Source of the DNA: Myxococcota bacterium
GTDB lineage: Bacteria > Myxococcota_A > UBA9160 > PR03
Assembly (NCBI GenBank): GCA_041611735.1
Contig: JBFIML010000034.1
Location: 1 to 48,865, forward strand
Reading direction: 5' to 3'
Length of the DNA: 48,865 nt
Numbering within the stretch: position 1 is the first letter of the stretch; every line of letters starts with the position of its first letter. This document shows, in pieces, positions 1 to 48,865 of the stretch. The notes under the pieces were generated by a model. That model was not told the DNA's origin. It made no database searches and worked only from the letters and a program-made list of their open reading frames with translations. The position numbers and the translations under genes were made by a program.

Positions 1-970
1 GCCCCTGCACGACCTGCGTCAACACCGAGGGCACGCCCGCCTCGCGCTGCATGGCCCCGGCTCCGGCGTCGAGTGCGCCGAAGAAGAGCGCCGCCGCCGC
101 CACCCCCAGCGGGTTGAGCCGCGCCAGCAGGGCCACGGCGATGGCGGTGTAACCGTGGCCCGGCGACAGGCCCTCGTAGAGGCGCCCGGTGACGCCTGCC
201 ACCTCGAAGGCGCCCGCCAGGCCCGCGATCGCCCCGGCCAGGCTGATCGCCACGAGCCCGGTTCGCTCCGGCGGGATGCCGGCGAAGCGGGCCGCCTCGG
301 GAGCGTGCCCGACCGCCCGCAGGCGGAAGCCGAATGCCGTGCCGAGCACCAGGGCGTGGACCGCCGCCGCCGCGAGGAAGGCAGCCGGCACGCCGGCGTG
401 CAGTCGCCCCCAGGCCGGCAGGCGCGCCGCCGGGGACAGCAGATCGCTCTGCGGGTAGGCCTGGGCCGCTTCCTGGAGCGGACCGTGGACCGCCAGGGCC
501 ACGAGCTGCACCGCCACGAAGTTGAGCAGGATGGTGGAGATGACCTCGTTCACCCCGCGTCGGGCCCGGAGCCAGCCGGCCACCGCCCCGAACAGCGCGC
601 CCCCGGCGGCCGCGGCCGCGAGCAGCATCGGAAGCACCAGCAGCGCCGGTGCGTCGGGCAGCAGCCGCGTCGCCACCCCCGTGGCGCCCAGGGCTCCGGC
701 CAGCAGCTGCCCCTCGGCGCCGATGTTCCACACCCCGGCCCGAAACGAGAGCGCCACGGCGAGTCCCGTGAGCAGCAGGGGGGCGGTCTTGAGCAGCGTC
801 GCGGTCCAGGCCTCCGGGCCGCCGAAGGCGCCGCTCACGAGCGCCGCCAGAGCGGGCCCCGGGGCGTGGCCGAGGGCTGCCACCCCGAGGCCTGCCGCGG
901 CGAGGGCGGCCAGGGCCGCTAGCAGGGATCGACGCACGTCGCGGAGCGTGCGGCGGAGGCCTCGGCTCAC
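1..970 (-). CDS. ABC transporter permease, nucleoside/simple-sugar (BMP-associated) type; 3' end runs off the window
   Basis: Manual translation from GTG 970, which overlaps the ATPase stop (GTGA). Hydrophobic, with motifs FNIGAEGQLLAGA, EVISTILLN and GHGYTAIAVALLARLNP. Absent from the ORF track because there is no stop in the window. Confidence 0.9.
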   Translation of the reverse strand, partial: MSRGLRRTLRDVRRSLLAALAALAAAGLGVAALGHAPGPALAALVSGAFGGPEAWTATLLKTAPLLLTGLAVALSFRAGVWNIGAEGQLLAGALGATGVATRLLPDAPALLVLPMLLAAAAAGGALFGAVAGWLRARRGVNEVISTILLNFVAVQLVALAVHGPLQEAAQAYPQSDLLSPAARLPAWGRLHAGVPAAFLAAAAVHALVLGTAFGFRLRAVGHAPEAARFAGIPPERTGLVAISLAGAIAGLAGAFEVAGVTGRLYEGLSPGHGYTAIAVALLARLNPLGVAAAALFFGALDAGAGAMQREAGVPSVLTQVVQG

Positions 971-2487
971 GCCGCCCGGGTCCCGAGCAGGATCGCCCCG
1001 ATTGCCGCCCGGTCCGCGCCGGCGGGGACCGGCACCAGCGCCCCGCGCACCAGGGCGAAGCTGCGATCCGCCAGGGCCAGCACCTCGTCGAGCTCCGTGG
1101 AGACGAGCAGCACCGCGCTGCCTCGCGCGCGCAACGCGAGCAGACGCTCGTGCACGAAGCGCGTGGCAGCCAGGTCCAGTCCCCGGGTCGGGTTCACGGC
1201 CACCAGCACGGGCGGATCCTCGCCGAGCTCGCGGGCCACGGCGACCTTCTGGGCGTTGCCGCCCGACAGGGTGGCGATGTCCGCGTCCGGGTCGGGCGGC
1301 TCGACGCCATAGGCCTGGATGGCCTCCCGCGCTGCGGCACGGGCCGCGCCGCGGTCCAGGCGGCCGCGCCGGAAGAAGCGCCGGTCGCCCCAGCTGCGCT
1401 TCAGGATCAGGTTCTCCGCCACCGTGAAGCCGGGCACCAGCCCGGCCCGCTCGCGCTCGCCCGAGAGGTGGGCGACGCCAGCCGCCTGGAGCCGACGCGC
1501 CTCGGCCGCCACGGGCTGCCCGTCCACCTCCACGTGGCCGGCGCCGGGACGCCGCACGCCGGCCAGCACCTCCTCGAGCTCGCGCTGCCCGTTGCCGTCG
1601 ATGCCCGCCACGCCCACCAGCTCGCCGCCGCGCACCGACAGCTCGAGCGAGCGCAGCCGGCTCGCCTCGCGGTACCCGGGCGCCGAGAGGCCGCGCAGGG
1701 CAAAACGCGGGGCCGGCGAGCGCGCCGGCGCTGGGGGCGGCGCCAGGGGCGGGAGCTCGCGGCCCAGCATGAGGCGCCCCAGGCTGGTCGCATCCGCCGT
1801 GCGCGCCTGGAGGGTGGCCTCCAGACGACCGCGGCGCAGGACGCTGATGCGGTCCGCCACGGCGCGGATCTCGTCGAGCTTGTGGGAGATGAACACGACC
1901 GCGCGGCCGCCGTCCCGAAGCCGTCGCAGCGCCTGGAAGAGCGCTTCGCTCTCGCCCGGGGTGAGCACCGAGGTGGGCTCGTCGAGGATCAGCAGGCGGG
2001 CGCCGCGGTCGAGGGCCCGTAGGATCTCGGCGCGCTGGCGCAATCCCACGGAGAGCACCTCCACGGGCGCGGCCGCCGGCACCTCGAGCCGGTGCCGTTC
2101 GGCGAGTGCGGCCACCCGGGCGTGCGCGGCCCGCGGTCGGAAGCGCCAGCCGCCGCGCGGATCGCCGAAGGCCAGGTTCTCGGCCACCGTGAGCGCCGGT
2201 ACCAGCGTCGAGTGCTGATGCACCATGCCGATGCCGGCACGCTGGGCCGCCGCGGGTCCATAGCCATGCCAGGCGACCGGCTGCCCGCCCAGCTCGAGCC
2301 TGCCGGCGTCGGGCCGCACCAGGCCGGCCAGGATGCGCACCAGGGTGGACTTGCCGGCCCCGTTCTCGCCCAGCAGGGCATGGACCTCCCCGGGCCGGAC
2401 GTCGAAGTGCACGTCGCAAAGCACGGGGCGCTGGGGCAGGAACGCCTTGTGGAGCCCGAGCGCGCGCACGACCGGCGCGTCCGGCAC
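967..2487 (-). CDS. ABC transporter ATP-binding protein with two NBDs (CUT2/nucleoside type)
   Basis: Walker A GENGAGKST, LILDEPT, FISHKLDE, second domain LSGGNAQK and NPTRGLD. Confidence 0.95.
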   Translation of the reverse strand: MPDAPVVRALGLHKAFLPQRPVLCDVHFDVRPGEVHALLGENGAGKSTLVRILAGLVRPDAGRLELGGQPVAWHGYGPAAAQRAGIGMVHQHSTLVPALTVAENLAFGDPRGGWRFRPRAAHARVAALAERHRLEVPAAAPVEVLSVGLRQRAEILRALDRGARLLILDEPTSVLTPGESEALFQALRRLRDGGRAVVFISHKLDEIRAVADRISVLRRGRLEATLQARTADATSLGRLMLGRELPPLAPPPAPARSPAPRFALRGLSAPGYREASRLRSLELSVRGGELVGVAGIDGNGQRELEEVLAGVRRPGAGHVEVDGQPVAAEARRLQAAGVAHLSGERERAGLVPGFTVAENLILKRSWGDRRFFRRGRLDRGAARAAAREAIQAYGVEPPDPDADIATLSGGNAQKVAVARELGEDPPVLVAVNPTRGLDLAATRFVHERLLALRARGSAVLLVSTELDEVLALADRSFALVRGALVPVPAGADRAAIGAILLGTRAA

Positions 2488-2490
2488 GGC

Positions 2491-3495
2491 TCAGAACCCG
2501 CGCGGGACGGAGAGCGAGCCCTCCCGGATGCGCCGCTCGAGGTCGTCCAGCTCCGCCAGGACGGGGGGCGGGATGCGGTCGCGCAGGCGCGGGTTGACGA
2601 CGAAGCCGACCACCCCGTCGACGAGGCCGAGGCGCAGGGGCTCGGCCTCGAAGGCGCCTTCGCGCACGCGCCGGGCCACCTCCAGCAGGGCGGCCGGGAT
2701 GTCCAGCGTCGCCGAGGCCAGCACCACGTCCGGCGCCATCCCGCTCTGGTCGCGGTTGGTCCCGAAGGCGTAGACCCGCGCGCCGCCCCGGGCCCGCTCG
2801 GAGACGGCCTGGAACACGCCCCGCCCCGCGGCATCGGCATTGTGCAGGATCCCGTCGGCGCCCTCCTCCATCTGGGCCAGGGCGGCCTCGCGCGCCGCGC
2901 CGGTGTCCTCCCAGCTGCCGAGATACGTCTCCAGCACCCGCGCCTGCGGGGCCACGGCGGCGACGCCCGCCCGGAAGGCCAGGAAGGTGCTTCGGATCGA
3001 GGGAATCTGGATCCCGCCCACCAGCCCCAGCGTGCCGCTGCGCGACATGCGCGCCGCCAGCACGCCGCACAGGTAGGTGGCCTGCTCGATCTCGAACACG
3101 ACGGGCGCCAGGTTGTCCGCCAGCGTGCTGCCGGAGGTCGTGACGAAGATCGTGTCCGGGTACTGGGACGCGACGCGGGCGGCGGCCTCCTGGTACTCGA
3201 AGCCGTGGCCGAACACCAGATCGAAGCCCCGGCGCGCGTAGTCTCGGAAGCCTTCCTCGAACTCCGCCGGGGTGCGGGTCTCCGCGTGGGAGGTGCGCGC
3301 GTCGAGCTCGTGCTCGATGCGCTGCAACCCTTCGAAGGCACCCTGGTTCCAGCCGCCATCAGCGATCGAGCCCGGGGTCAGGAGCGCCACCCGGAATGCC
3401 GTGTCGGGCGCGGGGGCCTCCGCTCCACCACAGGCCAGGCCGGCCACCGCCAGCGCGCACAGCCACCGCGCTTGCCGTGCCTGCCTGCCACGCAT
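2491..3495 (-). CDS. BMP family ABC substrate-binding lipoprotein
   Basis: Lipobox GLAC, motif DGGWNQGAFEGL, FGHGFEY; first gene of the ABC operon. Confidence 0.92.
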   Translation of the reverse strand: MRGRQARQARWLCALAVAGLACGGAEAPAPDTAFRVALLTPGSIADGGWNQGAFEGLQRIEHELDARTSHAETRTPAEFEEGFRDYARRGFDLVFGHGFEYQEAAARVASQYPDTIFVTTSGSTLADNLAPVVFEIEQATYLCGVLAARMSRSGTLGLVGGIQIPSIRSTFLAFRAGVAAVAPQARVLETYLGSWEDTGAAREAALAQMEEGADGILHNADAAGRGVFQAVSERARGGARVYAFGTNRDQSGMAPDVVLASATLDIPAALLEVARRVREGAFEAEPLRLGLVDGVVGFVVNPRLRDRIPPPVLAELDDLERRIREGSLSVPRGF

Positions 3496-3504
3496 CGCGC
3501 TCGG

Positions 3505-3533
3505 AGTATGAGAAGGCGCCCGGGGGGCGTCAA
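3505..3533 (-). promoter_or_regulatory. sigma70-type promoter of the BMP ABC operon
   Basis: TTGACG-17 nt-CATACT on the minus strand, 9 nt before the ATG at 3495, implying a near-leaderless mRNA. Confidence 0.6.
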
Positions 3534-3552
3534 CGAAGCCGGCGGGGCGGGG

Positions 3553-4272
3553 CTACGGACGGGCGACGTGCAGGGGCGGCGCAGCCACCTCCTGCACCGT
3601 GAACTCCCGGGTGGGGGTGAAGACCTTGAGGGGCACCCAGCCGGCCACCTCCGACATGTGCGGCATGCCCGAGGTCATGGCACCGGTGGGATCGATCACC
3701 CAGGGGTCGTCCGGGTCCTCGAACCAGAGCGTCACCATGTGGTGCTGCCCGTCCTCCGGGCGGAAGACGATGGCCCGGTACACCTCGTCGCCGAAGCCGA
3801 GGTCGCGCAGCAGGTAGTAGACCAGCAGCTCGAGGCCGTCGCAGTCGTCCCCGTCGGTGGCGAGCGTCTCCTCGAGGGTCGCCCAGTGATCGATGGCCCC
3901 ATCCGGCCGGTAGTGGAGCTTCGCCTGGTCCTGGATCCAGGCGGCCAGCTCGCGGGCCGCCGCCCGGCGCCGCTCTGCCCGGAAGCCCAGGTACTTGGCG
4001 CGCAGGCCGCCCTCGCGGGCCGGCTCGGCGCGGGCCGTCTCGCCGGAGCCCGAAACGGAGGCGAGCGCCCGGGGGCCCTCGCGGCGGGCCAGTCCCTGCT
4101 CCCGGCCCTGCCAGCCGTTGATCTTGGACGACCAGGGATCGTCCGCCGCCGGATGCGCGAAGTAGCGATAGCCCGGGGTGCTCGTCACGCCCGGCGGCGG
4201 GCCGACGCAGCCGGCGAGGGCAATCGCCGCCAGCGCGCTGGCGGCGACGATGTGGCGCGAGGCTCGGAGCAC
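3553..4272 (-). CDS. Transglutaminase-like cysteine peptidase lipoprotein (BTLCP/LapG-like)
   Basis: GTG 4272 follows a GGGGAGG RBS. Lipobox LAGC; DHW...GDDCDG (Cys), HHMV (His) and VIDP (Asp) give the triad. Confidence 0.8.
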   Translation of the reverse strand: MLRASRHIVAASALAAIALAGCVGPPPGVTSTPGYRYFAHPAADDPWSSKINGWQGREQGLARREGPRALASVSGSGETARAEPAREGGLRAKYLGFRAERRRAAARELAAWIQDQAKLHYRPDGAIDHWATLEETLATDGDDCDGLELLVYYLLRDLGFGDEVYRAIVFRPEDGQHHMVTLWFEDPDDPWVIDPTGAMTSGMPHMSEVAGWVPLKVFTPTREFTVQEVAAPPLHVARP

Positions 4273-4291
4273 GGGCCGCCTCCCCGTCCGG

Positions 4292-4319
4292 AGATCGGCC
4301 AAACCGCTCGAAGGGTTTA
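4292..4319 (-). promoter_or_regulatory. sigma28/FliA-like promoter
   Basis: TAAA-16 nt-GCCGATCT upstream of the BTLCP RBS. Confidence 0.55.
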
Positions 4320-4454
4320 GCGTAACCCTTTGTCGGATATGGGAAAACTAGAAAAGATGCAGAGTTCCGAGGAGAAGCCGGGGTGGGTTACGGGCTGGCT
4401 GCCGGCTCCTTAGGCGGAAGCCGGCGCGCAGCCTCCGCCACGGCCCTCGACGCC

Positions 4455-4580
4455 TCAGGCCGGCAGGCCGCAGAGCCTCACGCCCACGAAGAGCAGCACG
4501 AAGAAGGCGACCATGGCGGGAATGCCGCCCACCACGTACAGGATCGAGGCCAGGTCGGTCCGGCCGTGTTGCTCGTCCAC
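4455..4580 (-). CDS. Small single-pass membrane protein (41 aa)
   Basis: Manual translation MDEQHGRTDLASILYVVGGIPAMVAFFVLLFVGVRLCGLPA; GGAGG about 8 nt before the GTG; GC3-rich codons. Confidence 0.7.
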   Translation of the reverse strand: MDEQHGRTDLASILYVVGGIPAMVAFFVLLFVGVRLCGLPA

Positions 4581-4697
4581 CCCGTGGGCCTCCCGTTCGA
4601 AGCAGCGCGGAAGCTAGCGGGGGCCTCGGCGGGCGTCGAGACGAGCGGCCGCCCGGCCCGCTTGCCGAGGCGGGCCGCGGCCCGCAGCATCCCGGGG

Positions 4698-5807
4698 GTG
4701 GAGCGCCGCGCGAGCGAGGATCCGAGCGCGTCGTCACCGGCGCCGCCGGCCGACGCGGCCTCCGAGCCGACGCCGGGCCTGGTGGCCGCCCGGCTGGGCG
4801 CGGCCCTCGCGCTCACCGTGGCCGCCGTCGCGGTCCTGCGTCCGTTCCTCGTATCCATCACCTGGGCGGCCATCGTCGCCTACGTGACCTGGCCGCTCTA
4901 CCGTCGCGTGCGCGCTCGCGTGCGTCATCCGCGGCTCGCGGCGGCGCTCTTCACCGCCGCCATGGCGGTGCTCGCGGGGCTCCCGGTGGCCTGGTTCCTG
5001 GTGGCCCTGGCGCGCGAGGCCACGGAGGTGGTGGAGGCCCTGCGGGCGTGGATCGAGCAGGGAGCACCGCTTCCGCCCTGGGTCGCCGAGCGGCCGTGGA
5101 TCTCGGGGCCGCTGGAGATGGCCCGGACCGCCGTGCCGGAGCCGCTCCCCGTCGCCGAGTGGCTGGTGCGCTACGGCACCCGGCTGTCGTCCAACCTGGT
5201 GGACCTGGCCAGCGGCATCGCCCGCAACGTACTGAACTTCGCCATCACCTTCGTGGCGCTGTACGTGCTGTACCTGGACGGCGAGCGCATCCTGGCCACG
5301 GTGCGGCGACTTGCCGCGGCCCTCTTCCCGTACGCCCCCGCCCGCTTCGTGGACCGCATCGGGGCCACGGTGCGCGCGGTGGTCTTCGGCCTGCTCGGCA
5401 CGGGGCTCGTACAGGGCGTGCTGGCGGGCTCGGCCTTTGCGCTGGCGGGCGTGCCCGCGCCGGTCGCCCTCGGCGCCGTGACCGCGCTGCTCTCCTTCGT
5501 GCCAGCGGGGCCGACCCTGGTGGGCGCCGGAACCGTGGCATGGCTCCTGCTGGAGCAGCGCGTGGGCGCCGCGCTGGCCGTGGGCGCGTGGATCCTGCTG
5601 GTAGTGGCCTCCATGGACAACCTGTTGAGGCCGCTCCTGATCAGCCAGCCCACCCGCATTCCCTTCGTCCTGGTCTTCTTCGGCGTGCTGGGGGGCCTCG
5701 CCGCCTTCGGGATGCTCGGCGTCTTCGTGGGGCCGGTGCTGCTGTCGGTGGCCTTCGCGCTGCTGGCGGAGTTCGCCCGGGCACGGCCCGATCCGCGCGA
5801 CGCCTGA
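4698..5807 (+). CDS. AI-2E family transporter (PerM/YdiK-like); start approximate
   Basis: Multi-pass membrane protein with DNLLRPLLI and GVLGGLAAFGMLGVFVGP motifs. Confidence 0.88.
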   Translation: MERRASEDPSASSPAPPADAASEPTPGLVAARLGAALALTVAAVAVLRPFLVSITWAAIVAYVTWPLYRRVRARVRHPRLAAALFTAAMAVLAGLPVAWFLVALAREATEVVEALRAWIEQGAPLPPWVAERPWISGPLEMARTAVPEPLPVAEWLVRYGTRLSSNLVDLASGIARNVLNFAITFVALYVLYLDGERILATVRRLAAALFPYAPARFVDRIGATVRAVVFGLLGTGLVQGVLAGSAFALAGVPAPVALGAVTALLSFVPAGPTLVGAGTVAWLLLEQRVGAALAVGAWILLVVASMDNLLRPLLISQPTRIPFVLVFFGVLGGLAAFGMLGVFVGPVLLSVAFALLAEFARARPDPRDA

Positions 5808-5810
5808 CGC

Positions 5811-7703
5811 TCAGCCGCCCCTCGCGAGCTGCACGACGGGCACGAAGCGGCCGAGATCCACGCTGCCCCGGAGCACGTGGCGGCGCCCCCCGTAGCGGAA
5901 GGCGAGCCGGCGCACGTCGAGCCGCAGCGCGTGCAGGGCCAGGTCCAGATCCAGGTCCCGCAGCGTGCCGTCGGGAAGCCGCAGCGACTCGGCGTGGAAC
6001 GTGCCGCGCTCGACCGCCAGACCCTCCAGACGGCCGCGTTGACGGCTGAGCAGCAGGATCGGGCCTTCCGCCGCCGCGCGCAGGCCGCCCGGAAGGCCCG
6101 CTGCGACTCCCGTCTCGATCGGCACGGAACGCCCGGGTTGCGCGAGATCCACCACGCCTGCGCGGGCCGCGAAGCGCAGGCGCCACGCAACCGCCGCCTC
6201 CGGGTCCCGGGAGCCCTCCAGATCGAGGCCGAAGGCAACGCCCCCGAGTTCCCCCCGAAGCCCGCGAGCGCGCAGGCGGTGGGGACCCAGCTCGATGTGC
6301 CCCGACAGGCGTGCCGTCCCGAAGGGCATCCGCGCGCCTCCCAGGGCCAGATCCTCGAGCTCGAGCTCCAACGTGGGAGTCCTCCCGGCCTGCCCTTCGA
6401 GGTCCACGACGCGCACCCGCCCGCCGTGCATGCGCTCCTCGAGCAGGGGACAGAGCGCGGCGAGGGTGGCTGCCGGCACCCAGTCCGTGCGGCCGGTCAA
6501 ACGCCCGTCCGGCCCGCGCTCGAGTTCGGCCCCGAGCCCCGCCACTTCGATCCGCAGCCCGCTCGCCGCTCCACCGCGCCGGGGCTCCCGGGTCCAGAGC
6601 AGGCGCGTGGGCAGCCCGGCCGGCTTGCGCAGCCACTCGTCCACTGCGAGGTGCGTGGCCCCGAGATCCGCCACCCCCACCGCACGAGGCGCCGCGACGC
6701 TCCCGCTCAGGGCGAATACCGCACCCACGGGACCCGAGACCAGCAGCCGAGTGGAGCCCTCGGTGGCTGCGGGTCCCGACAGCTGCAGACGGCCGAGGTC
6801 CGCCTTCACATGCAGCCAGCCGGCGAGCGGAGCGGGGTCGGCGTCGCTGCGCGGCCGGGAGCCGGCGTCGCGACCCACGAAGACGGTGCCCTCCAGACGC
6901 GCGCTCCAGCTTCGCGTGGGCGTGTCGGCCCCGAGGTGCGCCCGGTGGCGAGCGCGGCCGCTTGTGTCGCGTTCCAGATCCCAGTGGCCGGTCACGCGGG
7001 CCGGCAGCGAGGCGGTGGCGAGCCGGGCCGCTCCGAGGCCCGCGGCGGGAGCGAGCCAGGGATGCAGATCGAGCAGCGCCACCTCGTCCAGGGAGGCCTT
7101 GAGTCGCACGGCCCGTCCCAGGCCCCGCACCCCCCGCAGCTCCAGCCGCCCGCCCACGCGCTGCCTCGCTCGCAGCCGGACGCGGCCGCCCCGCTCGATC
7201 GGGACGAGCTCCAGGTCGACGGCGTGGAGCAGCTCGCCGCCCTCCGCCGCGTGCACCCGTCCCCGCCGCAGGCGCAGATCCGGCAGGTGCGCCGCGGCGT
7301 TCTCGACCAGGTCCGCCAGGGCGACGAGCAGCGCCACCGGCTCTCCCTGCGGAGTGGTCACCTCGAAGCCGCTCCCGACCAGCACGGGCTCGAGAGCGCC
7401 GCGCAGGAGACCGCCCAGACGGGGCCGTAGCACCAGGGAGCGGGCGCGCAGCACCCAGTCCCGGCGGCGCACCTCCACATCCTCGAGGCGCAGGCCCCCC
7501 GCCATCAGCGGGTCGATGCGCACGCGTCCCACGCGCAGCGCGTCGACCTCGCCCGCCAGACCCGACAGCGGATCGAGGCCCCAGGCGGCCAGCCGCTGGG
7601 GCTCGAGGGAGACGCGGGAGGCGCTGGCCAACGCGACGGCAACGAAGACGGCAGTCAGGAGGAACCATCGCCGGAGGCGAAGGATCCCCGCGGCGAGGCG
7701 CAC
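5811..7703 (-). CDS. AsmA-like envelope protein; start approximate
   Basis: N-terminal membrane anchor followed by beta-rich repeats with an AsmA-like layout (GLRLEDVEV, LRPRLGGLLRG); GGGGAG before GTG 7703. Confidence 0.55.
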   Translation of the reverse strand: MRLAAGILRLRRWFLLTAVFVAVALASASRVSLEPQRLAAWGLDPLSGLAGEVDALRVGRVRIDPLMAGGLRLEDVEVRRRDWVLRARSLVLRPRLGGLLRGALEPVLVGSGFEVTTPQGEPVALLVALADLVENAAAHLPDLRLRRGRVHAAEGGELLHAVDLELVPIERGGRVRLRARQRVGGRLELRGVRGLGRAVRLKASLDEVALLDLHPWLAPAAGLGAARLATASLPARVTGHWDLERDTSGRARHRAHLGADTPTRSWSARLEGTVFVGRDAGSRPRSDADPAPLAGWLHVKADLGRLQLSGPAATEGSTRLLVSGPVGAVFALSGSVAAPRAVGVADLGATHLAVDEWLRKPAGLPTRLLWTREPRRGGAASGLRIEVAGLGAELERGPDGRLTGRTDWVPAATLAALCPLLEERMHGGRVRVVDLEGQAGRTPTLELELEDLALGGARMPFGTARLSGHIELGPHRLRARGLRGELGGVAFGLDLEGSRDPEAAVAWRLRFAARAGVVDLAQPGRSVPIETGVAAGLPGGLRAAAEGPILLLSRQRGRLEGLAVERGTFHAESLRLPDGTLRDLDLDLALHALRLDVRRLAFRYGGRRHVLRGSVDLGRFVPVVQLARGG

Positions 7704-7794
7704 GCGTGGACTCCCCGGTGGGCCGCCCGCAGCCGGGCGGCGATTCGCCCCTCCCCAGGGATGCAATCGGCGAATCGGGCCCGGAGCTGAATGG

Positions 7795-8370
7795 CTAGTC
7801 GCGGGGCGAAACGGACTCGCGCTGGGGAGACGCCGCCGGGGTCGCCGGCTCCAACCGCCACTCCGGTGGCACTCCGGCCAGCTCGGCCTCGATCTCGAGA
7901 TCGCGCAGCCGCTGCTCGGCCCGCTTCACCTCCCCGCGCTGGCGCCGGATCTCCTGGCGAAGGCGGTAGCTCAGAGGAGCATCCGTGCCTTCGGTGACCC
8001 CCGGGGGCGCCAGCAGCCAGGCATCCGACTCCTCGGCCACGCCTTCGAGCTGCTGCTGCGCCTTGGCCAGGGCCGCGCGCGCCTGCTCGAGGGCCCCTCG
8101 GGCGTCCCGGAAGCGGGTTCTCCACTCGCCCCGGGTCGATCCGCTGCGGCGTTCGACCCCGTAGTCCAGGGATTCCGGGAGCTGGAGCAGCCGGTCCAGG
8201 GAGCCCGCCGGAGGAGCCGGGACCGTCGCCGTCGCGCCGGAGCCCGCCGGCGCCGACGAAGTGCCCGCCTCCTGGTCGGCGCCCGCCTCCCCGCCCGACC
8301 CCAGCCACCAGGCCGTGAGGAGCATGCAGACCAGGCGCCGCCCGGAGGCTCGCAGCAGATGGTTTCCCAT
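7795..8370 (-). CDS. Hypothetical exported coiled-coil protein
   Basis: Signal-like N-terminus, coiled-coil region, C-terminal AGVPPEWR. Confidence 0.7.
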   Translation of the reverse strand: MGNHLLRASGRRLVCMLLTAWWLGSGGEAGADQEAGTSSAPAGSGATATVPAPPAGSLDRLLQLPESLDYGVERRSGSTRGEWRTRFRDARGALEQARAALAKAQQQLEGVAEESDAWLLAPPGVTEGTDAPLSYRLRQEIRRQRGEVKRAEQRLRDLEIEAELAGVPPEWRLEPATPAASPQRESVSPRD

Positions 8371-8405
8371 GAGGCGTCGTATCCCTGGCCGGCGCGTGCG
8401 GCCGG

Positions 8406-8411
8406 ATTATA
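8406..8411 (-). promoter_or_regulatory. Perfect -10 box (TATAAT) upstream of the 8370 gene
   Basis: TATAAT in very GC-rich DNA, 35 nt before the ATG. No well-spaced -35 (TTGACC lies 24 nt away). Confidence 0.4.
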
Positions 8412-8437
8412 GCCCAGCACAGCGGGCCGGATCCGGG

Positions 8438-8464
8438 TCAAGCACCGCCTGCGTTGGCCGATAC
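8438..8464 (+). promoter_or_regulatory. sigma28/FliA-like promoter of pilT
   Basis: TCAA-15 nt-GCCGATAC. Confidence 0.6.
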
Positions 8465-8518
8465 AAAGCGGCGGGTGCGCTCCGGCTGCGGGCCGCACCC
8501 GGAGGACGCGCGGCCGAT

Positions 8519-9664
8519 ATGGACCGGGAGAAATTCCACCGCCTCCTTCGCCTCGGGCTGGAGAAGGGGGCGTCGGACATCCACTTCCAGGTGGGCTGTC
8601 TGCCGCTGTACCGCTTCCACGGGGAGCTGGTCGAGCTGCGCTACAAGGTCCTCGAGCCCAAGGACACCGAGAACATGGCCCGCATGCTCGTCGAAGCGGA
8701 CCCTCGGGAGCCGGGCCTCGACTTCAACGAGCTCGACCTCGCCTTCGAGCTGCCCGGCGAAGGACGCTTCCGCGTCAACATCGCTCGTCAGCGCCGTTTC
8801 TACAACATCGTGCTGCGGGTCATCCCGCTCCAGGTCGGCACCTTCGAGGAGCTGAACCTGCCCGGGGCCCTGCGCGACATCGCCCAGCTGCGGCGGGGTC
8901 AGATCCTGGTGACGGGTGCCACGGGCATGGGAAAGTCCACCACCCTCGCCACCATGATCAACGAGATCAACCGCACCCGGAAGTCGAAGATCGTCACCAT
9001 CGAGGATCCCATCGAGTTCGTGTTCGGCCACCAGAAGAGCATCATTACCCAGCGCGAGATCGGGACGGACACCGCCTCCTTCCCCGAGGCCCTGCGCGCC
9101 GCCTTGCGCCAGGACCCGGATGTGATCATGGTGGGCGAGATGCGGGACCTGGAGACCGTGGATACCGCGCTCAAGGCGGCCGAGACCGGACACCTCGTCC
9201 TCTCGTCGATCCACACCAACGACGTGGTCTCGACCATCAATCGTCTGGTCTCCTTCTTTCCCACCGAGGAGCAGCCCCAGGTACGGGCACGGCTCGTGGA
9301 GAACCTGAAAGCGGTGGTCTCGCTGCGGCTGCTGGCCAACAAGAAGCGCTCGGCCCGGGTTCCGGCCGTCGAGGTGATGCGCAGCACCCGGACCATCCAG
9401 GAATGCATCAAGGACCCGGCGCGCACCACCGAGATCACCGAGTTCCTGGCGCGCGGCCGCCCCGAAGGCATGCAGACCTTCGACCAGCACCTCTTCGACC
9501 TGGTGCGTGCCAACAAGATCTCGGTAGAGACCGCCCTCTCCGCTGCCACCCACCCGACCGATTTCAAGACCAAGCTCGCGCTGGAGGGCGCCGATCCCGA
9601 CGAAACGTCGGTGGCCGACCAGCCGCTCGAGAGGCTCGAGGTCGGGCCCGACGAGCGTTTCTAG
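8519..9664 (+). CDS. pilT: PilT/PilU family type IV pilus retraction ATPase
   Basis: GASDIH, Walker A GATGMGKST, TIEDPIE, LRQDPDVIMVGEMRD, AETGHLVLSSIHT, GMQTFDQ; GGAGG upstream. Confidence 0.92.
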   Translation: MDREKFHRLLRLGLEKGASDIHFQVGCLPLYRFHGELVELRYKVLEPKDTENMARMLVEADPREPGLDFNELDLAFELPGEGRFRVNIARQRRFYNIVLRVIPLQVGTFEELNLPGALRDIAQLRRGQILVTGATGMGKSTTLATMINEINRTRKSKIVTIEDPIEFVFGHQKSIITQREIGTDTASFPEALRAALRQDPDVIMVGEMRDLETVDTALKAAETGHLVLSSIHTNDVVSTINRLVSFFPTEEQPQVRARLVENLKAVVSLRLLANKKRSARVPAVEVMRSTRTIQECIKDPARTTEITEFLARGRPEGMQTFDQHLFDLVRANKISVETALSAATHPTDFKTKLALEGADPDETSVADQPLERLEVGPDERF

Positions 9665-9714
9665 GCACACCCGTGACGCGGGATCGGGCGCGCACCGGGA
9701 CGGAGTCCGCACCC

Positions 9715-10971
9715 ATGGCCGCCCCGCTGCCCTACGACCTTCCGACCGCGCTACGCCACGCTAGCGGGCGGGTCGCAGACTGCTCCGGAGGCGCCGTACT
9801 GCTGTTCGGCTGCGGAAGCGGGGGCGGAGAACCGCGGCTGCGGGCGGCTGCGGGCGTGTCCTCCCCGGATGCGGCCCGGGCGGCCGCCGCCTCCCTGTCC
9901 GAGCCGGTGCGGCAAGCGCTTCGCGACGGCATCGGGGTCGAGCTGGCGCCGATCCCGAGCCTCGGCGCCCGCGGGGTCGCGGGCACGCTGATCGTGCCGC
10001 TTCGCCTGGGCGTGCGGGTGCTGGGCGTCCTCGCCATCGGAACGCCCGAGCCCCCCGACGAAGCGGTCCTGCGGGGCGTGGAGATCCTGGCCGACGAGAT
10101 TTCGTTGCGGCTGGACCACTCCCGACTGTTCGAACAGCAGGTCGGGACGGAGCGAACGGCCGCCGCGGTGGTCCCAGTCCCGGGAAAGGACAAGGAAGAG
10201 GAGCTGCTTCGGCTCTCGGAGCGGCTGTTCGCCCAGGACATCGAATTGATGCGGAGTCAGGAGAAGCTCGGCAAGGTCGAGCGGCTCAAGAACGATTTCA
10301 TCGAGAAGATGTCCCGGGAGCTACGCACGCCGTTGAACGGCATCATCGAAGCGATCATCGCCGTCCTGGCGGGCGAGAACGATGCGCTCTCCGATTCGGC
10401 GCGCCAGACGCTTCGCTGCGCCCTGGACGACGGCACCGCCTTCCTGCGTACGCTGCAGAACATCCTGGACCTGTGGCGCATCAAGCAGAACGAGCTTCCC
10501 GTGGAGATCCAGGACGTGAACTTCCGCGAGGTGGTCGAGGAGGCCATCTTCAGTGTCCAGGACGTCCTCGATGCCAAGCCGGTGACGATCGAGAAGCGCC
10601 TCCACGAGCCGATGCCGAAGATCCGCACCGATCTGGCCAAGATCAACCAGATCCTGTTCCTCCTGCTTGAGAACGCGGTCAAGTTCACCCTCAAGGGTGG
10701 CATCACGATCGAAGCCCGCCTCGAGGACGAGCACCTGGTCTGCGAGGTGGCGGACACGGGCATCGGCATCTGCCCGGACGATCAGCAGTTCGTCTTCGAC
10801 GAGTTCTACCAGGTGGACGACCCGGCCTCGACCCGCTATCGGGGCTCGGGGCTCGGGCTGGCCCTGGTGCGCGACCTGCTCGAACTCCTGGACGGGGAGG
10901 TCTCCGTGTCGAGCGAGCCGGGAGTCGGGAGCAGCTTCCACTTCCGGGTTCCCGTCCAGATCGTCGGCTGA
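9715..10971 (+). CDS. GAF-like + HisKA-like + HATPase_c protein; atypical (pseudo) histidine kinase
   Basis: H-box reads MSRELRTPLNGI (His replaced by Arg). N-box ENAVKF, G1 DTGIGI, F-box FDEF and G2 GSGLGL are intact. Confidence 0.85.
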   Translation: MAAPLPYDLPTALRHASGRVADCSGGAVLLFGCGSGGGEPRLRAAAGVSSPDAARAAAASLSEPVRQALRDGIGVELAPIPSLGARGVAGTLIVPLRLGVRVLGVLAIGTPEPPDEAVLRGVEILADEISLRLDHSRLFEQQVGTERTAAAVVPVPGKDKEEELLRLSERLFAQDIELMRSQEKLGKVERLKNDFIEKMSRELRTPLNGIIEAIIAVLAGENDALSDSARQTLRCALDDGTAFLRTLQNILDLWRIKQNELPVEIQDVNFREVVEEAIFSVQDVLDAKPVTIEKRLHEPMPKIRTDLAKINQILFLLLENAVKFTLKGGITIEARLEDEHLVCEVADTGIGICPDDQQFVFDEFYQVDDPASTRYRGSGLGLALVRDLLELLDGEVSVSSEPGVGSSFHFRVPVQIVG

Positions 10972-10990
10972 CCGGAGCCCGGGGCGAGGC

Positions 10991-11203
10991 TCAGGACTCC
11001 TCGGTCTCCTGGGCCGGGAAGTCCGGCCGGATGAACCCGGCGGCGATCTCCCGCAGGGACGTCACCACTTCCTTGTTCTCGGACTGCGGCAGCAGCGCTC
11101 GCGCGCCCTTCCTGAGCTGCTTGGTCCGGATCGCAGCCATCAGCACCAGGTGGAAGCGATTCGGGACCTGCTCGATGCAGTCCTCGACCGTGATGCGCGC
11201 CAT
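10991..11203 (-). CDS. rpoZ: RNA polymerase omega subunit
   Basis: MARITVEDC...[16 protein letters not shown]...SLREIAAG. Confidence 0.97.
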
Positions 11204-11341
11204 GGAAGGGCCCCCGCGTGGGTGGATCGGGCGACCGGAGGGTAGGAGACCGGCCCCGATGAGGAAACCCCGGCCGGCGTGGCCGCCGGCCGGGGTCCGA
11301 AGACCTTCCTCCGGGAAGGTATCGTGCTCGGTTCCTGCTCC

Positions 11342-11644
11342 CTAGAACATCGGCGGGAGCATGGAGGACTTGGTCGTCCGCCGAGCCTTCCTCCGCCGCG
11401 TGGCCTTCTTGCGGCGAGCCTTCTTGCGGCCACCGGCCTTCTTGCGACCGGCCTTCTTCCGCGTGCCCTTGCGGCGGCGCGTGGCCTTCTTGCGGCCGGC
11501 CTTCTTGCGGCGGGCCTTCTTGCGGCCAGCCTTCTTGCGGCGGGCCTTCTTGCGACCGGCCTTCTTCCGCGTGCCCTTGCGGCGGCGCGTGGCCTTCTTG
11601 CGGGTCGCCTTCTTCCGCGTAGCCTTCTTACGACGAGCTGCCAT
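11342..11644 (-). CDS. Histone H1/protamine-like Lys/Arg-rich protein (100 aa)
   Basis: MAARRKKATRKKATRKKAT... with pentapeptide repeats; GGGGG RBS-like run before ATG 11644. Confidence 0.85.
   Translation of the reverse strand: MAARRKKATRKKATRKKATRRRKGTRKKAGRKKARRKKAGRKKARRKKAGRKKATRRRKGTRKKAGRKKAGGRKKARRKKATRRRKARRTTKSSMLPPMF
11385..11635 (-). repeat. Imperfect 15-nt tandem repeat encoding RKKA(T/G/R), with a larger internal duplication
   Basis: Recurrent ggccttcttgcg units; RKKATRRRKGTRKKAGRKKA occurs twice. Confidence 0.9.
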
Positions 11645-11768
11645 ACCTGGGTTTCCCCCCTGTTTCGTGGTCTCCAGCTCCGCGACCCATGGGGCCTGGA
11701 AGCGGGCGGCTCCCAGCCGCTGCTCGCCGGCCCCTGCGTTGCCTCGGGGGCCGCGTCGCTTGCCGCCC

Positions 11769-11796
11769 CTATCGGAGCCCGCAACCGGCGACTTGA
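11769..11796 (-). promoter_or_regulatory. sigma28/FliA-like promoter of the histone-like gene
   Basis: TCAA-16 nt-TCCGATAG. Confidence 0.55.
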
Positions 11797-12064
11797 AGGC
11801 AAACTGCCTCCGTTCCCGACGCAAACCGCAGCCCTAGAGCCACGTCTTGCGGGTGACGCTACCACCTGGTTTCGGGGGCCGTCAAGGCAGAAGCGCAAAA
11901 AAAACAGGCTTGTGGCCCCTGTAGCTGCGGAGGTTCGGACAGCTTGCCTTCCGAAGGGAGGCCCGGAGACGAGCCGGAACGGCCCGGCAACGAGGACGGA
12001 ACCGCTGGCGCGGCACCGTGGGCGGAAGGCCGTGGACCGGAATGCGTGGCGAGGGATCGGGGCC

Positions 12065-12157
12065 CTAGCGCTTGCGCTTGTGGCGCTGGCGCCTCAGAAG
12101 CTTGCGCTTCTTGTGCTTGCGCATCTTCTTCCGGCGCCACTTGACGACGCTGCCCAA
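12065..12157 (-). CDS. 30S ribosomal protein bS22 / AURKAIP1-COX24 domain peptide (30 aa)
   Basis: Manual translation from TTG: MGSVVKWRRKKMRKHKKRKLLRRQRHKRKR. Confidence 0.9.
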   Translation of the reverse strand: MGSVVKWRRKKMRKHKKRKLLRRQRHKRKR

Positions 12158-12224
12158 GGCATGGCCCCCGGCTCGAGGAGAAAGGTAGGGATAGGGGTTC
12201 GGGCCCGGGGCGTCAACGCCCGGC

Positions 12225-12704
12225 TCAGGCTGCACCCTCGGCGGCCCGAGCCGGCGCCGCCGGCGCCTCTCCGCGCAGCCGGCCGAGCATCCGATTCAGG
12301 GTGTGGCTGCGCGGCAGGAAGCCGAGGACGCGGCGCCGACGGACTCCCAGGCGCCGCAGCTCCTCGAGGATCGGTCCGTGGGTCGGGTCGAGCATGAGGC
12401 CGCGTCGGAGATAGCGGATGCCTTCGGTCTTGAAGCCGAAGGCCAGGTGGACCTGCGCGAGGTTGTGATAGACCTCCGGGTTGAAGAACTCCTCCTTGGC
12501 CGCTGCGCGGCACAGGTCCAGGGCGCGATCGAAGCGACGTTCCACCAGGGCGAGGCCGAGCCCGTAGAACGAGCGATAGCGGGCGCGGGACGGGTCGAGC
12601 TGGTGGGCGGTGCGGAAATGTTCGAAGGCCGCCGCGCGGTCTCCGTTGGCGAGCAGGGACCGGCCCCGCTCGAAGTACTCCTCTGCCGTGAAGCTGCTGC
12701 TCAT
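12225..12704 (-). CDS. Tetratricopeptide repeat protein
   Basis: MSSSFTAEEYFERG...LDPSRARYRSFYGLGLA...NPEVYHNLAQV; GGAGGAG RBS. Confidence 0.85.
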   Translation of the reverse strand: MSSSFTAEEYFERGRSLLANGDRAAAFEHFRTAHQLDPSRARYRSFYGLGLALVERRFDRALDLCRAAAKEEFFNPEVYHNLAQVHLAFGFKTEGIRYLRRGLMLDPTHGPILEELRRLGVRRRRVLGFLPRSHTLNRMLGRLRGEAPAAPARAAEGAA

Positions 12705-12769
12705 CTCTCCTCCGGGTCCGCCGGCACGCCGATGGGTGACGGGGCTCACGCAACCGGGGGGAAACGGAC

Positions 12770-12784
12770 GCAAACCGTGTGCCG
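12770..12784 (-). promoter_or_regulatory. sigma54 (-24/-12) promoter of the TPR gene
   Basis: CGGCACA-CGGT-TTGC with GG-N10-GC spacing, about 65 nt before the ATG. Confidence 0.5.
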
Positions 12785-12916
12785 GAACGCTCGGCCGTGC
12801 AGATCGGGTGCGCAACCCGGCGGCCGCAAGCCTCTTGGGCCGGCAGGCGCCGGGGCAGCCCCGGCCGCCCGGGGTTACCAGAACGTGCTCGGCGGGTTCG
12901 AAAGCGTGCCCGGAGC

Positions 12917-14737
12917 TCAGTAGCGGTCCAACAGCTCGAGCCGCTCCCCGGCGCGGAACTCCTCCCGCAGCGCTTCGTAGTCCTCGCGCCCGAAGCGGCG
13001 GAAGCGCCGGTCTCCACGGCGGCGCCACCACAGCGGCACATCGGGCAGCCGCCGCCGGTCGAAGTGGACCGCCTTGAGGGAGCGCACCAGGATCTTCTGG
13101 GTGCGGGTGAAGTCGAAGTCCTCCACGACCCGCACGAAATCGGGCACCCACTTGGGGTCCATGCCGCCGTGGGCGACCTGGCGCTGGCAGAAGTCGTAGA
13201 AGCCCTGGGGATCGAAAGCGACCCCGGGACGCAGCTTGAGCGCCACCATGACCAGCTCGTCCGAGACGGCGCAAGGCACCCCGTAGGCGGCCGCCAGCTC
13301 CACGTCCGGGTGCTCCTGGACCAGACGGGCCACCTGGGCCGCCGAGAAGTTCTCCCCGTCCTTGCGGATCCAGTCGTCGGTCCGCCCGTCGAAGAAGAGG
13401 TAGCGCTTGCCGTCCCGCACCAGGACGTGGCCCAGGTCGCCCGAGTGGTAGATGCCATCCCGGTACTTGGAGGCGTTGGCATCCGGGTTGTCGTAGTAGC
13501 CCTGGAAGAGGCTCGTGTCGGGAGCCATCCGGCAGATCTCGCCCACGCATTCCGCGTAGTTGAGGATCCGCCCGTCCGGGCCCAGCCGGGCCGGCGGACA
13601 CTCCTGGCCGCGCTCGTTCAGGATCTTCACCTGCGGGTCGGGGATCTCCCCCACGCTCCCGCGCGGATCGCCCTTGACTCGCACGGTGCTGATGGCGGCT
13701 TCGGTGGAGCCGTACAGCTCGAACATGTCCTCGAGACCCAACCAGCGTACGAAGCGGTCGATGTCCGGCGGCGAGGCTCCGTTGCCCATGGCATAGCGGA
13801 AGCGGTTGGCCGGGTTGCGGGCCACCTCCGCCAGGATCCGCTCTTCGTCGCCCCCGTATTGCCGTTCCAGGGCCCCGAGCACGTAGTGGACCGGCTCGCC
13901 CACGTAGTTCCACCACGTCACGCCGTAGTGCAGCAGGTCGGGAACGAAGCCGCCGGCGCTGAAGCGCTCGCGGACGGCGAGGCCGGCACAGGCCTCGAGG
14001 GCGGGCTGGAAGCCGATGAACAGGGTGTTGGAGTGGAACAGGGGCATGCAGGCATAGCCCACGTCGTCCGGCGTGAGCTCCAGGCGACGCGCGACCACCT
14101 TGCCCAGCACGTAGAGCTTCAGATGGTTGTTGTTGATGCCCTTGGGCAGACCCGTGGTGCCGGAGGTGTAGATCACCATCAGGTTCGTGTCCGGTGCCAC
14201 GTCGACCCGCGGCGGGTCGAGAGATTCACCGGGCTTGGCGATCTCGCTCGCCACGCACTCGGCGAGGTCGCGCTCGGCGAGGTCCGCCTCGCCCTGGGTG
14301 CGGAGGACGAGGAGGTTCTCCGGAGGCACGCTCCGCAGCCGGTCGGCGACCCGCTCCACCTCCGGCAGGAGCCGCTCGTCCACCACCAGCAGCCGCGCCC
14401 GGGATTGCTCGATCACCCCGGCCAGGGTGTCACCGCGCAGGCCGGTGTTGAGGCCGAAGAGGGAGAGCCCCGCATACCCGCAGGCCCCGTACAGGGCCAG
14501 CAGCTCCAGGTGGTTCTCGAGCAGCATGGCCACGTGCCCCGGGTGGCGCTCGTCCACGCGGCCGAGGCGGTGCAGCAGGAAATGGGCCAGGCGCACGGAT
14601 TCGTCGCGAAAGCGGCGGTACGTCCAGCTGCGATCCCCCTGGCGCAGGAAGACCCGCTCGCCGACCTCCGGGTGCAGCGCTCGCACCTCGATCTGGGCTC
14701 CGAGGGTCGGGGGCGCTTCGAACTCCAGGGGGGGCAC
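12917..14737 (-). CDS. AMP-binding acyl-CoA synthetase (FadD17/FadD1-like)
   Basis: IYTSGTTGLPKG, PLFHSN, YGSTE, YHSGDLG, GRTDDWIRKDGEN. Confidence 0.9.
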   Translation of the reverse strand: MPPLEFEAPPTLGAQIEVRALHPEVGERVFLRQGDRSWTYRRFRDESVRLAHFLLHRLGRVDERHPGHVAMLLENHLELLALYGACGYAGLSLFGLNTGLRGDTLAGVIEQSRARLLVVDERLLPEVERVADRLRSVPPENLLVLRTQGEADLAERDLAECVASEIAKPGESLDPPRVDVAPDTNLMVIYTSGTTGLPKGINNNHLKLYVLGKVVARRLELTPDDVGYACMPLFHSNTLFIGFQPALEACAGLAVRERFSAGGFVPDLLHYGVTWWNYVGEPVHYVLGALERQYGGDEERILAEVARNPANRFRYAMGNGASPPDIDRFVRWLGLEDMFELYGSTEAAISTVRVKGDPRGSVGEIPDPQVKILNERGQECPPARLGPDGRILNYAECVGEICRMAPDTSLFQGYYDNPDANASKYRDGIYHSGDLGHVLVRDGKRYLFFDGRTDDWIRKDGENFSAAQVARLVQEHPDVELAAAYGVPCAVSDELVMVALKLRPGVAFDPQGFYDFCQRQVAHGGMDPKWVPDFVRVVEDFDFTRTQKILVRSLKAVHFDRRRLPDVPLWWRRRGDRRFRRFGREDYEALREEFRAGERLELLDRY

Positions 14738-14813
14738 GCGCAAGCTTCTCCGTCTCGCTGCCGGCGGGCCGGGGCGTCGCCCGTAGCGACACCACCGTGG
14801 GCGGCGAGATCGT

Positions 14814-15053
14814 TCAGTGCTCGATGATCTCGAGGATGTAACGCTTCTTTTCTTTGCCGCTGGCGGCAGCCATGAGCGCGCGGATCGCAGAGGCGTGGGC
14901 CCCGCCCTTCCCGATCACCTTGCCGAGGTCTTCCTTCGCCACGCGAAGCTCGAGGACGTGAGCGTGCTCCCCGACCACCTCCTTGATCTGCACCTCGTCC
15001 GGCTTGTCGACCAGAGCCCTCACGATCGCCTCGATGAGCTGCTTCATCTGCAT
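14814..15053 (-). CDS. khpA: KH-domain RNA-binding protein KhpA
   Basis: MKQLIEAIVRALVDKPDEV...DLGKVIGKGG. Confidence 0.92.
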   Translation of the reverse strand: MQMKQLIEAIVRALVDKPDEVQIKEVVGEHAHVLELRVAKEDLGKVIGKGGAHASAIRALMAAASGKEKKRYILEIIEH

Positions 15054-15224
15054 CTGCGCCCCTCCCCAGCGCCCGTGCGGGCCGGTCGCGGGGTTGTCCT
15101 ATCCCCCCCCGGGTTTCGGCCCTGCTTTTCATGGTACCAGCTTCCGGTCCCCGAGCGTGATCCAACGCACGAGACGGGCCTCCTCAGACACGCGCGGGGG
15201 GGTGGAAAATCCCCCCGGCGCGCT

Positions 15225-15252
15225 TCAAGTTTTCCCCGGAGCGCTCCGATGC
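15225..15252 (+). promoter_or_regulatory. sigma28/FliA-like promoter of the ABC exporter
   Basis: TCAAGTTT-12 nt-TCCGATGC, 7 nt before GTG 15260. Confidence 0.55.
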
Positions 15253-15259
15253 GGGAAGC

Positions 15260-15925
15260 GTGTCGGGGGACGCCATCGCCGTGGAGGGGCTCTCCAGGGG
15301 GTTCGGGGCCCGGGAAGTCCTCCGGGGGCTCGAGCTGCGAGTTGGCTCGGGAGAGTGGATCGGCCTCGCCGGGGAGAACGGCTCCGGCAAGTCGACCCTG
15401 CTGCGAATCCTGGCCGGGCTGCTCGAGCCGGGTCGGGGCCGGGTCCGGGTGGCCGGCCTCTCCCCGGCCGGGGCTCGGGCCGCGGCCCGGGTGGGCTGGT
15501 GCGGCGGGGGCGACGGGGGCTTCTCGCGGCGACTTCCGCTGAGAGCCGACCTGGAGCTGCACGGGCGTCTGCTCGGACTCTCGGGTCGCGGCCTGGGTCG
15601 GCGGATCGAAGAGCTGGCGGAGCGGCTCGGCTTCGCCTCCCACCTCGGTCTGGCGGCGGAGCGCTGCTCCACGGGCCTGCGCCAGCGTGCGGCCCTGGCC
15701 CGCGCCCTGCTCCACGATCCGCCCGTGCTGCTCCTGGACGAGCCCCTGCGCGGCGTGGATCCCGCTTCTGCTCTGGGGCTGGCCGATGAACTGCGCCGCG
15801 CCCGGTCTCCCGCGAGCGCGGTCTGGGTGTCGCACTCCCCGGCGGAGTTCGCGCGCGTGGCGGACCGGGTGCTGGAGCTTCGAAGCGGACGCCTGGCGGG
15901 GGCGACGCGAGCCCGGGCCGCGTGA
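15260..15925 (+). CDS. ABC exporter ATP-binding subunit
   Basis: GENGSGKST, signature CSTGLRQR, LLLDEP, H-loop SH. Confidence 0.9.
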   Translation: MSGDAIAVEGLSRGFGAREVLRGLELRVGSGEWIGLAGENGSGKSTLLRILAGLLEPGRGRVRVAGLSPAGARAAARVGWCGGGDGGFSRRLPLRADLELHGRLLGLSGRGLGRRIEELAERLGFASHLGLAAERCSTGLRQRAALARALLHDPPVLLLDEPLRGVDPASALGLADELRRARSPASAVWVSHSPAEFARVADRVLELRSGRLAGATRARAA

Positions 15926-16731
15926 GACGCTTCACCCGCCAGATCCTGGCCTTCGGCCGGCGTGACCTCGCCCTGGAACGCAACGCCGCGCCCTCCCTGG
16001 CGCTCGGCCTGGGATCGGGCGTGCTGGGACTGCTCGCCTATCACTACGTGGGCCGGCTCGTCTCCGACGCTCCGCCGGCTCCCCTGGCCGGTGGCGGCTA
16101 CTTCCCGTTCGTGTGCACGGGCCTGATGGTGCAGCTCGTGACGGTTGCGTTCCTCGGCGCCATCGGGGGGGGGCTGGCCCGCGAGGCCGCCGAGGGCACG
16201 CTCGAGGCGGCGCTCGCCTCGTCGGCCTCGCCGGCAGCGCTGGTGATCGGACGCAGCCTGATGCCCACGGCCCTGGCGGGCCTCCAGGCTGGCCTGTACG
16301 GAACGGTGGGGGCCGTCGCTCTGGGCCTCGACCTCTCGGGCGCGAACCTGCCGGTGGCCGGCCTCGCCCTGGCCACGACGCTGGTCGGATGCGCGCCCTT
16401 CGGTCTGCTCGGCGCGGCGGCGTGGCTCGAGGTGCGCCGGCCCGGCCTGGTGACAACGCTGGTGGGCCTGGGCTTCGGGCTCGTGGGCGGGGTCTACTTC
16501 CCGCTGGCGTTGCTGCCGGAGCCCGTGGCCCGGGCAGCGGCCTGGATCCCCCTGGCCGCCGGGCTGGAGGCGGTTCGCGCCTCCCTGCTGGAGGGCGCAG
16601 GGCTGGTCCAGGTGGCGGCGCCGCTCGGCCGCGCCGCGCTCTCCGCGCTGCTCGGTCTGCCCCTCGGCCTGGCGCTGCTCGGCTGGGGCCTCGCCCGCGC
16701 CCGGCGCCGGGGCACGCTGGCCCTCGCGTGA
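15922..16731 (+). CDS. ABC-2 type exporter permease
   Basis: Six-TM pattern, REAAEGTLE, GGVYFPLALLP; GTGA overlap with the ATPase. Confidence 0.88.
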   Translation: MRRFTRQILAFGRRDLALERNAAPSLALGLGSGVLGLLAYHYVGRLVSDAPPAPLAGGGYFPFVCTGLMVQLVTVAFLGAIGGGLAREAAEGTLEAALASSASPAALVIGRSLMPTALAGLQAGLYGTVGAVALGLDLSGANLPVAGLALATTLVGCAPFGLLGAAAWLEVRRPGLVTTLVGLGFGLVGGVYFPLALLPEPVARAAAWIPLAAGLEAVRASLLEGAGLVQVAAPLGRAALSALLGLPLGLALLGWGLARARRRGTLALA

Positions 16732-17189
16732 GCCCAGGCGGCTCGGACGCCGCGGCGCAGCGGCGCTGACACCAGCGCGAGCCAGCGGCGCGGGGGAAGG
16801 TCCAGGCGTCGCCAGCGGGCTTCCGGAGCGGCGCTGCGCCGGGTCACCGCCACGCCAAGCACCCGCTCGGAACCGACCCAGCCATCGGGACGCGGCCGGC
16901 GGTCGCCGCGCAGCAGCCAGCGCTGCCCGCGGGCGCGCACGACCCGATGCAGCACCAGGCGGCTCCCGGCCAGGGCCAGCACCACATCGCCCCGACGGGG
17001 TGGCCGCGCCACGAGACACACGCAATCGCCGGGCCGGAGCGCCGGCACCATGGAGTGGCCCCACACCCGGAGCACGAGCGGGCCCGCGCGCAGGGCGCTC
17101 CCCAGGGCGTCCAGCGCCGCCGGCTCCGCCAGCGCGGCGGCCGGGTCGAGGCCGCGCGCCTCAGGCGGCGCAGGCCGCGGAGCCCGCAT
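16494..17189 (-). CDS. S24/S26 family peptidase (putative RiPP leader peptidase)
   Basis: GHSMVPALRPGD (Ser), LHRVV (His), LRGD...DG; no signal peptide; 3' end overlaps the convergent permease. Confidence 0.78.
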   Translation of the reverse strand: MRAPRPAPPEARGLDPAAALAEPAALDALGSALRAGPLVLRVWGHSMVPALRPGDCVCLVARPPRRGDVVLALAGSRLVLHRVVRARGQRWLLRGDRRPRPDGWVGSERVLGVAVTRRSAAPEARWRRLDLPPRRWLALVSAPLRRGVRAAWAHARASVPRRRARARPQPSSARPRGRPSSAESAARPSGAATWTSPAPSSREARTASSPAARGIQAAARATGSGSNASGK

Positions 17190-18057
17190 CGGGCAGCCAG
17201 ACGAAGCGCGCCACCCTGGCGTCCCGGGCGAAGCCGAGCCGCACGATCGGCACGCGCTCGGCCAGCGCCGCCGCCAGGGCGAGGGTACGGCGAGCCGCCG
17301 GCGGATCGTGCACCGGGGCGAAGGCGTTGCCGAGCACGGCCGCGGCGGCTGCCGCGCCGCGGAGCGGGCGCGCCACGTTGTCCGGGGCGTGGTGGATGGC
17401 ATAGATCGCCTCGAGAGGCGCCGAAGCGGCGAGCGAGAGGGGGGCATCCCCATGCCACGGGGTTCCGAAGACGCGGAAGCCGCTCGCGTCGGGACGGATC
17501 ACCACGCGGTCGTCGGAGAGCACCGCGGCCTCCGCGTGACGCTGCATGAGCCGGGCGAGGGTCGTCTTTCCGGCTCCGGACGGCCCCGTGAAGAGCCGCG
17601 CACGGCCCTGGCGCGTCACGCCGCAGGCGTGCACCAGGAGCCCTCCGGCCCGGGCCACGCGGTGCAGGAAGACCACTTCGTCCAGGGGGTAGGCGAGCGG
17701 GTAGTGGCATTCGCGCACGTAGAAGGAGTCCGGAGCGAGGGTCACCTCGCCGCGGCGGAAGCCCGCATCGAAGCGGGCCAGGCGCTGGAGGCGGCCCCGG
17801 ATGCGCAGGACGAACAGCCACTGGCGCCCATGGCGGACCACGTCGAAGATGCCCCCGCCGGAGTCGTAGTGGCGCAGGCCGCCCGGGGGCAGGCGGGGCT
17901 CTGCGATCCGCACCCGTACCCGCACGTCCGCCGGTTCCGCAGCCACGGCGAAGCGGCGCAGCGGGCCGTCGGGCCACTGCCAGGGCAGCTCCGGCGGCAC
18001 CTCCACCGCCAGGCGCAGCCCCGCCACGCCCAGCCCACGCCAGCGCCTGCGGGCCAC
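17161..18057 (-). CDS. HPr kinase-related P-loop kinase (RiPP-cassette type)
   Basis: LLVHACGV, LFTGPSGAGKTT, LSDDRVV, GTPWHG. Confidence 0.82.
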   Translation of the reverse strand: MARRRWRGLGVAGLRLAVEVPPELPWQWPDGPLRRFAVAAEPADVRVRVRIAEPRLPPGGLRHYDSGGGIFDVVRHGRQWLFVLRIRGRLQRLARFDAGFRRGEVTLAPDSFYVRECHYPLAYPLDEVVFLHRVARAGGLLVHACGVTRQGRARLFTGPSGAGKTTLARLMQRHAEAAVLSDDRVVIRPDASGFRVFGTPWHGDAPLSLAASAPLEAIYAIHHAPDNVARPLRGAAAAAAVLGNAFAPVHDPPAARRTLALAAALAERVPIVRLGFARDARVARFVWLPDAGSAACAA

Positions 18058-18060
18058 GGT

Positions 18061-18255
18061 CTAGGAGCCGATGTTCATGCAGAAGACCGTGGGCTGGCTC
18101 GACTGCTGGCAGGAGCCCGCGGCGCCGCCGAAGCCTCCCGTGCCCACGTCCATCTTGCAGTTGTCCGGGAAGCTGGCCATGACGTCCAGCTCCACCAGCC
18201 GCACCCGCGGCGCCGCGTAGGGACGGCGCGCCCGCGTCCGCTTGGCCTCGCTCAC
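18061..18255 (-). CDS. Putative RiPP precursor peptide (64 aa)
   Basis: MSEAKRTRARRPYAAPRVRLVELDVMASFPDNCKMDVGTGGFGGAAGSCQQSSQPTVFCMNIGS. GGAGG RBS; GTG overlaps the rSAM stop; YxxPxV leader; Cys33/49/59; C-terminal Ser. Confidence 0.85.
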   Translation of the reverse strand: MSEAKRTRARRPYAAPRVRLVELDVMASFPDNCKMDVGTGGFGGAAGSCQQSSQPTVFCMNIGS

Positions 18256-19466
18256 GTGAGCCCTCCGATGCTGAGCAGTCCGGAGCCCCCGGATCCGCAG
18301 CCGCCGCAGCCGCCACTCCCGCACCCGCTGGCCGCCGCGCCCGCCCCCCCGCCGCCGGGTTCCGAGACCGCGTCGGCCAGGGCTCCGGAGTAGGTGCGCT
18401 CGCGCACGGCCGAGAGCCGGCACAGGAAGTCCACGTGGGAGTCCTGCCGGCTCGTCTCCCAGAGCGCCACGCCCGGGCAGTTGTGGCAGGAGACGCGGCT
18501 CGGGCAGCTGCCGCACTTCGAGGCGTCGTCGCGCCGCAAGGCGAGGATCTTGGGAAACTCCCGCCGGTAGATCTCCTCGAGCGGCTGCTCGCGCAGGCTG
18601 TGCCGGAAGTTCTTCACCATCAGGCACACCTGCACGTTCCCGTAGGGGTCCACGTGCAGGGAGTTGCGACCGGCGCCGCAGGAGAAGAGCGCATTCGGGT
18701 CCAGGGCCGGCGCGTCGTCCTCGGTCAGATGGCGGCGCCAGGCGCGGTCCTTCTCCGGGTCGGCGGCCTCGAGCGCCACGATCTCCTCGGGCGCCAGCCG
18801 CAGCGCGTGGGGGCGGCGGTCGCCCTCCATGGTCGCGAGCAGCACCGGGTCGTAGCGGAAGTCGACGCCCAGGTCCTTGGCCAGCTGCGCGAGCCCCGGG
18901 ATCTCGTGGGCGTTCTCCCGGGTGGCAGGGCACTTGAGCGCCAGGGGGTGCCCCGCCGCCAGCACGCGCTGGATGCCGGCCAGGCAGCGATCGTAGGAAC
19001 CCTGCACCGCCACCACCTGCTCGTAGACCTGACGCGTGAGCCCGTAGAGCGAGATCTCCACCAGGTAGGGGGGATAGGCCTCCCACAGCTCGGCGATGCG
19101 GTCGTCGATCAGCGTCCCGTTGGTGAAGACGGTGACCAGCATTCCGAGCTCCTTGGCATGGCGGTAGAGCTCGGGAAAGTCCTTGCGCAGCAGGGGGTCT
19201 CCCCCCGTCAGCAGCAGGAAGAGGGTTCCAAGCCCGGCGAGCCGGTCGAGCAGGGCCCGGATCTCGTCGCCCGAGAGCTCCTGGCTGCGCTCGCCCGGCG
19301 GGCAGTAGCAGTGCGTGCAGTGCAGGTTGCAGCGATAGGTGAGCTCGATGGACGCGGAGACGGGGACCCGCTCTGCGACGATGCGCCGCTTGTAGTCCTT
19401 GCTGAGCGCGTCGCTGCGCACGTGCTCGAGATGGGGCATGCGCGCCGCGGCCCGGGCGAAGTTCAC
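18252..19466 (-). CDS. Radical SAM/SPASM domain peptide maturase
   Basis: CNLHCTHC, TGGDP, FTNG; SPASM CGAG...GNVQVC...CGSCPSRVSCHNCP...FLC. Confidence 0.93.
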   Translation of the reverse strand: MNFARAAARMPHLEHVRSDALSKDYKRRIVAERVPVSASIELTYRCNLHCTHCYCPPGERSQELSGDEIRALLDRLAGLGTLFLLLTGGDPLLRKDFPELYRHAKELGMLVTVFTNGTLIDDRIAELWEAYPPYLVEISLYGLTRQVYEQVVAVQGSYDRCLAGIQRVLAAGHPLALKCPATRENAHEIPGLAQLAKDLGVDFRYDPVLLATMEGDRRPHALRLAPEEIVALEAADPEKDRAWRRHLTEDDAPALDPNALFSCGAGRNSLHVDPYGNVQVCLMVKNFRHSLREQPLEEIYRREFPKILALRRDDASKCGSCPSRVSCHNCPGVALWETSRQDSHVDFLCRLSAVRERTYSGALADAVSEPGGGGAGAAASGCGSGGCGGCGSGGSGLLSIGGLT

Positions 19467-19753
19467 GTCCCCACCTCCTCGACGCAGCCGGCCTCGACGA
19501 GCTGGGCCAGGAACTCGTCCAGGTCCGCGCGCGCGCGCGCCGGCTCCACCTCGAAGGCCCGCGTCACGGCGCGGACCACGGCGCCCGCGGGCCGGCGCCC
19601 ATCGAGGCGCTCCCAGACGAAGGTCCCGACCTCGTTCAGGGTGAAGAGACCCATCTCCTGGGCCCGGTGGCGAACCGGCACCAGGATCGTCTCTCCCGCG
19701 ATGCGCCGGGCCACGATCCCCGGCCGGCGCGCCCAGCTCCGCTCGTCGCTCAT
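19463..19753 (-). CDS. PqqD family RiPP recognition element (RRE)
   Basis: IVARRIAGETILVP...LFTLNEVGTFVWERLDG...ARADLDEFLAQL; 96 aa. Confidence 0.93.
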   Translation of the reverse strand: MSDERSWARRPGIVARRIAGETILVPVRHRAQEMGLFTLNEVGTFVWERLDGRRPAGAVVRAVTRAFEVEPARARADLDEFLAQLVEAGCVEEVGT

Positions 19754-20907
19754 CCTGCACCTCCCGGGACCGCGCGCGGGTCCGTGCTCTCCGGCGTCGC
19801 TCGCCGGCCGCGGCGCGCCACGCCCCGGGCCACGTACCACGCGTCCCCGGGACGTGCGGCCCAGGCGGCGGTGCGCGCCACGTCCCACCAGCTCTCGCCC
19901 AGCAGCAGCTTGGCCAGCCGTGCCGGCCGTCGCGCGTGGGGGCGGGCAAAGGAGACCGCCAGGCTGCGGTGCAGCAGCCGGCGCCGCACGGGCCCCGGGG
20001 CCAGCCGCGCCAGCACCTCCTTGGGCACCGGGGTGCGCAGCAGGTCCCGGGCCGCGGCAAGGCCGGCGTAGAGCGGAGCGCGCAACCGCCGCTGCTCCGC
20101 CTCCCGCAGCAGCTCGCTCCACTCCAGGGGCTCGCCGACCAGCATGCGGTGCAGGTCCACCAGCCAGATCCAGCGCTCGAACGCATGGCGCGCCCCGTGC
20201 ACGGCGCCGAACAGGAGGCTTCCCAGCCGGCTCGGGATCCGCGCACCGGGCCGTACGTCGTCGACGCACAGCTCGCGCAGGAAGATCTCTCCGGGCAACG
20301 CGAAGCCGCGCATCAGGCTCTCCGGGCCGGCCCAGGCCCAGTGCAGCTCCAGAAACACGTTCACCCCGGCCACGCGGCGGTGGAAGGCCACCTCGTGGCC
20401 TCCGGCCAGGGCGGCCGCTCCGCCCGTGGCCGGGGCGAAGCCGAGTCTCGCCAGCGTCTGCATGGCCCGTCCGCGCTCCGCGCGGGCCACGATCAGATCC
20501 AGGTCGTCCATGGGTCGGGTGCCCGCATCGGCGTAGAGCGGCGGCGTCCCCTCCAGGAAGGCCCAGCCCTTGAGCGGCGCGGCCGGGATGCCGCGGGCGG
20601 CCAGCGCCTCGCGCACCTCGGCACCGGCGGCGGTGGCCACGGCGTTGCGCCGGGCCGTGGCCCGGTGCAGCACCCGGCACAGCTCGCGGAACGAGGCCGG
20701 CAGCGGATCCGCGAGGCGCCCCTCGGCGAACGCGGCGTGCAGGAGCGGGGCCACGCGGTGTCGGCGCGCCAGGGCCCCCACCGCCTCTTCCTCGAAGGGG
20801 AGCTCGTCGTCGAAGGGATCGCCGGCCCGGGCCGAGCCCAGCGCGGTGCGCAACAGGTGGGCGAGCCAGCGCTCGGCCGGGACGCTATGGCGGGACAGCA
20901 CGATCAA
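19750..20907 (-). CDS. Nucleotidyltransferase family protein (NTP_transf_5 type); start may be 20901, 20919 or 21015
   Basis: PLKG, RPMDDLDLIV (DxD), LELHW, WLVDL; ATGA overlap with pqqD. Confidence 0.85.
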   Translation of the reverse strand: MIVLSRHSVPAERWLAHLLRTALGSARAGDPFDDELPFEEEAVGALARRHRVAPLLHAAFAEGRLADPLPASFRELCRVLHRATARRNAVATAAGAEVREALAARGIPAAPLKGWAFLEGTPPLYADAGTRPMDDLDLIVARAERGRAMQTLARLGFAPATGGAAALAGGHEVAFHRRVAGVNVFLELHWAWAGPESLMRGFALPGEIFLRELCVDDVRPGARIPSRLGSLLFGAVHGARHAFERWIWLVDLHRMLVGEPLEWSELLREAEQRRLRAPLYAGLAAARDLLRTPVPKEVLARLAPGPVRRRLLHRSLAVSFARPHARRPARLAKLLLGESWWDVARTAAWAARPGDAWYVARGVARRGRRATPESTDPRAVPGGAG

Positions 20908-20975
20908 GGCGTCCTCCACGTCCTCCGGGGAGGAGCGGAGCCGCTCCTCGGGGCTTCTCCCCAGGCGACGCCTCC

Positions 20976-21003
20976 GTATCGGACCGGAGTCCGGCCGGCT
21001 TGA
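20976..21003 (-). promoter_or_regulatory. sigma28/FliA-like promoter of the RiPP operon
   Basis: TCAA-16 nt-TCCGATAC. Confidence 0.55.
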
Positions 21004-21109
21004 GGCGCGCTTCACCCTCCCGGCCCGGGGCCTTGGCGGCCTCGGCTGCCGCCCCGTGGGAGCGCAGCCCGGCTGCGGGCCGCCGGGCTGCCCCGGCCCG
21101 GGCGGGCTG

Positions 21110-22285
21110 CTAGGCGCTCGGGGCCGCGGAGGGGGCGAGGCGTCCGGTGAGAGGGCTCCGCGCCGGCAGGGCCAGCTCCCGGTAGGCCAGCTCGATGCGC
21201 TCGAAGACGGCCCGCTCGTCGAAGCAGGCCTCGGCCCGGGCGCGCGCGGCCACCCCGAGGCTGCGGGCCCGGGGCGGGTCGGCGAACAGGGCGTCGAGGG
21301 CCGCCCGCAGGGCGGCGGGGTGGCGCGGCGGCACCAGCAGACCGGTGCGGCGGTGCAGCACCGCCTCCCGGCAGCCGCGGATCGACGTGGCCACCAGCGG
21401 GCGCGCCAGGGCGGAGGCCTCCAGCAGCGCGCGCGGAAAGCCCTCCCGGTAGGAAGGCAGCACCACCGCATCCATGGCCGCCACGAAGGGGGCGGGATCC
21501 CGCTGCAGCCCCAGCCAACGCACGCCGGGACGGGCGGCGAGCCGCTCGGGAGCCAGGGCGTCTTGCTTGGCGATGCGCTCGTCGGGCCCCACCAGCCAGA
21601 GCGCGAGCCCCGGGCGTCCGGCCACGGCGCGCACCAGGTCCTCGACTCCCTTCTCCCGCACCAGACGGCCCACGAACCCGACCACGCGCTCGCCGGCCCG
21701 CACGCCGAGCCTGCGTCGCACCGCCGCGCGAGCGTCCGGCCCGAAGCGCAGCGGTGCGAAGCGGGCCAGGTCGACCCCGTTGCCCAGCGGGCGCAGGCGC
21801 TCGTCGGGCACGATGCGTCGCCAGCGGGCCGTGCGCACGTCCTCCGCACTCTGGCACAGCACCAGGTCCGCCAGGCGCGCGGAGAGCGCTTCGACGGCAC
21901 GCCAGCTGCGACGCACCCAGCGTCGCTGTCCCTCGTGCGAGTAGAGGCCGTGCACGGTGGAGACGACGCGCGGCACGCCGGCCAGGCGGGCGGCCAGCGC
22001 CCCCAGCGCGTTCACCTTGGGGTTGTGGGTGTGCACCACGTCGTAGCCCTGGCGGCGGAAGAGCCTCACGTAGCGCAGCAGGGTGGCCACGTCGGCCAGG
22101 GGCTCGATGCGGCGGGAGTTGGCCACGGCGTGCACGCACCAGCCCTCGGCGCGAAGCTCCTCGACCAGGTCGCCGGGGCCGCACACGATCTCCACGTGGT
22201 GCCCGGCGGCGCGCAGGGCACCCAGCTGCCCGCGCAGCAGGAAGGCACAGAAGTAGTCCGTGTTGGCGACGTGGGCGATGCGCAT
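21110..22285 (-). CDS. GT4 glycosyltransferase
   Basis: VHTHNPK, GNGVD, FVGRLVREKG, PSYREGFPRALLEA. Confidence 0.93.
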   Translation of the reverse strand: MRIAHVANTDYFCAFLLRGQLGALRAAGHHVEIVCGPGDLVEELRAEGWCVHAVANSRRIEPLADVATLLRYVRLFRRQGYDVVHTHNPKVNALGALAARLAGVPRVVSTVHGLYSHEGQRRWVRRSWRAVEALSARLADLVLCQSAEDVRTARWRRIVPDERLRPLGNGVDLARFAPLRFGPDARAAVRRRLGVRAGERVVGFVGRLVREKGVEDLVRAVAGRPGLALWLVGPDERIAKQDALAPERLAARPGVRWLGLQRDPAPFVAAMDAVVLPSYREGFPRALLEASALARPLVATSIRGCREAVLHRRTGLLVPPRHPAALRAALDALFADPPRARSLGVAARARAEACFDERAVFERIELAYRELALPARSPLTGRLAPSAAPSA

Positions 22286-22292
22286 GGTGCCC

Positions 22293-24179
22293 TCACGCGA
22301 CGCGGTGCCGGGTGCCCCAGTCGGTCAGCACCACCAGGCTCCAGATCCGCCAGGCGTGGTCGGCCCGGCGGCGGGCGTGCTCCTGCACGAGGCGGCTCAC
22401 CGCAGCGGAGTCGAGCCATCCCGTGCGCCGCAGCCGTTCGGGGGCCAGCGTGTCCGCCACGAACTCCCCCAGCGCCCCCCGGATCCAGCCGCCGACCGGG
22501 GCGTCGAAGCCGGCCTTCGCGCGGCGCCGCACGGCGGCGGGCAGTCGCGGCCCGAAGACGTCGAGCAGCGCCAGCTTGCCGCGCCCGCCGCGCTGCTTGC
22601 GGAGCGAGGGGAGCCGCACCGCATGCTCCACCACGCGGTGGTCCAGGAAGGGCACGCGCACCTCGAGGCCGTGAGCCATGCTGCCCCGGTCCACCTTGAC
22701 CAGCATGTCGTCCGGAAGCCCGAGGCAGAGGTCGACGCGCAGCCGGGCATCCAGGCCGTCGCGGCCGCCGAGCCGCGCACGCAGCTCGCAGAAGTGGGCG
22801 AAGCCCGCCTCGCCGTCGCCGTCCAGGCCCGGCACCAGGGCCTGCTTCTCAACGGCCCGGAACAGGCACCCCAGCGCGAAGGCACGCCCCGGTTCGGAGA
22901 GGCCTTCCGCCTCCAGCAGCTTGCGCGCGCGTCGGCCCAGCTCCCCGAGGCGGCTGGCCCGGTCCTCCCCGAGCCGACGCAGGAGCGGTCCCACCACCCG
23001 CTGGCGCAGCGGGGCCGGGAGACGCTGCCAGCGGGCGAGCCAGTGCTCGGCCCGGTAGCGGCGATAGCCGGCGAAGAGCTCGTCGGCTCCGTCTCCCGCC
23101 AGCACGACGGTGACCCGCTCCCGGGCGGCGCGCGCAAGGAGGCTCACGGGCAGCAGGGAAGAGTCCGCCAGCGGCTCGTCGAGGCGGGCCACCAGGGCGG
23201 GCGCACTCCGGCGCACCTCGTCGCCACGAATCGCTACCTCGTGGTGGCGCGTGCCCAGGAAGCGCGCCGCCCGGCGGGCGTAGTCTCCCTCGTCGAGGCG
23301 CGGGCACTCCGGGAAGCGGGCGGAGAAGGTGTCCAGGGAGCCGCGCTCCCGCACCGCGAGGGCGGTGACCAGGGTCGAGTCGAGGCCGCCCGAGAGGAAG
23401 CTTCCCACCGGGACGTCGCTGCGCAGCTGCAGGCGCACCGCATCCACCAGCTTCGCGTACAGGCCCTCGCGCCAGCCCCGGGGCCCTGCCTGCTCCGGAG
23501 CAGGCAGCGACCACCAGCGCTCGATGCGTGCCCGGCCGCGCTCCCACACGAGCAGGGTTCCGGGCTGGAGCTTCGCGATGCCCCGGACCAGCGTCCGCGG
23601 CGACGGCGCGAAGCCGAAGTCGAGATAGGCGGAGAGCGCAGCCCGGTCGAGATGGCGCTCGGCCCGAGGATCCACGAGCAGCACCGCGAGCTCCGAGGCG
23701 AAGGCCATCCCGCGCGGCCCGTTGCGATGGAAGAGGGGCTTCACGCCGAGCCGATCGCGCACCAGGGTGAGGCGTCCGGGCTCGGGCTCCCAGAAGGCGG
23801 CGGCGAAGATCCCGTTGGCCTGCCGGAAGGCCTCGGGTCCCTGCGCCTCGAAGAGCTCGAGCAGCACCTCCGTGTCGGTGCGCGTGCGCCAGGGGAAGCC
23901 CGCCAGACGGCGGCGCAGCTCCGGGTGGTTGAAGATCTCCCCGTTCAGGACGATCCACGTGCGTCCCGAGCGACTCGCCATGGGCTGGGCGCCCGCGGGC
24001 GTGGGATCGAAGACCGCCAGGCGGCGGTGGACGAGGCCCGCCCGCCAGTCGCCCGCCGCAGCGGGCGGCCGCACGATGCCCTCTCCGTCCGGCCCCCGGT
24101 GCGCCAGCGCCGCCGCCATGCCGCGCAGCGACGCCTCCTCGACGGCTCCTCGCGCCACGATGCCGGCGATGCCGCACAC
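22293..24179 (-). CDS. asnB: Asparagine synthase (glutamine-hydrolysing)-like amidotransferase
   Basis: N-terminal MCGIAG, HRGPD, NGEIFN, RDRLGVKPL, LSGGLDS, GDGADELF, EVRVPFLD. Confidence 0.93.
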   Translation of the reverse strand: MCGIAGIVARGAVEEASLRGMAAALAHRGPDGEGIVRPPAAAGDWRAGLVHRRLAVFDPTPAGAQPMASRSGRTWIVLNGEIFNHPELRRRLAGFPWRTRTDTEVLLELFEAQGPEAFRQANGIFAAAFWEPEPGRLTLVRDRLGVKPLFHRNGPRGMAFASELAVLLVDPRAERHLDRAALSAYLDFGFAPSPRTLVRGIAKLQPGTLLVWERGRARIERWWSLPAPEQAGPRGWREGLYAKLVDAVRLQLRSDVPVGSFLSGGLDSTLVTALAVRERGSLDTFSARFPECPRLDEGDYARRAARFLGTRHHEVAIRGDEVRRSAPALVARLDEPLADSSLLPVSLLARAARERVTVVLAGDGADELFAGYRRYRAEHWLARWQRLPAPLRQRVVGPLLRRLGEDRASRLGELGRRARKLLEAEGLSEPGRAFALGCLFRAVEKQALVPGLDGDGEAGFAHFCELRARLGGRDGLDARLRVDLCLGLPDDMLVKVDRGSMAHGLEVRVPFLDHRVVEHAVRLPSLRKQRGGRGKLALLDVFGPRLPAAVRRRAKAGFDAPVGGWIRGALGEFVADTLAPERLRRTGWLDSAAVSRLVQEHARRRADHAWRIWSLVVLTDWGTRHRVA

Positions 24180-24182
24180 GGC

Positions 24183-25082
24183 TCAGCCGACGCCCCACGC
24201 CCGCCGCCGCTCGGCCCGGCAGGCGGCCACCCCACGCCACTGGTCGCGAAGCGCCCGGCGCAGATGCGGGCGCCCGAGCGCCTGGAGCAGCTTCGCGCCC
24301 TGGAACACGACGAGGCCCGGAAGCTGCGCCACGAACTCCCGGCGCCGAGCGTTGCGCAGGGAGAGCCACAGCCGGTTGCGCACCAGGTGATACTCGACGA
24401 ACGCCGGCGAGGCGCCCGACCCGCCGCGCTGGTGCTCGGCCTCCGCGTCCGGCACGTAGCGGGTGCGCCAGCCCGCGCGCCGCAGCCGCCAGGCCAGGTC
24501 CACGTCCTCGTAGTACATGAAGAAGCGCTCGGCGAAGGGCGCCTCGCCGGGCACGGAGATGCGGCGCAGGGCGGCGGAGCGGTAGAGTGCCGCCGCCCCG
24601 CAGGCCCCGAACACGTCCTCCTCCCGGGGGTGGCGCTCCGGGGCGGCCCCGCGGCCACGGTCCAGATAGCGGCCGCGGGCGAGCGAGCACGCGATCCCCG
24701 CCGAATCGAGACGCCGGGGCCGACCGGGCGCCAGCAGGCGGCCTCCCGCGGCAGCCAGGCCCGGGTCCCGCTCCAGGGCGCTGGCGAGCCGGCTGAGGAA
24801 CCCGGGCCGCAGCACCACGTCGGGATTCAGGACCAGGAACCAGCGGCCCCGGGCGCGGGCGAAGTTGCGGTTGTGGGCGGCCGCGTAGCCCACGTTGCGA
24901 GCCAGCGCCCTCAGCTCCACGTCCGGATACCGGCGCCGCAGGTGAGCCACAGTGCCATCGTCGGAGGCGTTGTCCACCACCAGGATCTCGCCCACGACGG
25001 GCCCCTGCGCGCGCAGCGCCTGCAGACAGTCGTCCAGCCCGGCGCGGCTGCGGTAGGTCACGAGGCTGACGGAGACGGACAC
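24183..25082 (-). CDS. GT2 glycosyltransferase (rhamnosyltransferase-like)
   Basis: VVDNASDDG, NVGYAAAHN, LNPD, FFMYYEDVDL. Confidence 0.92.
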   Translation of the reverse strand: MSVSVSLVTYRSRAGLDDCLQALRAQGPVVGEILVVDNASDDGTVAHLRRRYPDVELRALARNVGYAAAHNRNFARARGRWFLVLNPDVVLRPGFLSRLASALERDPGLAAAGGRLLAPGRPRRLDSAGIACSLARGRYLDRGRGAAPERHPREEDVFGACGAAALYRSAALRRISVPGEAPFAERFFMYYEDVDLAWRLRRAGWRTRYVPDAEAEHQRGGSGASPAFVEYHLVRNRLWLSLRNARRREFVAQLPGLVVFQGAKLLQALGRPHLRRALRDQWRGVAACRAERRRAWGVG

Positions 25083-26362
25083 GCCGATCCTCCCGGGGCC
25101 ATCAGCTCCTCGAAGCCCGCCACCATCCGGCCCAGGGTGGCGTCGCAGGCGAGGGCGTCGCGGGCCGCCGCTGACGCGGCCGGGATCCGCTCACCGCGCC
25201 GCACGCGAGCGTGCAGCAGCGCCAGGGCGGCCAGCGTCGCCTCCCGATCGCGGGGGTCCGCCACCAGGCCGAGTCCGAAGCGCTGCACCAGACGCGTGAG
25301 CGAGCCGGGCGGCGCCAGCGCCAGCACCGGGCGCTCCGCCCCCGCCGCATCGAAGAGCTTGCCGGGCACGGGCTGACCGCCGAGGGGGCCGTCGGCGCCG
25401 AGCACGAGCGCCACGTGGGCGGCGCGCAGCACGCGGCCGAGCTCGGCCCGGGGCGCCGGCGGCTCCACGCGCACCCAGCCCGCCAGGCCGGCCCGGCGAA
25501 CGGCGGCGGCGACGGCGGGCTCCGCGCCCACCAGGCGCACACGCACCTGGGCGGGAACCCGCGCATCGCGCCGGGACCACACGCGCAGGGCATCGATCAG
25601 ACGCTCCAGCATCCCGCTGCGGTTCAGGAGCAAGGTGCCCGCGTGCACGATCTCGAAGCGCTGCGCCGGGGGCTCCACGTGCCTCCAGGCCGCGAACTCT
25701 TCCGGCGCGAAGCCGGTCAGCGCCAGCTCGCTGCGGGCGGCCAGGCCCGGCATGCGTGCGCGGTAGTGCTCGGCGACCGCCTCGGAGGCGAAGAAGACCC
25801 GATCGGCCCGGCGCAGCACGCCGGCCTCGAGGCGCCGCTCGAAGGCCTGGCGACGCGCCGGGAGCGCCACGCGCGAGTGATCGCAGGTCCAGCCGTCGCG
25901 GAAGTCCGCCACCCAGGGCACGCCGCAGGCTTGCGCCGCCAGCCCGGGGAGGTGGGCCGAGTACGGCGGACAGCTGGTGTAGACGAGGTCCACGCAGCGG
26001 GTAGCCGCCAGCGCCGCCGCGACGGGGGCGGCGAGCAGGCTCCAGCCCACGTGCAGGTCCGGGACCAGCCAGCGCGCCAGCCGCCCGGGCGTGCCGGGCG
26101 CACAGCCTCCCCTTCCACGCCGCGCGCGTCGGGCGAGCCGACCCCAGTCGGGGTTCAGGAGGCGGATCAAGCGAGTGCCGGCCGCAACCTGCGCCAGGCC
26201 CGCCGGGTCCTGGACCCAGGCGGCGTGATCGACGCTGAGCACCACGGGCTGCCAGCCCGCCGCGGCCAGGGCGCGCACCACCTTCACGGTGCGGCTCACG
26301 CCGCCGCCGCCCACGGGCGGGAAGTAGTAGGCCACCACCAGGGCGCGTCGGGAGCCTCTCAT
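25058..26362 (-). CDS. GT4-like glycosyltransferase
   Basis: VVAYYFPPVGGGGVSR, TSCPPYS, WVADFRDGW, PGKLFD. Confidence 0.88.
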   Translation of the reverse strand: MRGSRRALVVAYYFPPVGGGGVSRTVKVVRALAAAGWQPVVLSVDHAAWVQDPAGLAQVAAGTRLIRLLNPDWGRLARRARRGRGGCAPGTPGRLARWLVPDLHVGWSLLAAPVAAALAATRCVDLVYTSCPPYSAHLPGLAAQACGVPWVADFRDGWTCDHSRVALPARRQAFERRLEAGVLRRADRVFFASEAVAEHYRARMPGLAARSELALTGFAPEEFAAWRHVEPPAQRFEIVHAGTLLLNRSGMLERLIDALRVWSRRDARVPAQVRVRLVGAEPAVAAAVRRAGLAGWVRVEPPAPRAELGRVLRAAHVALVLGADGPLGGQPVPGKLFDAAGAERPVLALAPPGSLTRLVQRFGLGLVADPRDREATLAALALLHARVRRGERIPAASAAARDALACDATLGRMVAGFEELMAPGGSACPSPSAS

Positions 26363-27525
26363 GTTTCCGCCATCCAGCGCGCCAGGCGTGCCGCGGCCGC
26401 GTCGAGACGGAAGCGGCGCTCGACCTCCCTGCGTGCGCGAGTGCCCAGTGCGCGCCGCCGGGCGGGGTCGTCGAGCAGCGCCGCGAGGGCTCCCGCCAGG
26501 GCATCGGGGCGACCCGGGGGAACGAGCCATCCGGTGCGGCCGTGCGCGACGGCCTCGCCGATGCCGCCCACGGCCGTGGTCACCACGGGACGCGCCGCCG
26601 CCATGGCCTCCAGCAGGGCGACGGGCAGCCCGTCGTGGCAGCGTCCGCCGTCCACCGTCACGCACGGCAGCACGAAGAGCGCCGCGCGGCCCAGGGCGTG
26701 CGCCACCTGTTGGCGGCCCACCTCGCCCTCGAACTGCACGTGGTCCCGGAGACCGAGGGCCCGCACGCGTCGCCTCAGGAGCGGCTCGAGCGGCCCGCCG
26801 CCGAGCAGGCGCACCCGGAAGCGCTGCCGCCGGGCCGCCAGCTGCGCGGCCGCCTCGAGCAGGACCGGGATGCCCTTCTTGGCCACCAGCCGGGCCACGC
26901 AGACGATCTCCGGCGGATCCGCTTCGGGCTCCGCTGCCGGGGCGAAGCAATCCACGTCGACGCCCAGATGGGAGACCCGGATGCGCTGCGCCGCTTCCTC
27001 GCCGGCGGCGGCCCGCAGGCGGGCGCTGGTCTCGCGCGAGATGGCGCGCACGAAGGCCGCCTCGGCCACCAGGCGCGGCAGCCAGGGACGCGGGAGCTGC
27101 ACGTCGTAGGCGTGGCCCGTGAAGCTGAACGGCAGGCCCGCAAGCCGTGCCGCGGCCCAGGCGGTCCAGGCCGGGAAGGTGGCGAAGCTCCCGTGCAGGT
27201 GCTGCCAGCCCTCGACGCGGGCACGCTGCGCCAGGTGGGCCGCCAGCAGCACCAGGCGACCCGGCGCGCCCTCGCGTGCCGCCCGCCGCAGGATCGGGAG
27301 CAGCCGCGCGGGATGGACGCGTAGATCCCGCCACGCGCTGCGTAGCCAGGCGGCGCGTCCGCGTCCCGGGTAGAGCACCGGGCCGCCGTAGGCCGCTTCC
27401 CAGCGCGGAGCGGGGTCCGGGCGGAAGACCGCCGCCACCCGCACGTCGAGGCCGGCCTGGCGCAGGGCGCCCACCTCCTCCGCCACGAACGAGCAGGCGT
27501 TCTCCACCAGGACCGCGACCTTCAT
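26359..27525 (-). CDS. GT4 glycosyltransferase (WcaL-like)
   Basis: FTGHAYD, VARLVAKKG, DGLPVALLEAMA. Confidence 0.9.
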   Translation of the reverse strand: MKVAVLVENACSFVAEEVGALRQAGLDVRVAAVFRPDPAPRWEAAYGGPVLYPGRGRAAWLRSAWRDLRVHPARLLPILRRAAREGAPGRLVLLAAHLAQRARVEGWQHLHGSFATFPAWTAWAAARLAGLPFSFTGHAYDVQLPRPWLPRLVAEAAFVRAISRETSARLRAAAGEEAAQRIRVSHLGVDVDCFAPAAEPEADPPEIVCVARLVAKKGIPVLLEAAAQLAARRQRFRVRLLGGGPLEPLLRRRVRALGLRDHVQFEGEVGRQQVAHALGRAALFVLPCVTVDGGRCHDGLPVALLEAMAAARPVVTTAVGGIGEAVAHGRTGWLVPPGRPDALAGALAALLDDPARRRALGTRARREVERRFRLDAAAARLARWMAET

Positions 27526-28835
27526 GCGGGCTGGGCCTCCATGCCGGCTGGGGCGTCCTCGCTGTGCGCCCCACGCCGGCCGCGACGCACGACGATCCCC
27601 ACCGCGCCGAACAGGAGGAAGAGCACCATCACCTGGGCACGATGCCGGTAGGCGGTGCCCAGGTTCGACTCGACCAGCGCATACGAGACGGTCACGAACA
27701 AGAGGAAGGCCAGGATGGGCAGTGACGCGGCCAGTCGCGTACGCAACGCATGCACGATCCCGATGGCGACGAAGGGGATCAATGCGTACCAGGCCAGCAT
27801 CTCCGGGAGCGTCAGCACCTGGCGTGCGTTCCAGACCTGCCAGGGCGCCGGGGCGAGCAGGAAGTAGGCCAGCCCGAGCGGAAGGAAGCGCAGCGCCTTG
27901 GACGGCGAGGACACGTCCGCGTCGCCGTAGTAGGCGGAGCCGCCCAGGGCGAGATCCTGACGCGCCCGGTCCAGGCTCTCGAAGCTCACCTCCTCGGCGA
28001 GCTCGCCCACGCTTCCCACCACCGGAGCTCCCAGGGCACCCACGGCGAGCAGGAGCGCCATCCCCAGCGGCGCCTGCGCGCCCCGCAAGCGCGGCAGCAA
28101 CCAGGCCATGGCGAGGGCGCAGCCGGCCACGAGCAGCAGGTAGGAGCGCAGCTGGCCGATGCCCAGGGCCCCCGCCGCCAGGGCGGAGACGGCTCCCAGG
28201 GAGAGTCCGCCCTGGAGCTTCTGCGCACCACGCAGGAGCAGCAGGATCGAGAGCAGAACGCAGGCATCCTTCAGGTTGAGGCTCGACCACAGCACGAGCG
28301 ACGGCCAGAAGGCGGCGAGTGCAGCCGCCACGCGGGCCGCGCCTGGCCCGGCGACCTCGCGCGCCAGTCCGTGAACGAGCAGCACCGACAGGCCGCCGAC
28401 GGCCGCGTTCACCAGGGCGGGCACGAGCCCGTGGGGTCCGAACAGCCGGAACAGGAGACCGTTCCAGACGTAGTAGCCCACGGGCGGGTGCAGGGCGGGA
28501 AGCGGGCCCTCCCCTTCCCAGTGCCGGGCCAGGGCCGCGCCGAGCAGTTCGTAGCGGCGGTCGTCCAGGGCGAAGAAGCCGTCCGGCACCGCATAGGCCA
28601 CGACGAGGGCCAGGGCCGCGCGCACCGCCACGGCGCCCAGGAAGAGTCCCAGCAGCACGCGCCGCTCGCGGGAGTCCGAGCGGATCGCCAGCCCGAGCGC
28701 CACGGGCAGCGCCACCAGGGCCAACGCCGCCAGGCCTGCGGGCACGGCGGCGGGAACCCGGGCCACCGCCAGGGCCAGGCCCGCGCCGAGGCCCACGCCG
28801 ACGATCCACTCGCGTCCCGGCGCCCTCGCCTTCAC
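27522..28835 (-). CDS. Polytopic membrane protein, Wzy polymerase/GT-C-like
   Basis: About 10-12 TM segments, DDRRY, SLNLKD, NLGTAYRHR; overlaps both neighbours by 4 nt. Confidence 0.7.
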   Translation of the reverse strand: MKARAPGREWIVGVGLGAGLALAVARVPAAVPAGLAALALVALPVALGLAIRSDSRERRVLLGLFLGAVAVRAALALVVAYAVPDGFFALDDRRYELLGAALARHWEGEGPLPALHPPVGYYVWNGLLFRLFGPHGLVPALVNAAVGGLSVLLVHGLAREVAGPGAARVAAALAAFWPSLVLWSSLNLKDACVLLSILLLLRGAQKLQGGLSLGAVSALAAGALGIGQLRSYLLLVAGCALAMAWLLPRLRGAQAPLGMALLLAVGALGAPVVGSVGELAEEVSFESLDRARQDLALGGSAYYGDADVSSPSKALRFLPLGLAYFLLAPAPWQVWNARQVLTLPEMLAWYALIPFVAIGIVHALRTRLAASLPILAFLLFVTVSYALVESNLGTAYRHRAQVMVLFLLFGAVGIVVRRGRRGAHSEDAPAGMEAQPA

Positions 28836-30853
28836 GAGCGTTCCCGCTGCGCACGCTCGACGGGGAGCCGGGCCAGGGCTTCCACGAGCCGAGGGTCCTC
28901 CGGCCGGCGCGCCAGTCCGCGCCGCAGGGTGTCCCGGGCCCGGGCCGTGGCCCCCGCGTGCAGCCAGGCCCCGGTGGCCTCGAGCACGAGGTCCACGTCG
29001 CCGGGTTCGAGGCGCACGGCCCGGTCGAAGGAGTCCGCCGCCGCCCGGGCGTGTCCGTGGCGGCGCAGCAGGCGGCCCGCCTGCCGCAGCACGACGGCGT
29101 CCCGCGGCACGGCGGCCTGCACGAGCTTCGGGTCGTCGGTGGCGCGCAGCAGCGCGAGCAGCGCGACGTCCGACACCCACCACTGCCGTTCCACCGCGGC
29201 GCGTACCGCCGAGGCCGCCTCCTCCCGCCGACCCGCTTCGAGCAGCATGCGCGCCCGCACCAGCTCCGGCGCCGCGGAGTTGCGATCCAGATCCCGGGCC
29301 CGGGCCACCGCCCGGAGCGCGCTGCCGAGGGCGCCGGCCCGCCACTCGGTGCGGGCCGCCGCCAGGTGCAGGGCCGCCTCGCGCGGGCTCGCCGCCACCG
29401 CGCGCGCGCGGGCCGCGCGGGCGCGGACCCGGGCGGCTGCTCCCTCCGCCCCGATCCGATGGGCTTCCTCGGCTGCCTCGCCCACCAGGCCCCAGAGCGC
29501 GGCGCGAGCCGGCCGCAGTCGCAGGCCGACGCGTGCCGCACGCTCCGCTGCGGCGAAGTCTCCGCGGGCGAGCGCGAGCTCCGCGCGCCGCTCGGCCGCC
29601 AGGGCAGCGGTGCGGGTGCCCGCGAGCACCAGCAGCAGCGCCCCGAGCGCGGCGAGCACGACGCGTGTGGCCGTGGCGTCGCTGCGCGTGGTCGCACCCG
29701 ACTGGGTGGCCCGCCAGAGCGCGCCCGCCAGGACCGCACCCGCCAGGGCGATGGCCGGTACGTGCAGCGGGAAGTCCACCAGGGCGTGCGCCGCCAGGGC
29801 CAGCAGCGCCACGGCCAGGCCCCAGGTGGTGCGCGAGCCCGAGCGGGGAAGGCGCAGCGCGGCACGCCGCGTGGCAGCGCAGATCGTCACCCCGAGCAGG
29901 GCCACGAAGGGAATCCCGAGCTCCAGGGCGCCGTGCAGGGGCTCGCTGTGGGCCTGATCCACCCGGTAGGGGATCGTGCCGGGCCGAAGCGCGTGGAAGC
30001 CGGGTCCGAAGGCACCGATCCCGACGCCCAGGGGCGCTTGCGCCGGGATCGCGCGGGCCACCGCCCCGTACAACGCCCAGCGCATGCCGGCCGACGACTC
30101 CCCTGCAGCGGGGTGCGCCGGGAGCACGTCCGGCAGCAGGGCAGGCAGCAGCGCCAGGGCGACGGCGGCGGCCGCTCCCGCCGCGCCCAGCAGGGGCAGG
30201 CTGCGGCGCGGCCCGAGGCGCACCAGGGCGCCAAGCCCCGCCACGGCCACCAGACCCGCGACGACGGCGCCCCGGGAGCGCGTGGCCACGACGCCCGCGA
30301 TCCCCAGGGTGAGCAGTCCGAACCAGAGCAGCGCAGTCTCGCGCCGGCCGCGGCTCGGGATGCCACCCCGCAGCACGTGCACCAGTGCGATGCCCGTCGG
30401 CAGCAGCAGCCAGCCCGCCAGGTGGTTCGGATTTCCGAAGGGACGCACGGCGCGCTCGCCCGGGAGCGCGCTCGCAATGGCCAGGCTCCCCACCGCGGCC
30501 CCCAGCGCCGCGAAGCGCATGGCGAAGCGACGCCGCTGGCCCGGGTCGAGCAGCGCGGCCGCCAGCACGAAGACCACTGCCCCCGCCAGCAGCGCGCCGG
30601 CGCCATCCAGGGACGGGTCCCGGGAGACGCTCCAGAGCGTGGAGCCCAGGGCGAGACCGCTCCACGCCAGGGCGACGGCCAGGGCGCCGGCCGGCGCGCC
30701 GCGCAGCTCCGGACGGCAGGCGGCAGCCAGGGCCAGCGCCGCCGCACCCAGCTGGAGCGTCGCGGCACCCGCCGGGGTGACGCCGCCCTGCCACACGGCC
30801 GCCCCCGCCAGCAGCGCGAACAGCAGCGCCGCGAGCCGGTGTCGCACCCTCAC
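28832..30853 (-). CDS. O-antigen ligase (Wzy_C) family protein with C-terminal TPR repeats
   Basis: PFGNPNHLAG, TRSRGA, GVGIGAF, AHSEPLH...ELG, HALVDFPLH, followed by TPR-like helices. Confidence 0.88.
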   Translation of the reverse strand: MRVRHRLAALLFALLAGAAVWQGGVTPAGAATLQLGAAALALAAACRPELRGAPAGALAVALAWSGLALGSTLWSVSRDPSLDGAGALLAGAVVFVLAAALLDPGQRRRFAMRFAALGAAVGSLAIASALPGERAVRPFGNPNHLAGWLLLPTGIALVHVLRGGIPSRGRRETALLWFGLLTLGIAGVVATRSRGAVVAGLVAVAGLGALVRLGPRRSLPLLGAAGAAAAVALALLPALLPDVLPAHPAAGESSAGMRWALYGAVARAIPAQAPLGVGIGAFGPGFHALRPGTIPYRVDQAHSEPLHGALELGIPFVALLGVTICAATRRAALRLPRSGSRTTWGLAVALLALAAHALVDFPLHVPAIALAGAVLAGALWRATQSGATTRSDATATRVVLAALGALLLVLAGTRTAALAAERRAELALARGDFAAAERAARVGLRLRPARAALWGLVGEAAEEAHRIGAEGAAARVRARAARARAVAASPREAALHLAAARTEWRAGALGSALRAVARARDLDRNSAAPELVRARMLLEAGRREEAASAVRAAVERQWWVSDVALLALLRATDDPKLVQAAVPRDAVVLRQAGRLLRRHGHARAAADSFDRAVRLEPGDVDLVLEATGAWLHAGATARARDTLRRGLARRPEDPRLVEALARLPVERAQRERS

Positions 30854-32724
30854 GCCTGCTGCCCCCCGGCGGCCGGCTGCGCGCCGCCGCGGGGCAGGCC
30901 GTAGCCGTAGTAGCGGTAGAGCCCGGTGCGGTCGTCGCGCGGCGCCTTGTTCAGCACCACGCCGTAGACGCGCGCGCCGGCGCGGTCGAGCTGGCGCACG
31001 GCTGCCCGCATGAGCCGGGCGTCGAAGCGGCGTGGCTCGACCACGAACAGGACCCCGTCCGCCAGGCCCGAGAGGAGCGAGGCATCCACCAGGCCGCCCG
31101 CCGGAGGCGAGTCCATCAGGACGAAGTCGTAGGTCCCGCGCAGGCCGCTGATGAGCTGGGTGAGACGCGCCGACTCGATCAGCTCCGCCGGACTCGGAGG
31201 CAGGGTTCCGCACGGAAGCAGGTCGAGCCCCGCAACCGCCGTGGCGCGCAGCGCGGTCTCCAGGGTCGCGTCGCCGGCCAGCACGTCGGCGAGGCCGGCC
31301 GTCTTGGAGAGCGCGAACAGCCGGTGCAGGGAGGGTCTGCGCAGGTCGGTGTCCACCAGCAGCACGCGCCGACCGGCCTGGGCCAGGGACACGGCCAGGT
31401 TGGCCAGGATCGTGGACTTGCCCTCCTCGGGACCGGTGCTCGTCACCAGCAGCACGCGGCGCGGTCGGTCCACGTCGCTGAAGCGCACGTTGGTACGCAG
31501 GCAGCGGAACGCCTCGGACTCCAGGGATCCGGGCAGGGCGGCCACCAGCGGAGCCGAGCCGCCCCGGCCGTCGAAGACGGTCACGGCACCGAGCGTCGGC
31601 AGCCCCAGGGCCCGGCCCACGTCCTCGGCGTTCGCGACGCTGCGGTCCAGGGAATCCAGCAGGAACGCCAGGGCCAGGGCCGCACACAGCCCGAGCACCG
31701 CAGCGATGGCCAGGTGCCGCGCCGAGCGCGGCGCGATCGGCGCGGCGGGCGTGCGGGCCCGCTCCAGGATGCGCAGGTCCGCCTGCGTGGCGCCCGCCGA
31801 GAGATCGGCCTCCTTCAGCTTCTTGAGCAGGACCTCGTACACCTGGTGATCGAGGTCGGCGTCCCGCTTCAGGATGCGGTACTGGATCAGCTTGCGATGG
31901 TCTCCGGCCCGCGCCTGCTGCTCCGAGTGCAGGCGGCCGCGCAGGCTGACCAGCCGGGCCTGAGCGTCCACCACCTTGGGATGGCGCTCCCGATAGCGGC
32001 GCAGGAGCTGTGCGATCTCCACCTCCGCCGCCGCGATCTGGGCCCGCAGCCCATCGTCCCGGGCGGGGGCCGCCAGGGAGGCACGCTCCCCCTCGTCGGC
32101 GCCCTCGATCTCCTCGGACGCCAGGTAGTCGAGCAGGCGGTTCTCGGAGCTCCGCAAGCGCTCCCGGAGCTGGTCGATCTCGCGGGTGAGCCACTCCACT
32201 GAACGCTGCCGCGCCGCGTCCTCCTGCTCGCGGGTGTGATCGATGTACGCCTCGGCGACCGCGTTGGCCACGTCGCGCGCCGCTTCGGGAGTCGCCCCGT
32301 GGCCGCTCACCAGCACGATCCGCGTCTCGCGCAGGTGATCGACGACGATGGCCGCCTTGGCGAGCGCGGCCGCGGCAGCGCGCTGGTCCGCATCCGCCTC
32401 GGCGTCGATCCAGCCGAGCTGCAGCGCAGCGCGGGCCGCCACGGGCTCGCTGCGCAGCACCTCGAGCTGGGTCTCGAACGATTGCCGCTCGAGCAGGTAG
32501 CTCTCCAGGGCGCCGCCCCGATCGGAGAGCACACCCTTGCCGAGCCCCATCCCCACCACGAGCCGGGCGGTGGCCCGGTACACGGGAGGCATCCGCCAGG
32601 TCAGGAACGAGGCCACCGCCAGGAAGGCGAGCGCGGTGCCCAGGGCGATCCGCCAACGGCGGCGCAGCACCTGGAGATGATCGATCCAGTGTCGCTCCTC
32701 GCTGTTCATCTTCGGGTCGCTCAA
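30850..32724 (-). CDS. wzc: Polysaccharide co-polymerase/tyrosine autokinase; start 32724 or 32709
   Basis: Two TMs plus coiled coil, EAFRCLRTN, STGPEEGKST, VDTDLRRP, DSPP, Tyr cluster YRYYGY. Confidence 0.92.
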   Translation of the reverse strand: MSDPKMNSEERHWIDHLQVLRRRWRIALGTALAFLAVASFLTWRMPPVYRATARLVVGMGLGKGVLSDRGGALESYLLERQSFETQLEVLRSEPVAARAALQLGWIDAEADADQRAAAAALAKAAIVVDHLRETRIVLVSGHGATPEAARDVANAVAEAYIDHTREQEDAARQRSVEWLTREIDQLRERLRSSENRLLDYLASEEIEGADEGERASLAAPARDDGLRAQIAAAEVEIAQLLRRYRERHPKVVDAQARLVSLRGRLHSEQQARAGDHRKLIQYRILKRDADLDHQVYEVLLKKLKEADLSAGATQADLRILERARTPAAPIAPRSARHLAIAAVLGLCAALALAFLLDSLDRSVANAEDVGRALGLPTLGAVTVFDGRGGSAPLVAALPGSLESEAFRCLRTNVRFSDVDRPRRVLLVTSTGPEEGKSTILANLAVSLAQAGRRVLLVDTDLRRPSLHRLFALSKTAGLADVLAGDATLETALRATAVAGLDLLPCGTLPPSPAELIESARLTQLISGLRGTYDFVLMDSPPAGGLVDASLLSGLADGVLFVVEPRRFDARLMRAAVRQLDRAGARVYGVVLNKAPRDDRTGLYRYYGYGLPRGGAQPAAGGQQA

Positions 32725-32741
32725 GGTCGTTCCACCCCTCC

Positions 32742-33641
32742 TCAGAAGAAGGATTCCGGTACGACGAGCAGGTCGCCGTCCCGCAGCTCCACGTTCTCCA
32801 CCCCGTCGCGTCCCCGCACCAGGTCCTGCAGCCGGATCCGCTCCTCCGTGCGAGCCTCGCCCTCGCCCCGCACGAGCCGCGCGCGGTTGCCTGCCGCCCA
32901 TTCGCTGAAGCCGCCGGCCGCGAGCAGCGCGTCCAGGGCGGTGGACGCCTGGCGCAGCACGTAGGTGCCCGGCCGCACCACCTCCCCCACCACGCGCACG
33001 CGCGCTTCGTCCAGGGCGGGGGCTGCGCCGGCCTCGCTGCGACGCGCCACCACCAGCACGTCCCCGGCCTGAACGGGGGGATTCTGGTCCGCCCGCCCTT
33101 CGCGCAGCAGCGCAGCGAGATCGATGGCGAGCTGCTCCCGCGGCGCCCGCTCGCCCGGCTGCGGCAGCGTCTCGCCCGGCTTCGGCTCGCCGAAGCGCAG
33201 CAGCGTCGCGCGATCGCCCGCATCCGGGCTGGGTCCGCCGCCTGCCAGCAGGAGGTCGAGCAGCCGCATGCCCGGACGCACCGGATGACTGCCCGGCCGC
33301 GCCACCGCCCCGAGCAGGGCCGCCTTGTGCCGCGTCGACTCTCGCAGCCGCACCACCACGCGTGCCTCGCGCAGGTAGTCGCGCTCCAGACGCCCGCGGA
33401 GCTCCTCGGCCACCTGCTCGCAGCTGCGGCCGGCCGCCGGCACCGCTCCGGCGAGCACGTGCTGCAAGGTCCCGTCGTCGCCCACCCGGACCTCACCGGA
33501 GAGGTCCGGCTCCCGCCAGACCTCCACGTGCACGCGGTCCCCGGGACCGATGCGATAGACGTCCCCCGTGGGCTCGGCGACCGCGCTCGTCCCCGCGGCG
33601 ACCAGCCCGGCCAGGGCCAGCCCGATCCGACTAACGCGCAT
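32742..33641 (-). CDS. Polysaccharide export OPX protein (Poly_export + SLBB), periplasmic type
   Basis: YRIGPGD...VWREPDLS...DDG, two SLBB repeats, ends VPESFF; no lipobox or C-terminal outer-membrane helix. Confidence 0.9.
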   Translation of the reverse strand: MRVSRIGLALAGLVAAGTSAVAEPTGDVYRIGPGDRVHVEVWREPDLSGEVRVGDDGTLQHVLAGAVPAAGRSCEQVAEELRGRLERDYLREARVVVRLRESTRHKAALLGAVARPGSHPVRPGMRLLDLLLAGGGPSPDAGDRATLLRFGEPKPGETLPQPGERAPREQLAIDLAALLREGRADQNPPVQAGDVLVVARRSEAGAAPALDEARVRVVGEVVRPGTYVLRQASTALDALLAAGGFSEWAAGNRARLVRGEGEARTEERIRLQDLVRGRDGVENVELRDGDLLVVPESFF

Positions 33642-34839
33642 AGACCAGCCCAAGGGTCACCCGGTTCTGGTGGAAGTCGTCGAGTTCATGGTCTCCCCCG
33701 TTGCGCCAGTGCCTCCAGGCCAGGCGCGCCCGCAGGCGCCGGGTGAGCTGCCGGTCCAGGTGCAGACCCAGCGCCACGAAGCGGTTCGAGTCCAGGCCCG
33801 GGCCGGAGGCGCGGAAGTGGCTACCCAGCAGCTCGAGGCCCAGGCTCGTGCGCGGTCCCAGCTCGCGGTCCACCCCCAGCTCGGCGCTGGTCTCCACGTA
33901 CTCCTGGCCCGCCACGTCGGCGGTGAACTGCCGGCCCAGGTTCAGGCTCGCCGACCAGCCTCGCGGTCCGGTCCAGCGCAGCTGCGTGCGCAGGAGCAGC
34001 CGGTCCTGGGCGTCGCCCTCGTCGAAGTCGAGACGCCCCCAGCCGACCGCAGCGTCCAGGGAGAGGCGCCGGGTGCCGCGCAGGCGGACGCCGCCGTAGC
34101 CGGCCAGCTCGCGGAAGTCCAGGGAGGAGAGCGGGTCGAAGCGACGCTCGCGACCCTCCCCGCGCAGGTAGAAGAGCGCGCGGCGTCCCAGGGCGCGCTG
34201 CCACTCCAGATGGGCCCCGAGCTCCTGGTAGTCGCCCTCGACCCTGGCGCTCTCCAGCGACCCGTCGCCGTCCAGGTCCACCTCGCTGACGAAGCCGGGC
34301 GTGGTGAAGTGCACCGCCCGGACGCCCAGGTCCAGGGTGTTGCGGCGGCGCAGCTCGCGCTGCCAGCCGAGCTCCGCCTGGGCCCGGTTGGTCTGCACGC
34401 GGTTCAACCCGTCGTCCGTGGGACGGCCCAGCTGCAGGGGACGTGGTACGTAGGCGTCGGACAGGCGCAGGTGGAAGCCTCGCCCGAGCTCGAGGTCCGC
34501 CGATCCGAGCAGCGTCCAGAACTCGTCATCGAGGACGGCATGGCGCGCGTAGCGACGCAGCTCGCCGGCCAGGTCGAATTCGGTGCGCAGCCGGCTGCGT
34601 TGCCAGCCCACCTGGAGGCGCGGCTCCACCCACACGCCCCAATCGCTGCGCTCGTCTTCGCCGCTCGAGAACACGTTGTCGTCGAAGACCCCCGTCACTC
34701 CCAGCGAGGGACGCACCGACACGCCTTCGCGCGCGTCCTCGGCCCGGGCCGTGACCCCAGCGAGCGTGGCGAAGGCCAGCGCCAGGCCGAGGCCGGCGCG
34801 CCGCAGCCGGCGGCCGCGCGGGGGGCCGGGCGCGCTCAC
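33631..34839 (-). CDS. Outer-membrane beta-barrel for polysaccharide export (EpsX/BBP2-like)
   Basis: Signal peptide, FDDNVF, alternating beta strands, C-terminal NRVTLGLVYAR; adjacent to OPX. Confidence 0.8.
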   Translation of the reverse strand: MSAPGPPRGRRLRRAGLGLALAFATLAGVTARAEDAREGVSVRPSLGVTGVFDDNVFSSGEDERSDWGVWVEPRLQVGWQRSRLRTEFDLAGELRRYARHAVLDDEFWTLLGSADLELGRGFHLRLSDAYVPRPLQLGRPTDDGLNRVQTNRAQAELGWQRELRRRNTLDLGVRAVHFTTPGFVSEVDLDGDGSLESARVEGDYQELGAHLEWQRALGRRALFYLRGEGRERRFDPLSSLDFRELAGYGGVRLRGTRRLSLDAAVGWGRLDFDEGDAQDRLLLRTQLRWTGPRGWSASLNLGRQFTADVAGQEYVETSAELGVDRELGPRTSLGLELLGSHFRASGPGLDSNRFVALGLHLDRQLTRRLRARLAWRHWRNGGDHELDDFHQNRVTLGLVYAR

Positions 34840-36161
34840 AGCTCCCCCGGCAGCATGGGCGAGAGGGGCCGATCGTACAGGCGCCTCAGCTCGTGCTCGA
34901 TGCGGACCATCTCGTTGCCGGGCGGAGTGCCGAAGCGGGCCAGGAATCCCGCCACCAGGGTGCGAAACACCGGGCTCTCCAGGTTCGCGCTGGCGGCCGC
35001 TTCGTCCACCACGGCGTCCGGAGCGCCCTCGCGCAGGCCGAGCTCGCGAAGCACGCCCAGGTAGGCGGCCTCGTCGGCTCGGCGCCGCACGAGCCGCAGG
35101 GCGTCGACGCCGCTTCCGGCGGCCAGGCGCGCTCGCACCACGTGCTCGCCGGCCGGGAGCGGGAGGGTGAGGATCGTCTCCCAGGCGAAGTCCGCCGCGT
35201 CGGCGTGGGGCTGGAGGGCCATCCCGTAGCGCCCATCCACCTCCCAGATCTGGCGGGCGGCCCCGTGCACGCGAGCCGCGAGGCCGTACACGCCCGGCTG
35301 CTCCAGGACCAGGTGCCACTCGAACTCGGCGGGCTCCGGGCCGGCGACGGCCCAGGCCCCGGCGGAGGCGGGGCGCCCGAGCCGGCGCTGGCTGCGTGCG
35401 CCGCCCCGGCTCGCGTCGAAGTGCTCGCCTTCCCGGACCCGCGGCGACCCCTCCTCGGGCAGCCGGTGCTCGAGACCGAACGCTTGGACCAGGGTACGGG
35501 CCTTGGCGCCGAAGGTGAGCGCGCGGCCCGCGCTCCATCCTCCCGCCGGTGCGATGCAGAGCGACCGCCAGGCCACCAGCTCGATCTGCTGCACCCGGGC
35601 GGCCGGCGAGAGCTCCACCGCCAGCTGGTGGGGCCCCGGGGCCAGGGGCTGCAGGGTCGGAGCCCAGTCCACGCCGAGCGGGCCCGGGTCGAGGACGCCC
35701 ACCTCGCGGCCGTCGACCCACCAGCGCTGCTGCCCCTGCCCGTGGACCACGAGGGCGTACAGGGCGCTTCCGGGCAGCGACACGGAGATGTGGCGAGGCT
35801 CCTCGGACCCGCCGAGGCGCACGTCGTCGACCCGGACCTGCAGGGCCCGCCCCACGGGCACGCGGCGACCTCCGGCGCCGGTGCCGAGCTCGCGGGCATC
35901 CGGGCACAGCAGCCCGAACACGTCGCGGGCGTCGTGGTCCGGGTCGAGGGCGCCGTGGAGCCCGAGACCTTCCACCAGCCGCGCGGCCCATTCGGTGTGG
36001 GTGACGGCGCGCCGGCTGGCCTGGGGCTCGCGCACGTCCACGGGCGGAAAGGAGAGCGGATCCCCTCGCAGCGAAAGCGGCGCGAGGACCGCCGCCAAGG
36101 CCACGGCGGCAGCCAACCAGCGCATCCGGCGGACAGGCAGGCTCGGCAAGACGACTCCCAT
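34836..36161 (-). CDS. Hypothetical exported protein with repeated beta-sandwich-like domains; start 36161 or 36125
   Basis: Signal peptide MRWLAAAVALAAVL; two similar segments (WWVDG...LAPGPH and WEVDG...LPAGEH). Confidence 0.7.
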   Translation of the reverse strand: MGVVLPSLPVRRMRWLAAAVALAAVLAPLSLRGDPLSFPPVDVREPQASRRAVTHTEWAARLVEGLGLHGALDPDHDARDVFGLLCPDARELGTGAGGRRVPVGRALQVRVDDVRLGGSEEPRHISVSLPGSALYALVVHGQGQQRWWVDGREVGVLDPGPLGVDWAPTLQPLAPGPHQLAVELSPAARVQQIELVAWRSLCIAPAGGWSAGRALTFGAKARTLVQAFGLEHRLPEEGSPRVREGEHFDASRGGARSQRRLGRPASAGAWAVAGPEPAEFEWHLVLEQPGVYGLAARVHGAARQIWEVDGRYGMALQPHADAADFAWETILTLPLPAGEHVVRARLAAGSGVDALRLVRRRADEAAYLGVLRELGLREGAPDAVVDEAAASANLESPVFRTLVAGFLARFGTPPGNEMVRIEHELRRLYDRPLSPMLPGEL

Positions 36162-36205
36162 CCGGGAGCCCGGGAAAACCCCGAGCGGAACCGGCTCTCG
36201 CGGTT

Positions 36206-36233
36206 CCATCGGCGCTGGCAGGTTTTTGCTTTA
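36206..36233 (-). promoter_or_regulatory. sigma28/FliA-like promoter of the polysaccharide locus
   Basis: TAAA-16 nt-GCCGATGG. Confidence 0.55.
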
Positions 36234-36442
36234 CGGAAGCAGGGTTCTGAGGGCGCCCGCCCGCTTTGCAGTGCGGCTGGAATCCGGTTTTCCATGGAAT
36301 CCCGAGCCCTTGAAGCGGCGCCCGCGCCTCGGGGAGATCCCGCAGCTGCCGGCAGGCCGCGCCTCGCCCGCCGGCAGCTGCTGTGCGGCGCGCAGGCAGG
36401 ACGGGTGCAGGCCCGCGGCAGGGGGCACGCAGGCCGCCCCGC

Positions 36443-39316
36443 TCAAGGGGTCCGGCGCAGGGTCACGATCTGCCAGGGATGCAGCGTGAGCCACACCCCG
36501 CCGACGGCGTGTGGGGCGACCGCGACGCGCGGGTCCGGTCGGTCGTCGAGACCGACGGCCTCGAGCCCGCCCGGCAGCGATGCGCCCCAGCGCACGCCCA
36601 CGCGGCGCGCCTGCTCGGAGAGGTTGCACACGCGAAGCGCAATCCCGCCGTCGGGTCGAGGCTCCACGGCGGAAACGACCACGGCGGGATCGTCCACCTC
36701 GACGAGTCGAGCGCCGTCGCGCAGCGGAGCCTCGGACGACCCGGCGCCCGCGAGCGCCAGGGCAGGATCGGCGAAGGCCAGGGCTTCGACCACGTGACGC
36801 GGATCGTCGAGCCGGTGCAGGCGCAGCGAGAACTCCGCCTCGTGGATCCCGGGCACCTGGGCGCCCGGCACCGCAAGCGGGGGTCCGGCAGGATTGGGCC
36901 GCAGCGTCAGGTCGTCCCGGGACAACCAGCCGACCGCGCGCAGGAGCGTCAGGGCGAGGGAGGTGCTCCCGTCCGACTCCGGTCGCGCCTCCACCTCGGC
37001 CACGCCGCGGTTCGCCACCGTGAAGGCGAGACGGCCGTCGTCGAGGCTCGCGAAGCGGCGCTGGGGTCCGCTGCCCACCGGTCGCTCTGCCGGCAACCCG
37101 GGACCGAAGGCATCCGGCGGCGGCGCGATGGGACGTTCGACGATCTCGAAGGCGGACTCCACCCGAAGACGCTGCGCCGCGAACGGAGCCCGCGCATGGA
37201 GCCGCAGGCGGTGATCGCGCACCGTGTTCTCCACCCGCACCCGAACCTCCAGCCGATCGAGCCCCGCCGCGAGACGCAGCTCCAGGCGTGCGGGCACGAT
37301 CCGGCGCCGCCGGCTGCGGGCCCGGCGGCTGGCGGCGAGCGCCTCCGGCACCCGGTAGTGGGCGTCGATGAAGATGCAGCCCTCGACGGGCGACTCCCAC
37401 AGGAGCCCGACCCGCACCCGTCCGGGCCGCTCCACGCAGACGGCGTCGGGCACGGGGTCGAAGTTGTAGGTGTCGCCCCGATCCCCCTCGGAGACCAGGC
37501 GCAGCGCATCCGGGATGCGACGCTCCAGCCGGCGCGCCACCAGGGTGACCCGTCCGCTCCGGCTCACTTCCACGCGCCAGCTCTCGTTCTCGAGCGAGAC
37601 GCTCCCCGAGCGGTCGCGCCGGGCGCGTACCGGATCGTGGGGTGCGGCGGCGCCGGGCGCCACCCGGTAGGCCCGCAACCCGTGGGAGGGAAGCTCGTCC
37701 ACGAAACGGAGCCGCACGCGCGCCGGCCGCTCGATGCGAAAGGCCACGCGGGAAACGGAAGCGCCCGCCAGCTGGGCGTCGACGGCGCTGCGCGCCGCCG
37801 TGGCGTCGAAGCCCGCCACCGGCGCGGGCCCCACGCGGATCACCAGCTCCGGCTGCTCCGGACCGCCCGCCAGGTCGATTCCCGTCACCGGATGGCCGGA
37901 GATCTCGCCGCGCGTGGACGCCACGAGCCGCCGCACCCACGCCCGTGGCAGGATGCCCCGGGCCAGGGTCTCGCCAGCCTCGGCCGACTCGGCGTGCACG
38001 GCGATGGCGCGGCCCCGGGCGTCGCGCAGGTGGAATTCCGGCAGCCCCCGCGTGGACCCCGTCTCGGGCAGGTCGAGCGCCAGCAGCGCCTCCACCAGAA
38101 CCAGCCCCCCCGCGTTGGGATTCCAGACCGTGAAGGCGGCGCCGTCCCCGCTGCGGCGTGGCGGCGGGGCCAGGCGGCCGGCAAGCTCGGTCCCGACGCG
38201 CTCCAGGTGGGCCGTGGCGATCTCCTCCACGCGCCGGTAGCGCACGTCCATCCCGTCGTGCACCGGGTCGATGGAGCAGCCACACACCGAATCGTGGGGG
38301 TGGTTCTCCAGGGCCAGGCCCCAGGCGAACTCGATCCAAGCCGGCCCTGCGTCACCGCCCAGGGCAGCGAGCCAGGCGGCCAGCGGCTCGAGCCAGCGCA
38401 CGAGCAGACGGTCGTTGCGGAACTCGCTGCGCTTCTGCGGCGCCCGCGCCGACGCGCAGCCCGGAAGCAGCGGCGCGCGCAGGGCGGAGCGCAGCTCGCC
38501 CCGGTGCACCGGCAGATCCGGACCGGCCTCGCTGCGAGCCCGGCGCAGGAAGTCGGCCAGGCTGCCGATCTCGCCGGTGGTTTCCGGAAGCAGCGCCAGC
38601 GCCGCCTCGAGGGCGGCCGGCAGCCCCAGGCAGGGCACCGCATGATCGGCGCCGTTCAGGATCAGGAGGGTCGGGAGGCGCGAGAAGGGCGCCAGCGCTT
38701 CGATCTCCTGGCGCAGCCGCTCGGCCAGCGCCTGCGGCTCCTCCGGCAGGTCCCCACCGTGGGCGTAGCCGCAGGGCAGGTACACCGTGGGCAGCCGCGT
38801 TCCGTCGGGCGCCTCCCAGGCGAACAGCGTGGTGGCGACGTTCTCGCCGACGCCCCGCCACAGCACGGCGCCCTCCAGCCCGAAGCCCGCCAGGAGCTGG
38901 GGAAGCTGGCCCACGTGCCCGAACGGATCCGGAACGTAGGCGACCGGCAGCCCGCCGCCGAGGGCGCTGGCCCGGCGCCGCCCCTCGCGCAGATTCCGGA
39001 TCAGGGCCTCGCCGGAAACCAGCCATTGGTCCGGCAGCACGTGCCACGGACCCACGGCCAGGCGTCCCTCGCGCGCCAGCTTCGCCACCCGCTCGCGGGC
39101 CTGCGGGCGCACCTCGAAGTAGTCCTCCAGGAGGATGGTCTGCCCATCCAGCAGGAAGTGGCGGAAGGCCGCGTCCGCCTCGAGGCCGTCCAGGAGGACG
39201 TCGAGCAGCGCCACCAGCCGGTACCGGAACTGTTCGTGGGTGCGGTACCACTCGCGGTCCCAGTGGGTATGGGGCACGACGACCAGGTGCCAGGGGGGGC
39301 CGCCCATGGCGGCCAT
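36443..39316 (-). CDS. GH38 alpha-mannosidase (MngB-like)
   Basis: PHTHWDREWY, FLLDGQ, PDPFGH, NGADH, HPHDSVCGCSID. Confidence 0.92.
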   Translation of the reverse strand: MAAMGGPPWHLVVVPHTHWDREWYRTHEQFRYRLVALLDVLLDGLEADAAFRHFLLDGQTILLEDYFEVRPQARERVAKLAREGRLAVGPWHVLPDQWLVSGEALIRNLREGRRRASALGGGLPVAYVPDPFGHVGQLPQLLAGFGLEGAVLWRGVGENVATTLFAWEAPDGTRLPTVYLPCGYAHGGDLPEEPQALAERLRQEIEALAPFSRLPTLLILNGADHAVPCLGLPAALEAALALLPETTGEIGSLADFLRRARSEAGPDLPVHRGELRSALRAPLLPGCASARAPQKRSEFRNDRLLVRWLEPLAAWLAALGGDAGPAWIEFAWGLALENHPHDSVCGCSIDPVHDGMDVRYRRVEEIATAHLERVGTELAGRLAPPPRRSGDGAAFTVWNPNAGGLVLVEALLALDLPETGSTRGLPEFHLRDARGRAIAVHAESAEAGETLARGILPRAWVRRLVASTRGEISGHPVTGIDLAGGPEQPELVIRVGPAPVAGFDATAARSAVDAQLAGASVSRVAFRIERPARVRLRFVDELPSHGLRAYRVAPGAAAPHDPVRARRDRSGSVSLENESWRVEVSRSGRVTLVARRLERRIPDALRLVSEGDRGDTYNFDPVPDAVCVERPGRVRVGLLWESPVEGCIFIDAHYRVPEALAASRRARSRRRRIVPARLELRLAAGLDRLEVRVRVENTVRDHRLRLHARAPFAAQRLRVESAFEIVERPIAPPPDAFGPGLPAERPVGSGPQRRFASLDDGRLAFTVANRGVAEVEARPESDGSTSLALTLLRAVGWLSRDDLTLRPNPAGPPLAVPGAQVPGIHEAEFSLRLHRLDDPRHVVEALAFADPALALAGAGSSEAPLRDGARLVEVDDPAVVVSAVEPRPDGGIALRVCNLSEQARRVGVRWGASLPGGLEAVGLDDRPDPRVAVAPHAVGGVWLTLHPWQIVTLRRTP

Positions 39317-39333
39317 GCTATCCCCGGCGCCCA

Positions 39334-39768
39334 TCACACGTCGAGCGTGACGTGCACCTCCCAGCCGCCGTCGAGCGCAGCCACGCGCAGCCCATGGGCA
39401 GTCACCGCCTTCACGTCGCCCTCGAGTCGGTGGCGCCCGGCGTCCATCGGCTCGCCCACCAGCTCTCCCTCGAGGCGCGCGCGCCCGTCGGCGAGTACCC
39501 GCAGGCGCCCGACGCGCAGCAGCAGGCCCTGCGCGTCGCGGCGGAAGACCAGCTCGCTCAGGAAGGCGAGCAGCAGCAGCTCGAGGTCGTCGTCCTCCAG
39601 GCGGATCGGCAAAGTGACGCGGCCCTCCACCGCCTCGGGCCGAGCCACGGTGGCAGCGAGCAGCGCCTCGGCGGCGGCGGCGAACGCCTGCTCCAGGGTC
39701 TCTCCCCGGGCCACGAAGGAGAGGTCGCTGGTCACGGCGTCCACGAACTCGTAGTGACGCGGGTCCAC
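39334..39768 (-). CDS. Archease
   Basis: HYEFVDAVTSD...GETLEQAF...FLSELVF...DVKAVTAH...TLDV; directly downstream of rtcB. Confidence 0.9.
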   Translation of the reverse strand: MDPRHYEFVDAVTSDLSFVARGETLEQAFAAAAEALLAATVARPEAVEGRVTLPIRLEDDDLELLLLAFLSELVFRRDAQGLLLRVGRLRVLADGRARLEGELVGEPMDAGRHRLEGDVKAVTAHGLRVAALDGGWEVHVTLDV

Positions 39769-39779
39769 GCGCGGCCCGC

Positions 39780-41237
39780 TCAGCCCTTGACGTTGCCGAC
39801 GGGCTGCAGGTGCACCACGCGCCGGGAGAGCCCCGCGATCTCCGCCGCCTCGGCCACCTCGTCCACGCTCTTGTAGGCGAAGCCCGCTTCCTCGGCGAGG
39901 CCGCGCCAGGAGGCGCCCCGCACGTAGATCCCGCGCTCCTGCATGCGCTTCTGGAGCGTCTCGCCACGGATGCGCTTGCGTGCCTGGGTGCGACTCATGG
40001 TGCGGCCGCTGCCATGGGCGGTGCTGTAGAAGCTCTGGGCGCCGGTCTCGGCCCCCACCAGCAGATAGGATCCGGTCTCCATGCTGCCGCCGAGGATCAC
40101 GGGTTGTCCCCAGCGCCGATAGGCCTCGGGCAGCTCCGGATGGCCGGGCGGGAAGGCGCGGGTCGCGCCCTTGCGGTGGACCAGCAGGGTGCGCTCCCGT
40201 CCCCCCGTCCGGTGGCTCTCGAGCTTGGCGATGTTGTGCGCCACGTCGTAGATCTGCACCAGACCGAGCTCGTCGGGCTCGCGACCCAGCACGCGGGAGA
40301 ACACCTCGCGGATGCGGTGCAGGATCACCTGCCGGTTGACGAACGACATGTTCGCGGCGCAGTTCATGGCCTTGAAGTAGCGCTGGCCCTCCTCGGAATG
40401 GAACGGGGCGCAGGCCAGCTCCCGGTCGATGACCTCGAGGCCGAACTTCTTCGGCATCGCGCGCAGGAAGACCTGCAGGGAGTCGGTGGCCACCTGGTGG
40501 CCGAAGCCACGGCTGCCACAGTGGAACATGATCGCCACCTGGCCCGGCCGGTGGAGGCCGAAGGCCCCCGCCAGCTCCTTGTGGAAGATGCCCCCCTCCG
40601 GCACCACCTGGATCTCCAGGTAGTGGTTGCCCGAGCCGAGCGTGCCGATCTGGTTGTAGCCGCGCTCGATGGCCCGTTCGCTCACGCAGTCGGGATCGGC
40701 GTCGGGCAGGCAGCCGCCCGCCTCGGTGGCGGCCAGGTCCGCGGGCAGGCCGAGGCCGTTGCGCACGCACCAGCGCGCCCCTTCCCGCAGCACGTCCCGG
40801 AACTCGTCGCGATCCACCCGCACGAAGCCCCGGCGTCCGGTTCCCGCCGGCACCCGGTGCGCGAGCGCATCCACCAGGTTGCGCAGGTGCGGTGCGACCT
40901 CGTCCCACAGCAGGTTGGTACGCACCAGGCGCATGCCGCAGTTGATGTCGAACCCGATGCCGCCCGGCGAGATCACGCCGTGCCGCGGGTCCATGGCGGC
41001 CACGCCCCCGATCGGGAAGCCGTACCCCCAGTGGGCGTCCGGCATGCAGAAGCTGGCCTCCACGATGCCGGGCAGGGTCGCCACGTTGGCGGCCTGCTGG
41101 AGCACCTGCTCGTCCATGGACTCGAGCAGGCCCTTGGTGGCGTAGACGCGCACCGGAACCCGCATGCCCGGGCGGTGCTCCGGGCCGAACTCCCAGAGGG
41201 CGGGTGCCACGGGGCGCAGGTGTTCGGAGAGCGCCAT
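39780..41237 (-). CDS. rtcB: RtcB RNA ligase (archaeal/eukaryote-like subtype)
   Basis: MPDAHWGYGFPIGG, GFDINCG, GSGNHYLE, HCGSRG, DVAHN, HRKGAT, STAHGSGR. Confidence 0.95.
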   Translation of the reverse strand: MALSEHLRPVAPALWEFGPEHRPGMRVPVRVYATKGLLESMDEQVLQQAANVATLPGIVEASFCMPDAHWGYGFPIGGVAAMDPRHGVISPGGIGFDINCGMRLVRTNLLWDEVAPHLRNLVDALAHRVPAGTGRRGFVRVDRDEFRDVLREGARWCVRNGLGLPADLAATEAGGCLPDADPDCVSERAIERGYNQIGTLGSGNHYLEIQVVPEGGIFHKELAGAFGLHRPGQVAIMFHCGSRGFGHQVATDSLQVFLRAMPKKFGLEVIDRELACAPFHSEEGQRYFKAMNCAANMSFVNRQVILHRIREVFSRVLGREPDELGLVQIYDVAHNIAKLESHRTGGRERTLLVHRKGATRAFPPGHPELPEAYRRWGQPVILGGSMETGSYLLVGAETGAQSFYSTAHGSGRTMSRTQARKRIRGETLQKRMQERGIYVRGASWRGLAEEAGFAYKSVDEVAEAAEIAGLSRRVVHLQPVGNVKG

Positions 41238-41325
41238 GGATTCCTCGCGGAGCGCCGCTGCGGCCCATTCCGAGCTTAGGTCCGCACGGGCCTGCTGCGC
41301 TAGGCTTTTCCCGAGGAGCTCGCCC

Positions 41326-42501
41326 ATGGACCTCAGCTTCTCTCCCGAGCACCAGCGCTTCCGCGCCGAAGTGCGCGGCTGGCTGGCTGCCCACCTGGAG
41401 CGTCCCTGGATCGAGGAGCTGCGCGACCCCGCCAACGGCCCCGACGAGCTGTTCGAGATCCGCCGCCGCTGGCAGGCCCGCCTGCACGCGGCGGGCTACC
41501 TGGGCATGGACTGGCCGGAGGCCTGGGGCGGACGGGGCGCCACGGCGGTGGAGAAGGCCATCCTGGCCGAGGAGCTGTTCCGGACCGACGCCCCGCCCAT
41601 CCCCAACGTGCTGGGCATCTCGCTGCTCGGCCCGGCCCTGATCCACCACGGCAGCGAGGAGCAGCGCCAGCGCTTCCTGCCGAAGATGCTGGCCGCAGAG
41701 GAGATCTGGTGCCAGGGCTTCAGCGAGCCCGACGCGGGCAGCGACCTCGCCGCGCTGCGCACTCGCGCGGAGCCGGACGGCGAGCATTTCCGGCTCACCG
41801 GCCAGAAGGTCTGGACCACCTTCGGACCCTGGGCGGACTGGATCTTCGCCCTGGCCCGAACGGACCCGAAGGACCGCCACGGCGGGATCACGTTCTTCCT
41901 GGTGCCGCTGCACCAGGACGGCATCGAGGTGCGGCCGATCCGCCAGGTCACCGGGGAGGGCGAGTTCGGGGAGGTCTTCTTCGACGGCGCGCTCGCCCGC
42001 CGGGAGCACGTGGTCGGCCAGCTCGGCGAGGGCTGGCGCATCGCCATGACGGTGCTCGCCTACGAGCGGGGTGCCATGTCCCTGGCCTACCCCGCCCAGT
42101 ACGACCGCTACCTGGCGGACCTGGTGGACGGCGTGCGCGCCAACGGCACCTTCGAGCGGCCCGACGTGCGCGAGACGCTTGCGCGTCTGGTGGTGGAGAA
42201 CGAAGTGCTGCGCGCCAACGGCCTGCGCAACCTGGCCACCCTGGCGAGCGGACGCGCCCCGGGCCCCGAAGCCTCCACCGAGAAGATCTTCTGGTCCGAG
42301 TACGCACGCCGCCTGAGCGATGCGGCGTTGGACCTGCTCGGACCGGAGGCCCAGCTGCGTTGCCGCTCGCCCCATGCGCGGCCGCACATGGACTGGGCGT
42401 ACGAGGCCTTGTGGAGCCGGGCCGGGACCATCTACGCCGGCTCCTCCGAGATCCAACGCAACATCATCGCAAAACGCGTGTTGAAGCTCCCCACCGACTG
42501 A
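41326..42501 (+). CDS. Acyl-CoA dehydrogenase
   Basis: WCQGFSEPDAGSDLA, GQKVWT, EVFFD, IYAGSSEIQRNII. Confidence 0.95.
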   Translation: MDLSFSPEHQRFRAEVRGWLAAHLERPWIEELRDPANGPDELFEIRRRWQARLHAAGYLGMDWPEAWGGRGATAVEKAILAEELFRTDAPPIPNVLGISLLGPALIHHGSEEQRQRFLPKMLAAEEIWCQGFSEPDAGSDLAALRTRAEPDGEHFRLTGQKVWTTFGPWADWIFALARTDPKDRHGGITFFLVPLHQDGIEVRPIRQVTGEGEFGEVFFDGALARREHVVGQLGEGWRIAMTVLAYERGAMSLAYPAQYDRYLADLVDGVRANGTFERPDVRETLARLVVENEVLRANGLRNLATLASGRAPGPEASTEKIFWSEYARRLSDAALDLLGPEAQLRCRSPHARPHMDWAYEALWSRAGTIYAGSSEIQRNIIAKRVLKLPTD

Positions 42502-42531
42502 CGGCCTCCCACGCCAACGGAAGCGCACCCC

Positions 42532-43614
42532 ATGCAATTCGACCTCGACGAGGATCGCGCGCTGCTCAAGAGCTCGACCCGGGAGCTGCTCGACAAGGAG
42601 AGCGCACTCTCCGACGCGCGCCGGGTGATGGAGGAGGAGCCCGAGGGCTTTTCGCGCGCCTTCCACGGCCAGCTCGGGCAGCTCGGCTACCTGGGCCTCG
42701 CCGTGCCCGAGGCGGAGGGCGGCTCCGGGGCCGGCCCGCTGGGGCTCGTGGCGGTGCTCCACGAGATGGGCCGGGTGGCCCTGCCGGGACCGTACCTGGA
42801 CCTGGTGTGCGCGGGCGAGGCATTGCGTCGCGCGGAGAACGAGGAAGCCGCCCGTTGGCTGGCGGCGCTGGTGGCCGGGGAGAAGCTGGTGCTGCCGGCC
42901 GAGCGGGAGAGCGCCGAGGGCGTGGTGCCCCTCCCGCCCCGGACGCGCTTCGCCCGGGGCCGCGTGAAGGGGCGCAAGAGCTTCGTCCCCTACGGCGCCA
43001 GCGCCGACGCCCTGCTGGTCACCTGCGTCGAGGGCCTCGCCCTGGTGCCGCGTCCCGAGGCGGGCTGGTCCAGCAGGCCGCTGGAGACCCTGGACCACGC
43101 CCAGCGCTTCGTGGAGATGGAGCTCGACGCCCCGGGCGTGCTGGTGGCGGAGGAGCCGCGCAGCGACGCGGTGCTCGCGGCGGCCTCCCGCCTGGGCTGC
43201 CTGGGCGCCGCTGCCCTCTTGCTGGGCCTCGCCGAGCGCTGTCTCGAGCTCAGCGTGGGCTACCTGACAGAGCGCAAGGCGTTCGGCGTCCCGATCGGGA
43301 GCCTCCAGGCCCTCCAGCACCGGGCCGCGGACATGCTGCTGCGCGTGGAGAGCACGCGCTCGGCCGTCTACCGGGCCGCCTGGAGCGAGGAGCACGACCC
43401 GGATCGGGCCCCGTACCTGGTGGCCGTGGCCAAGGTCTACGCCGGCGAGTCGGCCCGGCTCGTGTGCGGCGAGACGATCCAGCTGTTCGGCGGCGTGGGC
43501 TTCACCTGGGAGTACGACCCGCACATCTACTACAAGCGGGTGAAGACGCTGGAGCAGCGCTACGGCCGGACCCGGGACGCCCTCGAGATCGCCCTGGCTC
43601 ACTCCGGCCTGTGA
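42532..43614 (+). CDS. Acyl-CoA dehydrogenase-like partner subunit
   Basis: RKAFGVPIGSLQALQH, IQLFGGVGFTWE; degenerate N-terminal FAD motif. Confidence 0.92.
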   Translation: MQFDLDEDRALLKSSTRELLDKESALSDARRVMEEEPEGFSRAFHGQLGQLGYLGLAVPEAEGGSGAGPLGLVAVLHEMGRVALPGPYLDLVCAGEALRRAENEEAARWLAALVAGEKLVLPAERESAEGVVPLPPRTRFARGRVKGRKSFVPYGASADALLVTCVEGLALVPRPEAGWSSRPLETLDHAQRFVEMELDAPGVLVAEEPRSDAVLAAASRLGCLGAAALLLGLAERCLELSVGYLTERKAFGVPIGSLQALQHRAADMLLRVESTRSAVYRAAWSEEHDPDRAPYLVAVAKVYAGESARLVCGETIQLFGGVGFTWEYDPHIYYKRVKTLEQRYGRTRDALEIALAHSGL

Positions 43615-45011
43615 GCGGTCCGGGCCCCGGCCTCGAGGCGTGCGACGCGCAGGACCGGGTCGGGGCAGGCTGCCTGCTCCGCCAGGCGCAGTCCCCGGGT
43701 GACGGGCGGCGCCTCCTCCGCCGCGTCGTGCAGCCAGACGACGGGGCCCGGCGGCAGCGCCCCGGGCCGCGCGAAGAACTCCTCGGTCCAGGTGAGCTCG
43801 CGGATTCGCGTGGCGCGCAGCCGATAGGCGAGCTCTCCGGAGATGGGGGCGGGCACGACCAGCGTGGGACGGCCGGGGCCGTCGATCCAGGCGGCCAGAC
43901 ACGCGAGGCCGGCTTGGGCGGTCTGGCGACGCGCCCGCTGCTCCGCCCCGAGCGACGCCAGATGGGTCAGGTTGCCCAGGTAGCCGCCCAGGGCCAGCAG
44001 CACGAGCGCGGCGCCGGCGCCTCGCAAGCCCGGCGAGAGGGGCCGGGGCGCGGCGCGCACCAGGGCCCACAGACCCACTGCGGCCAGCAGGGTCCCCAGC
44101 ACCAGGTCCGGCACGAAGAAGCGATGGAAGACGGAGCGGCCGGTCAGGGCGAGCCCAGCCAGGATCCCGTGATGGCCGGCCAGTGCGAGGACGAGCACCC
44201 GGGAGGAGCGCCGGAGGCCGAGAGCCAGCGCCCCCACACCGGCCAGGAGCAGGAGCGCCTCGCTGGCGTGGGTGAGCCACGCCGCGCGCAGCCAGACCAG
44301 GGTCTCCAGGACTCCGAAGGGACGCGGGGGACGCGCCCGGTCGTAGCGCTCCGCGGCCGACAGCATGCCGAGCCACTCCCCGTTGGCGACCCGATCGGTC
44401 AGGACCCACAGCAGCGCCGCACTCGCCAGCAGGGCGCCCTGGGCCAGGAGCTCGCGCACGCGCCGGCCGGCGGGCGCGAGGCCCGGCTCCGCGGCGCCGA
44501 GCAGGGCGGCCAGCAGGGCCCCGTCGGGCCGTGAGAGCGCCACCAGCAGGAGCGCCAGGCGGCGCCCGCGCGTGGACCCCGCGAGGTGCCGCTCCACCCA
44601 TCCCGTCAGCGCCACGGCGAGGGTCGTCACCGAGTTGAAGGCGAGCCCGTGCTCCAGGACCAGCGGGCTTGCCAGGGCGAGCAAGCCCACGCCGACGGCG
44701 GCGGCGCTGGCGCCGGGCAACAGGCACAGCGCGATCCGGGTGGCGAGGGTGGCCAGCAGGCCCAGGTGCAGGGCGCCCAGCACCCGCCAGGCCACCAGGG
44801 GGTCGAGTGGCGCAGCGGCGACGCTCCAGGCCAGCCAGATCTCCAGGGGCTTGCTGACCGTCGCGGCGGACACCGGTGCGAGGGCCTGGGCGAGGCGCGA
44901 CCAGCCGTCGTTGTCCGGCGCGACGCCGAGCCAGCTGCCGACCCCCATGGCCAGCCCGAAGCCCGCGGCGCCGACGGCCAGGGAGACGAGTGCGGGCCGC
45001 CCCGCGCTCAC
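43599..45011 (-). CDS. Polytopic membrane protein, probable GT-C glycosyltransferase
   Basis: Many TM segments, PDND acidic loop after TM1, LSRPDG; GTGA overlap with the GT2 gene. Confidence 0.6.
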   Translation of the reverse strand: MSAGRPALVSLAVGAAGFGLAMGVGSWLGVAPDNDGWSRLAQALAPVSAATVSKPLEIWLAWSVAAAPLDPLVAWRVLGALHLGLLATLATRIALCLLPGASAAAVGVGLLALASPLVLEHGLAFNSVTTLAVALTGWVERHLAGSTRGRRLALLLVALSRPDGALLAALLGAAEPGLAPAGRRVRELLAQGALLASAALLWVLTDRVANGEWLGMLSAAERYDRARPPRPFGVLETLVWLRAAWLTHASEALLLLAGVGALALGLRRSSRVLVLALAGHHGILAGLALTGRSVFHRFFVPDLVLGTLLAAVGLWALVRAAPRPLSPGLRGAGAALVLLALGGYLGNLTHLASLGAEQRARRQTAQAGLACLAAWIDGPGRPTLVVPAPISGELAYRLRATRIRELTWTEEFFARPGALPPGPVVWLHDAAEEAPPVTRGLRLAEQAACPDPVLRVARLEAGARTAHRPE

Positions 45012-46429
45012 GCGCCGCGGTGTCGGGCCACCGCCACCAGCGACGTCCCCGGCCACGGCAGCAGCCCGTCGAGGATGCGCAGGAGCGGCGTTCCCCAGTC
45101 CACGGCCTTGAGCTGCAGCTTGCTGAAGTGACGCCGCCCCAGCACCCGGCCGTTCCACCACCAGCCCGGCACGGTGGCGCGGTTGAAGTCGAGCAACGCC
45201 TCCATGGCGAAGCCGTTGCGTTCCAGGGCCGCGCCCAGGGACGCGCGCGTATAGCGACGTTCGTGGCCGAGGGCCGCGTCCAGGCTGTTGAAGCGCTCCG
45301 GACCCTGGGGCACCAGCAGGATGGCGCGCCCCCCCGGCCGCAGCGCGGCGCGCAGGTTGCGCAGCGCTGCGTCCTCGTCGGGCAGGTGTTCGAGGACGTT
45401 CAGGCAGATGACCGTGTCGTAGTCCCCGAGCAGCTTGCAGAAGTCGTCGAATTCGGTCACGTCCACCCGGGCCACGTCCATGTAGGGCTTGCCGCGCGCA
45501 TGGTTGGCCAGGTAGTCCAGGTAGTGCGGATTCACGTCCGAGACGGTGTAGCGTTCCCGGGGCGTCAGGCTGCGGGTCAAGTTGCCGAGCCCGGCCCCGA
45601 TCTCCAGCACCCGCTCGCCCACCCACGGCCGGATCGTGTCCGCCATCCAGCGGTTGAAGCGCGGCACCGCCGCCATGGAGGTGAGGATGTTCGAGCCGTA
45701 CTCGTCCTCGGCGTAGAGGTCGTCGATCACCCCGAAGCGGAGCATCGCGGTCACGGCCCGGATGGCGTCGCGCCAGCCGATCTTCTTGCCCTCTTCGTAG
45801 GTGCGTCCCGCATAGCGCACGGGCACCTCGAAGATGCGCGCGCCTCGTTTGGCCAGCTTGAGGGTGAGCTCCGGCTCGATGCGGAAGTCGTCGCTGCGGA
45901 TCGGGATCGATTGCAGGAGCCGGGTGCGCACCGCCTTGTAGCAGGTCTCCATGTCGGTCAGGTTGAGATCCGTGAATAGATTGCACAGGAAGGTGAGCAG
46001 CCGGTTCCCCAGGGTGTGGCGGAAGTAGAGCACGCGCCGGTAGTCGCTCGGCAGGAAGCGCGAGCCGAAGACTGCGTCGGCGCCCTCGGCCACGAAGGGC
46101 AGCAACAGGCGCGGGAGGTCGCGCGGGTCGTACTCGAGGTCGGCGTCCTGGACGACGGTGACCCAGCCGCGCGCGCGCGCGACCCCGCTGCGCACCGCGG
46201 CGCCCTTGCCACGGTTGCTCGTATGCTTCACCAGGACGATGCGCCGGGGGTCGCTGCGGGCCAGCTCGCGGAGCACCGCGCCGGTCCCGTCCGTGGAGCC
46301 GTCGTCCACCAGGACCAGCTCGAGCCGGGCCAGCAGCGGGCTCTCCACCGCCAGCAGGCGCCGCACCGCCTCGGCCACGAGGTGGCGCTCGTTGTAGACG
46401 GGCATCACCACGGAGAGGTGGACGGCCAT
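45008..46429 (-). CDS. GT2 polyprenol-phosphate glycosyltransferase (DPM1-like) fused to a class I SAM methyltransferase
   Basis: MPVYNE, DDGSTDGT, QDADLEYDP, TDMETCYK; C-terminal LEIGAGLG and NVLEH. Confidence 0.92.
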   Translation of the reverse strand: MAVHLSVVMPVYNERHLVAEAVRRLLAVESPLLARLELVLVDDGSTDGTGAVLRELARSDPRRIVLVKHTSNRGKGAAVRSGVARARGWVTVVQDADLEYDPRDLPRLLLPFVAEGADAVFGSRFLPSDYRRVLYFRHTLGNRLLTFLCNLFTDLNLTDMETCYKAVRTRLLQSIPIRSDDFRIEPELTLKLAKRGARIFEVPVRYAGRTYEEGKKIGWRDAIRAVTAMLRFGVIDDLYAEDEYGSNILTSMAAVPRFNRWMADTIRPWVGERVLEIGAGLGNLTRSLTPRERYTVSDVNPHYLDYLANHARGKPYMDVARVDVTEFDDFCKLLGDYDTVICLNVLEHLPDEDAALRNLRAALRPGGRAILLVPQGPERFNSLDAALGHERRYTRASLGAALERNGFAMEALLDFNRATVPGWWWNGRVLGRRHFSKLQLKAVDWGTPLLRILDGLLPWPGTSLVAVARHRGA

Positions 46430-46477
46430 GGTCGATCCTCCGGAGGTCCGCTTGCGGGAAAACCCCGACCCTCTCCG

Positions 46478-46504
46478 GGATCGGCAGGCCGGGGGCAGCC
46501 TTGA
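46478..46504 (-). promoter_or_regulatory. sigma28/FliA-like promoter of the GT2-methyltransferase operon
   Basis: TCAA-15 nt-GCCGATCC. Confidence 0.55.
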
Positions 46505-46625
46505 GGCCAGGCGGACGCGGGAGCTGGCGAATCGGCCCCGGGCCCCGGGGCCGCATCAGGCCCGTCGGCCCCGCGGGGTCAACTAGAGAAGGCTTCGGAT
46601 CTGCGGTAGCTTGAGGGACCGAACC

Positions 46626-46703
46626 ATGGGCATGAGGCGAATGGACGGCGACTCGCGGCCCGAGCCGCACCCTAGACGCGAAAGCCCGAGCGGATCCGCC
46701 TGA
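46626..46703 (+). CDS. Putative MgtL-like leader peptide (25 aa)
   Basis: MGMRRMDGDSRPEPHPRRESPSGSA; GAGGGA upstream; ends 35 nt before mgtE. Confidence 0.45.
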   Translation: MGMRRMDGDSRPEPHPRRESPSGSA

Positions 46704-46708
46704 GGCCC

Positions 46709-46737
46709 CCGCAGGTCCCGGGCGGCGGGACCTGCGG
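46709..46737 (+). promoter_or_regulatory. Perfect 12-bp hairpin covering the mgtE ribosome-binding region
   Basis: CCGCAGGTCCCG-ggcgg-CGGGACCTGCGG, ending 1 nt before ATG 46739. Confidence 0.65.
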
Positions 46738-46738
46738 C

Positions 46739-48094
46739 ATGGCGACACCCGAGCTCACCACCCGCATCCTGCGCCGGCTGCTGGCGAGTGGCGCGCTGGC
46801 GCGCGCCGAGCGCGTGCTCGCCCGGGTGGAGCCGGCAGACCTCGCTCCGCTGCTGGCCAACCTGACGCCGGACGACGTCCGCACCGTCGTCGAGCTGCTG
46901 TTCCGCCAGCGGCGCGCCGCCGTCACGCTCTCCGAGCTGCCCCCGGACATCTTCCGCCAGGTCATCGACGTGCTGTCGGACGAGCGTCTGGGCGCGGTGC
47001 TGGCCCGTTTGGAGACCGACGACCTCGTGTGGCTCGTCAACGAACTCCCCGAGGAGCGGCGCGCGAGCATCGTCGCGGCCCTGCCGACGTCCAAGCGCGA
47101 GGAGCTGCGCAAGGCGGAGCTCTACCCGCCCTCCAGCGCGGGGCGCGTGATGACCACGAGTTTCGTGGCCCTCGCCGCCAAGATGACCGCCCAGGAGGCC
47201 ATCGACCATGTCCGCCTGGTGGGCGCCAGCGAGGAAGCCGACGCGATCCTCTACCTGTACGTGGTGGACGACGAGAGCCGCCTGCTCGGGGTGATCCCGA
47301 TCCGCCGGCTCGTCACCGCCCCGTTCGACCGTCCCTGCGGCGAGCTCATGATCCGGGACCCGGTGAGCGTCCGGGTGGACACGGATCAGGAGGAGGCCGC
47401 GGCCATCGTGGCCCGCTACAACCTGCTGGCGGTACCCGTGGTGGACGCCGAGGGCCGGCTGCGTGGCGTGATCACGGTGGACGACGTCATCGACGTGATC
47501 ACCGAGGAGGCCACCGAGGACATCTACCACCTGGCCGGCCTCTCGGAGGAGGACCGCGTCCTGAGCCCGGTGCACGAGTCGGTGCGCCGACGCCTGCCCT
47601 GGATGGTGGTGAACCTCGGCACGGCCTTCCTGGCCGCCTGGGTGGTCGGGCTCTTCGAGCACGCCATCCAGGAGGTGGTGGCTCTGGCGGTGTTCCTGCC
47701 GGTGGTGGCCGGCATGGCCGGCAACGGCGGCACCCAGGCCCTGACCGTCATCACTCGCAGCATCGCCCTGGGCGAGATCGAGTTCTCGAGTGGGCTGCGG
47801 GCCGTTGCCAAGGAGCTGGCGGTGGGCATCGCCATCGGCGCGGCGACGGGCGTCCTGGCGGCCGGGATCGGCTACCTGTGGGGCGGGAATCCGTACCTCG
47901 GCTTCGTGCTCTTCTGCGCCATGGTGATCAGCGTGACCGTGGCCGGCCTGGTGGGGGCCCTCGTGCCGCTCACGCTCAAGGCCCTGCGCCAGGACCCGGC
48001 CCTGGGCTCGAGCGTGATCGTCACCACCTTCACCGACTGCTTCGGCTTCCTCTCCTACCTCGGCATCGGCTCCCTGCTCCTCGACCGCCTCTGA
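46739..48094 (+). CDS. mgtE: Magnesium transporter MgtE
   Basis: N-domain, CBS pair, GVITVDDVID, AGMAGNGGTQ, DPA...TTFTD. Confidence 0.96.
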   Translation: MATPELTTRILRRLLASGALARAERVLARVEPADLAPLLANLTPDDVRTVVELLFRQRRAAVTLSELPPDIFRQVIDVLSDERLGAVLARLETDDLVWLVNELPEERRASIVAALPTSKREELRKAELYPPSSAGRVMTTSFVALAAKMTAQEAIDHVRLVGASEEADAILYLYVVDDESRLLGVIPIRRLVTAPFDRPCGELMIRDPVSVRVDTDQEEAAAIVARYNLLAVPVVDAEGRLRGVITVDDVIDVITEEATEDIYHLAGLSEEDRVLSPVHESVRRRLPWMVVNLGTAFLAAWVVGLFEHAIQEVVALAVFLPVVAGMAGNGGTQALTVITRSIALGEIEFSSGLRAVAKELAVGIAIGAATGVLAAGIGYLWGGNPYLGFVLFCAMVISVTVAGLVGALVPLTLKALRQDPALGSSVIVTTFTDCFGFLSYLGIGSLLLDRL

Positions 48095-48174
48095 GGGGGA
48101 GGTTCTCGACGGATTGGCTCTTCCCTCCCCCGGGGCCGGGAAGGGCCCGGAACCCCCTGTGCGCCGCGGAAAAG

Positions 48175-48865
48175 TCAATTCGTCGAGAACGTCCCCTTCA
48201 GGTAGGCGACGATGTCCGCGGACTCGAACAACTCGACCCCCGTGTTCGGATCGGCCAGGAAGGGCACCTGCATGCGTCCCGCGCGGCGCACGAACTCCGC
48301 CCGCCGCGGGCTTCCCTTCGCCACGTTGTGGAGCCGGTACGGGAGCTCCAGGGTGCACAGGGTCTCGCGCACGATGCGGCAGTAGGGCGACGCCTCGAAG
48401 CTCCACAGCTCGAGCGGCTGCTCGGGCGCTCGGGAAGGCTGCACGCGGGTGCCGCGACCCCCGCGCAGCGCCGAGGCGAGGCTGGCGGTGACGTTGGTCA
48501 CGGGACCGGCCGCCAGCAGGACCGGCACCCGCCCGTCCCCGTAGCTGGTGAACAGGTAGCGGACGATGTCGTCCGACTCGTAGAGCGCCTTCCCGGTGTT
48601 GGGGTCCACCAGGTAGGGGAACTGCTCCCGTCCGCGCTCCCGTACCCAGGGCCGGAAGCGCCGCCCACCCTTCGGACAGGGACGAACGTCCGCGTCCAGG
48701 TCCAGGATCGAGAGCGCCTCGCGTACCTTGCGGCAGTACGGACAGCTCTCGAACTCGTACAGCTCCACGGGCCGCCCGGGCCGGCGCCCCAGCCGCCCGA
48801 CCTGCAACCCCGCCCCCGCCCGGACCACGGTGGCGGCGAAGGAGCTCGCCACGTCGAGGACTCGC
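48175..48865 (-). CDS. Tandem GST-N/glutaredoxin-like domain protein; 5' end probably outside the window
   Basis: YEFESCPYCRKVRE and WSFEASPYCRIVRE repeats, PYLVDPNTG; the frame stays open to the window edge. Confidence 0.88.
   Translation of the reverse strand, partial: RVLDVASSFAATVVRAGAGLQVGRLGRRPGRPVELYEFESCPYCRKVREALSILDLDADVRPCPKGGRRFRPWVRERGREQFPYLVDPNTGKALYESDDIVRYLFTSYGDGRVPVLLAAGPVTNVTASLASALRGGRGTRVQPSRAPEQPLELWSFEASPYCRIVRETLCTLELPYRLHNVAKGSPRRAEFVRRAGRMQVPFLADPNTGVELFESADIVAYLKGTFSTN

What the first reader, a model, noticed from the sequence alone, without database searches (positions are those of the whole stretch)
4292..46504. Recurrent sigma28/FliA-like promoter defines a candidate non-flagellar surface/differentiation regulon
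Seen: T(C/A)AA-N15/16-(G/T)CCGAT in the correct orientation just upstream of seven units: BTLCP (4292-4319,-), pilT (8438-8464,+), histone-like gene (11769-11796,-), ABC exporter (15225-15252,+), RiPP operon (20976-21003,-), polysaccharide locus (36206-36233,-) and GT2-methyltransferase (46478-46504,-). A weaker copy precedes the AsmA-like gene (7764-7790,-). Known: the sigma28 consensus is TAAA-N15-GCCGATAA. Inference: a FliA/WhiG-like sigma co-regulates pili, glycan, RiPP and nucleoid compaction as a life-stage programme. It also ties the convergent exporter to the RiPP and corrects several start calls.
Basis: partly seen in the sequence, partly recalled or inferred. Interest (0 to 1): 0.75.

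Follow-up and report, generated by a model that had tools for sequence, protein, structure and literature searches.

The report
Flagellum-independent sigma-28 promoter regulon
A recurring two-box DNA signal in this uncultured, flagellum-less myxobacterium is very probably the promoter read by its single sigma-28 (FliA/WhiG) factor, switching on about a hundred genes for cyclic-di-GMP signalling, pilus motors, surface sugars and a histone-like protein.

Summary
All seven T(C/A)AA-N15/16-(G/T)CCGAT sites are where stated, against 0.1 expected from shuffles. Genome-wide the signal exists only at spacers N16 and N15, lies mostly in the 9.8% intergenic DNA, and points at genes. A weight matrix gives 140 oriented intergenic sites.

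The consensus cTCAAg-N15-GCCGATa equals the published high-GC sigma-28 consensus T(A/C)AA-N16-GCCGATAA. The genome has one FliA/WhiG sigma. I found no flagellin, FlhA, rod/hook or FlgM.

Five of the seven window promoters are conserved at orthologous genes in same-order relatives:
- PilT-family ATPase: 29/29
- lysine/arginine-repeat basic protein: 18/20
- transglutaminase-like protein: 13/15
- radical-SAM cassette: 7/7
- polysaccharide locus: 10/10

The GT2-methyltransferase site is not conserved, the exporter site is barely testable, and the eighth "weaker copy" is below threshold.

The regulon centres on c-di-GMP: 10 of 19 GGDEF and 7 of 9 EAL genes. Flagellated relatives drive flagellin from sigma-54 promoters, so this sigma-28 is uncoupled from flagella. 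fliA itself sits behind a conserved sigma-54 promoter. The "life-stage programme" remains inference; no transcript data exist.

The parts
4294..4319 (-). sigma-28-type promoter (TAAA-N16-GCCGAT), PWM 15.5, 22 nt before the start of gene 3553-4272
   Evidence: A site at the same place in 13 of 15 syntenic relatives that carry the homologue.
3553..4272 (-).
   Evidence: No Pfam hit at E<=0.01. Weak hit to the LapG cysteine protease, 20.5 bits against a cut-off of 320. Sequence.
8438..8462 (+). sigma-28-type promoter (TCAA-N15-GCCGAT), PWM 20.9, 57 nt before the PilT-family gene
   Evidence: GTCAAG...GCCGATA present 49-97 nt upstream of the orthologue in 29 of 29 relatives, with variable spacer sequence.
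8519..9664 (+). PilT/PilU-family type IVa pilus ATPase
   Evidence: TIGR01420 426.4 bits against a cut-off of 319.1. Pfam T2SSE.
11771..11796 (-). sigma-28-type promoter (TCAA-N16-TCCGAT), PWM 22.2, 127 nt before the basic-protein gene
   Evidence: A site in the same intergenic position in 18 of 20 syntenic loci.
11342..11644 (-). 100-aa Lys/Arg-repeat protein (MAARRKKATRKKATRKK...), histone-H1-like by composition
   Evidence: Translation. No Pfam or NCBIfam hit. A basic 'MAARKK...' ORF (K+R 0.40-0.68) lies downstream of the conserved promoter in 18 of 18 relatives.
15225..15250 (+). sigma-28-type promoter (TCAA-N16-TCCGAT), PWM 21.1. The GTG start of the ABC ATPase lies 10 nt after the T of CCGAT, the leaderless class.
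   Evidence: Syntenic exporter present in only 2 of 20 loci, with site scores of 16.9 and 9.0.
15260..16731 (+). ABC exporter: ATPase plus ABC-2 permease
   Evidence: Pfam ABC_tran and ABC2_membrane.
20978..21003 (-). sigma-28-type promoter (TCAA-N16-TCCGAT), PWM 25.2, the best in the window, 59 nt before gene 19750-20919
   Evidence: Motif 34-62 nt upstream in 7 of 7 relatives that have the operon.
17161..20919 (-). Five-gene cassette: NTP_transf_5, PqqD-like, radical-SAM/SPASM maturase, a 64-aa ORF, and an HprK-related-kinase-like protein
   Evidence: Pfam and NCBIfam. Found in 7 of 45 other genomes of the order.
36208..36233 (-). sigma-28-type promoter (TAAA-N16-GCCGAT), PWM 17.5, 167 nt before the first gene of the polysaccharide locus
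   Evidence: T(A/C)AAG...sCCGATGAA at 154-219 nt upstream in 10 of 10 relatives with the gene, several with low scores of 12.4-14.8.
21110..36041 (-). Co-directional polysaccharide locus of 11 called genes: unknown first gene, beta-barrel porin, Wza-like exporter, Wzz/tyrosine-kinase-like protein, Wzy-like polymerase, glycosyltransferases, Asn-synthase-type amidotransferase
   Evidence: Gene calls, Pfam and NCBIfam. That it is a single operon is inferred from gene packing only.
46480..46504 (-). sigma-28-type promoter candidate (TCAA-N15-GCCGAT), PWM 18.9, 51 nt before the GT2-methyltransferase gene. Not conserved.
   Evidence: Homologues in relatives: 2 of 6 with a site, both weak (12.4 at 73 nt; 12.2 at 482 nt upstream of a homologue whose N-terminus is cut), 4 of 6 none.
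43599..46429 (-). GT2-methyltransferase fusion gene (45008-46429) and the following unknown 470-aa gene
   Evidence: Pfam.
7764..7790 (-).
   Evidence: PWM 8.9. The downstream 630-aa gene has no family hit and no homologue in the 20 syntenic loci.

Best explanation
The motif cTCAAg-N15-GCCGATa (TCAA-N16-GCCGAT, less often N15 or TAAA) is the -35/-10 promoter read by RNA polymerase carrying the genome's single FliA/WhiG-family sigma factor. That sigma is encoded outside the window at G000:C13:60701-61465.

The organism is an uncultured Myxococcota lineage with no flagellar genes found. About 100 to 140 such promoters form one regulon.

The core of the regulon is c-di-GMP turnover and sensing: GGDEF, EAL, PilZ and MshEN proteins. 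It also includes response regulators and kinases, chemoreceptors, three PilT-family ATPases and a pilin-like protein, cytoskeletal and polarity proteins, and cell-surface functions. In the window it covers a transglutaminase-like protein, the polysaccharide locus, a radical-SAM peptide cassette with its neighbouring exporter, and a histone-H1-like basic protein.

About a fifth of the promoters place the start codon exactly 10-11 nt after the T of CCGAT. That implies leaderless mRNAs starting at the start codon.

fliA itself is transcribed from a sigma-54 promoter next to an enhancer-binding-protein gene. The proposed chain is therefore signal, then NtrC-type activator with sigma-54, then sigma-28, then a c-di-GMP and surface-behaviour switch.

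Shown: the motif, its statistics, orientation and conservation; the presence of the sigma; the gene content. Inferred: that this sigma reads it, the transcription start positions, the cascade, and the physiological role.
For: 1. Spacer specificity and intergenic bias without any training. N16 gives 56 hits (47 intergenic) and N15 gives 15 (12 intergenic). Every other spacer gives 0-10. The window has 7 matches against 0.1 expected.

2. PWM results after removing duplicates: 150 sites at score 16 or more, 119 intergenic and 107 oriented; 140 oriented intergenic sites at 13 or more.

3. The housekeeping promoter is ordinary. TTGACA and TAnnnT hexamers are the most enriched upstream, so this is an alternative-sigma signal.

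4. It is identical to the published WhiG2 consensus T(A/C)AA-N16-GCCGATAA, and close to WhiG1 CTCA-N16-17-GCCGAACT (passages of PMC12871210).

5. One FliA/WhiG sigma: TIGR02479 274.7 bits against 189.6, NF005413 258.2 against 201. The other sigma-70-family proteins are RpoD, four RpoD/RpoS-like, one RpoH-like, and an ECF-type sigma (the only one of that kind examined). The closest solved chains are 6pfv/6pfj (235.6 bits), ahead of E. coli FliA 6pmi (198.7).

6. Conservation of the two boxes with varying spacers in other species: PilT-family gene 29/29; basic-protein gene 18/20, with a basic ORF in 18/18; transglutaminase-like gene 13/15; radical-SAM cassette 7/7; polysaccharide locus 10/10. 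Three sites flanking fliA are conserved in 52/68, 52/68 and 58/68 loci.

7. Start codons are phase-locked: 17 sites at exactly 10 nt and 7 at 11 nt after the T of CCGAT, against 3 or fewer at any other distance up to 30 nt. The same spacing is conserved in relatives.

8. Functional coherence: 10/19 GGDEF, 7/9 EAL, 2/4 MCP, 13/67 receiver-domain and 3/11 T2SSE genes carry the site, against 140/3524 overall. Pfam was run on 100 downstream genes.

9. The two same-order genomes with no FliA (G108, G188) have 1 and 4 strict matches, the lowest two counts among the 48 same-order genomes listed (7-37 in the others; per megabase G188 ties with G248). G108 also lacks the PilT-family orthologue.

10. 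A sigma-54-type box, TGGCAC-N5-sTGCT, lies 70-188 nt before fliA in 77/78 relatives and in this genome. The reverse-strand control gives 0/78.
Against: - No transcript, start-site or binding data exist for this organism, and no RNA run was listed.
- The link from motif to this particular sigma rests on consensus identity and co-occurrence, not on experiment.
- The classical marker is unavailable. Flagellin genes of five flagellated relatives show no such motif (0 of 11 loci at score 12 or more upstream) and carry sigma-54-type boxes instead.
- Outside the class, raw counts of the strict pattern do not track FliA. Family f17 has no FliA in 23/23 genomes at E<=1e-40, yet shows 2-32 matches per genome. 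I did not sort those matches into coding and intergenic.
- G143 has only a C-terminal fliA fragment but 16 matches.
- 31 of 150 sites at score 16 or more lie inside my called genes.
- The GT2-methyltransferase site is not conserved, and the exporter site is poorly supported.
- Gene calls are from my own simple codon-score caller, and the PWM was trained on this genome.
- No anti-sigma factor was identified. FlgM was not found, and the STAS and RsbW-like searches were uninformative.
Confidence: 0.8

Rival explanations
1. The motif is a real promoter, and the regulon is a developmental or dispersal 'life-stage' programme in the manner of Chlamydia or Streptomyces. In this reading, sigma-28 activity condenses the nucleoid through the H1-like protein and remodels the surface, rather than acting mainly as a c-di-GMP behaviour switch.
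For: An H1-like Lys/Arg-repeat protein sits behind a strongly conserved sigma-28-type promoter. This parallels hctB, one of only two sigma-28 targets in Chlamydia trachomatis (abstract and passages of PMC12282069). The sigma is closer to WhiG-type chains than to E. coli FliA. The regulon also holds polysaccharide genes, trehalose synthase, lytic transglycosylases, DivIVA, MreB and bactofilin.
Against: Nothing shows stage-specific expression or any cell differentiation in this uncultured lineage. The statistically dominant content is c-di-GMP enzymes and signalling proteins. The basic protein has no detectable homology to HctB or any family, so its function is guessed from composition alone.
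Confidence: 0.2
2. The motif is a promoter, but a different sigma factor of this genome reads it: the RpoH-like sigma or one of the four RpoD/RpoS-like sigmas.
For: Several other sigma-70-family proteins exist. Lon and one Hsp70 gene, typical heat-shock genes, are among the downstream genes. Strict pattern counts are not low in some FliA-less families of the phylum.
Against: The GCCGATA -10 box with a T(A/C)AA -35 box at N16 is the documented sigma-28/WhiG signature. It differs from the TTGACA/TAnnnT signal that is separately enriched here. Three conserved sites flank fliA. The two order genomes without FliA have the fewest matches. That RpoH and group-2 sigmas read other boxes is recalled knowledge, not tested here.
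Confidence: 0.07
3. The motif is not a promoter. It is instead the binding site of a transcription factor, or a dispersed repeat.
For: No direct transcription evidence. One promoter, before the activator gene next to fliA, also carries a conserved palindrome in its spacer.
Against: Only two short boxes at a fixed distance are conserved, while spacers and flanks vary between sites and species. Orientation toward genes is strict. The sharp 10-11 nt distance to start codons fits transcription initiation, not a repeat or an operator.
Confidence: 0.03

Closest known systems
WhiG (WhiG2-type sigma-28) regulons of Actinomycetota
   Same: The same promoter consensus, T(A/C)AA-N16-GCCGATAA. The sigma occurs in non-flagellated high-GC bacteria. 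Predicted targets include type IV pili, c-di-GMP metabolism, transcription factors and specialised-metabolite genes (abstract and passages of PMC12871210). The sigma here scores highest against WhiG-type entries.
   Different: A different phylum (Myxococcota MAG lineage). The WhiG equivalog cut-off is not reached (290.6 against 343). No RsiG-type c-di-GMP-armed anti-sigma could be looked for, since no model or sequence was available. Here fliA has a sigma-54 promoter, and many targets look leaderless.
Canonical flagellar class III FliA regulon (E. coli/Salmonella, Bacillus SigD)
   Same: The -10 GCCGATAA and -35 TAAA type signal. It also drives chemoreceptor, PilZ and EAL genes. That E. coli FliA drives ycgR and pdeH is recalled, not from a call.
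   Different: No flagellin, FlhA, rod/hook or FlgM was found here. In flagellated relatives, flagellin uses sigma-54-type promoters, and sigma-28-type sites inside flagellar clusters precede PilZ, GGDEF and an activator gene. The spacer is mostly one base longer than TAAA-N15. The regulon is much larger.
Chlamydia sigma-28 late regulon (hctB, tsp)
   Same: A sigma-28 in a bacterium without flagella drives a histone-H1-like basic protein (PMC12282069, abstract and passages).
   Different: The chlamydial regulon has two promoters, whereas here there are about 100-140. No homology between the basic proteins was detected. No developmental cycle is known for this lineage.
Sigma-54 then FliA flagellar hierarchies of polar flagellates (Vibrio, Pseudomonas)
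   Same: An NtrC-type activator gene and a sigma-54 promoter lie upstream of fliA.
   Different: Here the cascade persists without flagella. The comparison with Vibrio and Pseudomonas is recalled knowledge, not tested here.

Membership tests
sigma-28 (FliA/WhiG)-dependent promoter | -10 element GCCGATAA with an invariant central CGA | tested here: met
   All 59 strict intergenic sites were selected for CCGAT. Flanking preferences are G at -1 (46/59) and A/C after the T. The refined PWM keeps C-G-A as the strongest columns.
sigma-28 (FliA/WhiG)-dependent promoter | -35 element TAAA or T(A/C)AA at a fixed spacer of 15-16 nt | tested here: met
   Signal only at N16 (56 hits) and N15 (15 hits), background at all other spacers. 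TCAA is preferred over TAAA, and G follows in 32/59. This matches the published T(A/C)AA-N16.
sigma-28 (FliA/WhiG)-dependent promoter | Located upstream of genes and oriented toward them | tested here: met
   44 of 47 intergenic N16 hits are oriented within 300 nt of a start. 140 of 157 intergenic PWM sites are oriented, at a median of 47.5 nt.
sigma-28 (FliA/WhiG)-dependent promoter | Cognate sigma factor encoded in the genome | tested here: met
   TIGR02479 274.7 bits against a cut-off of 189.6. It is the only such protein among the eight sigma-70-family matches that were classified (the one FliA-family match over cut-off in that scan).
sigma-28 (FliA/WhiG)-dependent promoter | Transcription starts a few bases downstream and depends on the sigma (start-site mapping, ChIP, in vitro transcription) | not testable with these tools
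   No RNA run was listed. The only evidence is indirect: start codons phase-locked at 10-11 nt.
Flagellar class III regulon | Drives flagellin, motor and chemotaxis genes of a flagellated cell, with FlgM as anti-sigma | tested here: not met
   No flagellin, FlhA, Flg_bbr_C or FlgM in a genome that is 95% complete. Flagellins of five flagellated relatives lack the motif and carry sigma-54-type boxes.
FliA/WhiG sigma family (the protein) | Score over the curated family cut-offs | tested here: met
   TIGR02479 and NF005413 are over their cut-offs. The WhiG equivalog NF004935 scores 290.6, below 343, so it is filed as FliA/WhiG family and not as the WhiG equivalog.
WhiG-RsiG c-di-GMP switch | RsiG-type anti-sigma that binds c-di-GMP | not tested
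   No model or session-derived RsiG sequence was available to search with. Nothing resembling an anti-sigma gene lies beside fliA.
HctB/Hc2-type histone-like protein | Sequence homology to H1-like nucleoid proteins, and DNA condensation | tested here: inconclusive
   The 100-aa protein is a Lys/Arg repeat of the type KKATRKKA, with no Pfam or NCBIfam hit. The resemblance is compositional only. DNA binding was not tested.
BTLCP / LapG-type transglutaminase-like cysteine protease (gene 3553-4272) | Match to the family model | tested here: not met
   No Pfam hit at E<=0.01. LapG model 20.5 bits against a cut-off of 320. A Cys...His...Asp pattern is visible in the sequence.

The most novel reading that the evidence does not exclude
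Across a whole order-to-class-level clade of uncultured Myxococcota, a WhiG-like sigma-28 has been detached from flagellum assembly. It is wired under sigma-54 and an NtrC-type activator, and serves as the master switch of the cell's c-di-GMP network. It controls more than half of all GGDEF and EAL genes, three PilT-family motors, polarity proteins, an exopolysaccharide locus, a peptide-modification cassette and an H1-like nucleoid protein. Much of this is expressed as leaderless mRNAs. The clade keeps this switch whether or not it keeps flagella. This would be a convergent counterpart of the Chlamydia hctB and Streptomyces WhiG programmes, possibly closed into a feedback loop by an as yet unknown c-di-GMP-responsive anti-sigma.
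Probability: 0.3. Interest if true: 0.75.

Novelty: new variant of a known kind. Interest (0 to 1): 0.55.

Why it matters
Sigma-28 is the textbook flagellar sigma factor. Known exceptions are few: Chlamydia, and Streptomyces with other Actinomycetota.

Here a third, unrelated lineage keeps a highly conserved sigma-28, 82-90% identical across the 80 best species-level relatives. Its promoters can be read directly from sequence. They outline a regulon of about a hundred operons centred on c-di-GMP signalling and surface behaviour, independent of flagella.

For an uncultured group, this gives three things:
- a ready-made regulatory map;
- precise promoter and start-codon predictions, including a leaderless class;
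- testable targets for heterologous assays.

It also shows that in this clade flagellin is under sigma-54, which changes how flagellar hierarchies should be inferred from genomes.

Tried and rejected
- **Variable-gap IUPAC pattern in the DNA search.** I used a regex in a script and fixed-length patterns in the same tool.
- **RNA evidence.** No RNA holder was listed for window:4200-12000.
- **Anchoring the motif on flagellin genes of flagellated relatives.** The motif is not there.
- **Phylum-wide correlation of strict pattern counts with FliA presence.** Uninformative outside the class. Counts in FliA-less families reach 32, and I did not separate coding from intergenic matches.
- **Search for a partner-switching module (HATPase_c_2 and STAS).** Only weak hits, mostly inside large kinases. 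No conclusion.
- **FlgM.** Not found.
- **The eighth site at 7764-7790.** Rejected at PWM 8.9.
- **The GT2-methyltransferase site.** It scores well here but is not conserved, so I keep it only as a candidate.
- **One script failed on a None value.** It was rewritten.
- **PMC13689560 and 10.1101/2021.11.28.470282.** Neither held anything bearing on the question.
- **Literature on FliA in Myxococcota.** Searches for 'FliA' + 'Myxococcus' + 'sigma-28' and 'Myxococcota' + 'flagellar' + 'FliA' found no paper on sigma-28 in Myxococcota within the held library.

Full report
**Observation**

The window is a complete 48,865-bp contig (G000:C34) of a 4.09-Mb draft genome. The draft has 72% G+C, 118 contigs and 95% estimated completeness.

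Five have spacer N16 and two have N15. Dinucleotide-preserving shuffles of the window expect 0.04 and 0.06 matches, and none of 100 shuffles reaches the observed counts.

In my own gene calls each site lies 10-167 nt upstream of a gene on the same strand. Those calls come from a codon log-odds caller: 3,524 genes covering 90.4% of the genome.

The eighth site (7764-7790) reads TCAG in its -35 box. It scores 8.9 with the weight matrix, well below the other seven at 15.5-25.2.

**Is it more than chance genome-wide?**

This needs no training.
- N16 gives 56 hits: 47 are intergenic, and 44 are oriented within 300 nt of a gene start.
- N15 gives 15 hits, 12 of them intergenic.
- Every other spacer gives 0-10 hits, mostly coding.
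- Only 9.8% of the genome is intergenic.

The 59 intergenic N15/N16 sites align to cTCAAg-N15-GCCGAT(a/c)c, with no conservation in spacers or flanks.

An iterated two-block matrix, after removing duplicates, gives:
- 150 sites at score 16 or more, of which 119 are intergenic and 107 oriented;
- 283 sites at score 13 or more, of which 157 are intergenic and 140 oriented. The median distance from the T of CCGAT to the start codon is 47.5 nt.

The matrix was trained on this genome. Its intergenic bias is therefore partly circular; the spacer histogram is not.

The most enriched upstream hexamers are TATACT, TATGCT, TAGACT and TTGACA. The housekeeping promoter is thus ordinary, and the motif belongs to an alternative sigma.

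**Which sigma?**

The genome has one FliA/WhiG-family sigma, at C13:60701-61465. It scores 274.7 bits on TIGR02479 (cut-off 189.6) and 258.2 on NF005413 (cut-off 201). The WhiG equivalog model scores 290.6, below its cut-off of 343.

The other sigma-70-family proteins are one RpoD, four RpoD/RpoS-like, one RpoH-like, and one ECF-type sigma, the only ECF examined.

Among solved structures the best matches are chains 6pfv and 6pfj (235.6 and 231.8 bits), ahead of E. coli FliA 6pmi (198.7). That 6pfv and 6pfj are Streptomyces WhiG complexes is recalled, not stated in the call.

A 2026 preprint on WhiG in Actinomycetota (PMC12871210; I read the abstract and the matching passages) reports two consensus sequences. 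WhiG2 is -35 T(A/C)AA, N16, -10 GCCGATAA. WhiG1 is CTCA, N16-17, GCCGAACT. The motif here, TCAA-N16-GCCGATa, is the WhiG2 consensus.

**No flagella**

Flagellin (PF00669), FlhA (PF00771), the rod/hook C-terminal domain (PF06429) and FlgM (PF04316) are all not found in the genome. Absence in a 95%-complete draft is not proof. Four independent families missing together does make a flagellum unlikely.

**Who is it, and how widespread is the sigma?**

The 80 best loci encoding relatives of the sigma are 82-90% identical. They come from metagenome-assembled genomes mostly titled Myxococcota, Myxococcales or Deltaproteobacteria; others carry Proteobacteria, Spirochaetales/Spirochaetaceae or other labels.

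In a sample of 301 genomes of the phylum, 169 have a match over the family cut-off. That includes 44 of 47 in the same order and 10 of 10 in the sister family.

FlhA is patchy. It occurs in 48 of 121 genomes of the class and in 3 of 8 other genomes of the window's own family. Five FlhA-positive relatives all have true flagellins. The sigma is therefore kept far more consistently than flagella.

**Flagellin is not its target in this clade**

None of the 11 flagellin-family loci from the five flagellated relatives has the motif upstream at score 12 or more. The six true flagellin genes instead carry TGGCAC/T-N5-TTGCA boxes, the sigma-54 signature.

In about 120 kb around the flagellar clusters of three relatives, sigma-54-type boxes are the common intergenic signal. 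The few intergenic sigma-28-type sites precede PilZ genes (two), GGDEF genes (two), and an enhancer-binding-protein gene followed by fliL.

This removes the usual way of anchoring a sigma-28 motif. It also shows that the sigma's role here is regulatory rather than structural.

**Conservation of the window's promoters**

I applied the G000 matrix to other species of the same order.

| Window unit | Result in relatives |
|---|---|
| PilT-family ATPase | Orthologues 73-91% identical. GTCAAG-N14-GCCGATA lies 49-97 nt upstream in 29 of 29, with differing spacer sequences; again 20 of 20 in extended loci. |
| Basic-protein gene | A site in the same intergenic position between rpoZ and the TPR gene in 18 of 20 loci. 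One of the two misses lacks the synteny. A small ORF beginning MAARKK... (K+R 0.40-0.68) follows in 18 of 18. |
| Transglutaminase-like gene | 13 of 15 loci that carry the homologue. |
| NTP_transf_5/PqqD/radical-SAM cassette | Present in only 7 of 45 other genomes, but with the motif 34-62 nt upstream in 7 of 7. |
| First gene of the polysaccharide locus | Present in 10 of 45. A T(A/C)AAG...sCCGATGAA box lies 154-219 nt upstream in 10 of 10. Four score only 12.4-12.9. |
| GT2-methyltransferase | 2 of 6 homologues have a hit, both weak (12.4 at 73 nt; 12.2 at 482 nt upstream of a homologue whose N-terminus is cut); 4 have none. |
| ABC exporter | Syntenic in only two loci, with scores of 16.9 and 9.0. 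|

The 630-aa gene after the eighth site has no homologue in any of the 20 syntenic loci.

Around fliA itself, three sites keep their positions across relatives:
- before a divergent activator gene, in 52 of 68 loci;
- before a convergent PP2C phosphatase gene, in 52 of 68;
- before the next gene, a response regulator, in 58 of 68.

**Internal evidence for the start site**

Distances from the T of CCGAT to the called start codon show a sharp peak. Seventeen sites are at exactly 10 nt and seven at 11 nt, with no more than three at any other distance up to 30 nt. In all, 29 of 140 fall at 7-13 nt.

My start choice ignores the motif, so this is not built in. The same spacing to ATG is conserved before the activator gene in relatives.

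The simplest reading is that transcription begins at the start codon, about 10 nt after the T, giving leaderless mRNAs. The window's exporter promoter belongs to this class. This is inference; no 5' ends were available.

**Content of the regulon**

I ran Pfam on the 100 best non-window downstream genes and on the window genes. They include:
- GGDEF and/or EAL proteins (10);
- PilZ (3) and an MshEN-domain protein;
- two chemoreceptors;
- single-domain and hybrid response regulators and kinases;
- a sigma-54 activator, a Ser/Thr kinase and a PP2C phosphatase;
- a pilin-like protein and two further PilT-family ATPases;
- bactofilin, MreB, DivIVA and a Roadblock/LC7 protein;
- Lon, two lytic transglycosylases, trehalose synthase and a trehalase-like hydrolase;
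- sulfatases and a group-2 sigma gene;
- more than twenty proteins with no family hit.

I then built profiles from these domains and searched all 3,524 called proteins. The site precedes 10 of 19 GGDEF genes, 7 of 9 EAL genes, 2 of 4 chemoreceptor genes, 13 of 67 receiver-domain genes and 3 of 11 T2SSE ATPase genes, against 140 of 3,524 overall. The PilZ profile was too weak to count with.

**Control of the sigma**

A TGGCACG-N4-GTGCT box lies 107 nt before fliA. A box of this type lies 70-188 nt upstream in 77 of 78 relatives, and on the reverse strand of the same stretches in 0 of 78.

The gene just upstream is an NtrC-type activator. The neighbourhood also holds a second activator with a sigma-28-type leaderless promoter, a PAS kinase, a response regulator, a PilZ protein and the PP2C phosphatase.

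No anti-sigma factor was identified.

**Phyletic check**

In the order, the strict pattern TCAAG-N15-KCCGAT occurs 7-37 times per genome with FliA. The reversed-pattern control gives 0-7, and 0-4 in all but one genome. The window's own genome has 29 against 0.

The two genomes with no FliA beyond 30%-identical paralogues (G108, G188) have 1 and 4 matches. G108 also lacks the PilT-family orthologue. G143 has only a C-terminal fliA fragment and 16 matches.

Two genomes are a weak sample, and relatives are not independent. Outside the class the count does not track FliA: family f17 has 0 of 23 genomes with FliA but 2-32 matches per genome. I did not sort those matches into coding and intergenic.

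**Window gene labels**

- The PilT label is confirmed (TIGR01420).
- The 'histone-like' gene is a 100-aa Lys/Arg repeat with no family hit.
- 'BTLCP' has only a 20.5-bit LapG hit plus a visible Cys/His/Asp pattern.
- 'AsmA-like' has no support.
- The 'RiPP operon' is an NTP_transf_5/PqqD/radical-SAM-SPASM/HprK-related cassette with a 64-aa ORF. A precursor peptide was not established.
- The polysaccharide locus resembles PEP-CTERM-type loci, but both matches are below cut-off: the amidotransferase at 440.8 against 816.9, and a TIGR03016-like outer-membrane protein at 64.2 against 90.85.

**Comparison and verdict**

The promoter type and the sigma family are known. Sigma-28 without flagella is known from Chlamydia, where ChIP-seq finds only hctB and tsp (PMC12282069, abstract and passages), and from Actinomycetota (PMC12871210).

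What is new here:
- the lineage;
- the size and c-di-GMP focus of the regulon;
- its uncoupling from flagellin even in flagellated relatives;
- the sigma-54 promoter of fliA;
- the leaderless class;
- the conserved H1-like target, which parallels hctB.

My two literature searches found nothing on FliA in Myxococcota within the held library.

I rate it a new variant of a known kind, of moderate interest. I put 0.8 confidence on the promoter-and-sigma reading. My confidence is lower in any specific physiological role.

Noticed in passing
G000:C13 about 60590 (outside the window); L069-L148: fliA is preceded by a sigma-54-type box, TGGCACG-N4-GTGCT. The box is conserved 70-188 nt upstream in 77 of 78 relatives (reverse-strand control 0 of 78). 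An NtrC-type activator gene lies immediately upstream.
   Followed up: yes
L149-L154 (flagellin loci of G051, G123, G153, G173, G329): Some relatives in this Myxococcota clade are flagellated. FlhA occurs in 48 of 121 genomes of the class. Their flagellin genes carry sigma-54-type TGGCAC/T-N5-TTGCA boxes rather than sigma-28 boxes.
   Followed up: partly
L069-L144, promoter of the divergent activator gene about 1.9 kb upstream of fliA: The spacer of this sigma-28-type promoter holds a conserved palindrome, GTCCCGG-N3-5-CCGGGAC. This suggests an extra regulator binding inside the promoter.
   Followed up: no
genome-wide; window 15225-15262: Start codons sit exactly 10-11 nt after the T of CCGAT at 24 sites, including the window's ABC ATPase with its GTG start. 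This implies a leaderless mRNA class.
   Followed up: partly
G098:C31, G093:C40, G103:C50, G223:C1: In several flagellated relatives, the orthologue of the window's PilT-family gene lies only about 12-17 kb from flhA. The window region may be a former neighbour of a flagellar cluster.
   Followed up: no
G000:C63:40-90 and G000:C107:3920-3970: Two contig ends share an identical promoter region. In it a TTGACA-N17-TAGAGT housekeeping-type promoter overlaps a sigma-28-type box, upstream of a 496-aa RpoD/RpoS-like sigma gene (C63:336-1826).
   Followed up: no
window 17161-20919: The cassette of NTP_transf_5, PqqD-like, radical-SAM/SPASM, a 64-aa ORF and an HprK-related-kinase-like protein is patchy, found in 7 of 45 order genomes. 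Where present it stays about 10 kb from the PilT-family gene.
   Followed up: partly
It has no homologue in any of 20 syntenic loci of relatives, so it looks like a lineage-specific insertion between conserved neighbours.
   Followed up: partly
window 39334-41237: An RtcB RNA ligase (540 bits) and an archease gene form an adjacent pair downstream of a GH38 alpha-mannosidase-like gene. They are not linked to the motif.
   Followed up: no
G143:C13:88212-88442: One relative has only the C-terminal 77 residues of the sigma (74% identity) in a 118-codon open frame. This could be a pseudogene or an assembly break. It still shows 16 strict motif matches.
   Followed up: no
window 48865-bp contig as a whole: The contig holds 7 of the genome's 59 strict intergenic sites in 1.2% of the DNA. 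That is the highest site density among the larger contigs: 6 sites at score 16 or more, or 1.23 per 10 kb.
   Followed up: partly

Follow-up and report, generated by a model that had tools for sequence, protein, structure and literature searches.

A radical-SAM RiPP cassette with LPP- and paeninodin-type tailoring genes at the end of a myxococcotal exopolysaccharide locus

The window, a 48,865-nucleotide stretch of Myxococcota DNA, contains a conserved RRE/rSAM RiPP cassette whose eight genes are all present and coupled, with intact catalytic motifs. The cassette is real, as is its association with the kinase and nucleotidyltransferase families of paeninodin/pseudomycoidin clusters that an earlier note on this DNA had reported, and it almost certainly constitutes a genuine RiPP pathway. 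The reading that we prefer, at a probability of roughly 0.55, is that the phospho-tailoring set of linear polyphosphorylated peptides (LPPs) and paeninodins is joined here to a sactisynthase-like rSAM enzyme, the reactions being deduced from observed genes, motifs, selection and linkage.

Six of the genes lie on the minus strand and encode an NTP_transf_5 nucleotidyltransferase of the PsmN/LppN family (NTase; 19750..20907; PF14907, 127.6 bits), a discrete RRE (PqqD; 19463..19753; PF05402, 64.4 bits), a 404-aa rSAM/SPASM enzyme (18252..19466; PF04055 and PF13186), a 64-aa precursor with a YxxP leader, three Cys residues and a C-terminal Gly-Ser (18061..18255), an HprK-like kinase with sub-cut-off matches to HprK_rel_B, ScmC, and HprK_rel_A (17161..18057), and a soluble S24/S26 (SpI-like) peptidase (16494..17189; PF00717, with TIGR02228 weak). 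They face the plus-strand genes for the ATPase (15260..15925; PF00005) and permease (15922..16731; PF01061) of an ABC-2 exporter. A database protein of 385 aa matches the NTase start exactly, and the peptidase frame is open to 16494 (231 aa), with its final ~79 codons antisense to the permease gene. Within the cassette, adjacent genes overlap by 4 nt (ATGA/GTGA) or lie 3 nt apart, and the order NTase-PqqD-rSAM-peptide-kinase-peptidase-ABC permease is found in six of eight GTDB loci, the remaining two being truncated by contig ends. Because the same order recurs in these six loci, the linkage is more than chance, confirming the tightly coupled operon facing an ABC exporter that had been described before.

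The operon does not start at 21003, as the earlier note had it, and the cassette forms the terminal part of a same-strand Wzy/Wzc exopolysaccharide (EPS; slime-polysaccharide) locus (21110-34839), a context absent from that note. The last EPS gene, immediately 5' of the NTase gene, encodes a GT4 glycosyltransferase (21110..22285, minus strand); the remaining Wzy-type EPS genes (22293..34839, minus strand) encode AsnB-like, GT2, two GT4, PMT-like, Wzy_C/TPR, Wzc, Wza, and BBP2 barrel proteins. A scan of the locus for sigma-70 promoters and terminators gave no signal above shuffled sequences. In a phylum sample the cassette was matched in 4 of 401 genomes. The carrier hosts found here are uncultured genome bins.

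The precursor has the leader motif Y13xxP16xV18 and a predicted core, F29-S64, that contains C33-K34, C49, C59, and the terminal G63-S64. Neighborhood analysis recovered this conserved small ORF, the presence of which beside homologous rSAM genes the earlier note had anticipated, at 59 of the 66 rSAM loci having at least 600 nt downstream, and none at the other seven. It is 74-93% identical in all seven GTDB loci that reach its position, and pN/pS values of 0.11-0.35 in all 10 pairwise comparisons with the window indicate purifying selection. When clustered at 50% identity, the family falls into at least 2,680 clusters. Among its top 149 representatives (149 of 150 counted, after removal of the top match, the spurious 1,184-aa tandem repeat P0127), Y, P, L(-6), C(+5), and K(+6) are universal, three Cys are present in 145 and a terminal Ser in 144, although the sequences were selected by profile and their conservation is therefore partly circular. 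Searches with 47 precursors against NCBIfam gave no meaningful family match. The Cys residues of the window clade are spaced by 15 and 9 residues, compared with family modes of 12-13 and 5; its core is longer and near-invariant, and its leader ends in V-M-A-S rather than the E-E-A of the family, so the cut site may shift.

The nearest characterized system, which the earlier note missed, is the LPP cluster lppA/K/B/S/D/N of Paenibacillus alginolyticus with its SpI-like leader peptidase (Popov 2026, PMC13381572). Common to both are a discrete RRE, a YxxPxV leader, an HprK-like kinase, a soluble SpI-like Ser-His-Asp peptidase, an NTP_transf_5 protein, an exporter, and a location in polysaccharide loci. 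LPPs, however, are linear and made without a macrocyclase, whereas the window cassette has an rSAM/SPASM gene coupled between those for the RRE and the precursor, and a three-Cys core. Of the LPP leader YxxPxVLxHQxIxFETxxS with core Ser3, the window precursor shares only YxxPxV, and its core +3 residue is Asp; the LPP exporter is of the MsbA type and the window exporter of the ABC-2 type, and the window host is not a member of the Bacillota. The peptidase A2Z14_13090, which belongs to the window family, lies in SSN cluster 3 of Popov 2026 (PMC13381572), where it was not studied; its gene is two locus tags from our rSAM match A2Z14_13100. The words "radical," "rSAM," and "SPASM" do not occur in that paper's main text.

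Paeninodin and pseudomycoidin clusters (PadeK, PsmK, PsmN; PMC6993621, PMC9266682) likewise have a His-Lys-Asp-Asp kinase, a conserved C-terminal Ser, a DxD nucleotidyltransferase, and a [YW]xxP leader with a discrete RRE. The window cassette differs from them in having neither lasso cyclase nor B2, macrocyclization being assigned to the rSAM enzyme, and in the serine type of its leader peptidase. The suggested likeness to SynChlorMet-like and HprK-related cassettes (TIGR04248-04251, TIGR04352, TIGR04355) extends to the shared architecture of PqqD, rSAM/SPASM, and HprK-like kinase but not to membership, which we reject with every score far under its cut-off (score/cut-off: ScmC, 32/125; ScmD, 33.5/100; ScmE, 69/400; ScmF, 61.2/400; kinase against TIGR04352 and TIGR04355, 22/200 and 35/200). 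SynChlorMet has two rSAM enzymes, the window genome one orthologous rSAM, and neither SynChlorMet nor the HprK-related A/B cassettes have a defined product; the term "SynChlorMet" was not found in the literature searched.

Leader removal is the reaction that we predict with most confidence. The best PDB sequence match of the RRE is the LppB complex 9x8z (E 0.0015), and D77 is retained in 73 of 74 sequences, while the peptidase has a conserved S46, H81, D96 triad and no TM segment. In the LppA register, Y(-16) to (-1), S28 of the window precursor falls at -1. A ternary model of RRE, precursor, and peptidase scored 0.68 (best control, 0.01), passing a threshold cleared by 116 of 157 solved pairs and by 2 of 215 mismatched ones, though these counts serve only as a rough guide here; contact agreement was at least 43% and partner pLDDT at least 75, and the peptidase contacts precursor residues 20-28, its Ser and His being among the contacting residues. 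One of the three complex runs scored 0.03 and did not pass, and since RRE-leader complexes are already solved, part of the ternary-model pass may reflect memorized structures. The S24/S26 protein is probably the leader peptidase, and RRE-dependent cleavage is predicted as highly likely.

The kinase has the residues H143, K164, D182, and D183, with the His and Lys conserved in 52 of 52 kinases. Glu replaces Asp182 in four of the 52, those beside precursors without K(+6) and terminal Ser, a covariation that rests on one or two events. This covariation and the terminal Ser (144/149) favor Ser64 as the kinase target, as originally proposed, but the HprK-like RiPP kinases LppK and BsfK phosphorylate core Ser3 and not the C terminus, which makes the site uncertain; phosphorylation of Ser64 is nevertheless predicted as quite likely.

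The role of the NTase is less secure. Its K113, D135-x-D137, and H189 are intact, and G114, D135, D137, and H189 are invariant in 20 aligned sequences. Neither the kinase nor the NTase found a true homologue in sequence searches of the PDB, and a fold search with the latter yielded a weak resemblance to ANT(2'')-Ia at an E of about 0.008, with no match at E ≤ 0.001, so structure does not discriminate between NMP and sugar-phosphate transfer. Of the 35 loci that span 9 kb or more, PqqD is present in 33, the kinase in 33, and the peptidase in 29, whereas the NTase is accessory (13/35; absent from 22/36 in a second count of long loci), as is the ABC exporter (7/35). EPS markers accompany the NTase in 12 of 14 long NTase-bearing loci; the NTase thus tracks EPS loci. 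This distribution is a point in favor of an alternative in which the NTase belongs to the EPS locus and a genuine RiPP core yields a peptide that is phosphorylated only (LPP-like, possibly on an internal Ser/Thr) and not glycosylated. Consistently, deletion of lppN caused no detectable change (Popov 2026, PMC13381572), and the NTase gene survives module loss in the relative G017.

A single chromosomal slot argues the other way. In a second relative, G116, this slot is occupied by a lasso cluster in place of the rSAM cassette, and in G017 it is empty of any peptide module. Neither genome's NTase orthologue retains K113, and each has also lost one residue of the D135/D137 pair, whereas GT4, AsnB, and Wzc are conserved; the lasso module of G116 carries its own, separate and intact NTase. 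The ABC-2 ATPase accompanies the rSAM module and was not found in either slot. PsmN, moreover, is required for the hexose on pSer. Some 20 degenerate NTases were recovered; such proteins are still full length in at least four lineages and may therefore also function independently of the peptide. At one locus (L068) the NTase lies 5 kb from a Ser-less precursor. We regard a purely EPS function as rather unlikely, and action of the NTase on the phosphopeptide as reasonably probable. Orthologues of the GT4 gene at 21110..22285 occur in 12 of the 225 genomes of the class, and all 10 precursor carriers are among them; the GT4 protein is a candidate sugar donor partner of the NTase. For the proposal that a tailoring module is paired with an rSAM enzyme instead of a lasso cyclase, the same-slot lasso cluster of G116 provides a natural test case, but the NTase part of that module is only accessory.

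The rSAM enzyme has a CxxxCxxC motif and seven SPASM Cys, these 10 Cys being invariant in 50 sequences, and a disordered Gly/Cys-rich tail (residues 371-404). SkfB is its closest solved relative by sequence and the top fold match of its model (pLDDT 86); the rSAM tree is a quick tree. Its catalytic-site-proximity (CSP) residues, Y54-T87-F114-S139-L282-M283, agree with those of SkfB (Y-T-F-S-Q-L) at four of six positions, of StsB (Y-T-I-S-K-L) at three, and of PqqE and CteB at one, a comparison judged visually on alignments and published text, with positions 5 and 6 varying across the family. The cassette has the gene content expected of a sactipeptide, a putatively RRE-dependent rSAM enzyme with a SPASM/twitch domain and a Cys-rich core. 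In Precord 2023 (PMC10288494), six uncharacterized groups are predicted to be sactisynthases, one of which (group 6) has a sister precursor type to the window family. In its supplement, "Other Uncharacterized" group 6 and singletons share EEAVL-xx-CK, three Cys, and mostly a terminal Ser with our family, and, together with SkfB and StsB, an RRE-associated rSAM enzyme with similar catalytic-site residues; in group 6, known from prediction only, the leaders are of the WxxP form and as many as three rSAM enzymes occur, and the window clade differs from these precursors in its divergent leader end and longer, near-invariant core. The words "kinase" and "nucleotidyl" are absent from the main text. 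We likewise found no defined product, although sister precursors had already been printed there as predicted sactipeptides.

Cys thioether formation is thus predicted as likely, and alpha-carbon linkage is marginally favored. The rSAM enzyme might instead catalyze an MftC-like C-terminal oxidative decarboxylation or act on Lys34, the Cys residues serving as disulfides or metal ligands: its best NCBIfam matches, all under cut-off, are MftC (114.9 bits) and AhbD (112.8; AhbD/NirJ decarboxylases), K(+6) is universal and lost jointly with the terminal Ser, and Cys spacing is variable. However, StsB is likewise nearest to MftC and yet is a sactisynthase, the SkfB relationship and the odd invariant Cys count with a 7-Cys SPASM domain suit thioethers, and the rSAM enzyme is retained where the terminal Ser is lost, so we consider this unlikely. 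Ranthipeptide linkage to side-chain beta- or gamma-carbons is improbable: the 7-Cys SPASM pattern aligns with CteB, but CSP agreement with CteB is 1/6, and among the 149 representatives no Asp, Glu, or Thr is conserved at constant spacing from a Cys, as in Cx3D. The same representatives have no conserved Asp/Glu or aromatic acceptor, making the aromatic C-C crosslinks envisaged earlier unlikely. Lasso closure between the Phe29 amine and Asp36 (core position 8), with the upstream AsnB-like protein acting as cyclase, is most improbable, because, despite a lasso-type YxxP leader, Asp at that position in 11 of 11 clade precursors, and an AsnB-like gene located 1.4 kb upstream of that for the NTase, this protein scores 168.7 against a lasso cyclase cut-off of 525 and 440.8 as an EPS amidotransferase, its gene is gone from the locus in two carriers (L024 and L026) and so dispensable, B2 is absent, and family position 8 is S/A/T.

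In the preferred sactisynthase-like pathway, the RRE would bind the Y13xxP16xV18 leader and present the precursor to the rSAM/SPASM enzyme, which would form thioethers from up to three Cys (33, 49, and 59) to alpha-carbons of the backbone, each at a cost of 2 Da and with Gly63 as one likely acceptor. The kinase would then (poly)phosphorylate Ser64, and the RRE-docked SpI-like peptidase would cut near Ser28|Phe29, freeing a 36-aa core whose unmodified mass is 3597.5 Da. The NTase, perhaps with an EPS-locus glycosyltransferase, may cap the phosphate with a hexose or NMP, and the ABC-2 pair would export the product, which would probably act at the cell surface alongside exopolysaccharide.

Each enzyme class is already known. 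No product has been defined for the precursor family with its at least 2,680 clusters, and the literature searched contained no thioether RiPP bearing a glyco-phosphate tail. One chromosomal site offers a three-way natural comparison of an rSAM module, a lasso module, and no module with a degenerate NTase. Why phospho-RiPP clusters adjoin polysaccharide genes, and what the NTase does, are questions left by Popov 2026 (PMC13381572), and the locus described here points to the adjacent GT4 as a possible partner of the NTase. It is tempting, though speculative and on present evidence doubtful, to view the kinase and NTase as a portable connector that links RiPP scaffolds of any kind (rSAM thioether, lasso, or linear) to the EPS pathway; the C-terminal pSer would carry EPS sugars via a phosphodiester and the peptide would prime, cap, or anchor the polymer, the scaffold being interchangeable at one EPS locus. 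If true, paeninodins, LPPs, and the window family would have a shared function.

The cassette is a genuine RiPP cassette, intact and uncharacterized, and all eight of its genes lie where the earlier note had placed them. The NTP_transf_5 nucleotidyltransferase gene (NTase; 19750-20907, minus strand) is followed on the same strand by genes for a PqqD-type RRE protein, a radical SAM (rSAM)/SPASM enzyme, a 64-aa ORF, an HprK-like kinase, and an S24/S26 peptidase, which are faced by ABC-2 ATPase and permease genes on the plus strand. Neighbouring genes of the cassette overlap by 4 nt at three junctions and stand 3 nt apart at one. The peptidase reading frame extends to 16494, antisense to the permease, with a 238-nt overlap (16494-16731). 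Present as a single copy in the genome, the cassette directly continues a Wzy-type exopolysaccharide (EPS) locus lying upstream on the same strand; relatives carrying the cassette are genome bins labelled Myxococcota. The EPS-locus head gene (34839-36041) encodes a 401-aa secreted-looking protein without a Pfam match, and an Arg/Lys-rich histone-like repeat protein is encoded close to rpoZ (11342-11824).

Comparative analysis indicates that the 64-aa ORF is a real precursor. Its identity is 74 to 93% in all seven GTDB loci that reach it, above that of the kinase (57 to 70%) and peptidase (45 to 61%) in the same comparison, and its pN/pS is 0.11 to 0.35 in 10/10 pairs. In 88 related loci (8 from GTDB and the top 80 among 578 metagenome matches), our own iterated profiles located a precursor at 59 of the 66 in which the rSAM is full and followed by 600 nt or more of sequence. 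Of the 35 loci that span 9 kb or more, PqqD, kinase, and precursor each occur in 33, the peptidase in 29, the NTase in 13, and the ABC-2 permease in 7; because of these counts, we regard RRE, rSAM, precursor, kinase, and peptidase as the core and the NTase and exporter as accessory. Searching with a profile built from 47 precursors gives 2,680 matching representatives (E <= 0.001). Numbered from the predicted cut S28|F29, Y(-16), P(-13), L(-6), C(+5), and K(+6) are each present in all of the best 149 (one repeat protein excluded), of which 144 end in Ser and 145 have three Cys, the last Cys lying five residues before the end in 126 of those 145; these counts are partly circular since the representatives were profile-selected. 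Loci L093, L096, L100, and L109 hold as many as three rSAMs and four precursors each, and L093 and L096 resemble group 6 of Precord 2023.

The cassette enzymes look active, judging from conserved motifs. The 3 + 7 Cys of the rSAM are invariant in 50 sequences; the kinase retains H143 and K164 in 52/52, D182 in 48/52, and D183 in 45/52 (an HKDD motif is described in a review, PMC9266682); the peptidase, in which no transmembrane segment was found, keeps S46 in 43/46 and H81 and D96 in 46/46; D77 of the RRE is kept in 73/74, and D135 and D137 of the NTase are invariant in 20 aligned sequences. The rSAM carries a disordered Gly/Cys-rich tail (18252-18360) ending in an LLxIGG-like motif, found in 32 of 44 close homologues.

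In the proposed pathway, the peptidase, with the RRE, would cut the leader at or near S28|F29. Setting Y13 at -16, as in LppA of the linear polyphosphorylated peptides (LPP), makes S28 the -1 residue, the position at which the family's EEA also stops. A model of RRE, precursor, and peptidase scored 0.68 (runs 0.03, 0.68, and 0.69; best control 0.01), with contact agreement of at least 43% and partner pLDDT of at least 75; the mark for such scores, met by 116/157 solved and 2/215 mismatched pairs, is roughly applicable here. The model needs the RRE, and in it the peptidase touches precursor residues 20 to 28. The modelling thus supports binding, with a score perhaps helped by solved RRE-leader complexes.

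The kinase would phosphorylate Ser64, the sole near-invariant hydroxyl of the precursor. Four kinases (L065, L068, L073, and L079) have Glu for Asp182, and their neighbouring precursors lack K(+6) and the terminal Ser; for the remaining 48, the precursor ends in Ser wherever it was scored, a covariation that represents one or two evolutionary events. A precursor subfamily lacking both Lys(+6) and terminal Ser comprises L065, L066, L067, L068, L073, L079, and L087, and its full-length kinases have Glu-Asp in place of Asp-Asp.

The rSAM, probably a sactisynthase, would form Cys alpha-carbon thioethers in the core. Its best solved relative is SkfB, both by sequence and by fold, and its catalytic-site residues (Y-T-F-S-L-M) match SkfB at 4/6, StsB at 3/6, and PqqE and CteB at 1/6 each. 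Alpha-carbon thioethers are favoured because the precursor family has no conserved acidic or aromatic acceptor residue, while the nearest NCBIfam models, MftC and AhbD, count against them. Sister precursors appear as "Other Uncharacterized" in Precord 2023 (PMC10288494), where all six uncharacterized groups are predicted to be sactisynthases; from its size, group 6 is inferred to be among them.

The cassette departs from the LPP, lasso, SynChlorMet, and HprK-rel A/B systems in at least one membership test each. According to Popov 2026 (PMC13381572), LPP clusters lie in polysaccharide loci and contain an SpI-like peptidase, RRE, HprK kinase, NTP transferase, and exporter; LppS requires the RRE to cleave after T(-1), the phosphorylation site of LppK is core Ser3, and lppN deletion caused no detectable change. 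LppB is the best PDB match of the window RRE, LppN is likewise an NTP_transf_5 protein, and SSN cluster 3 of that study includes an unstudied peptidase of the cassette family. BsfK acts on Ser3 (Duan 2023, PMC10368454), and in pseudomycoidin a hexose on the C-terminal pSer is reported to depend on the NTase PsmN (Zyubko 2019, PMC6993621). A search of largely open-access literature found no paper in which an rSAM is characterized alongside the kinase and NTase of this set. In its probable mode of action the cassette is close to LPP/paeninodin phospho-tailoring, to which it adds a probable sactisynthase.

The NTase tracks the EPS locus. Of the 36 loci reaching 9 kb or more, 12 have the NTase with EPS markers, 2 the NTase alone (one at a contig end), 1 EPS alone, and 21 neither; the pairing occurs at about six places on a quick rSAM tree. 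A giant C25 protease lies near 11 of the 36, only one of which (L068) has the NTase. Cassette copies near giant Peptidase C25 genes include those of L046, L047, L063, L064, L066, L068, L075, L076, and L079, and NTase-less copies often adjoin C25 genes. In the class, represented by 225 genomes, the precursor occurs in 10 and the adjacent GT4 orthologue in 12; the Wzc orthologue (at least 54% identity) occurs in the same 12, which include all 10 carriers. K113, D135, D137, and H189 are kept in 57 of 63 NTase homologues of at least 53% identity (fragments account for two of the six misses); below 53%, 20 of 21 lack the full set. Some 20 homologues without catalytic residues (P0337-P0359), mostly full length and from at least four lineages, have a possible pseudo-enzyme role; gene context was seen for two.

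The two GT4/Wzc genomes without the precursor, G116 (92% complete) and G017 (68% complete), have orthologous NTases that lost K113 plus D135 or D137; nine carrier rows of the same alignment retain all three. In G116, a lasso cluster (L126:5251-14258, G116:C19) occupies the slot that holds the rSAM module in the window, with B1, B2, precursor, and cyclase-like genes (B2 and precursor above the cut-off), a further kinase (HprK-like), and a SAM methyltransferase; it also brings an MsbA-type ABC exporter and an NTase of its own, which is intact, and its 53-aa precursor ends in Ser-Leu. In G017, the NTase, whose catalytic motifs are altered, immediately adjoins khpA in a gap-free segment, and no peptide module was found in this slot (L132:13419-15117). 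Our reading of these sequences is that the peptide module would require NTase catalysis, that the EPS locus may outlast the peptide, and that the scaffold may be swappable. Against a simple NTase-peptide picture, L068 pairs the NTase with a Ser-less precursor, and degenerate NTases are retained. What the window locus adds is an apparent lasso/rSAM swap and a coupling of the NTase to EPS.

Follow-up and report, generated by a model that had tools for sequence, protein, structure and literature searches.

Sactipeptides and ranthipeptides carry Cys thioether cross-links that are installed by radical SAM (rSAM)/SPASM maturases, and the ranthipeptide pattern is Cys-x3-Asp. GeoRSP and SynChlorMet (Scm) are catalogued, uncharacterised cassettes, in which an rSAM/SPASM protein is found together with a PqqD protein and an HprK-related protein. 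The linear polyphosphorylated peptides (LPP) of Bacillota were described by Popov et al. (Nat Commun 2026, PMC13381572), and their machinery consists of an RRE, an HprK kinase, an NTP transferase and an SpI-like leader peptidase. In the same account, crystal structures and mutants show that the YxxP motif is essential for LppB binding, [Y/W]xxP leaders are reported to be bound by lasso B1 proteins as well as by LppB, LppK acts on S3 as the kinase, and the leader is removed by LppS, a peptidase that needs the RRE. The YxxPxL leader motif is used here as defined in PMC10368454 and PMC13381572. In related phosphorylated lasso peptide systems, PsmK phosphorylates the C-terminal Ser, and PsmN puts a hexose on the phosphate (PMC6993621). 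A supplementary table of PMC13381572 contains a few Myxococcota SpI homologues, which fall in small network clusters.

In this study, we analysed a stretch of 48,865 nucleotides from a Myxococcota bacterium (contig JBFIML010000034.1), hereafter called the window. A short gene next to an rSAM/SPASM gene in the window is probably the translated precursor gene of an uncharacterised RiPP-type pathway, so far seen only in an uncultured Myxococcota lineage.

A conserved small gene overlaps the radical SAM gene

An earlier note on this DNA had claimed a hidden 64-aa gene with its own GGAGG and a GTG start on the stop codon of the rSAM gene. Both signals were found, i.e., a GGAGGG sequence precedes the start, and the rSAM stop TGA (18254-18252) overlaps the GTG of the peptide (18255-18253) in the sequence GTGA. 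The product, translated from 18255 to 18061 on the minus strand, begins with VSEAKRTRARRPYAAPRVRLVEL and ends with CMNIGS. It contains Y13 and P16, three Cys residues at positions 33, 49 and 59 (C-x15-C-x9-C), and G63-S64 at its terminus. The frame forms the end of a shadow ORF of 341 aa (18061..19086), which is read from the rSAM gene in another frame. With a GC content of about 75%, the window abounds in long shadow ORFs; open frames are therefore common, and the ORF by itself is no proof of a gene. The GC contents of the peptide gene at the three codon positions were 0.62, 0.55 and 0.97. The peptide alone was predicted to be without structure (pLDDT 58.7, pTM 0.18, no secondary structure). 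It had no match in Pfam and a single, meaningless 15-bit match in NCBIfam, and no second copy or paralogue was found in the window or in eight related loci.

Homologues of the peptide formed 43 clusters with E values from 1.5e-28 to 3.4e-12. They are of similar length, and gene callers elsewhere do predict the peptide, as a protein of mostly 56-69 aa. The gene occupies the same position in 8/8 related loci, all from Myxococcota MAGs, although these are related genomes and not independent contexts, so that the conserved adjacency is weaker evidence than it appears. Each of the eight loci has its own ATG or GTG start for the peptide, and a stretch containing GGAGG or GGGGG lies upstream in the seven loci that include this region. 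The 4-nt overlap of the rSAM stop with the peptide start was present in 8/8 junctions, namely that of the window and those of the seven loci that include the junction. The mean dN/dS of the peptide across the loci was 0.09, and the variable columns at the first, second and third codon positions numbered 13, 9 and 40 of 54. In three of the loci (L003, L006 and L007), an upstream stop closes the peptide frame 14 to 16 codons before the start. Taken together, the comparison of the sequences supports the claim of a small gene next to that of the rSAM enzyme. On this evidence the gene is real, under strong purifying selection and translationally coupled to the rSAM gene.

The identity across the loci was 74-93% for the peptide, 71-82% for the rSAM enzyme, 57-70% for the kinase-like protein, 55-60% for the nucleotidyltransferase, 47-71% for the PqqD protein and 41-58% for the protease. 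What the eight loci have in common extends over their entire neighbourhood, in which rpoZ, a KH-domain gene and an acyl-CoA synthetase gene are also found. The rSAM enzyme has about 44 clusters at 66% identity or more, followed by a gap down to about 40%, and this number roughly equals the 43 peptide clusters. The relatives at about 40% include proteins of Chloroflexota and Acidobacteriota. A profile search of 1.84 billion representatives gave 5 matches for the peptide and thus did not widen the family. The ESM Atlas returned the peptide's own cluster, a Myxococcota cluster (0.90) and an Acidobacteriota cluster (0.89), which serve as leads only. The protein collection contains the rSAM enzyme of the window with 100% identity (P0051), whereas an identical peptide was not among the matches listed there (the best had 95% identity over 86% of the query); hence the peptide appears to be uncalled on this contig.

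The earlier note had also expected a sequence logo to contain YxxP, CK, three Cys and a terminal GS, and all of these were seen in a 44-row alignment. Among the non-gap rows, Y13, P16 and I, V or L at position 18 were each present in 40/41, C33 and K34 in 44/44, C49 and C59 in 42/44, and the terminal GS in 43/44; since the homologues are close (all at least 59% identical, except P0048 and P0049), this logo is drawn from one narrow clade. The distant member P0048 retains Y..P, N-C-K, the three Cys, Q-S-S-Q-P and C-M-N-x-G-S. The YxxPx[I/V/L] motif is followed by R-L-V-E-L-D-V-M-A-S, and the C-terminal 40 residues are near-invariant. The proposed leader motif of the YxxPxL type, which RREs bind, is borne out by these counts and by the adjoining PqqD protein, a discrete RRE. 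On the other hand, D36 and N61, which had been suggested as acceptors, are weakly conserved (36/44 and 30/44) and are therefore poor candidates. The overall interpretation in the note thus stands as to a genuine gene, its coupling to the rSAM gene and the logo, but not as to these two acceptors.

The operon encodes an RRE, a kinase-like protein and a protease

The genes lie in the order nucleotidyltransferase (NTP_transf_5), PqqD (RRE), rSAM/SPASM, peptide, HprK-like kinase and S24 protease, and this operon faces an ABC-2 exporter (Table 1). Overlaps of 4 nt occur in the window also upstream of the rSAM/peptide junction, where the ATG of the PqqD gene overlaps the stop of the nucleotidyltransferase gene (ATGA) and the stop of the PqqD gene overlaps the GTG of the rSAM gene (GTGA). 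The GTG of the kinase-like gene is located 3 bases after the TAG of the peptide. The protease ORF in the window overlaps the convergent gene of the ABC permease by about 237 bases. The kinase-like, nucleotidyltransferase and archaeal-type signal-peptidase-like genes flanking the peptide had gone unnoticed in the earlier note, and they tie the locus to machinery of the LPP and paeninodin type. From this machinery, a role for the conserved serines, including the terminal Ser, is likely.

Table 1. Positions of the peptide gene, its predicted parts and the neighbouring genes in the window
Feature	Position	Strand	Remarks
Precursor-like peptide gene	18061..18255	minus	GTG start, 64 sense codons + TAG
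GGAGGG, Shine-Dalgarno-like	18266-18261	minus	5 bases before GTG; within last rSAM codons
Predicted leader	residues ~1-27 or 1-28		carries Y13-x-x-P16-x-V18
Predicted core	residues ~28 or 29 to 64		C33, C49, C59, G63-S64
Radical SAM/SPASM enzyme, 404 aa	18252..19466	minus	PF04055 80.8 bits, PF13186 23.7 bits
PqqD-family discrete RRE, 96 aa	19463..19753	minus	PF05402 64.4 bits
NTP_transf_5, 'uncharacterised nucleotidyltransferase'	19750..21015	minus	PF14907 127.5 bits; start uncertain, GTG 21015 or 20919
HprK-related P-loop kinase-like protein, 298 aa	17161..18057	minus	HprK_rel_B, ScmC and HprK_rel_A matches below cut-off
S24/S26 serine peptidase, archaeal/ER signal-peptidase type	16494..17189	minus	PF00717 23.5 bits; start and C-terminus uncertain
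ABC transporter ATP-binding protein	15260..15925	plus	PF00005 80.2 bits; convergent with operon; syntenic in 8/8 loci
ABC-2 type permease	15922..16731	plus	PF01061 40.5 bits; syntenic in 8/8 loci
GT4 glycosyltransferase	21110-22285	minus	upstream context of operon, same strand
Glutamine-hydrolysing asparagine synthase (AsnB)	22293-24179	minus	upstream context of operon
GT2 glycosyltransferase	24183-25082	minus	upstream context of operon

By its sequence, the rSAM enzyme is a member of the rSAM/SPASM superfamily. Its PF04055 and PF13186 scores were both above the gathering scores, and the cluster motif CNLHCTHC (CxxxCxxC) and seven SPASM Cys residues were read in the identical protein P0051. 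The C-terminal tail is rich in Cys and Gly, and ends with LLSIGGLT. Like the kinase-like protein, the protease and the PqqD protein, it stayed below every curated NCBIfam cut-off; the best match was MftC with 115.1 bits (cut-off 265), and PqqE reached 97.6 of 381. The maturase models StsB, SkfB and AlbA gave 82.8 of 625, 61.7 of 300 and 58.6 of 850, respectively. The best PDB match was PqqE (6c8v, 3.3e-18), and the sugar-nucleoside decarboxylase 7vob was another match by sequence.

The best solved relatives of the PqqD profile were lasso B1 proteins and LppB. TbiB1 (5v1u), LppB (9x8z_B) and PbaB1 (9x90) were matched at 6.4e-6, 1.1e-4 and 6.1e-4, respectively, and PqqD and TfuB1 were matched as well. 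Among the NCBIfam models, the lasso PqqD family was weakly matched. The nucleotidyltransferase had no sequence match in the PDB, and the term PF14907 did not occur in those supplements of PMC13381572 that were searched.

The kinase-like protein matched HprK_rel_B at 35 bits, ScmC at 32 (cut-off 125) and HprK_rel_A at 22, all below cut-off. The motifs G-x-S-G-A-G-K-x-T and L-S-D-D-R were invariant in 9 orthologues. By sequence, P-loop matches only were obtained against the PDB. The AF2 model (pLDDT 75.5) matched the folds of PEPCK and HprK/P (2qmh_B) with E values of about 5e-5, and this fold match is moderate (TM 0.3-0.5; 0.45-0.50 on the query). In the orthologue alignment of the protease, G-x-S-M, L-H-R and G-D were invariant, and its His aligns with the His of SEC11A, where LexA has Lys. 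The archaeal signal peptidase model sigpep_I_arch (TIGR02228) gave 24.2 bits (cut-off 51.85); 4/9 orthologues matched it, below the cut-off.

The operon is located inside a larger exopolysaccharide locus, which reaches to about 33656 and contains Wzc-like and Wza-like genes. ABC-2 systems also export polysaccharides, and the transporter facing the operon may therefore serve this locus instead of the peptide. The AsnB protein scored 168.7 bits against 525 for the lasso cyclase model NF033535, while it passed TIGR01536 (401.9 against 267), and its gene is missing between GT2 and GT4 in L007 and L008, i.e., in two of the six loci reaching there, with the window included.

Discussion

If the peptide is a RiPP-type precursor, the following pathway may be proposed. 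The discrete PqqD protein would bind the leader through Y13-x-x-P16-x-[I/V/L]18, in the manner of lasso B1 proteins and LppB, and would present the peptide to the rSAM/SPASM enzyme. This enzyme would modify the near-invariant core, and cross-links at the three conserved Cys residues seem most plausible. The HprK-like kinase may phosphorylate a conserved Ser; the candidate is S64, as in paeninodin and pseudomycoidin, or alternatively S28, which adjoins the cleavage site and would correspond to S3 of LPP. Like PsmN, the PF14907 enzyme may add a group to the phosphate. The archaeal-type signal-peptidase-like protease would cut off the leader near V25-M26-A27/S28, and the ABC-2 transporter would export the product. 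The near-invariant core counts against this pathway, because it is unusual for LPP, which have variable C-termini, and for many antimicrobial RiPPs.

Other explanations of the locus have to be weighed. A chance open frame, that is, the untranslated tail of a shadow ORF in GC-rich DNA, would suit a window of about 75% GC that is full of long shadow ORFs, a frame that extends upstream within the rSAM gene (341 codons) and a peptide that apparently was not called on this contig. This is effectively refuted by the dN/dS of 0.09 with variation mostly at third positions, the start codon and SD sequence conserved in all loci that include them, the upstream stops in L003, L006 and L007, and the prediction of the 56-69 aa protein by gene callers elsewhere. 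It is highly improbable that the gene encodes a small unmodified Cys-containing protein, such as a metal-binding protein or an accessory subunit of the rSAM enzyme or of the polysaccharide machinery. Such a protein would agree with the three conserved Cys, with the last 50 residues being strongly conserved throughout and with the Cys/Gly-rich tail of the rSAM enzyme itself, but the peptide is predicted to be unstructured, a conserved YxxPx[IVL] stands beside a discrete RRE, a leader-peptidase-like gene is part of the operon, and an exporter is present.

The peptide could be purely of the LPP type, served by the RRE, the kinase and the protease, with the rSAM/SPASM enzyme acting elsewhere, e.g., on a sugar or lipid of the polysaccharide pathway. 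The glycosyltransferases and the Wza- and Wzc-like genes around the operon would fit this, as would the decarboxylase 7vob among the PDB matches, and the core gene set of LPP works without an rSAM gene in the published description (PMC13381572). Nevertheless, we consider this quite unlikely, in view of the overlap of the rSAM stop with the peptide start at 8/8 junctions, of the peptide maturases MftC and PqqE being the best full-length matches of the enzyme, and of the near-invariant core and its three near-invariant Cys, neither of which would serve a purpose in a linear peptide that is only phosphorylated. Moreover, a PqqD protein with an rSAM/SPASM enzyme is the classic peptide-modifying pair. 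The same best matches, MftC in NCBIfam (115 bits against 265) and PqqE in the PDB, could point to a precursor of a redox cofactor or similar small molecule, made in the manner of PQQ or mycofactocin and not exported as a modified peptide. The GT2 glycosyltransferase, whose best NCBIfam match is MftF (76.6 bits against a cut-off of 280), and the extremely conserved core would be in line with it. However, the matches to MftC, MftF and the like are all below their cut-offs, and the scanned ORFs included no gene resembling PqqB/C or MftD/E. The PQQ and mycofactocin pathways use an aromatic residue at the precursor C-terminus, where this peptide has Gly-Ser, and the kinase, NTP transferase, SpI-like protease and exporter fit the logic of LPP and paeninodin. 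A cofactor precursor is thus very unlikely.

Returning to the precursor of a modified peptide, a bolder form of it is that the locus is the first example of a hybrid RiPP class, which would combine PqqD-guided rSAM/SPASM cross-linking with the Ser phosphorylation and phospho-glycosylation of LPP and paeninodin, and whose product would not be an antibiotic but a functional component in the assembly of exopolysaccharide. We regard this as unlikely at present. If it were true, the peptide could be, for example, a phospho-Ser primer or anchor for the neighbouring glycosyltransferases, or a signal controlling the locus. Three features would then be accounted for, namely the position of such modules within polysaccharide loci of Bacillota as well as Myxococcota, the almost unchanging core, and the inactivity of LppN when partner genes are absent.

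The precursor interpretation has several consequences. An rSAM/SPASM subfamily that is uncharacterised would gain a defined substrate open to testing, namely a short and near-invariant peptide with three Cys and few conserved Ser residues. The tailoring logic of LPP and paeninodin, published in 2026 as restricted to Bacillota, would be extended to Myxococcota, and would appear to be combinable with radical chemistry. Peptide modules in the polysaccharide loci of two distant phyla sharpen the question, raised by the authors of the LPP work, of a role in capsule or biofilm biology. For annotation, the locus is a reminder that gene calling in DNA of 75% GC can overlook small genes with a GTG start on the stop codon of the gene before.

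Comparison with known systems

GeoRSP and SynChlorMet resemble this locus in having the three protein types side by side, and the HprK-like and PqqD proteins of the window match their models weakly. However, for GeoRSP (TIGR04303/TIGR04302), the rSAM enzyme scored 73.1 of 400 and the PqqD protein 25 of 100, and for SynChlorMet the scores were 69.1 of 400 (ScmE), 61.2 of 400 (ScmF), 33.5 of 100 (ScmD) and 32 of 125 (ScmC), so that the locus belongs to neither cassette by these cut-offs. PqqE/PqqD and MftC/MftB include the best sequence relatives of the rSAM enzyme, and likewise combine the enzyme with a discrete PqqD protein and with a short precursor encoded next to it. They differ in that the scores lie below the cut-offs, the precursor is unrelated, and the other pathway genes were absent among the ORFs scanned. 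A Cys-bearing core, a seven-Cys rSAM/SPASM enzyme and an RRE are shared with sactipeptides and ranthipeptides, and StsB, SkfB and AlbA were weakly matched, though all below cut-off. The spacing of the Cys residues (x15, x9) and their neighbours are unlike the hairpin of sactipeptides or the Cys-x3-Asp of ranthipeptides. Searches of the literature found no relevant paper joining HPr kinase/HprK, radical SAM, PqqD, nucleotidyltransferase or RiPP, none on GeoRSP, SynChlorMet or HprK-related kinase, and, among the titles and abstracts of the papers listed, none on a Myxococcota SPASM RiPP precursor that describes this system.

Paeninodin and pseudomycoidin share with this locus a leader motif of the YxxPxL type that is bound by a discrete RRE, a binding predicted here from sequence (PMC6993621, PMC10368454). 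They also have an HprK-family kinase for Ser, which is the C-terminal Ser in the published accounts of both, and an NTP-transferase-like enzyme decorating the phosphate; the present precursor likewise ends in Ser. On the other hand, this locus has an rSAM gene instead of a lasso cyclase. The AsnB protein fails NF033535 and is absent from L007 and L008, and scans of the operon ORFs against Pfam and NCBIfam showed no B2 cysteine leader protease. With no cyclase and no B2 in the ORFs scanned, the lasso peptide reading was rejected.

LPP clusters are similar in more respects. Both the LPP clusters, as published (PMC13381572), and the present one lie within a locus for polysaccharide biosynthesis, their precursors share an N-terminal YxxPx[V/I/L], and a macrolactam cyclase of the peptide's own is lacking in both. 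The discrete RRE is related to LppB and lasso B1, as its matches to PF05402, 9x8z_B and TbiB1 indicate. The differences are as follows. An rSAM/SPASM gene lies between the RRE and the peptide in this locus, while the term 'Radical SAM' does not occur in the main text of PMC13381572. This core is near-invariant and has Cys, whereas the C-termini described for LPP are highly variable, and YxxPx[I/V/L] is the only shared part of the reported LPP leader consensus, YxxPxVLxHQxIxFETxxS, the rest being unmatched. The exporter consists of a separate ABC ATPase and an ABC-2 permease (PF00005, PF01061), and is not MsbA-like as described for LPP. The host is a member of Myxococcota, in contrast to the restriction of LPP to Bacillota that their authors state (PMC13381572). 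From these likenesses and differences, the best interpretation of the cluster is an LPP-like module that has a putative added rSAM/SPASM step and a Cys-bearing, near-invariant core.

The peptide gene and its start

The GC content of the window was about 75%, and long open frames were found in many reading frames. The 64-residue ORF located downstream of the radical SAM (rSAM)/SPASM gene runs from GTG to TAG, and encodes a peptide with the N-terminus VSEAKRTRARRPYAAPRVRLVEL and the C-terminus CMNIGS, in which Y13, P16, C33, C49, C59, G63 and S64 are the residues of interest and the Cys spacing is C-x15-C-x9-C. A GGAGGG stretch is located at 18266-18261 (-), five bases 5' of the GTG, and the GTG (18255-18253) overlaps the TGA of the rSAM gene (18254-18252), whose 3'-terminal I-G-G codons double as the Shine-Dalgarno sequence of the peptide. 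No stop interrupts the peptide frame over the 341 codons upstream, within the rSAM gene, where it forms a "shadow ORF". The residue positions, Cys spacing, GGAGG, start/stop overlap and shadow ORF described in the earlier note were all confirmed in the sequence.

To evaluate the ORF, a collection of 5.8 billion proteins was searched, and 43 homologue clusters were obtained (E 1.5e-28 to 3.4e-12), most of them of 56-69 residues and either unnamed or labelled "hypothetical protein" at the source. The rSAM of the window is present in this collection at 100% identity (entry P0051), and an identical peptide was not listed among the matches; therefore, the peptide gene was probably not called on the window contig. 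A pattern scan using one genome per species gave eight related loci (L001-L008), all from Myxococcota or "delta proteobacterium" MAGs. In the seven loci that include the start, the codon was ATG in six and GTG, as in the window, in one, and most of the seven have a GGAGG-like stretch 5' of it. In L003, L006 and L007, an in-frame stop 14 to 16 codons upstream closes the frame. From the last 54 codons of the peptide, the mean dN was 0.077 and the mean dS 0.854 (ratio 0.09), and the variable columns at codon positions 1/2/3 were 13/9/40 of 54. The GC values by codon position (0.62/0.55/0.97) resemble those of the neighbouring genes. A chance ORF is excluded by the separate starts, the upstream stops and the dN/dS ratio, and the substitution pattern indicates that the gene is translated and subject to strong purifying selection.

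Conservation of the peptide

In an alignment of 44 peptide rows, V25, M26, F29, P30, N32, C33, K34, G41, F42, G43 and G44 were invariant (each 44/44), and the terminal Gly-Ser was retained in 43. C49, C59 and S52 were each conserved in 42 rows and S53 in 41; C49 and C59 are missing from two rows that appear to carry a frameshift or a truncation. In the leader, residues 1-9 were variable, position 13 was Y in 40 rows and W in one, with three gaps, and both P16 and an I, V or L at position 18 were found in 40 of the 41 non-gap rows. Four residues, D31, N32, D36 and N61, had been proposed as acceptors in a ring topology that may be new; N32 stands out by its invariance, whereas D36 (36/44) and N61 (30/44) are poorly conserved. 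Few further peptide rows were gained from a profile search of 1.84 billion representatives. The most distant full-length member, P0048, retains Y..P, E-L-D, N-C-K, the three Cys, Q-S-S-Q-P and C-M-N-x-G-S, and lacks the G-G-F-G-G stretch. Each locus has a single copy of the peptide gene. The peptide alone was predicted to be unstructured (pLDDT 58.7, pTM 0.18), with the highest confidence at residues 11-20.

Organization of the locus

Features of the window, with the basis of each assignment
Feature	Position	Strand	Basis or remark
Wza-like	32745-33656	-	exopolysaccharide locus
Wzc-like tyrosine kinase/GNVR	30853-32742	-	exopolysaccharide locus
TPR	28835-29374	-	exopolysaccharide locus
PMT_2	27525-28859	-	exopolysaccharide locus
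GT2	24183-25082	-	domain/family matches
Glutamine-hydrolysing AsnB	22293-24179	-	domain/family matches
GT4	21110-22285	-	domain/family matches
NTP_transf_5 (NTP5)	19750 to about 21015	-	PF14907, 127.5 bits
PqqD	19463-19753	-	PF05402, 64.4 bits
rSAM/SPASM	18252-19466	-	PF04055 and PF13186
Peptide	18061-18255	-	ORF, homologues
P-loop protein (kinase-like)	17161-18057	-	weak matches to HprK_rel_B, ScmC, HprK_rel_A
S24 peptidase	16494 to about 17189	-	PF00717; sole NCBIfam match archaeal-type signal peptidase I
KhpA-like KH-domain protein	14817-15098	-	borders cluster; syntenic in related MAGs
AMP-binding acyl-CoA synthetase-like	12920-14914	-	borders cluster; syntenic in related MAGs
RNA polymerase omega	10994-11263	-	borders cluster; syntenic in related MAGs
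Archease and RtcB RNA ligase pair	39337-41495	-	RtcB PF01139, 539 bits
Long ORF	34839-36230	-	no Pfam match
Long ORF	43602-45026	-	no Pfam match
Long ORF	3556-4347	-	no Pfam match
Long ORF	5808-7925		no Pfam match

In the window, start and stop codons overlap by 4 nt at the NTP5/PqqD, PqqD/rSAM and rSAM/peptide junctions, and the kinase-like gene starts 3 nt past the peptide stop. Genes for an ABC ATPase and an ABC-2 permease are convergent with this operon. The gene order was the same in all eight loci over the stretch that each contig covers. AsnB lies between GT2 and GT4 in the window, L001, L003 and L005 and is missing from L007 and L008; therefore, the peptide system does not require it. 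Because the housekeeping neighbours (rpoZ, the KH-domain gene and the acyl-CoA synthetase gene) are also syntenic, the loci represent relatives, not independent contexts.

The Wzc-like, Wza-like, TPR and PMT_2 genes upstream indicate a large exopolysaccharide locus (about 21110-36230 (-)), of which the peptide operon is the last transcription unit. It also holds three GT4 or GT2 genes and an AsnB whose best NCBIfam match, below the cut-off, was the XrtA/PEP-CTERM amidotransferase model. Elsewhere in the window, the archease/RtcB pair is unrelated to the peptide. The long, coding-like, high-GC3 ORFs in the table had no Pfam match at E <=1e-5; the interval 5808-7925 holds two such ORFs, one on each strand and overlapping, and either could be the real gene.

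Enzymes of the operon

Besides its C-x3-C-x2-C motif, the rSAM carries seven Cys in the SPASM region. It scored below every curated NCBIfam cut-off, with MftC (115 bits), StsB and GeoRSP as the best full-length matches; in PDB, PqqE was the best match and SkfB the next. Orthologues of the rSAM fall into about 44 clusters at >=66% identity, and a gap separates them from a large family at about 40% identity, which includes Chloroflexota and Acidobacteriota proteins (e.g., from a Vicinamibacteria MAG). Together with an Acidobacteriota small-protein cluster of 63 aa (Atlas, score 0.89), this family gives a hint of sister systems with different peptides. The C-terminus of the rSAM (18255-18360 (-)) is a tail rich in Gly and Ser that contains three Cys in an arrangement of the C-G-S-G-G-C-x-x-G-C type, followed by L-L-Q/S-I-G-G directly before the stop, and is conserved in all eight sequences compared (window, L001-L003 and L005-L008). 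Possibly, this tail binds an additional metal, mimics the substrate or plugs the active site.

In a profile search with PqqD, the RiPP recognition element (RRE) here, the best solved relatives were TbiB1 (6.4e-6), PqqD, LppB (9x8z, 1.1e-4), TfuB1 and PbaB1 (9x90). In the kinase-like protein, both a Walker A motif and L-S-D-D-R are invariant, and its AF2 model (pLDDT 75.5) matched PEPCK and HprK/P (2qmh_B) with moderate TM-scores; these two enzymes have a common fold. In the protease, G-x-S-M, L-H-R and G-D were invariant, and in the alignment with SEC11A its His is located where LexA has Lys, which points to a protease of the Ser/His archaeal/ER type. Its true C-terminus in the window is uncertain: the ORF has no stop before 16494 and thus extends about 237 bases into the convergent ABC-2 permease gene, which ends at 16731. 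Such an overlap is absent from L001, and the apparent C-terminal "homology" in L008 contains stops and probably just reflects the permease gene read in antisense.

Interpretation and comparison with known systems

The peptide is very probably a RiPP precursor. A purely LPP-type (linear polyphosphorylated) peptide, in which case the rSAM would act in the polysaccharide pathway, is less likely; the rSAM stop overlaps the peptide start at all 8 of the 8 junctions. Also less likely is a PQQ- or mycofactocin-like cofactor precursor. An unmodified small Cys protein is likewise less probable than the RiPP precursor.

In lasso leaders, YxxPxL is located at -17 to -12 (PMC10368454). For pseudomycoidin, the HprK-family kinase PsmK transfers one to three phosphates onto the C-terminal Ser, a hexose is attached to the phosphate by PsmN, an uncharacterised NTP transferase, and the D158A/D159A double mutant of PsmK, altered at the predicted metal site, is inactive (PMC6993621). 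The LPP, defined by Popov et al. 2026, are encoded within capsule loci of Bacillota, and their precursors share YxxPxVLxHQxIxFETxxS with variable C-termini (PMC13381572). Y-16 and P-13 are required for RRE binding, the Ser/His/Asp peptidase LppS cleaves after T-1 only with the RRE present, and S3 is polyphosphorylated (PMC13381572). Popov et al. called the LPP Bacillota-restricted and assigned them no definite function; their main text has 0 occurrences of "Radical SAM" and 0 of "Myxococc", and in their supplementary SpI (signal peptidase I) table a few homologues from Myxococcota are listed in small network clusters (PMC13381572). Our literature search found no paper combining HprK, "radical SAM" and RiPP.

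In the reading judged most probable, the RRE would bind the leader at Y13-x-x-P16-x-[IVL], the rSAM would modify the Cys-bearing core, and the kinase would phosphorylate a conserved Ser, S64 or S28, after which NTP5 may decorate the phosphate. The SpI-like protease would then cut off the leader, and the ABC-2 system would export the product. If the LPP spacing (Y at -16) is applied, S28 would be the last leader residue. By the classical -3/-1 rule for signal peptidases, cleavage directed by V25-M-A27 would fall between A27 and S28.

Judged from sequence comparison, the system appears to unite LPP-like tailoring with an rSAM/SPASM enzyme. It extends such tailoring to a new phylum, its core is unusually frozen, and it lies outside every curated family tested. 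It is relevant to RiPP enzymology and to why peptide modules of this kind occupy polysaccharide loci. The genes around the peptide resemble the tailoring set of the LPP and paeninodin systems, with a gene for a probably PqqD-dependent rSAM/SPASM enzyme added directly before the peptide gene.
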